A stretch of 64,000 bases of DNA from Thalia democratica (lineage: Eukaryota). Positions 1-64,000 of the stretch are shown here, in pieces. The notes beneath the pieces are model-generated. The model made no database searches, had not been told where the DNA came from, and saw nothing but the letters and a program-made list of their open reading frames with translations. Numbering within the stretch: position 1 is the stretch's first letter; each line of letters begins with the position of its first letter. The stretch spans positions 79,980,001 to 80,044,000 of the forward strand of contig OZ241826.1 in assembly GCA_965202585.1 (NCBI GenBank), given 5' to 3'. A program made the position numbers and the translations under genes.

Positions 1-2691
1 TAACAAAATATTTCAAATATTGGTCGTAAGTGACCAGTAGTTATACAATAAGATATACAAGACACACAATTTCGATAGCTTTTTCTTTCACTATTTCTAA
101 ATTGTTAGTTATGATGTACGCGAATAACTAAACAGTAACAGTCCCTTTTTTTACTAATGAGTTACTAACTATTACATAATTTAATTAATGATATAAAAGC
201 TGTTTTAGTTTTTTGATATTTTATTAACGTTAAAGTTAAATATAGTAAGTAAAAATACATATTTTCAGCGGAAAAACTTAAGTTATACTCTAAGTAATTA
301 TTAAAGCATAAGTTTTGGAAAAAAAAAGATTGTAAAAGTTAATTTAAAAAGTATGAATTTTAAACTAATATTTTTAAAATGTGTTTAAACTTTGTGTATA
401 CAAGAAAATATTAAATGTACAGAATATAAAAAAAACTTGTATAGTTTATATTCTTAGCTTAATTAAACTTTATAGTTTCTTAGTAGGATTTTGATGAAAA
501 CACTTTTTAACTCATATACATATTTTTAAGAATAATCTAAGAAAATGAATTCAAGGTGATCAAACCAAATAATAAATTTATTAAAACTTAAAAACTAGAC
601 TACATTTAGTAGCAAAAACTTGCTGTATTAAATTTCAAGTATATAACAATCTCAATAAATAAAAAAAAAACAGCTAAAAAAAATTGATTTATTTATAAAT
701 TGTTCAGTTTCTAAATATTTTAGTTTGGAGGATTAATCTAATTGCCACTGAGGCCTTGAATACTAAAGCCAGAATGAAAATTGCTTGGATAAATTTATTG
801 AGCATCATTTAATGTTCTGAATCTCCAACCGTTAAGGCCATCTTTTTTTGTCTGATCGTCACTGAATTGTTCTATAAAAACTAAGTTTCACGGCAACCGA
901 TACCAGTCACTGAAATAACCGACGACGATCACGACCAATCACGTTCAATCAAGACCACGATTTACGACAGTGGTGGGGATCACCGCGCCACGAAAAACAG
1001 CGCAGTCGTCATTGATAATCAATTTTCTGCTGACGGACATTACCGCAAAGTGAAAACGCGAAAATACAACCTGCCAGTAGCAACTGCGGTGTAAACAATG
1101 AAAGACGGTTTAATACAAAATAAACAGAAGAAACATAAATTCACTTAAGTCTAACAGGTGAAAGCCTGCGAGGTCGGCGACGTTTCGAGCTATGTGTTCG
1201 GAAATAAAAGTGAAGCTTTTCGTCTGTATTTCATTTTTTTTTTCCATTAGGAATTCTTTTTGTTTAAGTTTTTTGCTTCATGTAAAAATAGGTTTTTAAA
1301 TAATTTTGTTGCTGCTTTATCAAAAATAAAATATTTTAAAAGTGACTTAATAGCACTTAATTTGTTTTCATTTAGTTTTGATTTTTACCTTTTAGATGTG
1401 ATGAAAGGTGAAACAAAAAGAAAACTTGTAAGCAATGTATCTTAATTCGGCGACAAGAAGCAAATCTAAACTTTTATAAGACGTGTGTATTGAAGGTTAC
1501 TAGCGTGCGCGAAATACGCCTAAGGGCTTCTTATGGCGATCATGCCAAAAGTAAACAGCCGCTGCCAACAAAAATCCGCTGATAATTCGCTGCCTTTCTA
1601 ATTAACAGCATAAGGAGCTTTTGCTTAGAAGAAAAGCTGAAGTGAGTTCAAAACAAAGTCGATGTCCATCATTCACATACAACTTGCCCTCACCTAATTT
1701 CGCTGCTTTTTATCTCGCTGAGATTATCCCCTTCGTTTCGTTCACTCGCAAGCTGCTGCCTCTTGTCACAAACTAGGAAAGAAAATTCGAAATTTCATTG
1801 TTGTGAAGTCGCTTTGAAAAAGAGGAAATGAAGTTCGTCGTGGAAAATTACTGGTTGTTTTATCGTTGATTTTTTTTAATCACTTAGAAAGTTCATTCGC
1901 TTGTCAGCTCTTATTAAATACAATATTTCTGACGTATTCTTTTAAGTTTTTTTTTCTAGTCTTTTCTTGACTTGATATTACCAAATTATATTAACTTTGA
2001 CTTTACTTTTGGAGCAACAAATTTTGATGTAGTTTGTAGTTATTTTATATAGTTTAAATCAATGATAAATTTAAAATCTCTATTACTTCTTAAAAGCTGT
2101 TAAAGCTCACTTGTTACTCTACAAGCTTTAAATAGCCGAAATGGCTTTTGTATAAATTTGTGTTTTTATATTAAGTTTTATAACTATTTAAATAATTGCT
2201 TGCTTTTGTTAAATAATATAAGTGTCAAATTGGAGTCTAAATTTGTTTAATCAAGAATATGAAGATTAAAGGTTTTCTGCCAACACATTTTAGTGTTGCT
2301 AGCTAGTGATTGTCAGTTTTAATGTATAGAATTTGTGCTCTGATTATTAAAACAACTATGAACACTTGTTAGTACTTGTGCTTGACTATGTTAAGTAATT
2401 CTTAAATTAAACTTTTAAAGTCCTGAACTCCCTTTTCTTTAAACACTAAGTTACTGTCTATATATTAGTTCGTAATGTATAAAGTTCATCGTGGAAAATT
2501 GCTGGTTTTTTTATTGTTGAGTTGAATTTGGGCAGCTCGACAGATTGCCGCCTTTTGCTCGACGATATTCAAATATGATCTATTTTTAAAATTCAATCGC
2601 TTGTCAGAAACGGTTTACCATGCTTTTATATGTCATGTGAAATCATGATAAACCGTTTGTAGATTGACGACTGCAAGTTTTTTTCTGTTGT

Positions 2692-2734
2692 GACTGACTG
2701 ATGAGTCCTATTAAGGACTAAACTGGCCTCAGTC
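2692..2734 (+). ncRNA. Degenerate hammerhead-like motif (probably inactive)
   Basis: GACTGA/TCAGTC stem I, CTGATGA core, GTCC/GGAC stem II; but TAAA replaces GAAA and GCC replaces GUC. Confidence 0.4.
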
Positions 2735-5629
2735 TACCGAGAGCTTGTGGTCTGATGAACAATTGGCATTATCGACCCTTTGTTAATCTTGGGCTTGTCT
2801 CACGGCAAACGAAAGTCCAGGCTTTTGCTTTGCAGACTTTTGCCGATTTTTTTGTTAATAGTTTATTTAACATCTATTTTTTTTCACACTTTTACAGCAC
2901 AACGGTTTTCAATTATTAAAAACTTTTTAATACTAGTTATTACAGATTTTTACTTTATAAAAAATATCGCCATATGAAATTTGTTTTAAGTGTTATAATC
3001 AGGGACCATAAAAATGCTCTAAACTTTAATTGTGTTGTATTTTCTTTTTCAACTAATCTATGGACTAAATGTAAACTTAAGTACCACAGTTAAGGCATTT
3101 ACTTAGTCGTTTCTTTTTGTTTAAAGTCCGTAAAATTATTAATACTAAAACAAACTACTGTCTAAAACTTAAAACTGTTCGCTATAAAAATAAAAAGTTT
3201 TTATCAAAACAACTAAAAAAACGATTTTAAACTCACAACAGAAATTATTTTTCTAAATATAAACCATCTTCTAAAAAATATATTTATTATAGCATAAAGG
3301 ATAGCTTACTAAGTAATCAAAACTTAAATTGCAATAACAATTTGTCCTTATAGCACTTATGCGTTAAGCGCTGTATATTTTGCTTAAAATTAATAAAACT
3401 TTTATAAAGCTTGTTTATTACATTAAGTTTATATACTCAAATTTTTATACAATAACCTTTTCTACACAAACTTGTGTTTTGGTTTTCAACAACATCTGTA
3501 AATGATGTTGTAATTTCAACACCTAATTAGAAATAAAAATGTGGTAATTGTTTATTAATTGAACCTTATATTTTCTTTTTTATTACATCTATCAATGTGG
3601 AAACTCCTACTCCAAACTGAATTGTTCCATTATAATCTGTATTTACTAATCCATTTACACCATAAAAAATCTTTCTTTCAATAAATAGACCACATCTAAT
3701 TTAGGACTATAAGAAAAGTTACTATACTTTATGTTCTAAAGAAAAATCTGAACAAAGATAAAAAACTAACTTAAAGCTATGATGAGTTAGGGAATTTCTT
3801 AGCTTACATACCAAGAAACTGTGTTTATAAAAACGATACAGTTTAGTTACTGCTTCCATACTTAAAACAACCCAAAGTTACATAAAAGCGCAATGTATGA
3901 ATCAAAAGATGTAAGTTTTAAAAGTCTTGAAATTCTTAATTTTATTACGTTCTGAATAAAAAATTATACCAAGATATAATAAATATGCACATAGTTGACA
4001 ATATTAGTGTGAATTTTATAATAACCAATATTACACCAACAATGTGATAGGCTTTTTTTTTTTTTTTTGCTATTTCAGTATTTTCAAACTAAAATAAAGT
4101 GTGTTACGATTTAACTTTAGTTCAATTGTATTCAAAAAAATGTGAAGTAGTTATATTACAAATATGATATACTTTACTAACTTTAGTTCTTTGTAAATTT
4201 AGTATTTTTTTAGTTAAATATGTTAAATCAAAAATAACTAATTAAGTTTTATCAGCTGTCGTTATTTTTACAAGCTTATTATTATTACAAAGCTTAACTA
4301 AAAATGTCATTGCCTTTTTAATGCATAGTTTTAATTTCTTCTATGAAACATGTGTTATTTTTACTTTATTGTTTTTTAATAAAACGGAAACATCAATACA
4401 ACAATGAAATATTTAAACCACATGTTATACATTGTCGTTGTTTTAAATAAGTAAATAAGATGACCAAATTTTTAAATTGACGAAGTAAGAATTTACGTAA
4501 ACTCGATTTTTGTAACTTCAGCTGCGTAATTTAAAAGTCAGAACTAAAAATGCCTTAGTTTGAATTTCTGCAATTCGAATAGTAATTTAGAATTTAAAAG
4601 TTTAGTTGCTGTATTTGGAGTTTTATAGTTATAAAGTTCAGAATTTTAAATGCTGGTTTAAATTTTAAAAAGCGTAATTTAGATAGTGGTATTTCAAGTC
4701 TACATAACTTGAATCTTTAAGTTTGAAATGTATTTCATTCTGAGTATTACAAACTAATACTTAAAGATTACCGCAAATGACCTAAAAGTTTATCATTTAT
4801 ACACAACAAACTACTATAGTTTGTTCTAGTATTGTTTTTAGAAAGTTCTTGATTACAAACTATACAAAAACTTAACACCTACGCTTGTTATGCAATCTCT
4901 ATATTAACAAAACGAGCTTATCACTGCTTCTTAAAACTTTTACAAGGAACTTTCTTCACTCTCGCAAGCCGGTCTTTTGATTTTGCATTAGCTTCGCGAA
5001 GTAAAAACTTAAAAAGCTCGCCGTGAAAGTAAACTACAAACCGAGCCGAAGGCTTAAAATGAAACTTGGACAAACACAAAAAGCTCTCGTCAATCAATAA
5101 ATTGAATGCAGAAGAAATCCAACAACGGAGATTGTCTATGAAAAGAAGAGAAAAAGTGACAACTAAGCCGTGAATCGTGGAACGAGGCATGAAATATGAG
5201 CTTTAGTAAGCATTAGCTTTGACGGTTTGTTTTGCTGGTAATAGCGCCGATGCTTGTTCGAGCGAAATTGAGTAAAATAAAACATAAACTTAAAACACGT
5301 GTGGCCAACAAACATCAAAGTTGCAAAGAAATAAACAACGTCGCATGTCGTGCTGACTATCGTTTTTTGTATTCACAAAAAATAAGATATGTAACTAACT
5401 TTTATTAAAACATATTGTTTCATCCTGAAATTATATCGATACTAGCAAATTAGTTGTCATTAAAGTGAAATCTAAATTAAATATTTTAAATGAATTTTTA
5501 AACTTATTAATTAAGTATTTTATTAGTTTTAAAGTTGTTTTCGTGTTACTATGAGGTTCGGAACTTTTAATTATGTCTAAAATTTTTCAGCAGACATATA
5601 AACACAACAAAATTCATTTAACAGTTAAC

Positions 5630-6105
5630 TTAGTGATTCTTAAAAACACACAAAAATTCATCAATATGTTTGTAGTCGTCTACATTGACCTTTGTGCGAA
5701 TATCGCAAGCAGATTTTTGTATGAAAACCCCCAACAACAAAACAACAAGTAGCTTTCTCGTTGTTTCTCGTCTGAAATAGTTAATCACCTTCAGAGTTCT
5801 ATACATCAGTGATTTTACTCTAAGTAGCTTTCTATGCAAGAGATTTTAATGATAGGTTTATATTATTGTAGTTTTTGTCTTTCTACTTGCGCGGTAACTA
5901 AGCTTTTAGATGAGCAGCTTAGTTAATCTTTTTTGATATATTTGTTGCCGTTGAAGCAAGTTTGGGTTTTAAAGTAGGATTCAGAGTTAGCTTTGAGACT
6001 ATTGAGAAATTGCAAGCAGCTTTTTGTTTGAAAACCGCCATCAACAAAACAACAAGAAGAAGCCTTCTCGCTGTTTCTCGTCTCAAATAGTTAATCACCT
6101 TATTA
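5630..6105 (-). repeat. Two local copies of a ~150-nt block also present in gene A intron 2 (20118-20270, +)
   Basis: gtgattaactatttcagacgagaaacaacgagaaag...gtcaatgtagacgac matches 20120-20240; second shorter copy at ~5990-6105. Confidence 0.85.
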
Positions 6106-7063
6106 GTTATACACATAAACGTTTTTTTTTTTCACGCAGAAGGTTTTAATGGTTGAGCGAATTATAGGGAAGGTCAATTAGAATAACAAATTAATTGTCA
6201 GTTTTTGTCTTTCTACCTGCATGACAGCTAAGCTTCGAGATAAGCAGTTTGCGGCAATTTCGATCTTTTTTTTAGATAGACTCGATGCCAGCCAAGCACA
6301 AATAGTAAAATTTACGAAATTATTTACATGCGATCAAAAACTGCAGGCTAAAAACTAAAAAAAAATCTTCAAAACATTTTTTAAGCACTTCTTTTTTTGG
6401 ATTTGTTGCTATTAAACTTCACATAAATCTTTCGCAGCAACTTTCGGAAAAAATGGCTTTCGATCGCTCTTTTAATCTGATGTTGTGGAGATTTATAACC
6501 AAGTTTTTACCTTAAAAAAATTGACGCGTTCTCATGTCAACGAGATTATGTCTCGCCCGTTTTGTTTATCAGGGTTGCAGTATCAGGGTTGATAAACAAT
6601 AAGGAAGAAATTCGGAATATGACTTAGACGAAATAGACGAATGTTTTAGATCGTATGCAGGTTATTTTGAAAGAATATATGTATACGTAAATAAATTTCT
6701 AACTAATACAAGAAATTAAAAGCATATATTTTTAATAAATACAAAATTAAACCACAGGTTTTAAGAAAATTTTCATTTGTTTTCTGACGCTGTCATGGAA
6801 AAATAAACATGTGTCTACAAAACTAACTGGTTAAGAAATAAGTTAAAATCACATTTTTAACAAAATCAGCTGCTAATAAAACAAAATTATCTGCAAAATT
6901 CAAAGATTAAAAGAAGGTATTCTACACTTAAGTACGAAGTTTATTTATCTCAAAAAATTCAACTTGTTAAAAAAATCATTTTTCGTTGTCACGGTTATTG
7001 ACCCTCGCTTAGTGGCTTATATTAACGACGGCCACAAAAACATATGTCGATTCAAATTCTGTT

Positions 7064-7135
7064 ACTTTTATGACGTCACACAGGAAGTGAATCTTCGTTG
7101 CGTGGGAACCAGCTGATTATGATTGAGTTGTTTCT
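7064..7135 (-). pseudogene. Fragment homologous to gene A exon 2
   Basis: Reverse complement caactcaatcataatcagctggttcccacgcaacgaagattcacttcctgtgtgacgtca aligns to 19320-19382. Confidence 0.75.
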
Positions 7136-7866
7136 AAATAAAAAGTACACTTGTTGTTCTTCAAAGTAAAATTACTTTACTAAAACTTGACTTGTTATGT
7201 ATATTTTTCAAATATATACAACTTAAACAGTCAAATTATTAATTTTTATTTAATCATTTAGATTTTTAAAAAACATATAGTTTATGGATTTTCGATTAGT
7301 CTTAAACACTGTTTATTTAAATAATTTTAGTATTCATTTTGGTATAACCCAAGAACTTTTAATGATTAGTTACTAGACTTGTATTTAAGCAGTATATATT
7401 TTAGACTAAGTTTACTTAATAGTAGTTTAAAAAAAATATCTATTAACCTCTGAATTTACATATTAATAAACAAAAACATTTTATTGGAATAAAAACTAAA
7501 GTTTTTGTTATCACACCGACCAAAATGTCAAAACGAGACGTAAAACAAGTACTGTTTAAAACAGAAAGGATCTATAATAAACTTACTTTAATCAAACAAA
7601 AAATTTATGTCCTATAACTACATTTTATTGAATAGCTAAAAACTACTTACTGATTATTATATTTACCGAAACATAAAATTAAACACAAAACAAGTTCTGT
7701 TTAAAACATGAAGCGTCTTTTTCGCACTTCTAAAAATAAATCCACTTAAAGTTCACAATAAATGTTGCGACACTGTTGAAAAAAGAAATAAATTTAATAA
7801 CACAGTTTACAGGACGGAAGTTCTTAAAATACGTCGAAAAAAATTTAGTATGTAAAGTATCCTTAA

Positions 7867-8118
7867 AGGAAGGTGAATGGTGATTTTTGAGGATGAAGAA
7901 GTACGACCCCAAGTGACGGTGAACGGAGGAAATGAAAAACATCTTTTAAAAAGAGTGTTAACCTTAAATAGTTTTTATTTTTTCTATATGCCAAAAAGTT
8001 AATTCTAAATTTTTTATTTACTTGTTTATATTGCCCAAATCAATTTCGTCTAAATACTGACCGACTCTATGACAACTCCATTTGCTCATTTCATCAGAAT
8101 TTTTTAATATCATTATCA
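7867..8118 (-). pseudogene. Decayed copy of SAM-encoding exons 12 (3' part, 8118-8022) and 13 (3' part, 7935-7867)
   Basis: Reverse complement matches exon 12 (aattctgatgaaatgagcaaatggagttgt...) with a 1-nt deletion (gatttgggcaa vs gatttggggcaa) causing a frameshift. The 5' half of exon 13 is missing. Confidence 0.85.
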
Positions 8119-8357
8119 AAAATTGACTAGAAGAAAAAAGAAAGCTACATACAGCTTTTATTATTATTACAGTTGTTATTATGATTTTAAAACGTAACTA
8201 AAGTTTAAATTTTACCTTAAACTCAATCTTAATATTAAAATTTAGTTTTTTTAGCTTTTTAAGTAAAATTTTTGAGTAAAACGTTGTTTTTATTTAAATT
8301 TAGTTGTTTAAATGCTATTTTCTATGACTGTCACATATCTTTTTAGATTTATTTAAG

Positions 8358-8390
8358 CACTGACGAGGTCTTTGACCGAAACTTAGTTTG
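8358..8390 (+). ncRNA. Minimal type-I hammerhead-ribozyme-like motif, possible Penelope-like retroelement relic
   Basis: CTGACGA (8360-8366), GGTC-ttt-GACC stem II, GAAA, C-tta-G, TT; all core nucleotides present, but stem I is only 2 bp; A-rich tail follows. Confidence 0.45.
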
Positions 8391-9082
8391 AAAAATAAAT
8401 TATTGAAAAAATAAATTCATTATTTCTCCTCCAGTAGTTAAGATCTCTTATTTGTTTTCTTAAAACCGAAACATATAATAGATATACTTTTAGTAGATTT
8501 ATGTAAATAGATTTGGTAGATATTTATAAAAAAACCGTTTACAAAAATTTTTGATTAAAAATAAAAGTTTGATTCCAAGTAACACAGTTTAAGTATAATA
8601 AGTAAAAAAGGAGTAATACAATTTAAAATCATTTTAGTGTGCACAATTTCTTTAACGCTTAGCACGTACAACTAAAATTTTCCGGTTTGAAAAAATTACT
8701 TTTCTATATAAGCTTATCATAAAATATAAAAAAATTAAATCAAAAAGTAACAACAGATTGCCCGAAATAAGAGAAAAAATTGGTTAAAGAACTAATAAAC
8801 TACACATTACCCAAAAGTAGTTTGAATCTTAAATCACCTAGTGTAACTTTCATACTTTATTTGTTAGGGCATTTAAAAAAATCAGATCTTTTATATCTTA
8901 AGCGTACAATTTTATTAAAAAAATAGGGCTTTTCACTTAGTGAAATGTTAACATTTTATTTCAACTTTTCCCTAAATGTAGTGTGTTATACAAAGTAGCA
9001 AAATGAATAAACTAAATAAAAAATAATCGTTAATTAAAAAAGTAATGAGCAATTCAACTTAGCTTTTGTTTTCTGTTTAACT

Positions 9083-9327
9083 TTTAAACGGTATACTATC
9101 AAAATCCTCCTGATCAAAATCGATCCGCGTTCAAAATCCACCCGATTATTTTTTCTTTATTTATTAATTTACTTCAGATATTTTTTGAATTTTTATGAAT
9201 TAATTTTTTATTTATTTTTTACTATCACTATTACCCCTAACCCTTAGCCTTGATCGGTAAGCGGCTCTTAAATTTGTCTGGTGAATTTTGATTGCGGGTG
9301 GATTTTGAACGTGTCCCCGTTTAAACA
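9083..9327. mobile_element. Small non-autonomous element (MITE/HINE-like) with inverted repeats
   Basis: Perfect 17-bp inverted repeat cgttcaaaatccacccg (9128-9144) / cgggtggattttgaacg (9295-9311); outer tttaaacgg/ccgtttaaa; iterated atcaaaatc; internal ttacccctaaccctta; AT-rich core. Confidence 0.6.
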
Positions 9328-9927
9328 GTTTAATTCTTTCAACTTTTGCTTGATTTTACTTTTAATATTTGAATGTAAAACTAAAAGCGACAGCCAGGGA
9401 TTGTCACAAGCTCGGTGATGGGGAACTCCTGAGCATAAGGGGAATTATCTTTAAACACCCAGCGACTGCCAAGAAAAAAAGGACCGCGGAAAATTGAAGA
9501 TTCGAGAGATGTAACCACTCAGGGGTGAGCTTAATTGTTTTAGACAAGGTCAAAAGCAAACTGAGCACAAAGCAATTTTTGGTAAAAAATAGTAAAGCTT
9601 AATTTAATAACCGATTACAATTGTTCTAAGAAACTTAAAAAAAAAGGAAGTAATTTAAAAATAATTAGTCTGGTACCTAATTAAGAATAAAAAACCTTTT
9701 TATTTTGAAAAATGTTATTGTATTGTAGTTTACTTTGGTAATGTATAAAAAAAGATTTTGTTGATATCTTACTTATCAAAAATAGTAACTTTAATAAAAA
9801 CAACTCACAGTTGAACGTTTAAAACTGTTAACTTAAACACATATACAATTTTTGTTAGCTGGTAGCTGTACTTAGCATAACTTTATACTTTTTATTAGAC
9901 TAAACTAACAATCACACTTGTAACCAG

Positions 9928-10176
9928 ATGATTCTATTTTTATTGTACTACAACTTGGTATCTGACGACGGTTTTGGGGACACTCCGATCGAGTGTTACA
10001 AGCACTACACTGTGGGCAAGCTGAAGGAACTTCTTTCTGAAGAACTTAACTGCAGTGTCCGGCAAATCAAGCTTCAGACTGGTACGAGTATGTTGTATGA
10101 GATGTACGACCATATTGAAGTTTGTGAGTATTTGGACGATGGAGATAGATTTTATGTTGTTCTTGAAGAAATGTAA
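9928..10176 (+). CDS. Small ubiquitin-like (beta-grasp) protein or exon, 82 aa, no C-terminal diGly
   Basis: GC-richer ORF. Pattern TPIEC...TVGKLKELLSEELNCSVRQIKLQTG..ML.....VCEYLDDGDRFYVVL parallels ubiquitin TITLEV...[29 protein letters not shown]...LSDYNIQKESTLHLVL (by eye). An acceptor-like taaccag lies directly before the ATG. Confidence 0.62.
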   Translation: MILFLLYYNLVSDDGFGDTPIECYKHYTVGKLKELLSEELNCSVRQIKLQTGTSMLYEMYDHIEVCEYLDDGDRFYVVLEEM

Positions 10177-12611
10177 CCGACATGCTTTGGAAACAAACTT
10201 TTTCTTGATTTCTGTTTGTTCGTGTTATATTGTTAGAATTTACTTTGAATAATTAAAAAAACAAGAAAGTTTTATTTTTTGAAAAATTTTGATTTAAATA
10301 GATTTTTGTTTTAGTTTTCAAATAAAATCAATAATTATTCAGCAAAGCTTGATTCTAATTATGCTTAATTTGCAGCAGAATTATTGCTAGTCAAGAACTA
10401 GTTTGCTTATTTTTTATATTTACAGCAACAAGATAGTAACAATATTTTCTTACAGTTGTAGTTTGTAAAGGTTTTTCACAGTTCTAATTATATTTATTTG
10501 AATAAATCAAAAATTATTGATATTTTTTTATACAAACTTTTGTTAATATTTTAATAACTTAAAATGCACAGAAAAAAGGTAAATTTGTAGAAATAAAAAA
10601 CACATAATAATTACATTATGAACTTTGTGAAACTATGACAACTATAATAAACCAATCATAAATTTTTCGGTAACAAAACTTAACTTAAAATATCGCGTTT
10701 TTAGTGGATAAGACGTAAAATAATATAAAAGCGTTAAATTTTTAAGGTAATCTACTATAAACTGCAAAAGTATGTCTAGTTTGTCTATTTTATAAAAATG
10801 CGTTGAAATACTTCTTAACTTATTCAAAATAAAAAATTCAAATTTATGTTTTTTGAATTAATTTAGTAAAACTAAATATTTATTTTTGTCTTTAATCAAC
10901 TGATGCTTTATTATGGAATAGTCTGTTTAAAAAAAATAAATATAAGTAGTTTTCCTATTTTTTTCTTGTTTACAAAATTTATTGTTTACAAAACAAGCAT
11001 TAGAAAAATTTAGTTTTGTTAAGTTTATTTGTTATTACTCACATGAAAACAAATAAATAAAAGAACACTACTTGTAGTGATTTAAATTTCTAATGAAGGG
11101 AAATTTAACTGAACATTTCTAATAAATTCGAAATGCGGTGAGTAAAACGAAATAATAGGTTTTATGTTTTATTTTTCCGTATGTACTCATGTACAAACTG
11201 TCGTTACAGAACCAATGTAAACTGTTGTACAAACAAGTGTACATTGGTCAAAATTATTTTTGTTTGTGAGTATGATCTAGTTTTGTAAAAAGAAGATTTT
11301 TAAACTTGTTTATCTATTTAAAAATTTATCAAAGTTTTTTGTTTTTGTTTGAAAGTTTAAAAAAATAACTATAAACAACAATATAAACATTAAAAAAACA
11401 ACATTGACTAAATCTTAATTTAATATAAAATTATATTTACGACTCTTTTTTATAATAAAGTAATTTTAAAAGTTTTATGAGTTAAGTATCGGTAAGAAAT
11501 TTTTATGGTCTGTTTCTAACGTTTTTTTAGATATAAAAAAATATTTAAAGTAAAAGGATTTTAGTATCCAAATGAAAATTTTTCATAGACTATTTTTTCT
11601 AAATAAGTTTTGTATTCGGCTTTAAAATTACTTCGATAGTTTTCATTAAGTCTTTTAACTGTTTAACTAAAACTAGATTATACTTAAGCACTATTAGAAA
11701 TAAATAATTATCCACCAAGTTAAAACAATCTAATTTTTTATTTGAGTAATAAACTTTACGAAATTTAAAAAGTTTAAAAATCACTATCCTATGCAATTAA
11801 AAATAAAAGTAAAGAAGAAATTTATTAATGTAAGATTTGTTTAAAGCTCTTAACAAATACTTAATCTAAAAATTCGTTTAAACAACTATAAAATCAAAAA
11901 AAACCTTCTAAAGTAAATTTTTAAAAACTATATAATTTATTTATGAGATATACAAAAAAACAATTTTTTGTTTTTATTTTACGTAAGTTAACAAATTTGT
12001 TTTGAATAAAATGAAATTTTTCCATCTTTCTAAAATAAATAAACAAACGTGAAATAAAACAACAATATTTTTAATAACAGTATATGTTGTTTACCGCTAG
12101 ATTTAAATCACAGTTATTACTGATGACCAGATCATTGAGTATATAATATATTTGCTATTTAATGGTTCGGACACTTCTATAATTGTTGGTATTTAAACAA
12201 GAAAATGTCATATAAAACAAGTATTTGTTTGAGTATAACAAATTAAAAGTTTCAGCAACTCACATAATACTATCCCTGAAAGAAGTTCTTATGAATTACA
12301 GTAGTACAGTAATATTAATTAAAGCTTCAAAAGTAATCAAGCTCAGTAAAAAACCTATACAAAACATATTATGATTTCACAAATCACATACAAAACACAT
12401 ATAATTAACAAAACCAAGCCGCTTCAATCAGCTAATAAAATATCACAACTGAAATATGTTAGCACTGCAGCGCGCTTTAAAACATTTACTAACCAGAACG
12501 GCTTGAGGGAATCGTAACTCGATTTTCCCAATTGCCTCCTTAAACCGCTACTTTCTCAATATTACATTCTATTTTTACAATTTTAATTTACGGAATTTAA
12601 GTTCAGTTTAT

Positions 12612-14080
12612 CTACTATGGCGCGAAACTCAATGACCTCGCGGTTTAATTACCACCGAACTTTGAAGCACCAATAGCAGGTAGCATGTCAGCATGTAACT
12701 GAATGCTCTGCAGGTTAGCGGTTTATCTCTCCTTAGGGAAATATTTCAGGGGAAGTACTATCAAACGCGAAATCTCATATGACGTTTTTCCACGAGCGAG
12801 CGATCGGTTTTCCACCGAAAAAAAAGAGTATGGGTCACGCATTGTGACGTCATAAAAGCAGATGGTTGAACGGTAAGTTTGCAATATTTGTAACACACTG
12901 TTTTAGCAAAAACTTCCAAAAAAAAATTATATTCTGTTTATTTTTTTGCTCTGTAATCCGTTTTTTTCTTTCGAGGTGTCTGCTCTGTATTGTTTAACGA
13001 TTGAAAGAAATGAAACTTTGCAATGCTGCTTTTTTTTTCGTTTACAAATGTTAGTTTTGACAATTTTTTCAACTATCTACAATTTAAACTAACTCGCTTA
13101 TAAAAAAAGGTTTACAAATAAATAAAATAAAAACTTACACGTCTATTTTGCAAGTTGATTAAAAAAACAACCAACTCCAAGTTTTTAAGACTTTAAAACT
13201 AAACATTGTCTTTACACTTCTTCGCTTTCCGAAAAAATAAAAACAGCCAATTACCGAGAAAAAGCACTCGTCAAAAACTAGCGACGTCGGCCGAAAGCAC
13301 TAAGAAAGCCAATAAAAAGCGACGATAAAGTTTCTCCCTTCTAACAGCGCTTAGCAAGGTTATTGCTTCCTGTGAGCTTAGAACTACTTTTACACGCAAT
13401 TTAACTTCAGTTTGTCGACTATGGCGCAAAACCAAACGACCTCGCGGTTTAATTATCATCGAACATCGAAATTTGTGAAAAGATATTCAGCGTGAGTACT
13501 TTCAATCGCTAATAATAGGTTACATACCAGCACGTAACTGAATGTACTGGAGGTTAGCGGTTTATCTCTCCTTGGGGAAATAATTTTAAAAATTTGAACG
13601 CAGAATCCCAGTGAGGCTTCAGTTTGATTTATGACGTTTTCCGCGAGCGCGCGATTGCACGAACAACTCGGGTCATGCATTGCTCGTTGTGACGTCACAA
13701 GCTGATGGCTGAACAGCGAAAGTAGGGAAAAGTCTTGCCACACTGCTTTTTAGTTTGAAAAGTTTATGTTGTTTTCTTGGTGACTTTTTCTTAACTATTT
13801 ATAACTTGAACAAGTCGCTTTTATGAAAGAAACAAAAAGTGAAAAAAATACAACAATCTTATGCAAACTCTTTTAAACTAAACAACCATCTTAAAATTTT
13901 TAACATTTGAAAACTAAACAGTATCGCACACTTGTTCACTTTCCCAAAAAAAAAACAGCCACTTACCCGGAAAAAACTCCCGCAGAAAAATAGCGAAGTC
14001 GGCCAAAAGCACAATGAAAAACCGATAAGCAAAAACAATTTTTCCCCTCACTAAGCGCACAGCGAGGTTATTGCTTCCTG
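12612..14080 (+). repeat. Diverged tandem duplication of a CpG-rich module (~12612-13374 and ~13417-14080)
   Basis: Shared strings in the same order: actatggcgc..aa.c.aa.gacctcgcggtttaatta, ggttagcggtttatctctcctt, ttgtgacgtca, aggttattgcttcctg. Confidence 0.85.
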
Positions 14081-14194
14081 CGTCCCTCCCCACAATTACG
14101 ACCCCTCGTAGCTTGGCAGTCGCTTTTCAGTCGCACGGGCACGAAAGTGGGGGTGGCGGCATTGTTGAAGGGTCGTGTGTGATCTGATGCTTCG

Positions 14195-14209
14195 TCTCTC
14201 TCTCTCTCT
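14195..14209. repeat. (TC)n microsatellite inside a CpG-rich promoter-like patch (~14080-14400)
   Basis: tctctctctctctct. Confidence 0.8.
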
Positions 14210-14403
14210 TTTCACTTTCGAGCAACAGCGGCGGCGATTAAAAGTTTGCTGAGCGGCGACACGGAGAGAGGCGAGCGGCGGAAAGAAGTGCATTCGACGG
14301 CAAGTCGACGAGCAGAAGCTTTTAATTTTGTAGCAGAAGCAAAGCGAGACGGCAGCTTTGGAAGCTTGTCGAAGTTTTGAATATCGAGATTCTGTTTTCG
14401 TAG

Positions 14404-14892
14404 GTGGTTAATGAGCAGTTTGCTGGTTTGAAAAGTTTTTATTTGAAACACATTGTTTAGTTATTTTTGTTATATGTTTTTTGATGTTTAAAAGTTTAGG
14501 TTTAGATTTGTTAAGTTTAAATAAATATATCTTTCTTGGTTTAGTTTATTCACAAACTAATTACAAGAATGATAAAGTCTGTAACACAAAACATAACTAA
14601 AACTAGGTAAATACTTTTACATCTCCCCCCAGATTTTATCTACTAAGGAGATAAAACGGCAAATTTACCTAGCAAAACAAAATTTCTTTTTAAACAATTT
14701 GTTACAACTTAAACGCATTTTTCAGGTCTAAAATTCAACAAAATTCAAAAATTTCAAAAATCTAGATTCTGCCGCGGTTGGCGGTTAATGAGCTGTTTGC
14801 TGGTTTAAAAAGTTTTTATTTGAAACACATTGTCGAGTTACTTTATTTTTTTTTTGTTGATTGAAAGTTTAGGTTTAGATTTGTAAAGTTAA
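14404..14892 (+). repeat. Local direct repeat (~14404-14520 and ~14771-14892)
   Basis: ggttaatgagc.gtttgctggttt.aaaagtttttatttgaaacacattgt...aaagtttaggtttagatttgt occurs twice. Confidence 0.85.
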
Positions 14893-16384
14893 TTCGATCA
14901 ACTATACTTTTTGTTTTATAAATAGTATGAACAAGAACTTAAAATGAGTAGTTAAAATATTTTGATACTTTTTTTGCAGTTTTTGTAACTACTTTAAAAA
15001 ACGAGATTTAAAATTTTTAAACTATTTTTCAACATCAATTAAATGAAAACTAAACAACTAATTTGATTTAAAAAAGTGTTTTTATAGATTCAAACAATCA
15101 TTTTTTATTCTGAAATTGTGTTAGATTAAAAACTATACAGTAAACTATTAATAATTGATGTATCCGAAATATAAATACTAGCTCCTCTTATCAATAAAAT
15201 AAATGATTACAAAACAATTGTTCTAATTGTTAAAATAAAATAATACTAAAACAGTTAGACATTGTGTAGCAAACAGTTTTTTGATAATTTTAAAAAGTCT
15301 AATTTTATTAACAACAAAATTAATTGACATCTTTATTTATATACATTTTTTGAACTAATTCTAACTGTTTAATAAACTGAATGTTTATAATACCTTTACT
15401 TAAAAGCCTAAACTAACAGCTTTATAATATTTTGTCATTTATATTCTATAACTTTTTAGCAATGTTCATTGGTAGACAAACGAAGATTGTAAATTAATTA
15501 TGCATCGAATAAGTAGACTGAGTAAATAAAAGTATGCGTAAAAATCAAGGAAGAAAAAGTTGCCTTTTTTAGCGGAGCCGTAAAAATATTTAAAGGGTTG
15601 TTGGACTGCGGGCTCTTCAAAAATCTCAACGAAATTACACAACGCATCCAGAAAACCAGCGAGATTTTATTAGAGACCTTTCACAATCGCCCCCCTTTTT
15701 AAAGCGCTGTGCCGTCGCACAAAGCGATGTTATCTCAGCAGCTAACTGCCTTTTCCCTAGTTTAACGAGTGACAACAGCTTGCGAGTGATAAAAGCGAAA
15801 GGGGATAATCTCGGCGATAAGAAGCAGCGAAATTAAGTGAGGGCAAGTTGTATGTGAATGATGGGCGAAGAATCATTTGAACTCGAGCTTTCTCTTTATG
15901 GCTTCCAAGTGAAGCCAGCTCCTCACATGTCGCTAATAAGAGACGCCGAATTATCAACCGTCTAAAAAACTCGTTTTTCTGGCAGCATAGAAACTTTTCT
16001 TGCGTTTGGAAGTTGGCTTACATAAAGTCATAATCTCTGATGGCCACTTGCATGCTCTCAGAAGCCATACTGATTTCTTTGATAACTTATTTTTTCCTTG
16101 CGCTTTGTAAAAGCTTTTAAAAATGCTCATATAACAAGCAGACTCATATACTTGCTTAACGTTTAATTGTTTTAATTCTAACTAATACATTATTGAATAG
16201 TCTACTTATAAAAACTACTACTTTTCTAACAAACAATAAAGTTTTTGAGTTCTTATTAGCTGGTGGCAAGCATTTCTTTCACTTTCCACACGCGGTATTC
16301 CATCAGAAATCATTTAAAAAACAATCAGCGTGTCGAAATTACTTGGGAAGGCGAACAAATAAAACGAGACAGACAAGTGGTATG

Positions 16385-16900
16385 CCGAAAACTGTCGCCT
16401 TCACTTCAGTTTCCGAACAAAAAGCAAATCTGTCGCCGACATCGCTAATTTCAACTCGCTTCTTTATCCGCTAACCTCATAACACGCGATTTTCAAATCG
16501 CTTTAACAGACAGCTACCACACACAACGCGCCGCTAATTTCTTCTCTCGCTAATTGTAAGCTCTTTAGAGGCCGTCGCTTTTTTTTTTTCGTTTTAAAGA
16601 AGAAAAAGCTTTAAAAGCAGAGGGGCGGTGATTTTCGCTCGGTGTGTTTTCGGTTGCGTGTTTTATTGCAAACACACAAACAAAGAAAAGCGATTGCGGT
16701 GTTTGCACAGCGCGCTTCTGCTAACATGATTTCGCCCGTTTCGCCGAGGTCCGAGGTTTGTAACCGCAACAGAAATTAAATTAGTTGTTGCCGCATCACC
16801 TTAACCTGTTGTCAGGCAACGGAGCTGATCGCAATCTGTCTTCCACGGTTCCTCCTCCCAGGTCGTCACAACGGTCGAAGTCGTTTGCCGTGGTAACGAG
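16385..16900 (+). promoter_or_regulatory. Putative upstream promoter/5' UTR region of gene A with RFX X-boxes
   Basis: CpG-rich; GTTGTCAGGCAAC (16808-16820) and TTTGCCGTGGTAAC (16884-16897); homologous patches retained at 885-1232 (-) and 37147-37660 (+). Confidence 0.55.
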
Positions 16901-17544
16901 ATGATGAGAGGAGCGCGTTTGTCTAAAGTCTAAAGAGCTATAATTTTCCAAAAAAATATTTTTAAAAGAGGTTAGATGTGATTAGATATTGTTTTTAAAA
17001 GTGTCTGAGGTGTCTTATTCTTTTAATCACTAAATAAGCGTAAGCGTAGTATTCAAAATTTAAAAGTTTTGAATAAGCTTTTGTTTAGGTAGTGTTTAGG
17101 TTAGAGGCGTTAAGAATAATACATTGAAAAGAAATATCTTTTGTTAATAATGTAAGACTTTTTCAAAACATTTTTCACATGGTTTTAAAGCAATTTTTAG
17201 TAAATATCTTACAATTTACTATATGTTATGAACTACTCTAGTTAAATTCAAAACAACAGCTGTTTTATATTATTTTAATTTGTTGGTAAATAATACTTGT
17301 TTGTAAATTAGACATTAGTACTTTTGTTTCTGATAGAAACAGGATAAAACTGAGAATCATAATAAAAATTGTTAAAAAACTAAATTTTAAGCAGATTGCT
17401 TTTTTTGTAAACTATAAAGTTTATGTTTTAGAAATAAGGTTTAGCATGCGAAAAATACTTTTTTAAATTACAAACATTTACTAATCACTTACAGGTATTT
17501 AATAACAAAATAACACTTTTAGTTTAAATAAAAAAATTCTAAAT

Positions 17545-17819
17545 ATGGGTTCTTCAGCAGTTCCGGGTATTTCTCCCGATTTATCGACAATTTTAAGCCA
17601 ATCAGGTGCTGAGTTCGGGGATTTTTTTTCTCAACCCGACCTTGCCAGTATGTGGATGCTTAACAACCCGGCAGCCATGTTGCCTGGTAACCCGTTTCCT
17701 GGGGGATTTCCGCAAATTCCCTCTAACTTCGGTGGGATGAATGGGGCTAAGCAGCAAAAAGGTGGTGATTTTTCCGGGTACGACCCGCTAAGATTAGGAG
17801 GCCCAAATCAGTTTAACTG
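17545..17819 (+). CDS. Gene A exon 1 (MGSSAVPG...GPNQFN), G/P/F/Q-rich low-complexity N-terminus
   Basis: GC-richer ORF in AT-rich flanks; donor tg|gtgagt at 17820; phase 2 matches the next exon. The start codon is less certain because ttcag/cag at 17557-17560 could be an acceptor. Confidence 0.7.
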
Positions 17820-20800
17820 GTGAGTATTTAAACAAATTATTCTATAACTAAGTAAAACAAAAAGTTAGTAATATCTTTTTATCAACTGCTGAAAATACCT
17901 ATTTAAAATTACGTTGCCTGTAATCCTTTAAAACTTCGAAAAATTGTACTAATGTTTTTAAATTAAGAAATGTTTGCTTTGAAATAAGTTTTATTGTTTA
18001 GCTTTGTTGTGTGGTAGTTCTTTAAATATATTTTTCCACTCTAATATTACAGGTCAAAAAACAAACAAATAAACTTATTAACAATCATAAAATTTACTAC
18101 AGGCGTTTATACTTATCTGGAAAAAAAGTTAGAATTGATTAACTAAATCGGGCACAAACTTTATTTAAAAAATAATATAAATTACTAGTAACTATACTTG
18201 AACTTTTTTAAGACAATAATAAACTTAATAACTTCAAAGTAACATTACCTGATAAAGTTGTGTCTTTCAAAACAACACTGCTAAAGACTATAAATACTAA
18301 ACCTCGAAAATCCATCAAAAAGCTTTTCTTTGTGAAAAAAGTTTTAACTATAGACATATGGTTTACTTTACCGCGTCTGGAGGGACCTTAAAACCGCCTT
18401 CGCAGACGTCGGTGATTTTCGTCGAAGCTGTTTAATAAAACTGCGGAAGTGCTGAAAGCGAGACGACCCAGTTATGCCACCTCGGTTGCCAAGCGAGAGA
18501 CCACAAGCGTTTATCTGCTTCATTGCAGCCACAACTTGGCAACCGTTGCTAAGGAGCTTGTTTACATGGTGACGTGTTGGGCTCGTCGGATGTGTTTTTA
18601 CTGCCGCATGTGTGGCTGGTTGCTATGGAAACTGCTGACTTGTTTAGTTGTAACAACAAAAATATTGAATGTAAAATAAGATTGTACTACCGGTACGCTG
18701 TTGCAAAACAAAGTTCCCTTTCGTTTAGTTTATGTACTCAAAACAGTGTCAAAAACTTCTCTTTATTTAATTTGTGTTTCTATCTGTTGTTGCTTAGTAT
18801 TTGAATATTTTGCAAGCGAAAACATCTTTAAAACAATAAATTCGATTTTTGTTCTTTTCCAACCTTTCGTATGAACTGATTTTATCATAAATGAAAGTTT
18901 AAAAAATTACACAAGCAGATTTTAAGTTTGTTATTGCCTAAAACTAAAAGTTTTCAGGTTACAAATTTTAAACCTGATGAGCTTGAACAAAAAGCAAGAA
19001 AATATGTTGCCGTTTCCTTATATGCCAATGTTCGACAACACAACGTTTTCACGGTAAAGTTATAAATTACCAAAACTATAATTAGAATAAAGCGTTTTTT
19101 AATCGGTTTTTAAGATAAAAAACTAACTTTCACTTGCATTAACTTAACTTGATTTTTTACTTAATAACAATAAAAAAAATTTTTGTTACTCATTTTTTTT
19201 TTCAAAATAAACAGTTTGCAGTTTTGATACAACTAAGTTTAGTAATTAACTATAACACCGTTTTAGATTTTTATTGTTCTTTTTATTTTGTTCCTGATTC
19301 TCAACTTTTACACAGCAACAACCAGCTCAATCATCATCAGCTGGTTTCCACGCAACAGAGATCAACTTCCGCTATGACGTCATCACCAGAACTGTCATCC
19401 CCGACTTTCGTTGCCGAATGTCAGCAGTCCCCGACTGCTGTTAGTAGCAACGGAAAAAGAGTCGTTACTCCTAACAACAACAGTAAGTTTTTGTTAAAGT
19501 GTATAGTGTGCACACGATGAAAAAACCAATACGAAACTAAAGTTTTCATTTATATTTACTATAATGTTTTCTAAATATATTTATCATTCGGTTTATAAAA
19601 TTATTTTTAATTTATTTTGGATTTTCTAAAAAAAAGTTGTAAAAAGGCCATTAACTTTGCATATGATGAACAAATTTTGCAGCTGTTAAATTTAATTATG
19701 TTCTTTAAAAATAATTTGAAGCAAGCAATGGTTTTAACTTTTTCCAGCTTGAATTTGTTTGTGACATTAACGACTGCAGAAAGTATATCAGTTTTTTAAT
19801 ATATATAAATGTCACTGAGCACTTGAATATATAAGCGAATTTTACACATATTAACTTACACTCGTCAAAGCTTTACGGGTTCGCGAGCTTTTAACAAGCG
19901 CATTGATGTTTCAACAAATTTAAATTCAACTTATCAATCCTACAAACTCGCACGTGCTTAGGTGCTACGCGGCTCAAAGTAGATTTGATTGCTATATAAA
20001 GCTGATTTCAGTAACTTCGGTGCCAAGTCCTGACACCGTGGATTAGCGTTGATCTTCCCCTTTGTTCTAATCTTCAGCGCTATGAAACCCTACCCTGCGT
20101 AACGCTGGTGTATAGAGAAGGTGATTAGTTATTTCAGACGAGAAACAGCGAGAAATATTCTTGTTGTTTTGTTGTTGGCGGTTTACAAACAAAAAACTGC
20201 TTGCGATATTTGCACACAAGTCAATGTAGACGACTGCCATCATGTTGATGAATTTTTGTGTATTTGAGGATTAAGGATGTGCCTTTTTTGTTTGTTTTTT
20301 AAATCATTATTTGTTTGATTTGATTTTTAATACAAAAAATGTGAAGCATAATTAAATATATTGATCTAGTCAGAAGTTCCTGTGCCTCTAATAAATCTTA
20401 CTTCTTAAATAACGTTTTTAGATGTGTAAAATGAGAAAGCTTACAACAAAAATTAATGACAGAAAAATTTGCGAGTAAGCAAAAAAGCCTGCATAAAAAT
20501 ATCAAAAGTTTTTCTCTGCTAAAAGGTTTTGCAAAACCCTCTACCTACTGCCTTACTAATTAAGCTGCACCTCGCTAGGATTTTTAAAACGCTGAAAAGT
20601 CGACTTGTCTCGCGATGTGTCTTTGAAAAGCGTTAAGTCACGGAACACGCCTCTGAAATCAGCTAAAAGCTCTAAGTGTCGCGGCGAGCTCAGTCGGCTT
20701 TTTATCTGCCGTTCAATCATTCAGTGAATTTCGGCGGTAATTATTCTCGCACCACTCACCTCACACGTCTCAATAGAGAGAGAGTTTCAAACGGCCGCAG

Positions 20801-23800
20801 CGTAAAAAAGCGAATATAAATCTGGCGCGGCGATAAATAATGAATAAAAGCTTCTCGTCGTTCGATCGTCAGCTGTCGGGCGGCGCTTTGTACCATAGAA
20901 AGCTGGAAAGCCTATTGTGTGACAAGAGAGCGAGCACTTTTGACACAGAGATTATTATGACGTCACAGCGAACGTTGTTTGGCGTACGAGCGGCGGGTAA
21001 AAACGTTTTGATTGGCACAAATCGTCGAGCGGCGTTCTCTTTTTTTTTTCGCAAAGTGCCGTCAATTTTTGTATAACGCACCCGCGTTAACACCGCAAAT
21101 ATTCGATTCCGTTTGTACAGGCAGCATCGAATTACAATCATTGAAAACTAGTCACGGTTATTCGCTTCCTTCTGCTCGAGATTATCTGCTGCTGTCGCTG
21201 CTTCTTTTTATCGCCGCTCTTAATTCTTTGTCACATCATTGCAGCTCACCTATTCGGCTTTTTCTTTGCGTTGTTGTGTGTTGCCAATGGAAACCTTCGT
21301 CGATAGAAGCGTTGCTAGAGGTCACCATTGGCTGCGTGTCTAATTTATCGATTGACGAGCTTCCTTTCCGTTCCAGCTTCATTTTAAATCGCATCCTGCG
21401 AGTGTTCACTCTGTATTTTTTATCTCATAAAGTTAATTGAAACTGAAAGGCAACTGTCGTCGGTGAGTATTTATAATAATACATTGCTTGTAAATACTTT
21501 TAGCTGCACACTCAAAAAATTTATAGTTCAAGGTTTTCATTTTCTAATATTATTACAATTGAGTCTGATAACAAAACTGTTTACCAAAACAAGCAATAAA
21601 GCTTAAGAAAGTGTATTTTGATCTGACATAATACATAAGTTTATTTATAGAAAGATAAAATTTCAATGTATAAACTTATTTAAACTTAAAATCTAAATCT
21701 GTTTAAATACAAGTTAAAAACATCCGCAGATTTGATGGAAAGTTCAATGAGCAAAATGAGACTTCAAAACCGGTTGTTAGGTGCAACCAGTCATCACCAC
21801 GTGGCAACGGAGGGTTGCAGGTGGACGGTGAACCTACCGAAAGGTCACGTGAGCAGCTCGGAGGTGGAAGTGAAGAAGGACGAAGGAGGAGAGGAGTTTT
21901 TGGAGGTGACTTGCGGCGACAACAATGCCCTCCTCTACATCGCAAGACTCAGCCAGGGTAGCAAAGGTGGGTTTATGTTTTTAAACAATTGTTTATCTGA
22001 TGTTAAATTTTTATTTTTTTTACTTAATGCATATATGAATAAATAACAAATTATAAACTAGAACAGTTTAGACAAACTTTAGATTTTATGAAATTATTAT
22101 TTACAGTTAAAAGACAGGTTTGTCAGTACATCTATATTAAAATAAAACTAAATCAGATTAAAATAATTTTTGTCTAGTGTTTTATGAACATGCAATGTTT
22201 AAAGCTGCTAAATATTGAATAGATAGGATATTTTTTTCTTTTCTAGTTAACTCTCTTGCTTCATAATAGCAAACTATAATTTCGTTCAAATTAAAAAGTA
22301 ATTTGTTTTAATGTATACAAGAATCAAGTTTTCATTTTTTTTTGTCTTTTATGATATTGTGTTGCTTGTAAAGTTTCTAAATAATTTAATCAAAAAAGAT
22401 ACTAAAAAATCTTTATAAAAACTAAATTGTCTTTTAAACAAAGCCTAAGCATAATAAATTTTAAAATTTACCAAAATGTAAGTATTAAAAATTTTTAATA
22501 ATAATGCATTTGTGCAAAATATTTGTAATAGCTGTTATATCTATTTGTCTTAAGTATGCATAAACATTGTGTCGATATTTTTTTTTTATCATATTTAATA
22601 TAAAATATTCGTATTTTAAGAAAACCATTATCAACAACAGTAAAGTCCGTTTAAACAAAACCTATAAGAATTCTAAAACTAAAAAACTTAAAAGAACAGC
22701 ATGTTTTGCTTAAAATATGTTGTAATTGACAACAGCTCACAGTTAAATAGGTTGCAAAGCAGACTGCGAGTTAAATCACGAGCGCAAAAAGTATTTCGTT
22801 GCAATTTAATTACTTTCTCGCAACGCAGACTGTTCCTTATGTTTCGCCTTAATTTCTTTCAGTTTGTTTGACCAGAACGTGAAATTCCATTGAATACGGC
22901 CGCTCGTGATTTTTTAGAGAAGTTTTCTTTTTCATGTTTAAGTCGATTTTTGCTCGGAGTGCCGTCTCTATCTGTAAATTGAATTATCTTTTTGCGTAAA
23001 ACAAAACAGAGTGAAGTTTAATGGTATTATTGTATTTATATTTTTTCTATTTTTATACGTTAAATTTCAATGATTTAATAAAAAAAAGTTTTCACCTAAA
23101 AATTTTAAATGCTTTATTACAAAGAAAAATGAAGAAAATAAGTAGCTTAAGGTATTATTCAACATTTAATTTTGAATTCAACCGATCTAAACTTAACAGG
23201 CAAAGCAAGTTTTTTTTTAATTTCTTAGTGTCTTTACATAAAAGCATGAAAAGTTCTTAGAACTTTAGTATTTTAGTTTACTTTAACATTTTTTATTTAC
23301 TATCATTTGAAAAATTTATAAGCTCATCAAATTGACAATTTTTATTTTGTTAGCAATCAATGAGTCTATAAAATTCGTGATTATAATGGGTGGCATAATA
23401 AAAAATAAAGGATAAAATTAAAAAATGAACAACTTAGTTGTAAGCGCTCACTTAATTAAAATGCTGTAAATATGTCAAAAGTTTTAGAACTTTGAGTAGG
23501 TGGTTATTTCAAGTTTATTAAACAATAAAAACCAGCTTGGTGCGAGTTTGAAATGAGAGAACTACAAACTTATAAAACGAGTTACGCTTTTCGTTTCATT
23601 TAATAATCAGCAGCCTGTCGCGTTTCACTTTAACTTTTAGTACAAAAATATTGTGAGTCGCTTGTTTTAAGAAAGACAGATTTTTGTTTTGATCTCATTT
23701 TTTTTGTTGAAACTTAAATTCAATTCCTTATCAGTGCGTTTAATAATCTTAAATTCAAAACTAAAAGAAACAAAAATCTTAGATTTGTTCAATAGTACAC

Positions 23801-26800
23801 AAATTTTGCTAAAACAAACATTTATACTAAACATTTATAACTTTTCAGGCAAGTCAATTCTGTACGAGCTGGGGGGCAAGCAGAGCTGGATGCACCCCAA
23901 CGAGTTCCAAGCGATAAGCGGGAGAGAGACTGCCAAGGATTGGAAGAGGAGCATTAGACATCACGGGAAGAGTCTGAAAGCTCTCATGTCAAAATCGGTG
24001 ATCATTCATCATCAGAACGAATGCGAATGTGAATGGTGTCTGAAAAACATTGCTTTCCTCGCTCAACAAAACAGGGTGAGACTATTTACTTTGTAGCAGT
24101 CTTAAACCACAATGATCTTTTATTCATTTTAACATAGTATAATATATGTTTATTAACATAAATTTTGTCTTATAAAAAAGTAACAAAAAGACAATGCTTT
24201 CCATACGAATAAAATAAAAGTTTAAAAAATAAAGGATTCTACTTTTAAAAATAAATAAAAAATAAAGAAAAAAACAGCACCAAGGGTCAAATAAGAATGA
24301 TTAAGATTTTAAATTTTGAATTACTCAAGACAATAGATTTGTTTTCTAAATTTTTAAAAGTAAGCAAAAATATCAAACAGACAAGTTCTGCTGAAGATGA
24401 CGTCACAAATAAAATAAGCCATGTTTTCCCTTCCACCATCAACAACCAGCGGGAAGATCATGATGACGTCACTGCATGGCAACCGTTGGTTTCGTTGCCA
24501 AGCAACTTGCCCAGCTCTTCACTGATGGGTTTCGACAACTCGCCGTTGCTAGCCAAAATCAGCGAATCAGAGACGAGAAATTCCGCTTTCACTTGCGTTC
24601 TGCCGTCTAGAAAAATGTTTGTTGTTAATTTTTTCATTTAAATAATTTTTTAATCTTTCCAATCTATATACCTTTTTTATCACTCTTTAATTTAACTTAT
24701 ACATTTGTTATGTATTTTTTCCATGAAATAAATGAATTTAAAATAACTATAACATTAAAAACAAAGTAATTTAGATAAAGTTTTACGTAGTTGAGGGGTA
24801 TGTCTCTAATAACAGAGTTTTTAATCAGAGCTTCTCAGTCGCAAATGCAACGAAAATCTCCATGTTCGATTGATAAAAAAGCTCAAAGTCCTGCAGCAAA
24901 CGGAGATACATTTTCTAGAAAAAGATCACACAACGTTGAACAAAATCAGGTTGGGAGTTTGTCAGATAGAGAAAAAATATGTATACATAAATAATATTTT
25001 TACCAAATTACAACTCTTTTTTTTTGCAGAATATGTTAAACGAAGAAGCAAACGAATTACATCCAATTGTTAACAAAATATCAAAAATTGAAAACGGTTC
25101 GTTTTTTAAGTATTTGAACACACAAAATAAGTAATGAATAATTTTGAAACCTGCATATATTTTAGCACTACATTTAAAATAAAATTTTAGACCAACTATA
25201 TATGCTTAAAGATTTTACAATACTAAAATACAGAATTTTTTAGGCTTTCTGCCGAATTTACACGAAAATTCAATCAACCTCGACTATAAAAAGTAAGTAA
25301 TTTATTTATATTTTATTATATGTAAAATTGCTCACAGTTGCCCTTTAAAAAACAGCAAATTGTTCAAAGTAAAAGTTTCCGTCAACATCTAAGCGCAGAT
25401 AACTCTTTTTTTTAACAAACAGTCGTTTTATTTTTAAATCTAATTTCTTTGTGGTCTTAATTTGTAGAAGCAGACTTTTTTGTTAATGTTTTTGTTCAAG
25501 CCAACTTATTTTGCTATGCGAGCAGCTGTTATTAAAAAGTAATTTTAATAATGTTTTCAAAAAAAGTATTAAGTTGATTTAATTGAAATAATCAAAAATA
25601 GACAGACTTTTTGTAATACTGTATAATTAAATAGTCAATTTGCTGATACTTAGATTTATACTGAAAAAAAAGTTTTAACTTAGCTTAGTAAATTGTTAAA
25701 TACATTTAAAAATTTTAAAAAAAGTTTTTTATTTTTGTTACATATATGTTGTCCAAATATACTGCTAAATAAACATTTTGAATACTTCAATTTACTAATT
25801 TACTAAATTTAAATAGATATTATTTGAGCGGACTAATTTGTAATCACTTTAAGTTTATTACTGGCAAAGCATTATGAGAATAAAAAATTGTTTATTTATA
25901 TCTAGTCATATGTAATTTAAAGTTACAATTTTAGACAAAAAATAATTAAGTCATGTTCTCTTACAACAAGATGCTTTGTTAAACTATCAAGTATTTTTTC
26001 TTACTTATAATGAAATATAAGTTTTTTATAATTGTTTTTATAATGTTTTTTTAATTAAATATTTATTTACAGATTGATGCAGGATCAGTCAAATCTTGTA
26101 AAGAACATGACGGCTGCATTCGGACAATTGGCGCCAAATTTACTTGAAAATATTAAAATAAATTGCAAGTCTCAAGTAGAACAAGAAATGAGACAATCAG
26201 AAGAATTAGAATCTTTTGAATTACGTCAGAAAATCAACTTAAAAAATGTGAAAGACAATGCTGAAATTTTAGAAAAGTAAGCAGTTATGTAGTTATAAAA
26301 ACATTATTTTAAACTTAATTAAATCTTTTTTTTAATTAAAAAACTATCTAAGAAGCTGCGAAGATTGATTTTAATTGAAAACCTATTTTGAATTTGTTAA
26401 AATATCTTTTCAATTATTATCATTAATATTATTAAAAAAATAAATTATTTTAAAGCATGGTTAGTATCAACTGATACGGCTTAAAATTTAACTATAAAGC
26501 TAAATAACATATACTCAATTTTAGGTTCAATATGGCTGTTGAAGCTAACTTGATATCTGTTAAAGCATACAACGTAACACTTTTCAGGTTTAATTTTTTA
26601 ACTTTTATTTTAGCATATCAAACGAGAAAAATGAAACTTTTGTTAAAAAGTTAATACCGAAGATTGTAAAAAGACCAAGTAGCGTTCCTATGTAAGTATT
26701 TTTTGTACAATTCATTTAGTATAAAAATACTTGTATATTAATATAGATATAGTTTAAAAAAACATAAATGCATACTTCGTATCACTTAGATAAAAAAAAA

Positions 26801-27695
26801 TTAAAAAACTTTTAGTTTTCAAAGCTTAAGTGGTAAGAATAATCTCTTCTGCAGTAGTGTATAAAAAAATGTTTTTGTTATACAAAACTCAATATTTTTA
26901 TTTTCAGAAAACTTAAAAAAGAAACAAAAAAGCCGAGAATTTTTCATTCACTCTTTGACTTGTAAGTTAATAGTACGTTAGATATAACTTTATGTATTTA
27001 AAAATGATATAAATTTGTTTTGTTATACAGAAATTCCACTTTCGAAGGCGCTTCTTTTAAGAACTTTAACCTTCAGACCGATAAAACAATGCTTAAAACT
27101 AAACTTGTGTCTCACACTTCATCAAAAAATGCTTCACTGCCGAGTGAGACTAACAACAGGTCATCTTTCATGTCTGCTGACAAAACTGCCATAGAAAGGA
27201 TATTGAAAAATTCTGATGAAATGAGCAAATGGAGTTGTGATAGAGTCGGTCAGTATTTAGACGAAATAGATTTGGGGCAATATAAACAAGTGCGTCAAAT
27301 ATATGTAACTATAAATACACCATTTTGTTTGAACCTTCTTAAGACTATGTATAGTTAAATTTTTACGTAGTAACACATATTTTTACTTCAAATTAAAACT
27401 TTAAAAATAAAATGACTTCAATCGTGTTTAAATTAAAATTTTAAAGCTGTTGTTTGTTTTACAACACGAAACAAAACTACATTTTTTTAAATAGTAACCA
27501 TGACAACAGATCTTTCTTGACAACGGCATCAATGGACACTCCCTCCCGTTCATTAGGGAGGAGTCATGCTTGAGCAGGTTGCAAATGAAACTGGGTCACG
27601 CTCACACCCTCATTTCCTCCGTTCACCGTCACTTGGGGTCGTACTTCTTCTTCCTCGAAGCTCACTTTTCACCTTCCTCACCTCTTGCTATTTAG
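17545..27695 (+). CDS. Gene A: 13-coding-exon SAND-domain + SAM-domain protein (putative transcriptional regulator), ~719 aa. Exons: 17545-17819, 19316-19482, 21730-21966, 23849-24075, 24381-24616, 24829-24949, 25030-25096, 25244-25292, 26073-26276, 26614-26691, 26908-26961, 27031-27289, 27510-27695
   Basis: All introns are GT..AG and phases chain consistently (2,1,1,0,2,0,1,2,2,2,2,0) to 2160 nt ending in TAG. Exons 3-4 give LEVTCGDNNALLYIARLSQGSKG-KSILYELGGKQSWMHPNEFQAISGRETAKDWKRSIRHHGKSL (SAND, KDWK signature). Exons 12-13 give WSCDRVGQYLDEIDLGQYKQ-IFLDNGINGHSLPFIREESCLSRLQMKLGHAHTLISSV (SAM pattern). Exons 9-13 are confirmed by equal-length exons in the paralog. Confidence 0.85.
18380..18640. 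promoter_or_regulatory. Intron-1 conserved element with X-box cluster
   Basis: GTTGCTATGGAAAC (18619-18632), GTTTACATGGTGAC (18560-18573) and several GGCAAC/GTTGC half-sites; homologs at ~31930-32170 and ~44300-44540. Confidence 0.65.
19316..19482 (+). CDS. Gene A exon 2 (NNQLNHHQLVSTQQRSTSAMTSSPELSSP...VVTPNNN), S/T/Q-rich
   Basis: Acceptor cacag|c at 19315, donor a|gtaagt at 19483; phases 2 and 1 fit both neighbours. Confidence 0.75.
20600..21462 (+). promoter_or_regulatory. Putative internal promoter and alternative non-coding first exon in intron 2
   Basis: CpG-rich; TGACGTCA at 20958; X-box GTTGCCAATGGAAAC at 21280-21294; strong donor tcg|gtgagt at 21463; in-frame ATG at 21735 just inside exon 3. 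Confidence 0.55.
21730..21966 (+). CDS. Gene A exon 3, N-terminal half of SAND domain
   Basis: Acceptor ccgcag|at, donor g|gtgggt; WTVNLPKG...FLEVTCGDNNALLYIARLSQGSK. Confidence 0.88.
23849..24075 (+). CDS. Gene A exon 4, SAND core with KDWK motif and HxxxCxCxxC tail
   Basis: Acceptor ttttcag|gc, donor agg|gtgaga; HPNEFQAISGRETAKDWKRSIRHHGKSL...HHQNECECEWC. Confidence 0.92.
24381..24616 (+). CDS. Gene A exon 5 (TSSAEDDVT...AFTCVLPSRK)
   Basis: Acceptor aacag|aca (phase 0), donor at|gtttgt (phase 2); open GC-richer frame. Confidence 0.75.
24829..24949 (+). CDS. Gene A exon 6 (ASQSQMQRKSP...HNVEQNQ)
   Basis: Acceptor aatcag|a (phase 2); weak donor cag|gttggg (phase 0). Confidence 0.6.
25030..25096 (+). 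CDS. Gene A exon 7 (NMLNEEANELHPIVNKISKIEN)
   Basis: Acceptor tttttgcag|aat; donor g|gttcgt chosen because its phase fits exon 8. Confidence 0.55.
25244..25292 (+). CDS. Gene A exon 8 (49 nt; FLPNLHENSINLDYK)
   Basis: Acceptor tttttag|gc, donor aa|gtaagt; bridges phase 1 to phase 2. Confidence 0.6.
26073..26276 (+). CDS. Gene A exon 9 (LMQDQSNLVKNM...AEILE)
   Basis: ttacag|a and aa|gtaagc; a 204-nt homolog is present in the paralog. Confidence 0.85.
26614..26691 (+). CDS. Gene A exon 10 (ISNEKNETFVKKLIPKIVKRPSSVP)
   Basis: ttttag|c and at|gtaagt; 78-nt homolog in the paralog. Confidence 0.8.
26908..26961 (+). CDS. Gene A exon 11 (KLKKETKKPRIFHSLFD), basic NLS-like
   Basis: ttttcag|a and tt|gtaagt; 54-nt homolog in the paralog. 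Confidence 0.8.
27031..27289 (+). CDS. Gene A exon 12, linker and start of SAM domain
   Basis: atacag|a and caa|gtgcgt; ends in MSKWSCDRVGQYLDEIDLGQYKQ. Confidence 0.88.
27494..27507. promoter_or_regulatory. RFX X-box overlapping the SAM-exon splice acceptor
   Basis: GTAACCATGACAAC; the paralogous position reads GTTGTTATGGATAC (49046-49059), also an X-box. Confidence 0.6.
27510..27695 (+). CDS. Gene A terminal exon 13, rest of SAM domain to TAG
   Basis: caacag|atc; IFLDNGINGHSLPFIREESCLSRLQMKLGHAHTLISSVHRHLGSYFFFLEAHFSPSSPLAI*. Confidence 0.88.
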   Translation: MFLDNGINGHSLPFIREESCLSRLQMKLGHAHTLISSVHRHLGSYFFFLEAHFSPSSPLAI

Positions 27696-30600
27696 GGTAA
27701 AACCCGAGATTGAAACTTAACAACTGTGCAAATTAACGTCTCTTTTTGCTTACACGGCTTTACCTTTTTTATTATTTTAGGTTTTTAAAAAACATTTTAC
27801 AGTAACTTTTTGTCAGACCTCAAATTAGGAGAAGAATATTTTTGACCGACGATCTTTAAAAGCAGTTACCTTTTGTGCTCCATGTTCTATTTTTTCTGAC
27901 TAAAAGCATACTTTGAAAAAAAAAAGCATAAGTTTATTAACTTTTTTTTATTACCAGATCGACAACTTTTGGTTTTTCTATGTGCAAAAAATTTATAAGT
28001 CTAAAGTTTGTATGATATTTTACTTCAACATACTAAAAAAAACTTAATTTTTCTACAAATGACTGATTTTCAAACAAGGTTTTGCAATAACATAATTTCA
28101 TACAAAAATTCAATTGTATTTCTACTTTTAACAAATAATATATTAATAGATAATTACTGTAAGGTAATATATTTTTAGTTTTTTAAGCTTTTAATATTTA
28201 AAACAAAATAGTCTTTTATGAACAAATTTTGTGAACATTGGTTAAATTTAAAATTTTTTTTGCCTGTAAAAATTTATGTACTACTAAAACTGTTTTTGTA
28301 TTTTTGAAGAAAAATTTTTATTATAATAAAATTTAAAAAAAATGTGCGTTTTTAGTATTTAGATACAATATATAAATTGCAGAACACAATAATCATTTGC
28401 AGTAGAAACGTCTAATAAAACTCTAAAGTTTCTTTAGAACTTGGGAAATTGTTTTAAAATGCTATTAATACAACAAATTATTTTTAAGTAAAAATTTCAT
28501 AAAATAATAACTGTAATAGTGTTCTTTTATTTTTGTTTAATCTAAGATTAGGTGAACTACTTCAAATTTTCATATAAACCAAACTTTGTTGAGATTATAT
28601 TTACAACTAAAATTTACATATTGCTTTTTTGTTGTGTTATATAGTTTATAATCCTTTTTTATTTTAAATTTAAAAGTTTTAAAAAATAAAAAATATTTAT
28701 TTTTTTAACTTTGTTTATAATAAAACTTCTAATAAATTAATTTTAAAATTATGTTTATGGCACTGAAGTTTAAAGATTATTCAATCTACTTAGAATTTAA
28801 AATTAGATTTAATGGAGAAAGTATAATGACAACGGTAGTGCGGAAATCAATTACTATTTATATACAAAAATTATCTTACAACGAAGCAAATTTTTAAAAA
28901 TAGTTGAACAAAGTCAAACTGCTTAATGAGCACGGATACTTATAAGGCAGTGATTTGAAATTGAAACTGAAGTAAACTTTAAACAAAGTAAACCAACAAT
29001 CTTTTGGGAATTAATTGTACTACTAAGGCTTTTCTGTTATATGTTTGCGGTTTAACTATAACTTGGATCTTAAAGCTTATATTAAATTATTTACAAGGTT
29101 ATTAAGTAAAATTCTTAAGCTTTTAAAACTTGTTTTTATTTTATTTATAATCTCCTCAGAAAAATAATTATACTATAAATTCCTTCAGGCTGATTTTATT
29201 ACACCTTGCTAATTAAAAAAAAAAAAAGTGATTGATTTTTACTGTACGCAAACAAAAAGTTGTAGCTAAATTAACTTTGAAAATTACAAAAGAATTTATA
29301 AATAAGCTTATTAAACGGCGTTAAAAGGTTTAAATTAATACCAACTTTAACAAAAAAAATATTGTTTAATTTATTTTTAACTACATAGCACCAACTTCCA
29401 CCATAGTATAAAAAAAATTCAAACGCTTTTGTAATTGATGTCGAAGTGAAAAGGAAAACTATTTTTCCTGCCTTGTTGCAAGTAACGCTGCATTATTAAA
29501 CCTGGAATTTTTCACTTGCCCTCATTACAGAAAGCCCTCAATATGTTTGCAAACTGACGCATTTGAAGCTAGTTTAGCGAGGATTTTCAATTATTTTCTT
29601 GCCCCAATAAATATTAATTCACTAAAAAGTTTGTATATTGTGTAGTTTAACAACTAAAGTTAAAGCAGCAAGTTATTTAAATTAATCTTAAAAAAAACTC
29701 TTAAATTATATATTAAAAGTTAATTAACATAGCAAGCAATAATCTTTAAAGTTAAAATATGCAATTTTTTCATACTTGCCTACTTTCGTTTTTATGCTTT
29801 GTAGTTGAAGTGTTCGCTAAAATTTGTAAAATTTGAATTATTTCCATGGTTTCCATTTTGTTATTATAAAAATTCGATGTACTTCTATCAGAACAAATGT
29901 TAAGTTTACTAATAAAAAATTCTAATCCACAATTAGTTGAAAACTGATTGATTTTTGTTTTACTGCTTTTAAGGTAAAAGACTGTGTACAAGTTTAAAGC
30001 CTTAAATTTTAAATATATATACTATACTTATTAACTAATTCATATCAGGTTTTGATTTTTTTAAAATAAGCGTATCTAAAAATAATTATTATACTAACAA
30101 TTTAATATTTGTTTCAGAAAATTTTAAAGTCATTAATTAGATACCAATTGAAATGTTAGACTTATGTTGCGTATTTAGCTTCGTTTAAACGAATAAAAAA
30201 GTTAAATTGTCTAAAAAGGAAGTTAAATAAGTTTGAAAAAATAGCCATTTTAAAATGTTTAACAAATCAATAATATTGTAGCAATTTTTAATTTAATTTT
30301 TTTTTTCAATTTACAGCAGCTTCTAGCATGACTAATTTCTAAGACGTTTGCGTTTCAACGAGCAGCGAAAATCAGTTATCTCTCGCGACACCAATAAAAA
30401 ACACCAACGACTTTTTTTGTTGCGGCGGTAAAACAAAAACGTAATTTTTTTCTCCTTTGCATTGAAACTTCTATCTCAAATCTTATTACTTTTCTCTATT
30501 TAGTTAATAGTCAACTTGCTAATAAACAAGAAGGTTGGAATTTAACGTAATTGCAAAAATAAATATCAGATTGATTAAGGGTTGTTGGGACTTGAATGGT

Positions 30601-32703
30601 GGTAATGTAAAAAATGACTTTTTTTAAAACTATGGTATATAAAATAACTAGTTAGGCTTTTTATTAATTGATTGAGCAAAAAGCAATTTTTTGAAGATTT
30701 TTAAAGAAAAATCTTGCCCGAATTTTATACACAAGAATGTTTTTTGATGTATTTGAACCACATAGTTTTTCGTCGACTTTTTAAATTGACTTTTTGCCAC
30801 TTTATTAGAATACATGCTGACAAATTGTCTGAAAAAACCGTAAGCCTTTAAAAACCACATATTTTCTACAGCCCTAAACTTTCGAAAACTTTTAAAACCC
30901 TAGTGTTGAACTATGTCGAGATTTGAAAAAAAAACTAATTTAAAAGGATATTTGTTTCAAACAAGATATGAAAAAAACACAAAAGATAAAAAAAAATATA
31001 TCCCTATTTTCTATTTAAACCTATCTGTTAACGACCTTAATTGCTTCAAGCTCGCTTTTTTATCTGAAAATATCAAATATAAATTTTCACCGCAAATCGT
31101 TTTATGCCACTACGCATTACAAGCAAATTTCTCAGATAAAGAGCTGTTTGCTGATTAATAAACAGTTTTTGAGGCAAGTCAGCTTTTTTGTGGTTTTCGC
31201 TTCCAATGTTGACACAACGCTAGTTTGCGGCTTTAGATTTTAAGAATCCACGGTAAAAACAGTCTTAAACCAAAAGTGTAATTTATTATTACTTTAATAA
31301 TTTACAACTCCTAAGTTTTAATTCGTGTTTTTTGAGATTTTTTAAGTCGCTCATTTTATAGTTTGTTATTTTTTGTGCCGAATTTAAAAAAAAAAATTTT
31401 TTGTTTTACAAATTTGATTAATCTTAGGTTTTTTTTATTTGATTTATTGCAAATTTATGAGGTTTTTGAAATTTAAAATAGTTTTTGAAATTTATCTTTT
31501 ACAGTAAATTATTTTATTTTTTGTTGCAAACATTATTGAAAAACTTGTAAGCATAGTTTTATGTGTAGTTCTGTTTTAAAGGTGTACCAAAAACAAGAAT
31601 GTAATTCTTTTCAACTTTTCTAATCTCTCATTGAAAAGTTTAAATACCTTAGGAGATTCCAAAAAAATTCATACAAATGTAATATAAGTAAAATATATTT
31701 AGCACTATAGAGTCTATTACCAGCAATAGTAAACTGTTTGCTTATTATTTCACCACCAACTTCTCTACAAAGTCTTAATGAATTTGTTTTTATTTTGCTG
31801 ATGTGTATTTTCACACAATATTAAAAGCTTTTCACAGTTTTTAATCCTTAATGTAAAAATTTAATAAATTTTGTCAAAGTTAAAAATTAAAACTTTAGTT
31901 ATATCTCTACAAACGTTTTTGCCCCTCCTACGATTTAGCGGTAATTTTCAGACATCAGTCACCGCCCGTAGACGTCAGTAGTTTTACGGTAATTCAGCCA
32001 ACTAACTTCTACAAAAATGCTTGACAACCTTGTTGCCATGCCACCTTGGTTGCCGCAAAGGTCATCATTGCTTATCGGCTTAATTTGATTGGAGATTAAC
32101 TGGTTCGTAGCTCGTAACCATGGCGACAGAAACTAATCAGCAGCGATATTGTAACCATGTAATACGACTTGTTACTAAGTTAATAGCTTGTATAACCGTA
32201 AATATATTAAACAGTTTTTTACCGACTATTTTGACCTTTTGATCAAATGACCTTTATTTCAGCAATAAAGAATAATTAAACAGTTGAATAGCCTAATTCT
32301 TAACTTACTACTCTCGCTGGTTTTCTTAAAAATGTTTTTATTGTTTTTAAACGAACTGGAAATGAAACAGACTTTTGTACGTGGTTTTAAAGCAAGCTTT
32401 TAGCTTAAACTAAAAGTTATTGCATAATTTTTTAAAGTTTTTAGGTAAAAACAGTAATATTTTGTTTTTTTTTGAGTAGGGTTTTTAATTTTGTACTTTA
32501 GTTTTTATTTTTACTCGACCATAGATTTTATAATAAAGCTCTAAATAATTACATTAAATTTTAGCTTAAGAATACAGTTATTTAATGGAGTTAAAGTATA
32601 ATACAGAAAATATAATTATGTTTTTTTTAATCTAGTAGCTTTTTCACATAAAGTATTTTTCTTTTTTTCATGATATTGCGTGTTAGACTATTCATTGTCG
32701 TAG

Positions 32704-32860
32704 CAACAACCAACTCAATCATCATCTGGTTTCAACGCAACTCACTTCCGGTATGACGTCATAGCAACATATGTCATCACCCCTAACAACAACTTCCGCT
32801 GTCGCTCGTCACTAATCCCCTATTGTTACCAGTAGTAACCGAGTGGAGGTTGTAACACCA
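32704..32860 (+). pseudogene. Dead copy of exon 2 (in-frame TAG at 32762-32764, donor lost)
   Basis: cgtag|c aac aac caa ctc aat cat cat ctg gtt tca acg...atg acg tca TAG. Confidence 0.8.
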
Positions 32861-35800
32861 ATTGTTCTATTTTAACATGTTTTTGGTCAAAATTATTGCT
32901 TTAACTTCAACAAATACTTTATTTAACAGTTTACAATTGAAAAAACTAGATAGTAATAAAATATTTTATGAAAATTGTATCTAAATCTAAAGTTATGATT
33001 TTGCTCACTATAAAAAAAGTATCTTAATTAAACTCAAAATTAATTTCTAATAAATAATGATGACCAGCTCTGCATTTGTTAAAAACATTGAAAAGTACTA
33101 GATATAGAAACAATAGTATGAGTTTAACAAAATTAAGTTTTAGCTTAAGTAATTATATCAAAAAAGTTGAAAAATACAAAAAAGAAAAATTATATTGTTG
33201 CTGACATTAATTGAAAACAAATTCTCTTAAAAGTAAAAAATACTTTTTTCAGTTAGTTATTTCATTTAGAGTAGCAATCATAAAGTCATTTATACAAAAC
33301 AATCTGCTTAAAACATTGCATAAAAAATGTTCTATCTATTTGCTTATCAATCCTTCAAACTGCTACTCTTATCGAATAAAACGGGCGACAAAGAATTTCG
33401 TTGCGAGTACGACATGTCACCGTGTTTACGGTTCAAACTTGAATCTCAACAGCATCTGATTAAAAGGGAGATTAAATGACATTTTCGCCCTACTTAACTA
33501 GCCATGAAAGATACTTCCGTGGAATGAAATTGGTGTTAGTTTTAAATTTTAGAAATATAAAGCTTAAATTTTGCACTTAGCAACTTACAGACTTAAACTA
33601 AAATCATGTTGACGTTTCACCAGCTTAAGTATCGGTATAATCGACCTTTAAAAGTATGTTTAACCTACGAAACTTGTTGCATTTTGTTCAAAGCCTTGCT
33701 ACCATATGTATGAAAGCTGTAAATTAAATTAAAGCTTACGTTATCTCGTAATAATATTATCTACTTGTGTTATTATATAAGATATGTTTCATATTAGCAA
33801 AATAACTGTCAACATTGACAACTTCCAGTGTTCTTATGGATTACGAATGCTTGCAGATAAAAATTGTGCCTCTTTTGACCTCATTATAATGAGTGTTTGA
33901 TGCCAAATACAAACACACAAGACAGAAAGAAGCAAATTTTTTATGAAATTTTATATTGTTTTAGTACTTTGCTAAGACACGACAGGTATTTTTGGTAATA
34001 CACTAAATGCACGTTTTATGTTATATATCGGCTTTAAGGTAAACAAAAATATTTAAAAAAAACAGATAAATTTGTTTCGATTTTTTTACTTTTAAGCTAT
34101 TGACTAGTTATTTTTTGTTTAATTTTTGTGTCTTCGTAAGCTTAACATAGTTGATAAAGACTGTTTGTCTATATTGGATTATTTGGGCAATTCAATTGGC
34201 TCTTCAGGTTGTATTTTATTGAACTAAACTATTTGTAAAAGCGCTTCTTTACTTGTTTGCTGAATAAAGCTTGTTACAAATGATGTTGGATTAAAGCAAA
34301 AAACACTACAACCTTCAAACAACCTTTAAATTTTCATATGCTTCTACGAAGCAATTGTCGGTACACGTTTACTTCTCGTTGTAATTTATCAACTCTGTAA
34401 AATTAAAAGCCGAGCAATTCTGTCTCGTGGGTGAAATGCGTAAAATTTTTAAACACGCCTTTCAAAGTTAAAAGCTAATTGCTAAGAATTTTTTTTTTGT
34501 AATAAGCTTATAAGAATAACTGGCAGCAATTAGCCTTTGTCAGCTGTTTTTAATCGTATTCAGTTGCGAATGAGTTTAAAATAAGATTAATCGAAGAAAT
34601 AATCCAAATAATCTAATTAAACTTTTCAGCTTAACGACGATGGCATCCGCGGCAAGTTTCGCGTCTCGTCGCTTTTTTATTGAGAGCGCAATTTTTAAGT
34701 ACTGTGAGTTTTGCGCATTTTTATTTTATTTTTTAATGATTTAGTTAACATAAATACAACAAAAATAATCAAGTTCAATAAATTTCAGACAGGACTATAC
34801 TTATACTTAAAATAATAAGTGCTGAAAAGGTAAAAAATAAAGTTGTTCTAATATGTATATGTATAAAACAGCTCAAAGTAAATGTTTAGTTTAAACTAAC
34901 CTCAAATGAATGTTCTTTCGAAAAAATAATATTTTAGCAAAGTGAAGCCACGAGTAATGTTAATTAAACCATTTATAAGCATGGCACTGAAAAGCGAATT
35001 GAAATTCACATGGGAAATATGCTTGAACTATCTCTTAGATAGTTGTAATATTTATTTCACACCAAATTTTAACCATTAAAAAATTAATCTAAGTTATGAC
35101 TAAAGGATTAAATTTATTCAAACTCAAACAACTAAATTTACAATTTGTTGTTATCGTAAAGCAGTCCTAAAGTTTTAAATGAGACTTTTGTATTAGTTTT
35201 CAGTATTATATTGTTTGAGTTATTTATTATCGTCAACAGTCCTAACGGTTTTAATGCAACCTTTGAAATTTAATTTTTTCAAAGTCATCTGTAGTCAAAA
35301 AAACTTGAGATTAGACAATGATGTGTGCGGCTTACTAACTGTCGATACTATTTAAAAAAGAGCTTTAAATATGCATTAACTAACCGTAAATGTTTCTTCT
35401 TTTTTTTTCATTAAGCATTACGGATTTTTCTTGTAGTCATTAATAACTTGTAAAAGGAGTAGGCTTTTATCTATATATTGTTGCTTTGTTTCGTTTGTGG
35501 CGAGAATTCTTTTGAGATTCTGCGCTGATTTTGAGTCAAGTGATTTGATTCTAATGAGCTTGCTTTTGTCAAACTTCTACGAAAAGAACATTAGTATAAA
35601 ATAAGTTGTTGTGTTTTGTGAAATGCAAACTTTTCAACTTAATCTTAACAAAACACGTGTTTGTTTCAAAACTAAGTGACTTTAACTTTACCAACAAACG
35701 GTTTTAAACCATTAATAAAATATAAAAAATGTAACATTAGATCTCTAGTTTGTTACTTTTAAATTGATAAAAGGGAAATACTGAAACTCATAAAAGAATA

Positions 35801-38800
35801 AAATATCTTAACTTTAAGAAAACCATAAATAAGTCTTAAAACACTGTTATACAATGTAGTACAATACAAAATATATTAGAAAAATTTGCTTCTTAAAGGT
35901 TGTAGGCAGAACTCGCACTGTTATAGAATAAATTTAATATTTGTGTTTATAAAAAGTAAACTAACATATTTTACTGAATCCCTTAATAAAGTAATATTTA
36001 CAATACATACTTAGTAATTTTGTATCGAAATTAATTCTTATTAGTTTAATTCAAAGTTGTATGAATTTTAAATGTTGTGAAATTTTGTATAAGATTGTTT
36101 CACAAAAAGTTGAATACATTACAATGGTTGTTAAAACACATTAGCTAGATGCTTTATTTGATCGTTAAATGAAGTAGGGATAGATAAATGTTATAATTTT
36201 AAGTTCTATATAAATGAATAAGTTGGTTTATATAATAAATCAGTATACAAAAATATTATGCACAGCAATTTGGTAGTTAGGGATCAATCTGTTCTATTAA
36301 TTTACTTTACCATTTGTTTAAGGAAACTATTAATTTATCTAAAAAATAAACTAAAGTATGTACAAGCAACTTCTTTAAATCTAGATATAAGACAATTATG
36401 TCGATAAATTATAAAGTATAATCCGCAAATCTGATACGTTACAAGCTTTACAAGACAATGTGAATTTACTATATCAATAACACGTTAGAAGTTTTCAAAA
36501 CATTATTTCATCGTTTTGCAAAAACATATTATTTAAATTATCAGTTACAAGATGCTATTAATTTGTTATTAAGACGTTAAAACCTTAATACGAGCAACGA
36601 ATTTGTTTAAAACATATTAAAAATTTTAAAGACTACATTAAGTTTTAAACCAAAACTTTTATATTATAAAACAGTGTAAAGAAAGAACAAAATTAGGTGA
36701 GGACTGTTGATTTTTCTTTTTGATTGATAGGCAAAAAATCGACTTTGTTTTGAACTCAAGCCGATTTTACGTTGGTTCTTAAGGCAGCTTCTTTAAAAGA
36801 TAGGAGCTGCAAACTATCAACGATTTATTCTGGCAAAGGCGGTTTGTTATACTCACTGTCTTTATGCAATTTTGTATTTTAAAAACACTATAGCCATCTT
36901 TTGAAGTTAAGTTTTGTCTTTAATCATTTTTGTTTACTTATACTTTTGTAGTAGGAACTGCACTAAACTTATATTTGACTAGTTTGTTAAAATAGTATTG
37001 TTAAATCTATGTATAAAAAGTTTTAAGCTATTAGAAATTATTTTGTTTAAACTATATGCAAAACTTAATACACTATTAAGTCAGATGAAAAATAAATAAT
37101 CTGAACAAAAATTATAAGGAAAGTTCTTAATAGCAAAATATTACTGAAATACAGACGAAAAGCTTCATATTGATTTCCGAACACAAAGCTCGAAACGTTG
37201 CCGACCTAGCAGGTTTTCACCTCGCCTTTTTATCTGTTTCACTTCAATTACAAGGTGTATTGTGCTATAAAACAGTTGAAGCGCTTACTATCATTATATG
37301 CCACTTTACTGCAGTGTAAGAATTTACGTTTGTATCAAAGATCTAATAAATCATTTTTTAAACGATTCAATACGCTATTTTAGTTATTATTTGTTTTAAG
37401 GGTTTTAAAGCAGCGTACCGAGCTTATTTTTTTAAACCTTATTGAAAAAAAAGGTAAACTTTTGCTAGTTGTTGTTTTTTAAGGAATTTTCGAACAAAAT
37501 GACCGCATAGCAGAAAACAAAAATGTTTACAGAATGGTAACCGCAACATCGGTTGCTTAGCAACGTGTGATGATGACACATTTATTTCGTCGTTAGTTTG
37601 TTGTGATATATCCTTCTATGTCCTCTTTTGGTCGTTGTAGTGGTTGGTATCGGTTGTTTTGGAACTTCATCATTTACTTGAACTGTAAAAAATAAACTTT
37701 AGTTTTTTTGTAGAATTTTTACTATTTTTCAACTACTAACTTGGCATATAAGGCTATTTAAACGTTAGAAAATATTTAGAAGTAAAAATAGAGATAAGTT
37801 TTTTTGAAACAAATAAAAAATAGCAAATATAAGGTGTTCAAAACTTATTTATAAGATATCTTTTTAATGTGACGATACTTTAATAGGTGAAATTTGAAAA
37901 TAATACAACTTTTTTAAATAAAAAAATTATAAACTTTAAAATATACTGTATGACTGATACTCTTGTTGACAATATCTAGTACTTATTTTATTGCTTACTA
38001 CGAAACTACAGAAAGCTTTACAACCTTACTTGTCACGCGGGAGATATGTCGTTTTTCGCTTTTTATGGGGATTAACCTTATTAAATAATTATTTGACCGG
38101 AAAGGCACTGCTTAGCAATTGTTCCTACGCAGTAATTCGTCAACGCTGTTTTAATTGCGTTGTACTTAATGAAATTAATTAGTTATCCTGTTTAGTTGCA
38201 TCAATAGATAAACTCAATCGGTTAATTTATACGCAATGTGTCTTCTTTAAAAACAAAGTATAAAAAAGTGTTTTGCTGGAGATAAAACTTAGCAAAAAAA
38301 AAGATCGAAAACTGATTTTTAAATAAAAAGAAAAAAAAAACTATAATGTTGTGTCTTTAAAAGTTATATCACAAAATATCGTCAATGTTTGTTTGTCGCT
38401 TGCGCGTTTCTTAAGCAATTTAAGCAACAGCGAAATTAATTTAAGCTTTGCTTTTTTTTATATTTTTTTTCGGCATAACCCTTTCACCGTTTCTACGGTT
38501 AACGGATTATGTTCTCCAATTACATCGTTACTACTTGTAGTTGCTGAAGGTCACCATTGGCTGCGTGTCTAATTTATAGATTGACGAGCTTCCTTTCCGT
38601 TCAAGCCTCATTTTAAATCGAAACCTGCGAGTGTTTTGCTTTTTCACGAAGATACTTTGTTTTTTAGTTCTATTTATCGAAATATTTGATTTATATTCAA
38701 ATGTCAGATATTCAATATATGAGTAGTTTTACTTTAAAAAAAAAAACATTTTTACTAAACCCGATTTGAAAAGTTTGTTGTCTTTGAACATGTTAATAAA

Positions 38801-41800
38801 GTTATGTGTTAAAAAAAATAGTTTTTTATGAATAATTTTTATACCTATTTGATATACACACCTTTTAAATGTTAATTACGACAATATTATTTGCATAATG
38901 AATATCATTTTAATAATAAAGATTACAATTTTTTGTTTTTGTTGAAAAATTCTAACTAAAAAGTCAATTACTAAGATTATATTTCACATTTTAATTATTT
39001 ACCTTAAAAAAAAGTTAAAGTATACTTTTCAATTTAACTGATCAATTACAATTTAATTGAAAACGTTATAAATGCTTGACGATAAAGATAAACAACAAAA
39101 ATAATAAAATAAAGAAGAAAAAATTAAACACTTCAATGGGTCTTGAACAAAACATGAGGTCTGCTTGACGATACAAATAAATTATAAGGCTATTTATTGC
39201 AAGTTTTAATTACTTTGTTTATTTAAGTTGACTTTGCTCAACTATAGAAAAATAAACATCAAAACATCATTAAGTTTAAATAGTTTAAACTGTGGAATAC
39301 TTTAAGCTTCATTCCCATACGTCAAAAAAATAATAATTAGCGATTCAACTGTGTAACAGCCCGAAACACCTTGTAATTGATGTATTTAGAAGCAGATAAT
39401 AAGATGAAAGCCTGCGAGGCCGGCGACGTTTCAAGCTTTGTGTTCGGAAATTAACTTGAAGCTTTTCGACTGTATTCCAGTATTTTTTGCATTAGGATTT
39501 TTCTACAGACTTTTTGTTCAGATTATTTACTTTCTTTCTGACTTAATAGTGAATTAAAATTTTGCATATAATTTATGCAAAATAATTTTTTGTAGCTTAA
39601 AACTTTTTATAATTAGATTTAAAAGTTTTATTAAAAACAAACTAGTTAAACTATAAGTTTAGTGCAAGTTCCTACTACAAAAATATAAGTAAATAAAAAT
39701 TACTAAAGACAAGACTAAAAGTTAAAAGATGGCTATAGTGTTATTAAAACGCAAAATCCCTAAAAGACAGTGAGTATAACAAACCACCTTTGCCAGAAAA
39801 AACCGATGATAATTTGCAGCTTCTTTCTTTTTATGAACCAACGCAAAAACGGCTCTAGTTCAAAACAAAGTCAATTTTTTGCCCATCAATCAAAAAAAAA
39901 AAGACTCTACAGTCCTCACCTAATTTTGTTGCTTCTTTACACTGTTTTTTTATTAAAGAAAACTTTGGTTTAAAACTCAATGTAGTCCATAAAATTTTCA
40001 ATATGTTTCAAACAAATTTGCTGCTATTAGGGTTTTAATGTCTTAATAATTAATTAATAGCATCTTTTAATCGATAATTTAAGTAACATAATTTTGCAAA
40101 ACGAAGAAATTATGTTTTTAAAACTTCTAATGCGTTACTGATATAGTAAGTTCACATCGTCTTGCAAAGTTTGTAACGTATCAGATTAGCACTTTATAAT
40201 TAATATTTTTTTAGTCGATTGTCTTATATATAGATTAAAAACAGTTTCTTGTACTTTAGTTTATTTTTTAGATAAATTATTTGCTTATTAAAACAAATGG
40301 TAATTTGGTTAAATGGAACAGATGGGTCCCTATTTATCAAATGGCTGTGCACATAATATTTTTGTAGACTAATTTATTATTTAAATTAACTTATCTATTT
40401 ATATGGAACTTAAAATTATAACACTTATTTATCCCTATTTCTTTAAACTATTAAATATAGCATCTAGCTAATCTGTTTTAACAATATTTGTTTTACTTAT
40501 CAAAATTGTCTGAGCACAATTTAACTAGTTTACAGTATTCAACAATTTGTAGAACAATTTTATACACAGTTTCACAAAATTTTTAATTCATACAGCTTCG
40601 AATTAAACTGATAATAATTAATTTCTCAAGTACTAAGTATTGTAAATACTACTTCATTAAGAGAGTTAGTAAAATATTTAATTTACTTTTTATAAACAAA
40701 TTTATTAGAATTAATTTATAACGGTGCGAGTTCTGCCTACAACCGTTAAGAAGCAAACTTTTCTAACATACTTTGTGCTATAATACATTATACAACGATG
40801 TTCCAAGTCTTATTTGTGTTTTTTTGTAAAGTTAATTTTTTTTTTTCGAGTTTCAGCATTTCTCATAAACTAATCAACAACTAATAATATTAGTGATCTC
40901 ATTTACATTCTTATTTATTTTTTATTAATTAAATAATAAAACAAAAATTAAACTGTTTGTTTCTAAAGTTAAAGTAACTTAGTTTTGAAACAAACACGTG
41001 GTTTGTTAAGATAAAAAATAGCTAAATTGTTGATTTTAAAGTTTCTAACTACTAAGTTTATACTTATAGTCAGTACATAAAAACAGTATAAAAAACTTTT
41101 AAATTTTAGGACAATTTAAAACAAATAAATATCTTTTAAAATAACAACTTTAAAAGATCATAAAATAAAATTTCGTAAAATTATATGCATAAAAACTTTT
41201 TATCTTTATCTGTAAAAAGTTTGCATTTTACAAAACACAACAACTTATTTTATACTAACGTTCGTTTCGTAACAGTTTGGCAAAATCAAGCTCATTAGAG
41301 TCAAATCTCTTAACTCGAAATCGGCGCAGAATCGCAAAAGAATTCTGGCCGCAAACGAAACAAAGCAACACAAATATATAAAAGCCTTCTCCTTTTTACG
41401 AGTTATTAATGACAAACTAGCAAAAATTGTAATGTCTAAGGTAAAAAAAAGAAAAACTTACATTCAGCTAGTTAACGCATATTTAAAGCTCTTTTTTAGA
41501 ATAGTATCGACAGTTAGTAAGCCGCACACACCATTGCACGATCTCAAATTTCTTTTACTACAGATGACTTAAATATAAATCAATTCTAAAGGTTGTTTTA
41601 AAAGCACTAAGACTGTTGTCAATAATAATTAGAAATTTAAACATTAAAATTAACTAAATCATTAGAACAAAGATAAATAGATAGAAAGGCGCAAAACTCA
41701 CAGTATATAAAAGTTGCGCTTTTCGTAAAAAAAACGTCAAGACGCCAAATATGCCGCGTTTGTTCCGCCATCGTTATTAAGCTGAAAAGTTTAATTAGAT

Positions 41801-43596
41801 TATTTGAATTATTTCTTCGAATAAACTTCTTTTTAAATCTTTCGCAGCTGAATACGATTGAGAACAGCTGACAAAGTCTAAATGCTGCCAGTAATTCTCA
41901 CAAGCTTTTTACATAAAAAAAAAGTTAGCAATTAGATTTTAACTTTGAAAGATGTGTTTGAAAATTTTACGCATTTCATTATTAAGAAAGAATTACTCGG
42001 CTTTTAATTTTACAGTGTTGATAAACTATTACGACAAGTAAACGTGTATCGACAATTGCCTCGTAGAAACATATGAAAATTTTAAGGATTTCCAGAAACT
42101 GAAATTAAATATTTTTGAAAGTACATGACTGTCTTAGAACTTGGCCTTTCTTTCTTTTTTTGCTTTAATCCAACATCATCAGAAAGAAGCTTTAATTGGC
42201 AAACAAGTAAAGAAGCGCTATTACAAATAATTTAGTTCAATAAATACAGTTTTAAAAACAATGGAATTGCCAAAATAATTCAATATAGACATACAGTCTT
42301 GATCAACTATGTTAAGCTTTAGCAGACACAAAAGTTAAATAAAAAAGAATAATTCAACAGCTTAGAAAAAAAAAAATTGAAACAAATATCTCTGTTTTGC
42401 TTTTTTTTAAATATCTTTGTTTGCCTTAAAGCCGACGTACAAAACAAACGAGCATTTAGTATACTATCAAAAGTAACTGACGTTATTTTAGCAAAGTAGT
42501 AAAACAATCTAAAAATTTATAAACAATTTGCTACTCTCTATCCTGTGTGTTGGTATTTGGCATTAAATACGCATAATAATAAGTCAAAAAAGGCATAATT
42601 TTTAACTGGAATCATTCGTAATCCATAAGCACACGTGAAGTTGTCAATGTTTTCAGTTATTTTGTTTACATGAAACGTATCACATAGATAAACATAAGAT
42701 AATATTATTACGAGATAACGTACGCTTTGATTTAATAAACAGCTTCCATACATATGGTAGCATGGTTTTGAACAAAATGAAACAAATTTTGTAGGTTAAA
42801 CATACTTTTTAAGGGCGACCACACCGATACTTAAGCTAATGAAACGCCAACATGTTTTAAGTTTAAGTCTGTAAGTTATCTAATACAAAATGTAAGCTTC
42901 ACATTTATAAAATTTGAAACTAACAACAATTTCATTCTACGGAAATATCTTTCGTAGCTACTTAAATAGGGCGAAGGTGTCATTTAATCACCCTTTTTTT
43001 CAGATGCTGTTAAGATTTGTAAGCAAGTTTGAACCGTAAACACGGTGACATGTTACCCTGGCAACGAAATTCTTTGTCGCCCGTTTTTTCGATCAGGGTG
43101 GCAGTTTGAAGGGTTGATAAGCAAAGAGATAGAAACATTTTTCACGCAATACTTTAAGCAGTATGTTTTGTATAAATTACTTTATGATTGCTACTGTGCA
43201 TGAAATAATTAACTTAAAAAAAGTATTTTCGACTTCTGAATGAATTTGTTTTGAGTTAATGTCAGCAACAATATAACTTTTGTTTTTTGTATTTTTCAAC
43301 TTTAAAAAATAATTATAAAAACTACAATTTAGTTTTATTTAATTCATACTATGGTTCCATCTCTAGTACTTTTCAATGTTTTTAACAAATGCGGCAGAAA
43401 TGGTCATCATCAATTATTAAAAATTTATTATTTTTACTTAATTAAATTTTATTTATAGTAAGCAAAACTTTAGATTTATATACAATTTTCAAAAATATTT
43501 TATGACTATTTATTTTTCAATTGTAAACTGTTAAATAAAGTATTGATGCAAATTAAAGCAATAATTTAGACCAAAAACATGTAAAACTAGAACAAT

Positions 43597-43746
43597 TGGT
43601 GTTATAACCTCCGCTCAGTTACTACTGGTAACAATAGGGGATTAGTGACGAGCGACAACGGAAGTTGTTTTTAGGGGTGATGACATACGTTGCTATGACG
43701 TCATACCGGAAGTGAGTTGCGTTGAAACCAGATGATGATTGAGTTG
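43597..43746 (-). pseudogene. Dead copy of exon 2 in right palindrome arm
   Basis: Reverse complement of 32704-32860 with the same TAG; the 43622-43825 ORF is a shifted-frame by-product. Confidence 0.8.
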
Positions 43747-46700
43747 CTACGACAATAAATAGTCTAACTTGAAATTTCGTGAAAAAAAAAACTTTATGTG
43801 AAAAAACTACTAGATTAAAAAACATATTTTTATTTTATTTATTATACTTTAATAATTGCATTCTAAAGCTAAATCTTAATGTAATAGTTCAAAGCTTTAT
43901 TATAAAATCAATGGTAGAGTAAAAATAAAAAACTAAACTACAAAAGTGAAAACCCTACTCAAAAAAAAATTAAATATTAATGTTTTTACCTAAAAAGTTG
44001 TAAAATTTTAAGCAATAATTTTTAGTTTAAGAAAAAAAGCTTGCTTTGAAACCATGTACAAAAGTATGTTTAAATTTTCAGTTCGTTTAAAAACAATAAA
44101 AATAATTTTAAGAAAACCCGCGAGAGTAATAAGTTAAGAATTAGGCTATTCAACTGTTTAATTGTTCTTTAATTGTTCAAAAAAAAAAGGTTATTTGATC
44201 AAAAGGCCAAAAACGTTTGATTGAAAGGTCAAAAAAGTCGGTAAAAAACTGTTTAACATATTTACACTTATACGAGCTTAAATCTTAGCTACAAGTCGTA
44301 TTACACAATTACAATACCGCTGCTGATTAATTTCTGTCGCCATGGTTACGCGCTAAAGACAAACTAATCTCTAATAAAATTAAGCCGATAAGCGATGATG
44401 ACCTTTGCGGCAACCAAGGTGGCATGGCAACAAGGTTGTCAAGCATTTTCGTAGAAGTTAATTGGTTGAATTACCGGAAAACTACCGACGTCTACGAGCG
44501 GTGACTGATGTCTGAAAACTACCGCTAAATTGTAGGAGGGGCCAAAACGAATGTAAAAATATGACCAAATTTTCAATTTTTAATTTTGAAAAAACTTACT
44601 AAATTTTTATATTAACGTTTAAAAACTGTGAAAACCTCTTAACATTTGTTTTAAAAATCACTTTGGCAAAATAAAAACATATTCATTAACGCACTTAAGA
44701 CTTTGTCAAATAGTAAGCAAATAGTTTGCAATTGCTGTTAATTAGAATCAACAGTGCTAAATATATTTTACTTATATTACATTTGTATGAAATATTTTGG
44801 AATCTCCTTAGATATTAAAACTTTTCAATAAGAGACTAGAGAAATTAAAAATAATTATGTTCTAGTTTTTGGTAGACCTTTTAAACAGAACTACACGTAA
44901 AACTATGCTTACAAGTATTTTTATAATGATTGCAACAAATAAAAAGTAATTTACTGTGAAAGATAAAAAGCTTTTTAAATTTAAAAAACTTCATAAAATT
45001 GCAGTAAATCAAAATAAAAAACCTGAGATTAATCAAACTTTGTTATACAAAAAGTTTTTTTTTGTGAATTTTGCACAAAAACAAATTCAAACTATAAAAC
45101 GACCGACTTAAAACACCCCAAAAAACACAAATTAAAACTTAGAAGTTATAAATTATTGAAGTTTTAATAAATTACCATTTTGGTTTAAGACTGTTTTTAC
45201 CGTGGGTTTGTAAAAAGAAAAGCCGAAAATTAGCGATGTGTCAACATTGTAAGTGAAAACCACAAAAAAGCTGACTTGCCTCGAAAGCTGTTTATTAATC
45301 AGCAAACAGCTCTTTGGCAGAGAAATTAGTTTGTAATGCGTAGTGGCATAAAACGACTGTAGTGAAAATTTATGTTTGATATTTTTCAGATATAAAAGCG
45401 AGCTTGAATCATTCAACGTCGTTAAAAGATAGGTTTAATAAGAGAAAAAAAGATATATATTTATATCTGTTGTTTCTTGTTTTTTTGTATGTTGTTTGAA
45501 ACAAAATTAATTTAAAACTGTTTTTTCAATCTTGACACAGTTAAACACTAGGGTTTTAAAGGTTTTTAAAAGCTTAGAGCTGTAAAAAGTATGTGGTTTT
45601 TAAAGGTTTACGGTTTTTTTCAGACAGTTTGTTAGTATACATTCTATGAAAAGGGCAAAAAGGCAATTAAAGAAAGTCGAAGTAAGACCATTGGTTCAAA
45701 CACATCAAAAAACATTCCATGTCCATAAAGTTCAAAGAAAATTTTTCTTTAAAAAACTTAAATAATTTTAAAACTTTTGCTTCTTGCTCAAATACAAAGC
45801 TTAACTTAATACAAAGTTATTTTATATAGCAACATTTCGAAAAAAAGTCATTTCTAAACATTACCACCATTCAAACACACGAAGTCCTAACAACCCTTAA
45901 TCAATCTGGTCTTTTTTGCAATTGTATCAAACTTCAAACTTTTGTTTGTTAGCAAGCTGACTATTTACAAAACAGATAAAAGTATTGGGATTCGAGAAAG
46001 AAGTTTCAATGCAAAGGGGAAACTTATTACGTTTTTGTTTTACCGCATCAATAAAAAAATTGTTGGTGTTTTTTATTGGTGTTGCGAAAGATAATTGATT
46101 TTCGCTGCTCGTTGAAACGCCAACGTCTTAGAAATTAGTTATGCTAGAAGCTGCAGTAAATTAAAAATAAATTTAGATATGAAAAATTTGCTATGATATT
46201 ATTGGTTTTTAAATATTTTGAAATGGCTATTTTGTAAACTCATTTAACTTCTTTTCTAAACAACTTAACTTTTTTATTTCTTTAAACGAAGCTAAATACG
46301 CTACATGAGCCTAAAGCTTCAATTGTTTTGTTTCAATAATTAATGGCCTTAAAGTTTTATGAATCAAGTTTTTCATTTTTTATCTAATAATTATCTTTAG
46401 ATTTGCTTATTTCAAAAAGAAAACAAATCCTGATATGAATTAGTTAATAAGTATAGTATAATTTTTTTAAAGTTAAAGCTTTAAAAAAATACACAATCTT
46501 TTACCACAAAAGCAGTTAAACAAAACTTTTTCAATAATTAACTGTCTGTGGACTTGAAATTTTTATTAGAATAATTTAACATTTAGTTTGATAAAAGTGC
46601 ATTGAACTTTTGTACTAACAAAGAATTTTTGGCACCGTGAAAATAATTCAAATTTTAGCAAACACTTCAACTACAAAAAATTAAAATTGAATGCAGCCGA

Positions 46701-48851
46701 GTATGAAAAAATGTCATTTTTTAACTTTAAAAACTATTGTTTGGTATGTTAACAAAGTTTTAATGTTTTATTTAAGAATTTTTATTTAGATTAGTTTTAA
46801 ATAATTTGCTGCTTTGACTTTAGTAGTTTAATTACACAATATAGAAATTTAAGTAAATTTATATTTATTAGAGTAAAAAAATAATTAAAAATCCTCGCCC
46901 AAACAAGCTGCAATAGCGTCAGTTAGCAAACATATTGAGGGCTTCCTACAATGAGGGCAACTAAAAAATTCGAGGGTCAATAATGCAGCGTTATTTGCGA
47001 CAAGGCAGGAAATGGTGATGTCAAGCAAAAAGTGAAGATAATTTTCCTTTCACTTCGACATCAACTACAAAAGGATGTGAAGTTTTTATTATCTGTGGTG
47101 GAAGTTGGTGGTATGTTATTATTGATAAATAAACAATTGGTTTTTTTGTTTAAGTTGGTATTTATGTAACCACGTTTAATAAACTTGTTTATAAATTCTT
47201 TTGTAATTTTCAACGTTAATTTAGCTACTACTTTTGATTTGCGTGCAGTAAAAACAATATTATTTCAAATAAAATTCGCCAGGTGTAATGAAATCAGCCT
47301 CCCGGGAATTTGTAGTATAATTATTTTTTTGAGGAGAAATTTATTCAAAGATGAACCGTCCGCTTATATTAGTATAAATATATATAATAAAAACGTTCTT
47401 TTAAAGCTTAAGAGCTTTACACAAAAACCTTGTAAATAGTTTAATTTAGATTTCTTAGATGAGCCAAGTTATAGTTAAACCGCAAACATATAACAGAAAG
47501 GCCATTAGTAGAATAGAATACAATACCCAAAAGATTGTTGGTTTACTTTGTTTAAAGTTTACTTCGGTTTAAATTTCAAATTACTGCCTTATAAGTATCT
47601 GTGCTCATTAAGCAGTTCGACTTTGTTTAACAATTTTTTAAAATTTGCTTCGTTGTAAGATTATATTTGTATATAAATAGTAATTGATTTCTGCACTACC
47701 GTTGTCATCATTACTTTCTCCATTAAATTTAACTTTAAGGTCTAAGTAGATTGAACTATCTTTAAACTTCACTATAGTAAACAAAATATAAATTTTTATT
47801 TTTTAGAAGGTTTATATAAAGAAAGTTAAACAAATAAATATTTCTTTTGTTTATTTAAAACTTTGAAAATAAAAAAAAGGAATACGAACTATATAAAACT
47901 AGAAAGAAGCAAGATGTAAATTTTTGTAATTAAAATAATATCAATAAAGTTTGCTTTATAACAAAATTTGAAGTGGTTCACCTAATCTTAGATAAAACAG
48001 AAACAAAGGAACACTCTTAAACTATAATTTTATGCAAATTTTACTTTTAAATAATTTATTGTTTTAATAGTGTTTAACTTTTCTTTCTTAAGTTTTAAAG
48101 ACTTTTATTAGACGTTTCTACTGCAAACAACTGTTGTGTATTGCAATTTATTTATTGTATCTAAACACAAAAAACACATAAACTTTTTTATAAATTCTAA
48201 TCATACCCATAATTTTTCTTCAAAAATTAGAAAAACAGTTTTAGTAGTACATAAACTTTTAAGGCCAAAAAAATGTAAAATTTAACTAAAGGCTTTAACA
48301 GAATTTATTCGTAAAAGACTGTTTTGTTTTCAATATTAAAAGCTTATTAAATTAAAATACTAACTTAATTTAATTATCTATTAATATATCATTTTATAAT
48401 TGAAGAAAAAAAAAATTGTATGAAATTATGTTATTGCAAATCTTAGCTAATGTTTGAAAATCAGTCATTAGTACAAAAATAAAGTTTTTTTAGTCTGTTA
48501 AAATAAAACCTCATACTAACTTTAGACTTATAAATTAATTTTTGACACATAGAATAACTAAAAGAAGTCGATCTGGTAATAAAAAAAGTCTATAAACTTT
48601 TGTATTTTTTTACAAACATGCTTTTACTCAGAAAAAATAGAACAAAGAGCACACAAGGTAACTGCTTTTAAAACAACAGAAAAAGGACTTTCAGTCAAAA
48701 ATATTCTTCTGCTAATTTGAGATGTGACAAAAAGTTACTGTAAAGTGTTTTTTTTAAACCTCAAAAAAAAGGTAAACTTTAGAAGCGCCGTGTGAGAAAA
48801 TAGAGACGTTATATTAAAATTTGGACACTAATCAAGTTTCATTGCTGGGTT

Positions 48852-50358
48852 TTACCCTGAATTGTTAAATGGTGAGGAAGGTGAATGTTGAGATTCGAGG
48901 ATGAAGAAGTACGACCCCAAGTGACGGTGAACGGAGGAAACGAGGGTGTGAGCGTGACCCAGTTTCATTTGCAACATGCCCAAGCAAGATTCTTCGGTAA
49001 CTAACGGGAGTGAATAGCCATTGATGCCATTGTCAAGGAAGATCTGTTGTTATGGATACAATTGCATAACTTTGTTTCGGGTTGTAAAACAAACAACAGC
49101 TTTAAACTTTTAATTTCAACAAGATTAAAGTCTTTTTACTTTTAAAGTTTTAATTTTAAGTAAAAACCTTTTTGAATACGTTAAAATTTAATTTTACATA
49201 CTGTTAAGAAGTTTTAAAGCAAAATGGTGGATTTAAAAAAAATGTTTTCAACTTACTTGTTTATATTGCCCCAAATCAATTTCGTCTAAATACTGACCAA
49301 CTCTTTCACAACTCCATTTGCTCATTTCATCGGATTTTTTCAATATTGTTCCTATAATAACTTTGTCAGCAGACATGAAGGATGTCCTGTTGTTAGTTTC
49401 ACCCAACAATGAAGCGTTTTTTGTTGAAGTTTGAGACACGGGTTCAGTTTTATGCATTGTTTTATCGGTTTGAAGGTTACAGTTCTTAAAAGAAGCGCCT
49501 TCTAAAGTGGAATTTCTGTATAACAAAACAATTTTAGTTCATTTAAAAATATAAAAAATATATCTAACGTACTATAAACTTACAAGTCAAAGAGTGAACA
49601 AGAAATTCTTGGTTTTTTTGTCTCTTCTTTAAGTTTTCTGAAAATAAAAATTGTAGAGTTTTGTATCACAAAAACAATTTTTTTACACATTACTGCAGAA
49701 GAAAACTTTTTTTTACCTCATCAGCTTTACAAACCTAAGATTTTATAACATTTTTTAACTAAGTGATACGCTTTATGCATTTTTATTTTATTAAACTATA
49801 TCTTTAATAATATTTAAGTATAAACCTAACTTAATTGTACAAAAAATACTTACATAGGAACGCTACTTGGTCTTATTACGTTCTTCTGGATTGATTTTTT
49901 AACTACACCATCATTAATCTCGCTTGATTTTCTAGAAAAATGTAAAAAATTAAACCTGAAAATCATTACGTTGTATGCTTTAAGAGCTATCAAGTTAACT
50001 TTAAAAGATAAATTTGAGTATATTTTTTCAATGTTTATAAAAGCTAAGTATTTTTTAATTATAATCAATTTTTGCAGCTTTTTAAGTTTATTATCTTAAA
50101 AAAAAGATTAAATTAAGCTGAAAATAAAGTTTTTATAGCTACAAAACTGCTTACTTTTCTGAAATGTCAGCATGGTCTTTAACATCATTTGAGTTATTTT
50201 TCAGATTTTGTTCAAAGGATTTTAGTTCTTCTGATTGGTAAATTTCTTCTTCTACTTTAGGCTTGCCGTTTACTTCAATATTTTCAAGTAAATTTGGTGT
50301 AAATTGTCCGAATGCAGCTGCCATGTTCTTTACAAGATTAGACTGATCTAGCACCAAT
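48852..50358 (-). CDS. Gene B: 3' part (exons 9-13) of a SAND-SAM paralog, 5'-truncated in this copy. Exons: 50358-50155, 49931-49854, 49637-49584, 49515-49257, 49043-48852
   Basis: All five exons are open with canonical splice sites. Lengths 204/78/54/259 nt equal gene A exons 9-12. The SAM exon reads IFLDNGINGYSLPLVTEESCLGMLQMKLGHAHTLVSSVHRHLGSYFFILESQHSPSSPFNNSG* with synonymous changes versus A. Homology to A stops at 50428, so exons 1-8 are absent here. Confidence 0.8.
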
Positions 50359-50435
50359 CTGTAAGTAAGAAGTTAATCGAAGAAAACATTTTAAGTATGA
50401 AAAAATACTTGATGGTTAAACAAAGCATATATATA

Positions 50436-53400
50436 TAAATGACATTTTCGCCCTACTTAACTAGCCATGAAAGATACTTCCGTGGAATGAAATTGGTGTT
50501 AGTTTTAAATTTTAGAAATATAAAGCTTAAATTTTGCACTTAGCAACTTACAGACTTAAACTAAAATCATGTTGACGTTTCACCAGCTTAAGTATCGGTA
50601 TAATCGACCTTTAAAAGTATGTTTAACCTACGAAACTTGTTGCATTTTGTTCAAAGCCTTGCTACCATATGTATGGAAGCTGTAAATTAAATTAAAGCTT
50701 ACGTTATCTCGTAATAATATTATCTACTTGTGTTATTATATAAGATATGTTTCATATTAGCAAAATAACTGTCAACATTGACAACTTCCAGTGTTCTTAT
50801 GGATTACGAATGCTTGCAGATAAAAATTGTGCCTCTTTTGACCTCATTATAATGAGTGTTTGATGCCAAATACAAACACACAAGACAGAAAAAAGCAAAT
50901 TTTTTATGAAATTTTATATTGTTTTAGTACTTTGCTAAGACACGACAGGTATTTTTGGTAATACACTAAATGCACGTTTTATGTTATATATCGGCTTTAA
51001 GGTAAACAAAAATATTTAAAAAAAACAGATAAATTTGTTTCGATTTTTTTACTTTTAAGCTATTGACTAGTTATTTTTTGTTTAATTTTTGTGTCTTCGT
51101 AAGCTTAACATAGTTGATAAAGACTGTTTGTCTATATTGGATTATTTGGGCAATTCAATTGGCTCTTCAGGTTGTATTTTATTGAACTAAACTATTTGTA
51201 AAAGCGCTTCTTTACTTGTTTGCTGAATAAAGCTTGTTACAAATGATGTTGGATTAAAGCAAAAAACACTACCTTCAAACAACCTTTAAATTTTCATATG
51301 CTTCTACGAAGCAATTGTCGGTACACGTTTACTTCTCGTTGTAATTTATCAACTCTGTAAAATTAAAAGCCGAGCAATTCTGTCTCTTGGGTGAAATGCG
51401 TAAAATTTTTAAACACGCCTTTCAAAGTTAAAAGCTAATTGCTAAGAATTTTTTTTTTGTAATAAGCTTATAAGAATAACTGGCAGCAATTAGCCTTTGT
51501 CAGCTGTTTTTAATCGTATTCAGTTGCAAATGAGTTTAAAATAAGATTAATCGAAGAAATAATCCAAATAATCTAATTAAACTTTTCAGCTTAACGACGA
51601 TGGCATCCGCGGCAAGTTTCGCGTCTCGTCGCTTTTTTATTGAGAGCGCAATTTTTAAGTACTGTGAGTTTTGCGCATTTTTATTTTATTTTTTAATGAT
51701 TTAGTTAACATAAATACAACAAAAATAATCAAGTTCAATAAATTTCAGACAGGACTATACTTATACTTAAAATAATAAGTGCTGAAAAGGTAAAAAAATA
51801 AAGTTGTTCTAATATGTATATGTATAAAACAGCTCAAAGTAAATGTTTAGTAAAAACTAACCTCAAATGAATGTTCTTTCGAAAAAATAATATTTTAGCA
51901 AAGTGAAGCCAAGAGTAATGTTAATTAAACCATTTATAAGCATGGCACTGAAAAGCGAATTGAAATTCACATGGGAAATATGCTTGAACTATCTCTTAGA
52001 TAGTTGTAATATTTATTTCACACCAAATTTTAACCATTAAAAAATTAGTCTAAGTTATGACTAAAGGATTAAATTTATTCAAACTCAAACAACTAAATTT
52101 ACAATTTGTTGTTATCGTAAAGCAGTCCTAAAGTTTTAAATGAGACTTTTGTATTAGTTTTCAGTATTATATTGTTTGAGTTATTTATTATCGTCAACAG
52201 TCCTAACGGTTTTAATGCAACCTTTGAAATTTAATTTTTTCAAAGTCATCTGTAGTCAAAAAAACTTGAGATTAGACAATGATGTGTGCGGCTTACTAAC
52301 TGTCGATACTATTTAAAAAAGAGCTTTAAATATGCAATAACTAACCGTAAATGTTTCTTCTTTTTTTTTTCATTAAGCATTACGGATTTTTCTTGTAGTC
52401 ATTAATAACTCGTAAAAGGAGTAGGCTTTTATCTATATATTGTTGCTTTGTTTCGTTTGTGGCGAGAATTCTTTTGAGATTCTGCGCTGATTTTGAGTCA
52501 AGTGATTTGATTCTAATGAGCTTGCTTTTGTCAAACTTCTACGAAAAGAACATTAGTATAAAATAAGTTGTTGTGTTTTGTGAAATGCAAACTTTTCAAC
52601 TTAATCTTAACAAAACACGTGTTTGTTTCAAAACTAAGTGACTTTAACTTTACCAACAAACGGTTTTAAACCATTAATAAAATATAAAAAATGTAACATT
52701 AGATCTCTAGTTTGTTACTTTTAAATTGATAAAAGGGAAATACTGAAACTCATAAAAGAATAAAATATCTTAACTTTAAGAAAACCATAAATAAGTCTTA
52801 AAACACTGTTATACAATGTAGTACAATACAAAATATATTAGAAAAATTTGCTTCTTAAAGGTTGTAGGCAGAACTCGCACTGTTATAAAATAAATTTAAT
52901 ATTTGTGTTTATAAAAAGTAAACTAACATATTTTACTGAATCCCTTAATAAAGTAATATTTACAATACATACTTAGTAATTTTGTATCGAAATTAATTCT
53001 TATTAGTTTAATTCAAAGTTGTATGAATTTTAAATGTTGTGAAATTTTGTATAAGATTGTTTCACAAAAAGTTGAATACATTACAATGGTTGTTAAAACA
53101 CATTAGCTAGATGCTTTATTTGATCGTTAAATGAAGTAGGGATAGATAAATGTTATAATTTTAAGTTCTATATAAATGAATAAGTTGGTTTATATAATAA
53201 ATCAGTATACAAAAATATTATGCACAGCAATTTGGTAGTTAGGGATCAATCTGTTCTATTAATTCACTTTACCATTTGTTTGAGGAAACTATTAATTTAT
53301 CTAAAAAATAAACTAAAGTATGTACAAGCAACTTCTTTAAATCTAGATATAAGACAATTGTGTCGATAAATTATAAAGTATAATCCGCAAATCTGATACG

Positions 53401-56400
53401 TTACAAGCTTTACAAGACAATGTGAATTTACTATATCAGTAACACGTTAGAAGTTTTGAAAACATTATTTCATCGTTTTGCAAAAACATATTATTTAAAT
53501 TATCAGTTACAAGATGCTATTAATTTGTTATTAAGACGTTAAAACCTTAATACGAGCAACGAATTTGTTTAAAACATATTAAAAATTTTAAAGACTACAT
53601 TAAGTTTTAAACCAAAACTTTTATATTATAAAACAGTGTAAAGAAAGAACAAAATTAGGTGAGGACTGTTGATTTTTCTTTTTGATTGATAGGCAAAAAA
53701 TCGACTTTGTTTTGAACTCAAGCCGATTTTACGTTGGTTCTTAAGGCAGCTTCTTTAAAAGATAGGAGCTGCAAACTATCAACGATTTATTCTGGCAAAG
53801 GCGGTTTGTTATACTCACTGTCTTTATGCAATTTTGTATTTTAAAAACACTATAGCCATCTTTTGAAGTTAAGTTTTGTCTTTAATCATTTTTGTTTACT
53901 TATACTTTTGTAGTAGGAACTGCACTAAACTTATATTTGACTAGTTTGTTAAAATAGTATTGTTAAATCTATGTATAAAAAGTTTTAAGCTATTAGAAAT
54001 TATTTTGTTTAAACTATATGCAAAACTTAATACACTATTAAGTCAGATGAAAAATAAATAATCTGAACAAAAATTATAAGGAAAGTTCTTAATAGCAAAA
54101 TATTACTGAAATACAGACGAAAAGCTTCATATTGATTTCCGAACACAAAGCTCGAAACGTTGCCGATCTAGCAGGTTTTCACCTCGCCTTTTTATCTGTT
54201 TCACTTCAATTACAAGGTGTATTGTGCTATAAAACAGTTGAAGCGCTTACTATCATTATATGCCACTTTACTGCAGTGTAAGAATTTACGTTTGTATCAA
54301 AGATCTAATAAATCATTTTTTAAACGATTCAATACGCTATTTTAGTTATTATTTGTTTTAAGGGTTTTAAAGCAGCGTACCGAGCTTATTTTTTTAAACC
54401 TTATTGAAAAAAAAGGTAAACTTTTGCTAGTTGTTGTTTTTTAAAGAATTTTCGAACAAAATGACCGCATAGCAGAAAACAAAAATGTTTACAGAATGGT
54501 AACCGCAACATCGGTTGCTTAGCAACGTGTGATGATGACACATTTATTTCGTCGTTAGTTTGTTGTGATATATCCTTCTATGTCCTCTTTTGGTCGTTGT
54601 AGTGGTTGGTATCGGTTGTTTTGGAACTTCATCATTTACTTGAACTGTAAAAAATAAACTTTAGTTTTTTTGTAGAATTTTTACTATTTTTCAACTACTA
54701 ACTTGGCATATAAGGCTATTTAAACGTTAGAAAATATTTAGAAGTAAAAATAGAGATAAGTTTTTTTGAAACAAATAAAAAATAGCAAATATAAGGTGTT
54801 CAAAACTTATTTATAAGATATCTTTTTAATGTGACGATACTTTAATAGGTGAAATTTGAAAATAATACAACTTTTTTAAATAAAAAAATTATAAACTTTA
54901 AAATATACTGTATGACTGATACTCTTGTTGACAATATCTAGTACTTATTTTATTGCTTACTACGAAACTACAGAAAGCTTTACAACCTTACTTGTCACGC
55001 GGGAGATATGTCGTTTTTCGCTTTTTATGGGGATTAACCTTATTAAATAATTATTTGACCGGAAAGGCACTGCTTAGCAATTGTTCCTACGCAGTAATTC
55101 GTCAACGCTGTTTTAATTGCGTTGTACTTAATGAAATTAATTAGTTATCCTGTTTAGTTGCATCAATAGATAAACTCAATCGGTTAATTTATACGCAATG
55201 TGTCTTCTTTAAAAACAAAGTATAAAAAAGTGTTTTGCTGGAGATAAAACTTAGCAAAAAAAAAAAGATCGAAAACTGATTTTTAAATAAAAAGAAAAAA
55301 AAAACTATAATGTTGTGTCTTTAAAAGTTATATCAATTTCACAAAATTGTGTATAAATTGTCAATGTTTGTTTGTCGCTTGCGCGTTTCTTAAGCAATTT
55401 AAGCAACAGCGAAATTAATTTAAGCTTTGCTTTTTTTATATTTTTTTTCGGCATAACCCTTTCACCGTTTCTACGGTTAACGGATTATGTTCTCCAATTA
55501 CATCGTTACTACTTGTAGTTGCTGAAGGTCACCATTGGCTGCGTGTCTAATTTATAGATTGACGAGCTTCCTTTCCGTTCAAGCCTCATTTTAAATCGAA
55601 ACCTGCGAGTGTTTTGCTTTTTCACGAAGATACTTTGTTTTTTAGTTCTATTTATCGAAATATTTGATTTATATTCAAATGTCAGATATTCAATATATGA
55701 GTAGTTTTACTTTAAAAAAAAACATTTTTACTAAACCCGATTTGAAAAGTTTGTTGTCTTTGAACATGTTAATAAAGTTATGTGTTAAAAAAAATAGTTT
55801 TTTATGAATAATTTTTATACCTATTTGATATACACACCTTTCAAATGTTAATTACGACAATATTATTTGCATAATGAATATCATTTTAATAATAAAGATT
55901 ACAATTTTTTGTTTTTGTTGAAAAATTCTAACTAAAAAGTCAATTACTAAGATTATATTTCACATTTTAATTATTTACCTTAAAAAAAAGTTGAAGTATA
56001 CTTTTCAATTTAACTGATCAATTACAATTTAATTGAAAACGATATAAATGCTTGACGATAAAGATAAACAACAAAAATAATAAAATAAAGAAGAAAAAAT
56101 TAAACACTTCAATGGGTCTTGAACAAAACATGAGGTCTGCTTGACGATACAAATAAATTATAAGGCTATTTATTGCAAGTTTTAATTACTTTGTTTATTT
56201 AAGTTGACTTTGCTCAACTATAGAAAAATAAACATCAAAATATCATTAAGTTTAATAGTTTAAACTGTGGAATACTTTAAGCTTCATTCCCATACGTCAA
56301 AAAAATAATAATTAGCGATTCAACTGTGTAACAGCCCGAAACACCTTGTAATTGATGTGTTTAGAAGCAGATAATAAGATGAAAGCCTGCGAGGCCGGCG

Positions 56401-59400
56401 ACGTTTCAAGCTTTGTGTTCGGAAATTAACTTGAAGCTTTTCGACTGTATTCCAGTATTTTTTGCATTAGGATTTTTCTACAGACTTTTTGTTCAGATTA
56501 TTTACTTTCTTTCTGACTTAATAGTGAATTAAAATTTTGCATATAATTTATGCAAAATAATTTTTTGTAGCTTAAAACTTTTTATAATTAGATTTAAAAG
56601 TTTTATTAAAAACAAACTAGTTTAACTATAAGTTTAGTGCAAGTTCCTACTACAAAAATATAAGTAAATAAAAATTACTAAAGACAAGACTAAAAGTTAA
56701 AAGATGGCTATAGTGTTATTAAAACGCAAAATCCCTAAAAGACAGTGAGTATAACAAACCACCTTTGCCAGAAAAAACCGATGATAATTTGCAGCTTCTT
56801 TCTTTTTATGAACAACGCAAAAACGGCTCTAGTTCAAAACAAAGTCAATTTTTTGCCCATCAATCAAAAAAAAAAGACTCTACAGTCCTCACCTAATTTT
56901 GTTGCTTCTTTACACTGTTTTTTTATTAAAGAAAATTTTGGTTTAAAACTCAATGTAGTCCATAAAATTTTCAATATGTTTCAAACAAATTTGCTGCTAT
57001 TAGGGTTTTAATGTCTTAATAATTAATTAATAGCATCTTTTAATCGATAATTTAAGTAACATAATTTTGCAAAACGAAGAAATTATGTTTTTAAAACTTC
57101 TAATGCGTTACTGATATAGTAAGTTCACATCGTCTTGCAAAGTTTGTAACGTATCAGATTAGCGCTTTATAATTAATATTTTTTTAGTCGATTGTCTTAT
57201 ATATAGATTAAAAACAGTTGCTTGTACTTTAGGTTATTTTTTAGATAAATTGTTTGCTTATTAAAACAAATGGTAATTTGGTTAAATGGAACAGATGGGT
57301 CCCTATTTATCAAATGGCTGTGCACATACTATTTTTGTAGACTGATTTATTATTTAAATTAACTTATCTATTTATATGGAACTTAAAATTATAACACTTA
57401 TTTATCCCTATTTCTTTAAACTATTAAATATAGCATCTAGCTAATCTGTTTTAACAATATTTGTTTTACTTATCAAAATTGTCTGACCACAATTTAACTA
57501 GTTTACAGTATTCAACAATTTGTAGAACAATTTTATACACAGTTTCACAAAATTTTTAATTCATACAGCTTCGAATTAAACTGATAATAATTAATTTCTC
57601 AAGTACTAAGTATTGTAAATACTACTTCATTAAGAGAGTCGGTAAAATATTTAATTTACTTTTTATAAACAAATTTATTAGAATTAATTTATAACGGTGC
57701 GAGTTCTGCCTACAACCGTTAAGAAGCAAACTTTTCTAACATACTTTGTGCTATAATACATTGTACAACGATGTTCCAAGTCTTATTTGTGTTTTTTTGT
57801 AAAGTTAATTATTTTTTTTGAGTTTCAGCATTTCTCATAAACTAATCAACAACTAATAATATTAGTGATCTCATTTACATTCTTATTTATTTTTTATTAA
57901 TTAAATAATAAAACAAAAATTAAACTGTTTGTTTCTAAAGTTAAAGTAACTTAGTTTTGAAACAAACACGTGGTTTGTTAAGATAAAAAATAGCTAAATT
58001 GTTGATTTTAAAGTTTCTAACTACTAAGTTTATACTTATAGTCAGTACATAAAAACAGTATAAAAAACTTTTAAATTTTAGGACAATTTAAAACAAATAA
58101 ATATCTTTTAAAATAACAACTTTAAAAGATCATAAAATAAAATTTCGTAAAATTATATGCATAAAAACTTTTTATCTTTATCTGTAAAAAGTTTGCATTT
58201 TACAAAACACAACAACTTATTTTATACTAACGTTCGTTTCGTAACAGTTTGGCAAAATCAAGCTCATTAGAGTCAAATCTCTTAACTCGAAATCGGCGCA
58301 GAATCGCAAAAGAATTCTGGCCGCAAACGAAACAAAGCAACACAAATATATAAAAGCCTTCTCCTTTTTACGAGTTATTAATGACAAACTAGCAAAAATT
58401 GTAATGTCTAAGGTAAAAAAAAGAAAAACTTACATTCAGCTAGTTAACGCATATTTAAAGCTCTTTTTTAGAATAGTATCGACAGTTAGTAAGCCGCACA
58501 CACCATTGCACGATCTCAAATTTCTTTTACTACAGATGACTTAAATATAAATCAATTCTAAAGGTTGTTTTAAAAGCACTAAGACTGTTGTCAATAATAA
58601 TTAGAAATTTAAACATTAAAATTAACTAAATCATTAGAACAAAGATAAATAGATAGAAAGGCGCAAAACTCACAGTATATAAAAGTTGCGCTTTTCGTAA
58701 AAAAAACGTCAAGACGCCAAATATGCCGCGTTTGTTCCGCCATCGTTATTAAGCTGAAAAGTTTAATTAGATTATTTGAATTATTTCTTCGAATAAACTT
58801 CTTTTTAAATCTTTCGCAGCTGAATACGATTGAGAACAGCTGACAAAGTCTAAATGCTGCCAGTAATTCTCACAAGCTTTTTACATAAAAAAAAAGTTAG
58901 CAATTAGATTTTAACTTTGAAAGATGTGTTTGAAAATTTTACGCATTTCATTAAAAAGAAAGAATTACTCGGCTTTTAATTTTACAGTGTTGATAAACTA
59001 TTACGACAAGTAAACGTGTATCGACAATTGCCTCGTAGAAACATATGAAAATTTTAAGGATTTCCAGAAACTGAAATTAAATATTTTTGAAAGTACATGA
59101 CTGTCTTAGAACTTGGCCTTTCTTTCTTTTTTTGCTTTAATCCAACATCATCAGAAAGAAGCTTTAATTGGCAAACAAGTAAAGAAGCGCTATTACAAAT
59201 AATTTAGTTCAATAAATACAGTTTTAAAAACAATGGAATTGCCAAAATAATTCAATATAGACATACAGTCTTGATCAACTATGTTAAGCTTTAGCAGACA
59301 CAAAAGTTAAATAAAAAAGAATAATTCAACAGCTTAGAAAAAAAAAATTGAAACAAATATCTCTGTTTTGCTTTTTTTTAAATATCTTTGTTTGCCTTAA

Positions 59401-62400
59401 AGCCGACGTACAAAACAAACGAGCATTTAGTATACTATCAAAAGTAACTGACGTTATTTTAGCAAAGTAGTAAAACAATCTAAAAATTTATAAACAATTT
59501 GCTACTCTCTATCCTGTGTGTTGGTATTTGGCATTAAATACGCATAATAATAAGTCAAAAAAGGCATAATTTTTAACTGGAATCATTCGTAATCCATAAG
59601 CACACGTGAAGTTGTCAATGTTTTCAGTTATTTTGTTTACATGAAACGTATCACATAGATAAACATAAGATAATATTATTACGAGATAACGTACGCTTTG
59701 ATTTAATAAACAGCTTCCATACATATGGTAGCAAGGTTTTGAACAAAATGAAACAAATTTTGTAGGTTAAACATACTTTTTAAGGGCGACCACACCGATA
59801 CTTAAGCTAATGAAACGCCAACATGTTTTAAGTTTAAGTCTGTAAGTTATCTAATACAAAATGTAAGCTTCACATTTATAAAATTTGAAACTAACAACAA
59901 TTTCATTCTACGGAAATATCTTTCGTAGCTACTTAAATAGGGCGAAGGTGTCATTTAATCACCCTTTTTTTCAGATGCTGTTAAGATTTGTAAGCAAGTT
60001 TGAACCGTAAACACGGTGACATGTTACCCTGGCAACGAAATTCTTTGTCGCCCGTTTTATTCGATCAGAGTGGCAGTTTGAAGGGTTGATAAGCAAAGAG
60101 ATAGAAACATTTTTCACGCAATACTTTAAGCAGTATGTTTTGTATAAATTACTTTATGATTGCTACTGTGCATGAAATAATTAACTTAAAAAAAGTATTT
60201 TCGACTTCTGAATGAATTTGTTTTGAGTTAATGTCAGCAACAATATAACTTTTGTTTTTTGTATTTTTTAACTTTAAAAAATAATTATAAAAACTACAAT
60301 TTAGTTTTGTTTAATTCATACTATGGTTCCATCTCTAGTACTTTTCAATGTTTTTAACAAATGCGGCAGAAATGGTCATCATCAATTATTAAAAATTTAT
60401 TATTTTAACTTAATTAAATTTTATTTATAGTAAGCAAAACTTAAGATTTATATACAATTTTCAAAAATATTTTATGACTATTTATTTTTCAATTGTAAAC
60501 TGTTAAATAAAGTATTGATGCAAATTAAAGCAATAATTTAGACCAAAAACATGTAAAACTAGAACAATTGGTGTTATAACCTCCGCTCAGTTACTACTGG
60601 TAACAATAGGGGATTAGTGACGAGCGACAACGGAAGTTGTTTTTAGGGGTGATGACATACGTTGCTATGACGTCATACCGGAAGTGAGTTGCGTTGAAAC
60701 CAGATGATGATTGAGTTGCTACGACAATAAATAGTCTAACTTGAAATTTCGTGAAAAAAAAAAATTTATGTGAAAAAACTACTAGATTAAAAAACATATT
60801 TTTATTTTATTTATTATACTTTAATAATTGCATTCTAAAGCTAAATCTTAATGTAATAGTTCAAAGCTTTATTATAAAATCAATGGTAGAGTAAAAATAA
60901 AAAACTAAACTGCAAAAGTGAAAACCCTACTCAAAAAAAATTAAATATTAATGTTTTTACCTAAAAAGTTGTAAAATTTTAAGCAATAATTTTTAGTTTA
61001 AGAAAAAAAGCTTGCTTTGAAACCATGTACAAAAGTATGTTTAAATTTTCAGTTCGTTTAAAAACAATAAAAACAATTTTAAGAAAACCCGCGAGAGTAA
61101 TAAGTTAAGAATTAGGCTATTCAACTGTTTAATTGTTCTTTAATTGTTGAAAAAAAAAGGTTATTTGATCAAAAGGCCAAAAACGTTTGATTGAAAGGTC
61201 AAAAAAGTCGGTAAAAAACTGTTTAACATATTTACACTTATACGAGCTTAAATCTTAGCTACAAGTCGTATTACACAATTACAATACCGCTGCTGATTAA
61301 TTTCTGTCGCCATGGTTACGCGCTAAAGACAAACTAATCTCTAATAAAATTAAGCCGATAAGCGATGATGACCTTTGCGGCAACCAAGGTGGCATGGCAA
61401 CAAGGTTGTCAAGCATTTTCGTAGAAGTTAATTGGTTGAATTACCGGAAAACTACCGACGTCTACGAGCGGTGACTGATGTCTGAAAACTACCGCTAAAT
61501 TGTAGGAGGGGCCAAAACGAATGTAAAAATATGACCAAATTTTCAATTTTTAATTTTGAAAAAACTTATTAAATTTTTATATTAACGTTTAAAAACTGTG
61601 AAAACCTCTTAACATTTGTTTTAAAAATCACTTTGGCAAAATAAAAACATATTCATTAACGCACTTAAGACTTTGTCAAATAGTAAGCAAATAGTTTGCA
61701 ATTGCTGTTAATTAGAATCAACAGTGCTAAATATATTTTACTTATATTACATTTGTATGAAATATTTTGGAATCTCCTTAGATATTAAAACTTTTTAATA
61801 AGAGACTAGAGAAATTAAAAATAATTATGTTCTAGTTTTTGGTAGACCTTTTAAACAGAACTACACGTAAAACTATGCTTACAAGTATTTTTATAATGAT
61901 TGCAACAAATAAAAAGTAATTTACTGTGAAAGATAAAAAGCTTTTTAAATTTAAAAAACTTCATAAAATTGCAGTAAATCAAAATAAAAAACCTGAGATT
62001 AATCAAACTTTGTTATACAAAAAGTTTTTTTTTTGTGAATTTTGCACAAAAACAAATTCAAACTATAAAACGACCGACTTAAAACACCCCAAAAAAACAA
62101 ATTAAAACTTAGAAGTTATAAATTATTGAAGTAATAATAAATTACCATTTTGGTTTAAGACTGTTTTTACCGTGGGTTTGTAAAAAGAAAAGCCGAAAAT
62201 TAGCGATGTGTCAACATTGTAAGTGAAAAACCACAAAAAAGCTGACTTGCCTCGAAAGCTGTTTATTAATCAGCAAACAGCTCTTTAGCAGAGAAATTAG
62301 TTTGTAATGCGTAGTGGCATAAAACGACTGTAGTGAAAATTTATGTTTGATATTTTTCAGATATAAAAGCGAGCTTGAATCATTCAACGTCGTTAAAAGA

Positions 62401-64000
62401 TAGGTTTAATAAGAGAAAAAAAGATATATATTTATATCTGTTGTTTCTTGTTTTTTTGTATGTTGTTTGAAACAAAAGTAATTTAAAACTGTTTTTTCAA
62501 TCTTGACACAGTTAAACACTAGGGTTTTAAAGGTTTTTAAAAGCTTAGAGCTGTAAAAAGTATGTGGTTTTTAAAGGTTTACGGTTTTTTTCAGACAGTT
62601 TGTTAGTATACATTCTATGAAAAGGGCAAAAAGGCAATTAAAGAAAGTCGAAGTAAGACCATTGGTTCAAACACATCAAAAAACATTCCATGTCTATAAA
62701 GTTCAAAGAAAATTTTTCTTTAAAAAACTTAAATAATTTTAAAACTTTTGCTTCTTGCTCAAATACAAAGCTTAACTTAATACAAAGTTATTTTATATAG
62801 CAACATTTCGAAAAAAAGTCATTTTTAAACATTACCACCATTCAAACACACGAAGTCCTAACAACCCTTAATCAATCTGGTCTTTTTTGCAATTGTATCA
62901 AACTTCAAACTTTTGTTTGTTAGCAAGCTGACTATTTACAAAACAGATAAAAGTATTGGGATTCGAGAAAGAAGTTTCAATGCAAAGGGGAAACTTATTA
63001 GTTTTTGTTTTACCGCATCAATAAAAAATTTGTTGGTGTTTTTTATTGGTGTTGCGAAAGATAATTGATTTTCGCTGCTCGTTGAAACGCCAACGTCTTA
63101 GAAATTAGTTATGCTAGAAGCTGCAGTAAATTAAAAATAAATTTAGATATGAAAAATTTGCTATGATATTATTGGTTTTTAAATATTTTGAAATGGCTAT
63201 TTTGTAAACTCATTTAACTTCTTTTCTAAACAACTTAACTTTTTTATTTCTTTAAACGAAGCTAAATACGCAACATGAGCCTAAAGCTTCAATTGTTTTG
63301 TTTCAATAATTAATGGCCTTAAAGTTTTATGAACCAAGTTTTTCATTTTTTATCTAATAATTATCTTTAGATTTGCTTATTTCAAAAAGAAAACAAATCC
63401 TGATATGAATTAGTTAATAAGTATAGTATAATTTTTTTAAAGTTAAAGCTTTAAAAAAATACACAATCTTTTACCACAAAAGCAGTTAAACAAAACTTTT
63501 TCAATAATTAACTGTCTGTGGACTTGAAATTTTTATTAGAATAATTTAACATTTAGTTTGATAAAAGTGCATTGAACTTTTGTACTAACAAAGAATTTTT
63601 GGCACCGTGAAAATAATTCAAATTTTAGCAAACACTTCAACTACAAAAATTTAAAATTGAATGCAGCCGAGTATGAAAAAATGTCATTTTTTAACTTTAA
63701 AAACTATTGTTTGGTATGTTAACAAAGTTTTAATGTTTTATTTAAGAATTTTTATTTAGATTAGTTTTAAATAATTTGCTGCTTTGACTTTAGTAGTTTA
63801 ATTACACAATATAGAAATTTAAGTAAATTTATATTTATTAGAGTAAAAAAATAATTAAAAATCCTCGCCCAAACAAGCTGCAATAGCGTCAGTTAGCAAA
63901 CATATTGATGGCTTTCTACAATGAGGGCAACTAAAAAATTCGAGGGTCAATAATGCAGCGTTATTTGTGACGGCAGGAAATGGTGGTGTCAAGCAAAAAG
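50436..64000 (+). repeat. Second unit of the direct duplication (matches 33473-47032; runs off the window)
   Basis: Only scattered SNPs and short indels, e.g. a 3-nt deletion near 51270 and a longer rearranged insertion near 55335. Five ORF-track entries recur at offsets of ~16.96-16.98 kb. Confidence 0.95.
60569..60718 (-). pseudogene. Dead copy of exon 2 in the recent duplicate
   Basis: Near-identical to 43597-43746. Confidence 0.8.

What the first reader, a model, noticed from the sequence alone, without database searches (positions are those of the whole stretch)
885..61319. SAND-SAM gene family locus saturated with RFX X-boxes, including inside coding exons and in dead copies
Seen: full 13-15 bp X-box-like palindromes at 885, 16808, 16884, 18560, 18619, 21280, 24494 (inside coding exon 5), 27494, 32114, 37552, 43052, 44336 and 49046, plus duplicates at 54514, 60023 and 61306. 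Several belong to independent positions in the gene, and pseudogenised copies keep them while flanks decay. Established: GTNRCC-N0-3-RGYAAC is the RFX site controlling ciliogenesis, sensory-neuron and spermatid programs. Inference: this is an RFX-driven SAND-SAM regulator whose duplicated fragments persist as an enhancer array (an RFX shadow-enhancer or decoy field) rather than as genes.
Basis: partly seen in the sequence, partly recalled or inferred. Interest (0 to 1): 0.78.

Follow-up and report, generated by a model that had tools for sequence, protein, structure and literature searches.

The report
X-box-rich amplified SAND-SAM gene cluster
A recently multiplied family of uncharacterised SAND-SAM regulator genes, probably in a tunicate, carries conserved control modules packed with RFX-type X-boxes and CRE sites. 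The repeated motifs in the right half of the window are by-products of young duplications, not a preserved decoy or enhancer field.

Summary
All 16 listed motifs are at the stated coordinates. X-box-like palindromes are strongly and specifically over-represented:
- 5 sites with at most 1 mismatch against 0.10 expected, and 16 with at most 2 against 1.95 expected, from local shuffles.
- The X-box half-site ranks first of 90 composition-matched half-sites.
- Motif density is about 30 times the genome average.

The window holds one intact 596-aa SAND-SAM gene (17545-27695, + strand). It belongs to a family of at least 14 copies clustered on this chromosome.

The X-boxes lie in CpG-rich modules conserved among the paralogs: the promoter, intron 1, intron 2, a module 4.3 kb downstream, and exons 1, 2 and 5. 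These modules also carry CRE palindromes (9 against at most 2 for controls) and CCAAT boxes. The intron-1 module is as conserved as the coding exons.

RFX-dependent regulation is therefore plausible but untested, because no RNA or binding data were available.

The "dead copies kept as an enhancer or decoy array" reading fails. The repeated sites lie in a 99.2% identical 17-kb tandem duplicate and in the 3' flank of a full convergent paralog. Motifs are no better conserved than their flanks.

Homologous loci in Ciona and Clavelina show no X-box excess. This genome also holds at least 23 RFX DNA-binding-domain loci. Other first readers of this scan noted X-box clusters elsewhere in the same genome.

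The parts
16341..16960 (+). Promoter island P1. It is CpG-rich, with two X-boxes (16808-16820 GTTGTCAGGCAAC; 16884-16897 TTTGCCGTGGTAAC) 63 bp apart and a TATA-like GCTATAA at about 16938. The family consensus forms are GTTGCCAGGCAAC and GTTGCCGTGGTAAC.
   Evidence: Alignment of 10 paralogs. The first X-box is present in 8 of 10 copies and the second in 10 of 10. CpG observed/expected is 1.55.
17545..17819 (+). Coding exon 1 (ATG at 17545), holding the X-box GTTGCCTGGTAAC at 17679-17691.
   Evidence: Gene model with an intact ORF. The motif is identical in 9 of 10 paralogs.
18341..18660 (+). Intron-1 island I2, the densest X-box module. It holds GTTGCCAAGCGAG (18485), the everted pair TTGGCAACCGTTGCTAA (18536, invariant in 10 of 10 copies), GTTTACATGGTGAC (18560) and GTTGCTATGGAAAC (18619). 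A fifth family X-box, GTTGCCAAGCAAC, is lost here through an 11-bp deletion near 18472. GACGTC sits at 18405.
   Evidence: Alignment. Substitution identity is 0.903 with a gap fraction of 0.008, against 0.77-0.81 and 0.05-0.14 for introns. There are 12 copies in the genome, all in the family cluster. Indels are not multiples of 3, so it is non-coding.
19316..19482 (+). Coding exon 2, with the X-box-like GTTTCCACGCAAC (19344) and the CRE palindrome TGACGTCA (19375).
   Evidence: The CRE is invariant in 10 of 10 paralogs.
20541..21400 (+). Intron-2 island I3. It is CpG-rich, with a CRE at 20958, CCAAT/ATTGG boxes, the X-box GTTGCCAATGGAAAC (21280) and GTTGCTAGAGGTCAC (21311).
   Evidence: It is conserved at 75-93% in all copies, with a substitution identity of 0.852.
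21730..24075 (+). Exons 3 (21730-21966) and 4 (23849-24075), which encode the SAND domain with the KDWK motif and a His/Cys cluster.
   Evidence: Pfam SAND matches at 6e-4 and 2e-14. The nearest solved structure is the GMEB1 SAND domain at 5.6e-5. Third codon positions are less conserved than first and second positions.
24381..24616 (+). Coding exon 5, carrying two CRE palindromes (24398, 24464), GGCAACCGTTGG (24478) and the X-box GTTGCCAAGCAAC (24494).
   Evidence: Indels among 12 copies are all multiples of 3. The motifs are kept in 8-9 of 10 copies. There is no excess synonymous constraint.
26073..27695 (+). Exons 6-8 of the model (26073-26276, 27031-27289, 27510-27695); the last two encode the SAM domain and the stop codon. 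The listed site at 27494-27507 directly abuts the acceptor AG at 27508-27509.
31900..32220 (+). Downstream island D1, 4.3 kb beyond the stop codon. It holds GACGTC (31971), CCAAT, GTTGCCATGCCAC (32032), a family X-box GTTGCCATGGTAAA that is damaged here by a 3-bp deletion, ATTGG, and GTAACCATGGCGAC (32114). A further CRE lies at 32754 and GTTACCAGTAGTAAC at 32825.
   Evidence: Alignment of 6 copies shows the island is clearly better conserved than its surroundings. It has 8 full copies in the genome, all in the cluster.
26536..34748 (+). Left arm of an inverted repeat (81% identity). It comprises the 3' exons and 3' flank of the + strand gene.
   Evidence: Self-BLAST.
41650..50431 (-). Right arm of the inverted repeat: a truncated 3' fragment (last three exons plus flank) of a minus-strand paralog. 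It carries island D1' at 44301-44500 (sites 44336, 44419) and the X-box 43052.
50436..64000 (.). Second unit of a 16,963-bp tandem duplication (33473-50431 equals 50436-67398 at 99.2%). It runs on into a full minus-strand paralog beyond the window end and holds the duplicate sites 54514, 60023 and 61306.
801..1200 (.). CpG island with GTTTCACGGCAAC (885) and two CCAAT boxes. Parts of it recur near other family copies.
7060..7115 (.). Small composite module: CRE TGACGTCA (7071), an ETS-like CAGGAAGTG, and the X-box-like GTTGCGTGGGAAC (7097).

Best explanation
The window covers part of a young cluster of SAND-SAM transcription-factor genes arranged in tandem and inverted order. The SAND domain is GMEB/DEAF1-like and is joined to a C-terminal SAM domain. 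The family has at least 14 copies, mostly within C1:79.9-80.2 Mb of a probable tunicate genome.

Each gene unit carries family-specific, CpG-rich cis-regulatory modules:
- a promoter with two X-boxes just upstream of a TATA-like box;
- an intron-1 module with about five X-box-type sites in 150 bp;
- an intron-2 module;
- a module 4.3 kb downstream.

X-box and CRE motifs also lie inside coding exons 1, 2 and 5.

The most likely mechanism is that RFX dimers bind these homotypic X-box clusters together with bZIP (CREB/ATF-type) and CCAAT-binding factors, and switch the whole family on in RFX-positive cells. The RFX could be the canonical RFX1-3-type protein encoded on C8, or members of this genome's expanded RFX repertoire.

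What is shown: the gene structure, the duplication history, the motif enrichment, and module-level conservation among the paralogs. What is inferred: RFX and bZIP occupancy, and the cell type.

The many repeated motifs in the right half of the window result from recent segmental duplication and have no independent function.
For: - Motif enrichment is specific to the X-box half-site and survives local-composition controls. Density is about 30 times the genome average in the window and about 100 times in the 5' halves of 11 paralogs.
- The X-boxes recur at the same positions in 8-10 of 10 paralogs, and the family consensus forms are near-ideal.
- Island I2 is conserved like an exon: identity 0.903 and gaps 0.008, against 0.77-0.81 and 0.05-0.14 for introns.
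- The islands are not dispersed repeats. Every genomic copy lies in the family cluster.
- The CRE palindrome is enriched too: 9 against at most 2 for 23 matched palindromes.
- A CRE followed within 5-35 nt by a strict X-box occurs 38 times in the genome, against 0 for the reversed control.
- The genome encodes a canonical RFX DNA-binding domain (E 7e-30 to the human RFX1 DNA-binding domain) and many divergent ones.
- The in-window gene has 8 exons with canonical splice sites and an intact 596-aa ORF.
Against: - There are no expression, transcription-start or binding data. No RNA run was found, and the reads laid on the window were DNA contigs.
- Within the modules the X-boxes are no better conserved than the neighbouring bases. 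Constraint is therefore shown for the modules and not for the motifs.
- Gene conversion among the paralogs could inflate the apparent conservation.
- The window's own copy has degraded versions of four family X-boxes, although its ORF is intact.
- The closest named homologous loci in Ciona and Clavelina show no X-box excess. The feature is therefore lineage-specific and gets no support from orthologs.
Confidence: 0.6

Rival explanations
1. One reading: duplicated, pseudogenised fragments of the gene are kept by selection as an RFX shadow-enhancer array or a decoy (sponge) field rather than as genes.
For: One real truncated 3' fragment exists at 41.6-50.4 kb and keeps island D1' with two X-box-like sites. 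A 96-bp piece of island I3 that includes the site at 21311 is copied to 38540.
Against: The fragment is part of a 99.2% identical 17-kb tandem duplicate and is too young to show retention. The 81% inverted copy belongs to a full paralog. Motif identity equals flank identity, and one X-box (43052 against 33400) has decayed in one copy. The 3' flanks carry few strict X-boxes; the density lies in the 5' halves of intact genes.
Confidence: 0.07
2. The palindromes are not RFX sites. Either another factor binds them (a lineage-specific protein, or the family's own SAND proteins), or they act outside transcription, for example as boundary elements or as gene-conversion or recombination hotspots that helped amplify the cluster.
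For: No binding data exist. The motifs show no motif-level constraint. The cluster is full of inverted and tandem rearrangements. SAND proteins of the GMEB type bind ACGT cores (established knowledge), which could account for the CRE-like sites.
Against: The motif matches the canonical RFX consensus in both half-site sequence and spacing. The perfect 14-mer occurs 24 times in the genome against 0 for its reversed control. RFX genes are present. Known SAND targets (TTCG, ACGT) do not resemble GTTGCC-N-GGCAAC.
Confidence: 0.13
3. The islands are alternative promoters or first exons, or promoters of separate unannotated transcripts. X-box, CRE and CCAAT would then form a general core-promoter grammar for a class of genes in this genome and not a special property of this locus.
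For: The islands are CpG-rich with CRE, CCAAT and TATA-like elements. CRE plus X-box composites occur in other tandem families elsewhere in the genome. Other first readers flagged X-box clusters at Pax, BMP and Ikaros-like loci. Island I2 is followed by a possible splice donor.
Against: Only about 4800 strict strand-hits exist in 802 Mb, so this is not a universal promoter element. No transcript evidence is available. This reading overlaps with the best explanation more than it competes with it.
Confidence: 0.18
4. The enrichment is a by-product of chance, base composition or duplication.
For: Three listed sites are exact duplicates and two pairs are paralogous. Several listed sites are weak, with 3-4 mismatches.
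Against: After removing the duplicate and preserving local composition, 5 sites are observed against 0.10 expected and 16 against 1.95. The X-box half-site ranks first of 90 permuted half-sites. Poisson P is 5e-11 against the genome density.
Confidence: 0.02

Closest known systems
RFX target promoters with X-boxes, including genes with multiple X-boxes (C. elegans DAF-19 targets, PMC3245922; Drosophila, PMC2375033; human, PMC5838959)
   Same: The sites are inverted GTTGCC/GGCAAC half-sites with 1-3 nt spacers. They lie close upstream of a putative core promoter, several sites occur per gene, and an RFX gene is present in the genome.
   Different: The target here is a tandemly amplified transcription-factor family and not a ciliary structural gene. 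The sites also fill introns, a downstream module and three coding exons. There is no ortholog-level conservation, since the Ciona and Clavelina loci lack them. No binding or expression data exist.
Vertebrate MHC class II S-X-X2-Y enhanceosome module (RFX5 complex, CREB and NF-Y; PMC2677874, PMC7866136)
   Same: An X-box, a CRE or half-CRE and a CCAAT/ATTGG box co-occur within about 60-100 bp. One example is island D1, where the family form reads GTTGCCATGGTAAA, then GTCATC, then ATTGG.
   Different: Order and spacing are not fixed between islands. The gap from the half-CRE to ATTGG is 21 nt here, against 16 nt in HLA-DRA as recalled from memory. No S box is evident, CIITA, RFXAP and RFXANK were not examined, and full palindromic X-boxes suggest RFX1-3-type dimers.
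Uncharacterised SAND-SAM proteins of Ciona intestinalis (LOC100176298), Clavelina lepadiformis (LOC143464932), Phallusia mammillata, Strongylocentrotus purpuratus (LOC100893739) and Lingula anatina (LOC106178465)
   Same: They share the architecture of a SAND domain followed by a C-terminal SAM domain and show 58-66% identity over the SAND exon.
   Different: The protein here is shorter (596 aa against 579-1198 aa). The gene is amplified to at least 14 copies, and its locus is loaded with X-box and CRE modules that the Ciona and Clavelina loci lack.
Homotypic clusters of transcription-factor binding sites, and shadow enhancers
   Same: Several separate modules per gene unit each carry multiple copies of the same motif.
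   Different: Redundant enhancer function is not shown. The apparent array in the right half of the window comes from recent duplication.

Membership tests
RFX X-box site | Sequence matches GTNRCC-N0-3-RGYAAC, meaning inverted GTTGCY half-sites. | tested here: met
   There are 7 strict sites in the de-duplicated window and 16 sites within 2 mismatches of GTTGCC-N0-3-GGCAAC. The family consensus forms have 0-1 mismatch.
RFX X-box site | Occurrence above background. | tested here: met
RFX X-box site | Location in the proximal promoter, typically within about 250 bp of the transcription start. | tested here: inconclusive
   The two P1 sites lie 41 and 118 bp upstream of a TATA-like box. The transcription start is unknown, and most sites are intronic, exonic or downstream.
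RFX X-box site | A cognate RFX protein is encoded in the genome. | tested here: met
   PF02257 gives 23 matches over the cut-off. The C8 copy matches the human RFX1 DNA-binding domain at E 7e-30.
RFX X-box site | Physical binding by RFX, and RFX-dependent expression. | not testable with these tools
   No RNA run was found, and no ChIP data are accessible.
RFX X-box site | The site is conserved in orthologous genes of related species. | tested here: not met
   The Ciona (L029) and Clavelina (L030) loci have 0 sites at <=1 mismatch and 4 at <=2, equal to the permuted controls. The Ciona locus lacks the promoter of the SAND part. The sites are conserved only among the paralogs.
Decoy or shadow-enhancer array of dead gene copies | The copies carrying the motifs are pseudogenised fragments. 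| tested here: not met
   The inverted copy belongs to a full paralog. Only one 3' fragment exists, inside a 99.2% identical tandem duplicate.
Decoy or shadow-enhancer array of dead gene copies | Motifs are conserved while their flanks decay. | tested here: not met
   Motif identity matches flank identity. At synonymous sites the values are 0.914 against 0.884, p=0.20.
MHC-II-type S-X-X2-Y module | Fixed order and spacing of X1, X2 (CRE-like) and Y (CCAAT). | tested here: not met
   The distance from CRE to X-box ranges from 7 to 71 nt, and the order varies between islands and between genomic families.
SAND-SAM protein family | A SAND domain with the KDWK motif plus a C-terminal SAM domain in one ORF. 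| tested here: met
   Pfam SAND at 2e-14, with weak SAM_1/SAM_2 hits on the first SAM exon. The spliced ORF of 596 aa is intact. Homologs with the same architecture exist.

The most novel reading that the evidence does not exclude
This tunicate lineage has built a private RFX network. Its RFX repertoire has grown to at least 23 DNA-binding-domain loci, at least 18 of them in tandem arrays, against 4 RFX genes reported for Ciona. It may act through CRE plus X-box modules that have spread over the promoters, introns and even coding exons of tandemly amplified gene families. The SAND-SAM cluster, with about 5 strict X-boxes per gene unit, would be one of the main targets. The result would be a co-amplified pairing of transcription factors and binding sites, possibly driving a germline-specific or ciliated-cell-specific programme.
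Probability: 0.2. Interest if true: 0.7.

Novelty: new member of a known kind. Interest (0 to 1): 0.42.

Why it matters
If RFX really drives this family, it links a conserved but entirely uncharacterised class of animal SAND-SAM regulators to a known transcriptional programme. That gives a concrete way to study them. The locus also offers compact modules for reporter tests of how multiple X-boxes act with CRE sites; the 320-bp intron-1 island is a good example.

The combination of an expanded RFX gene repertoire with X-box-rich amplified families may be a case of lineage-specific rewiring in the sister group of vertebrates.

The negative result matters as well. Repeated motifs inside young segmental duplicates should not be read as selected decoy or shadow-enhancer arrays.

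Tried and rejected
- **Expression evidence.** The look-up of sequencing runs returned no RNA holders. The two runs laid on 16400-22399 were fragmented DNA contigs of the multi-copy family and gave no transcription start or splice information.
- **RNA genes.** An Rfam scan of the whole window found nothing, so the islands are not known RNA genes.
- **Shared island repeat.** The islands do not share a common repeat. BLAST among them found only a 17-mer shared by I2 and D1.
- **Dispersed transposon origin.** Rejected, because all genomic copies of I2, D1 and the element at 43052 lie inside the family cluster.
- **Full-length annotated protein for this species.** None was found. The only close hit was a 141-aa fragment.
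- **Hydra as host.** This was my first guess, from the 27% GC content. I dropped it after earlier follow-up notes and the nearest named homologs pointed to tunicates.
- **Exon at 24791-24994.** It does not fit the reading frame. Splicing exon 5 directly to the exon at 26073 is in frame.
- **Literature.** Searches for the Ciona, sea urchin and Lingula gene identifiers and for X-boxes in ascidians returned nothing specific.

Full report
**Observation**

All sixteen motifs stand at the coordinates given. Their quality varies:
- Five are within one mismatch of GTTGCC-N0-3-GGCAAC: 16808, 21280, 24494, 43052 and its duplicate 60023.
- Five have two mismatches.
- The rest have three or four. Site 27494 directly abuts the acceptor AG of the last intron.

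It also missed 7097, 19344, 32032 and 44419.

The window is 28% GC, so such GC-rich palindromes should be rare. Four controls agree that the excess is real:
- Whole-window dinucleotide shuffles give 0.14 and 2.2 sites at <=1 and <=2 mismatches, against 6 and 20 observed.
- With the 99% duplicate removed and shuffling kept inside 200-bp or 500-bp blocks, to preserve local GC islands, the figures are 0.10 and 1.95 against 5 and 16.
- Among the 90 permutations of the half-site letters, GTTGCC ranks first. The control mean is 0.17 and 2.1, and the next best half-site reaches 8.
- The strict consensus occurs 4835 times (both strands) in the 802-Mb genome, against 1822 for its reversed control. That predicts 0.30 hits for the de-duplicated 50.4 kb, against 9 found. 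Poisson P is 5e-11.

The perfect 14-mer GTTGCCATGGCAAC occurs 24 times in the genome, against 0 for its control.

**What the locus is**

Self-comparison and the sequence just beyond the window end give the following layout.

One gene lies on the + strand. My model has eight coding exons between 17545 and 27695. All have AG/GT splice sites, and the ORF of 596 aa is intact.
- Exons 3-4 encode a SAND domain with KDWK (Pfam 2e-14). The nearest solved structure is the GMEB1 SAND domain.
- The last two exons encode a SAM domain.

The gene's last three exons and 7 kb of 3' flank (26536-34748) are repeated in inverted orientation at 41650-50007 with 81% identity. Region 33473-50431 is repeated in tandem at 50436-67398 with 99.2% identity (period 16,963 bp). 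Beyond 67.0 kb a complete minus-strand paralog continues.

The right half of the window is therefore the 3' flank of a convergent full-length paralog plus one young duplicate of it. Only 41.6-50.4 kb is a truncated gene fragment.

The SAND exon has 14 copies in the genome at 89-98% amino-acid identity. Eleven lie in C1:79.91-80.19 Mb, in both orientations.

The closest named proteins with the same SAND-SAM architecture are uncharacterised proteins of Clavelina, Ciona, Phallusia, sea urchin and Lingula. With earlier follow-up notes, this points to a tunicate host.

**Where the X-boxes sit**

They coincide with CpG-rich islands. I fetched the 5' halves of eleven paralogs and the 3' flanks of ten and aligned them.
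- **Promoter island P1 (16341-16960).** It has two X-boxes 63 bp apart, just upstream of a TATA-like box. The family consensus forms are GTTGCCAGGCAAC and GTTGCCGTGGTAAC.
- **Intron-1 island I2 (18341-18660).** It holds about five X-box-type elements. These include a 17-nt everted pair invariant in all ten copies and GTTGCTATGGCAAC. The window's own copy has lost a fifth, GTTGCCAAGCAAC, through an 11-bp deletion.
- **Intron-2 island I3 (20541-21400).** It carries a CRE, CCAAT boxes and two X-boxes.
- **Downstream island D1 (31900-32220).** It lies 4.3 kb beyond the stop codon. It carries three X-box-type sites, GACGTC and CCAAT/ATTGG, and stands out as a conserved block in six copies.
- **Coding exons 1, 2 and 5.** They also contain X-box-like motifs. 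Exon 5 is truly coding, since all indels among 12 copies are multiples of three.

The islands are not dispersed repeats. Every genomic copy of I2, D1 and the element around 43052 lies in the family cluster.

Strict X-box density is 627 strand-hits per Mb in the 5' halves of the eleven paralogs, against 6.0 per Mb genome-wide. The 3' flanks are sparse, with 4 strand-hits in 100 kb.

**A second motif**

The CRE palindrome TGACGTCA occurs nine times in the de-duplicated window, against at most two for any of 23 composition-matched palindromic 8-mers. It often lies 26-71 bp from an X-box. Examples are 7071/7097, 19375/19344, 24464/24494 and 32754/32825.

Genome-wide, a CRE followed within 5-35 nt by a strict X-box occurs 38 times, against 0 for the control. 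Many of these lie in other tandem arrays, such as ten copies at C2:77.58-77.99 Mb. The grammar of X-box plus CRE (plus CCAAT) is therefore a recurrent module of this genome, as other first readers also noted.

**Constraint**

Island I2 as a whole is conserved like an exon: substitution identity 0.903 and gap fraction 0.008. Introns show 0.77-0.81 and 0.05-0.14; exons show 0.92-0.95. P1 and I3 are intermediate.

Within the modules, however, the X-boxes are no better conserved than their neighbours:
- Column identity for motif against flank is 0.55/0.55, 0.87/0.74, 0.78/0.88 and 0.93/0.93.
- In the 81% inverted pair, three sites are identical, which happens for 12% of all 14-mers. One is at flank level, and the good X-box at 43052 corresponds to a decayed GTTGCGAGTACGAC at 33400.
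- Third codon positions inside exonic motifs are no more conserved than other third positions (0.914 against 0.884, p=0.20).

Constraint is therefore shown at the level of modules and not of individual motifs. Gene conversion among the paralogs cannot be excluded as a contributor.

**Trans factors and orthologs**

The genome has 23 matches to the RFX DNA-binding domain.
- One is a canonical RFX1-3-type domain, with E 7e-30 to the human RFX1 DNA-binding domain.
- One is a second singleton.
- At least 18 are divergent copies in tandem arrays on C1 and C6. They keep the FGK...TRRLG.R signature.

Ciona was reported to have four RFX genes (PMC2873420).

The homologous SAND-SAM loci of Ciona and Clavelina show no X-box excess. 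The Ciona locus lacks the 5' end of the SAND part. The X-box load is thus specific to this lineage.

**Interpretation**

The best-supported reading is a young, amplified family of intact SAND-SAM regulator genes. Its promoter, intronic and downstream modules are homotypic X-box clusters combined with CRE and CCAAT elements. RFX dimers most likely bind them together with bZIP and NF-Y-type factors.
- Shown: the locus structure, the enrichment, and module-level conservation.
- Inferred: RFX binding and the tissue of expression. No RNA run held the stretch, and the laid reads were DNA contigs.

It is not supported. The repeats are either part of a full paralog or 99.2% identical to one, motif retention equals flank retention, and the density lies in the 5' halves of intact genes.

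**Comparison with known systems**

The sites meet the sequence definition of RFX X-boxes, and the arrangement resembles RFX targets with several X-boxes (PMC3245922). The co-occurrence of X-box, CRE and CCAAT recalls the vertebrate MHC class II S-X-X2-Y module. The fixed order and spacing that define that module are not met here.

I file this as a new member of a known kind: an X-box-rich putative RFX target. The more novel possibility, which I could not test, is a lineage-specific co-expansion of RFX genes and X-box and CRE modules in amplified gene families.

Noticed in passing
G000 C1:89.548-89.727 Mb, C1:23.04-23.45 Mb, C6:70.90-71.26 Mb, C8:39750833, C1:51647331: There are 23 matches to the RFX DNA-binding domain. 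Two are singletons (one RFX1-3-type). At least 18 are divergent copies in tandem arrays, five of them spaced about 18.4 kb apart with identical scores. Ciona is reported to have 4 RFX genes, so this may be a lineage-specific RFX expansion.
   Followed up: partly
window 7071, 12845, 13690, 19375, 20958, 24398, 24464, 32754, 43696: The CRE palindrome TGACGTCA is about as over-represented as the X-box: 9 against at most 2 for matched palindromes. It lies inside coding exons 2 and 5. In exon 2 it is invariant in 10 of 10 paralogs and overlaps an in-frame ATG.
   Followed up: partly
G000 C2:77.58-77.99 Mb (10 copies, about 38-kb period); C4:55.47-55.54 Mb (3 copies); C7:9.875/9.899 Mb; C2:57.516/57.529 Mb: Other tandem or inverted multi-copy families carry an identical composite of a CRE and an X-box at short fixed spacing, for example TGACGTCACTGTCCAGTTGCTTGGCAAC. 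I did not identify the genes.
   Followed up: no
window 33473-50431 and 50436-64000 (continuing to 67398 beyond the window): A 16,963-bp tandem duplication at 99.2% identity that cuts a paralog between its exons. It could be a very recent event or an assembly or haplotype artefact.
   Followed up: partly
window 16808, 16884, 18472, 18619, 32057: The window's own gene copy carries degraded versions of five family-consensus X-boxes: point changes, an 11-bp deletion and a 3-bp deletion. Its 596-aa ORF is nevertheless intact.
   Followed up: yes
window exons 17545-17819, 19316-19482, 24381-24616 compared with 21730-21966, 23849-24075: Among the paralogs only the SAND exons show the coding signature, with third positions less conserved than first and second positions (0.84-0.90 against 0.96-0.97). 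In exon 2 the third positions are more conserved than the first and second positions (0.938 against 0.905); exons 1 and 5 keep a weaker third-position gap (0.885 against 0.921, 0.883 against 0.932). This suggests relaxed or diversifying evolution outside the SAND domain.
   Followed up: partly
window 9928-10176 (+), and G000 C1:80121731-80121976 (-): An 82-aa open frame with no Pfam match has a 99% identical second copy 132 kb away in the same cluster. A module of CRE, ETS-like and X-box-like motifs lies 2.8 kb upstream, at 7060-7115. It is possibly another small duplicated gene.
   Followed up: partly
window 12590-14450: A CpG-rich region upstream of the gene consists of diverged tandem modules of about 800 bp (69-72% identity). 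Each carries a CRE palindrome (12845, 13690) but no X-box.
   Followed up: no
window 21311-21406 and 38540-38635 (also 55518-55613): A 96-bp piece of intron-2 island I3, including an X-box-like site and a CCAAT box, is copied at 92.7% identity into the intergenic spacer between the convergent genes.
   Followed up: partly
whole genome; earlier notes: Earlier follow-up notes on this same genome disagree on the host: some say Hydra, others say a marine tunicate. The nearest named SAND-SAM homologs are tunicate proteins. CpG is not depleted outside the islands (observed/expected 1.03).
   Followed up: partly

Follow-up and report, generated by a model that had tools for sequence, protein, structure and literature searches.

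Genes at the locus

The window analysed here, i.e. the whole stretch of 64,000 nucleotides, contains a complete SAMD11-like gene, gene A, and a large inverted repeat which covers the 3' end of this gene and the DNA downstream of it (Table 1). The exon limits of gene A were drawn by comparing seven local paralogs, and its coding sequence ends at a stop codon common to all paralogs. Exon order and reading phases are kept in the seven paralogs, except between exons 6 and 7, where the strongest donor does not give a consistent phase. This would be explained by use of a weaker donor 11 nt downstream (GTYAGA) or by a small exon missing from the model.

Table 1 Features of the locus (positions in the window)
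Feature	Position	Strand	Evidence
Gene A, SAMD11-like (SAND+SAM), nine recognised coding exons	17,545-27,695	+	ORFs, splice sites, alignments of seven paralogs, Pfam SAND, blastp
Gene A, exons 1-3	17,545-17,819; 19,316-19,482; 21,730-21,966	+	
Gene A, exons 4-6 (3' end of exon 6 unsure)	23,849-24,075; 24,381-24,616; 24,829-24,949	+	
Gene A, exons 7-9, the last three coding exons, on the left arm (stop at 27,695)	26,073-26,276; 27,031-27,289; 27,510-27,695	+	
Left arm (A arm)	26,038-37,295	+	Self-BLAST, global alignment
Exon 2 relic from a decayed member of the family	32,702-32,781	+	Repeat search, paralog comparison
Tandem copy 1 (inner 3.8 kb of the A arm, spacer, whole B arm)	33,473-50,431	+	
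Spacer, non-coding, 2,033 bp, centre near 38,312	37,296-39,328	.	Self-BLAST
Right arm (B1 arm), inverted copy of the left arm	39,329-50,394	-	Repeat search, self-BLAST, global alignment
B1, 5'-truncated copy of gene B, exons 7-9 only, SAM intact, without SAND exons	48,852-50,358	-	
B1, exons 7, 8 and 9	50,358-50,155; 49,515-49,257; 49,043-48,852	-	
TATA filler, 4 nt, at the junction, 73 nt upstream of B1 exon 7	50,432-50,435	+	
Tandem copy 2 (extends past the window to 67,398, followed by complete B2 on the minus strand)	50,436-64,000	+	

The SAND domain was recognised with Pfam (PF01342), with 53.3 bits on exon 4, which contains the KDWK motif, and 19.8 bits on exon 3. The Pfam match to SAM remained below the threshold on single exons (18-19 bits), because the SAM domain is split over exons 8 and 9. 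When the joined exon model was compared by blastp to Pfam-verified SAND+SAM proteins, it matched the SAND region of P0030, from another species, with an E value of 2e-40, and joined exons 7-9 matched the Pfam-verified SAM of P0030 (620-700) with an E value of 1e-22, as well as the SAM domains of Ciona and Clavelina. The model aligns over both domains with the SAND+SAM proteins of P0030, Ciona, Clavelina, sea urchin and amphioxus. Gene A has the SAND domain with KDWK and the C-terminal SAM by which SAMD11-like proteins are recognised, and the domain order is that of SAMD11 and SAMD11-like proteins, with SAND N-terminal and SAM C-terminal; the joining of the SAND and SAM exons into one protein is predicted from the sequence. 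The predicted protein, of about 640 amino acids, differs in its N-terminal and linker exons, which are lineage-specific. In rod photoreceptors of vertebrates, SAMD11 is a co-repressor associated with PRC1. When 1.84 billion representatives were searched with the SAND exon by HMMER, the sole close match came from a metagenome contig of 905 nt, its 141-aa product including the translation of an intron, and thus the species has no annotated or transcript-derived protein of this family on record.

The inverted repeat

Self-BLAST of the window gave four colinear inverted matches: 26,038-26,381/50,394-50,052 (82 %), 26,536-34,748/50,007-41,650 (81 %; the longest, 8.5 kb, 7,887 bits), 35,205-35,634/41,650-41,215 (83 %) and, innermost, 35,639-37,295/41,015-39,329 (78 %). 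A repeat search agreed with these arms. Global alignment of the arms gave an identity of 84.5 % over aligned columns, which falls to 74.8 % when gaps are counted; there are 1,351 gap columns, and the longest exact run is 58 nt. The palindrome given in the preliminary description, with a spacer of about 2 kb centred at about 38.3 kb and arms estimated by eye to be 75-85 % identical, was thus found as described; the matches are colinear and not scattered repeats.

The first 1.2 kb of the spacer are 92-94 % identical to the centre of another convergent gene pair of the region, P1/P2. The spacer also holds a copy (38,540-38,635) of a 96-nt element, the source of which is intron 2 of the gene family. 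Neither this element nor its intronic parent folded better than shuffled sequences (z -0.04 to +0.44), and a search of Rfam over 17-64 kb gave no family.

A truncated gene B copy and a young tandem duplication

Exons 7-9 of gene A and their counterparts on the right arm have open frames, AG/GT splice sites and intact SAM sequence, in line with the claim that both SAM modules are intact. Pfam and comparison within the window revealed only one set of SAND exons, that of gene A, so the B copy inside the palindrome is SAM-only. Of the two convergent SAND-SAM paralogs that had been proposed to lie in the palindrome, gene A is one; the in-window B copy has SAM without SAND. The right arm does carry the 3' end of paralog B, as had been suggested, but it is that of a 5'-truncated duplicate, B1, and gene A has its actual partner outside the window, another 17 kb along. 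This gene, B2, is complete on the minus strand, from exon 9 at about 65,8xx to exon 1 at 75,544, and B1 differs from it in its exons by two non-synonymous and no synonymous changes.

The truncation coincides with a tandem duplication of 16.96 kb, in which 33,473-50,431 is repeated as 50,436-67,398 with 99.2 % identity and a TATA filler in between. Over 16,983 aligned nt the copies are 99.21 % identical; 94 substitutions and 24 indels separate them. The palindrome has its right edge (50,428) at the junction of this duplication, which ends the right arm, and therefore the B copy in the palindrome holds exons 7-9 only. Past the duplication the homology between A and B resumes outside the palindrome (22,782-26,012 = 70,592-67,354, 86 %; 19,779-22,644 = 73,588-70,723, 89 %; 17,490-19,508 = 75,598-73,588, 90 %). 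Before the tandem duplication the arms would have been about 20-22 kb long, with both whole genes inside.

Judged from the assembly, the copies lie next to each other in direct orientation and meet at a discrete junction, and would be classified as a tandem segmental duplication. An alternative is that the second copy is an assembly artefact in which two haplotypes were placed side by side, in which case whole A would face whole B and B1 would not exist. The difference between the copies, 0.55 % substitutions and 24 mostly 1-nt indels, is within the allelic range of marine invertebrates. Among the Logan contigs listed none bridges 50,431/50,436, and at 51,270 the contig of run X1 carries only the copy-1 form (an ACA insertion); Logan contigs, however, pop bubbles, so the absence of one variant says little. 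The junction itself is clean: it holds a 4-nt filler but neither a gap nor an N, which is the usual signature of real tandem duplications. In run X1 a Logan unitig has its start precisely at 50,436, which would be expected if the reads contain two different left flanks. We consider the artefact unlikely, although it is the alternative to be taken most seriously. The sequence right of the junction had no matches among JGI metagenome contigs. An opposite-strand joint (54,257/56,299) seen in run X3 was rejected; it lies at the last base of the compared stretch and is probably an artefact of arm similarity.

The gene cluster

The nine-exon structure was found in seven paralogs across 264 kb, and the number of complete copies is thus at least seven within the 264 kb that were read. 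Ten SAND exon matches are located on the same chromosome between 79.91 and 80.19 Mb. The copies of the cluster are 78-93 % identical and occur in both orientations, and most of them are still under purifying selection. P6 is a pseudogene with an in-frame TAG, gene fragments are present at 7.9-8.1 kb and as B1, and relic exons lie between the genes. The P1/P2 pair has the same layout as A/B, with arms of at least 18 kb and 83 % identity.

The tree of the paralogous units is star-like, with A no closer to B than to the other copies, and consequently the tree does not order the duplications. With this tree and the second, similar pair, the simple fold-back of A into B that had been envisaged is not supported. 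Patches of recent conversion are present in the cluster; those of 93-99 % identity connect A with P1 and with the centre of P1/P2, and none connects A with B.

Divergence of the arms and selection

Arm divergence of about 15-19 % and dN/dS values between A and B2 of 0.27 for exons 1-6 and 0.42 for exons 7-9 agree with the earlier suggestion of an old inverted duplication whose coding parts were kept by selection. Both A and B2 are intact as full genes, which with these dN/dS values points to selection on the proteins and not on the complementarity of the arms. The further proposal that selection on the genes preserved the arms was not borne out: coding sequence makes up only 1.6 kb of each arm, the remaining 9.6 kb or so (about 85 %) being non-coding, and the non-coding arm sequence has diverged much like introns (K 0.17, compared to 0.20-0.22 for introns and a dS of 0.29). 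No high-identity tracts were found between the A and B arms, i.e. no arm-to-arm homogenisation was seen.

Some blocks of the arm, at 28.9, 31.1-31.2, 31.9-32.3 and 32.8 kb, are 91-95 % identical across most paralogs. The best-conserved block between the arms (32,711-32,944 and 43,746-43,513, 94 %) includes the exon 2 relic. Judged by their conservation, the 91-95 % blocks could mark functional non-coding elements, which counts against reading the arms purely as a by-product.

Origin of the palindrome

The palindrome is, in all likelihood, an old inverted segmental duplication within a cluster of SAMD11-like genes that was later sliced by a young tandem duplication. Repeated segmental duplications, direct as well as inverted, would have enlarged the cluster, A and B being one tail-to-tail pair. 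In the original state whole A (+) would have faced whole B (-) across the 2-kb spacer. The arms would then have drifted at a roughly neutral rate to the present identity, without homogenisation, while the coding exons remained under purifying selection. Much later, the segment from the inner A arm through the spacer into the 3' part of B would have been duplicated in tandem, with breakpoints at 33,473 and in the B intron 73 nt upstream of exon 7. This would have left a promoter-less B fragment, with SAM only, beside A and moved intact B 17 kb away. The 24.5-kb palindrome would accordingly be a shortened view of an older and larger A/B pair, and most of each arm (27.7-37.3 kb on the A side) would be non-coding downstream DNA in which remnants of older, dead copies persist. 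A function of the palindrome as such is improbable; it would have arisen as a by-product while the family evolved by birth and death.

It could be argued that B1 is a new gene, the SAM-only product of which joins or poisons the SAM polymers of full-length members. B1 has intact exons 7-9 flanked by good splice sites, a natural isoform of human SAMD11 lacks SAND and keeps SAM (PMC11450717), and SAMD11 self-associates and binds Samd7 and Phc2 (PMC7892874). B1 is, however, so young (0.55 % divergence) that its intactness is uninformative, the two coding changes that set it apart from B2 are both non-synonymous, and it has no known first exon, promoter or transcript. A functional B1 gene appears improbable. 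We regard as slightly more doubtful still the broader idea that the tail-to-tail layout of A/B and P1/P2 is non-accidental, double-stranded or small RNAs from 3' read-through regulating the dose of the family, or that B1 is expressed as a SAM decoy.

The specific proposal that convergent read-through across the centre forms a long imperfect hairpin, and that endo-siRNAs or edited dsRNA derived from it cross-regulate the paralogs, is a priori the least probable. The arms would pair if present on one RNA, with 56 exact runs of at least 21 nt (1,553 nt), 11 of which lie in the interval of exons 7-9 (exons and introns 7-8, 26,073-27,695), and the cluster contains two pairs with this convergent layout. 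The stop codons, however, are 21.2 kb apart, and each transcript would have to continue more than 10 kb past its stop through many AATAAA signals, which begin at +630 and +558 nt. The intron-like rate of the arms and their many indels indicate that complementarity is not maintained, the B copy beside A has no 5' exons or known promoter, and the stretch was present in none of the public RNA runs searched, run X6 giving 20-nt scraps only. In known hpRNA loci, abundant small RNAs come from dedicated transcription units that are short and well paired. The present locus resembles hpRNA and endo-siRNA loci, e.g. the hpRNA genes of Drosophila, in being an inverted repeat that could fold as one RNA, but its arms are 11 kb long, mostly intergenic and poorly paired, and it is known from DNA alone.

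Relation to known systems

Gene-bearing inverted arms of tens of kilobases around a short unique spacer are also found in the ampliconic palindromes of mammalian sex chromosomes, the arms of which are held more than 99.9 % identical by arm-to-arm gene conversion. The A and B arms, in contrast, are far from near-identical and contain many indels, with no high-identity tracts between them, and on sequence grounds would not be counted among homogenised palindromes. A closer likeness is found in birth-and-death tandem clusters, which have the same many copies in both orientations, pseudogenes, fragments, relic exons and conversion patches. Nothing essential differs from these, the recurring tail-to-tail pair being a local peculiarity.

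The apparent gene-bearing palindrome would thus be a slice of a larger and ordinary segmental-duplication mosaic, one of its two paralogs being a fragment. Of more interest is the expansion of a Polycomb-associated SAND+SAM regulator that is normally low in copy number: unlike the one or few of other SAMD11-like proteins, at least ten SAND exon matches are present here on one chromosome segment of about 300 kb. The young 17-kb duplication may serve as a datable example of how such clusters make truncated, domain-only copies.

Structure of the inverted repeat

The palindrome is real but ordinary. An old inverted segmental duplication inside an expanded cluster of SAMD11-like genes, it has been broken up by a recent 17-kb tandem duplication. 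In the window (G000:C1:79,980,001-80,044,000; 72 % A+T, no N), self-BLAST and a repeat search gave an inverted colinear match of 26,038-37,295 with 50,394-39,329, in four pieces of 78-83 % identity (the biggest 8.5 kb, 7,887 bits by self-BLAST). In a global alignment the arms were 84.5 % identical over aligned columns and 74.8 % including gaps, with two larger indels: ~420 nt extra in the gene A arm (34.8-35.2 kb) and ~200 nt extra in the opposite arm (41.0-41.2 kb). Together these matches and the alignment demonstrate, far beyond chance, the palindrome reported in the preliminary description at 25,971-50,428.

Self-BLAST also found a direct repeat, 33,473-47,032 and 50,436-64,000, of 99.2 % identity and continuing past the window end. 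When 200 kb of flanking DNA in total was added and the resulting 264 kb compared with itself (genome 802 Mb), exactly two tandem copies were found, joined by the 4-nt filler TATA, with 94 substitutions and 24 small indels between them. The reported right end of the palindrome, 50,428, is the junction of this duplication. In the 264-kb comparison the inverted homology to gene A picks up again past copy 2, which indicates that the original palindrome had arms of ~20-22 kb with one whole gene in each.

We consider the tandem duplication probably real. The two copies differ by 0.55 %, a divergence that is possibly allelic, in which case the duplication could be an artefact, and none of the listed contigs bridges the junction. 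However, the junction is clean, with the filler and no gap, and a unitig of X1, a public sequencing run seen as Logan contigs and unitigs, starts exactly at 50,436, as would be expected where a repeat begins and has two different sequences to its left. Were the duplication an artefact, the old whole-gene palindrome would still hold and the partial copy B1 would vanish.

Positions of the features, counted from the window start (values above 64,000 lie beyond the window)
Feature	Position	Strand	Comment
Gene A e1	17,545-17,819	+	
Gene A e2	19,316-19,482	+	
Gene A e3	21,730-21,966	+	SAND, first half
Gene A e4	23,849-24,075	+	SAND, second half, including KDWK
Gene A e5	24,381-24,616	+	
Gene A e6	24,829-24,949	+	
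Gene A e7	26,073-26,276	+	
Gene A e8	27,031-27,289	+	SAM start
Gene A e9	27,510-27,695	+	remaining SAM and stop codon, same place in all paralogs
B1 e7	50,358-50,155	-	
B1 e8	49,515-49,257	-	
B1 e9	49,043-48,852	-	
B2, complete gene	e1 at 75,544 to e9 near 65.8 kb	-	outside window
Spacer without match between arms	37,296-39,328		2,033 bp, centre ~38.3 kb
Tandem copy 1	33,473-50,431		16.96 kb
Tandem copy 2	50,436-67,398		16.96 kb
A-homology past copy 2	67,354-70,592 vs 26,012-22,782	inverted	86 %
A-homology past copy 2	70,723-73,588 vs 22,644-19,779	inverted	89 %
A-homology past copy 2	73,588-75,598 vs 19,508-17,490	inverted	90 %
A-homology past copy 2	76,498-78,420 vs 16,715-14,783	inverted	84 %
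SAM-only scrap, like exons 8-9	7,868-8,146	-	isolated, no other family exons near
SAM-only scrap, mirror of the preceding	143.5-143.8 kb	+	
Intron-2 element, 96 nt	21,311-21,406		~2.4 kb upstream of gene A SAND-C exon 4
Spacer copy of intron-2 element	38,540-38,635		92.7 % identity

Genes A, B1 and B2

Gene A, modelled from ORFs, Pfam matches and an alignment of seven local paralogs, has nine coding exons on the plus strand, all with AG/GT borders. Only the e6/e7 phase (24,940-24,965; 26,066-26,075) fails to close with the strongest donor, CAG/GTTGGG; it closes with a weaker conserved donor, TT/GTYAGA, 11 nt downstream, with which a stop would arise in the paralog P2. The alternative frame of exon 6 is likewise open in A and B2. 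The joined model aligned with P0030, a Pfam-verified SAND+SAM protein of another species, and with proteins of Ciona, Clavelina, sea urchin and amphioxus (SAND E 2e-40, SAM E 1e-22), all of which are SAND+SAM by Pfam and some of which NCBI names SAMD11-like. In human SAMD11 the SAND domain likewise lies at the N terminus and the SAM domain at the C terminus (PMC11450717); the protein associates with PRC1 components (PMC7892874).

Of the two convergent SAND-SAM paralogs reported in the palindrome, gene A is whole, but the right arm carries only e7-e9 of the other, and SAND exons other than those of gene A were found nowhere else in the window. The SAM exons had been described as intact on both arms, and e7-e9 are indeed whole in A and B1. 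The tandem junction lies 73 nt upstream of B1 e7, at a point that corresponds to intron 6 in the complete gene. With B2 complete outside the window, the reported paralog B is thus B1, a SAM-only fragment lacking a known promoter. B1 and B2 differ by two non-synonymous and zero synonymous changes, too few for interpretation.

A ~70-nt core near the SAM-coding end of exon 9 (27,578-27,650) is nearly invariant across eight copies, including synonymous sites and even in the divergent paralog P3; the exon 3 (SAND) core shows the same near-invariance at the nucleotide level. This suggests that the exons convert one another or that a further constraint acts on the nucleotide sequence there.

Selection and the putative hairpin RNA

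The proposal that selection on the genes has preserved the duplication holds for the genes but not for the arms. Between A and B2, dN/dS was 0.27 for e1-e6 (421 codons) and 0.42 for e7-e9 (207 codons), and neither the lengths of the exons nor their splice sites have changed; both genes are under purifying selection. The exons e7-e9 and their introns make up 1.6 kb per arm. The other 9.6 kb (27,696-37,295) holds no long ORF or Rfam match, and nothing in it derives from a gene except an exon 2 relic (32,702-32,781). Jukes-Cantor divergence between the arms was 0.17 for this non-coding stretch, introns 7 and 8 gave 0.20-0.22, and dS of e7-e9 was 0.29, which argues that the arms drift at about the neutral rate and that nothing keeps up their complementarity.

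The exon 2 relic, from a decayed family member, is overlapped by the best-conserved arm block (32,711-32,944/43,746-43,513), which has 94 % identity and a longest exact run of 58 nt. Most paralogs also share blocks of 88-94 % identity near 28.9, 31.1-31.2 and 31.9-32.3 kb.

A hairpin RNA formed by read-through across the arms, as had been proposed, is unlikely given the geometry. The stop codons at 27,695 and 48,852 lie 21.2 kb apart, each 10.6 kb from the centre, and the first AATAAA follows them after 630 and 558 nt, respectively. Arms on one RNA would pair imperfectly (56 exact runs of at least 21 nt, longest 58 nt). The public runs containing the stretch are DNA-like contig sets, under two organism labels or from two marine metagenomes; none is RNA, and none gave information on transcripts.

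The wider gene cluster

The expansion of the SAMD11-like family is more notable than the palindrome itself. SAND exons match at ten places at 79.91-80.19 Mb on this chromosome and at further ones elsewhere. The 264 kb contain seven full nine-exon copies, namely P1 (+), P2 (-), P3 (+), A (+), B2 (-), P6 (-) and P7 (-), and several fragments, including B1. In SAND exon 3, P6 carries TAG in frame where the other copies have TAC (beyond the window, ~102.7 kb from its start; G000:C1 ~80,082,7xx, minus strand), its other exons and splice sites all being intact. A second convergent palindrome, a complete one colinear with A/B, consists of P1 and P2; its arms measure at least 18 kb (83 % identity) and flank a 4-kb centre.

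The inner A arm with the leftmost 1.2 kb of spacer (35,639-38,478) matches the P1/P2 centre (G000:C1:79,922,095-79,924,969, same contig) in inverted orientation at 94 % overall and locally 95-99 % (92-99 % across 35.6-38.5 kb), compared with 82-85 % in the surroundings; this points to a recent event between the two palindrome centres, either non-allelic conversion or duplication of a patch. A at 29.5-30.2 kb is also 93-97 % identical to P1, and no comparable tracts were found between A and B. Star-like trees were obtained both for the gene body and for the region downstream, with A no closer to B than to other copies. Taken with the tracts shared with P1 and the P1/P2 centre, and absent between A and B, these trees show the pattern of a cluster evolving by birth and death, in which non-allelic conversion happens now and then, rather than that of a maintained palindrome.

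The 96-nt intron-2 element is found near every paralog at 84-94 % identity and includes ATTGG (reverse CCAAT). It gave no RNA fold signal and may represent part of a promoter or enhancer.
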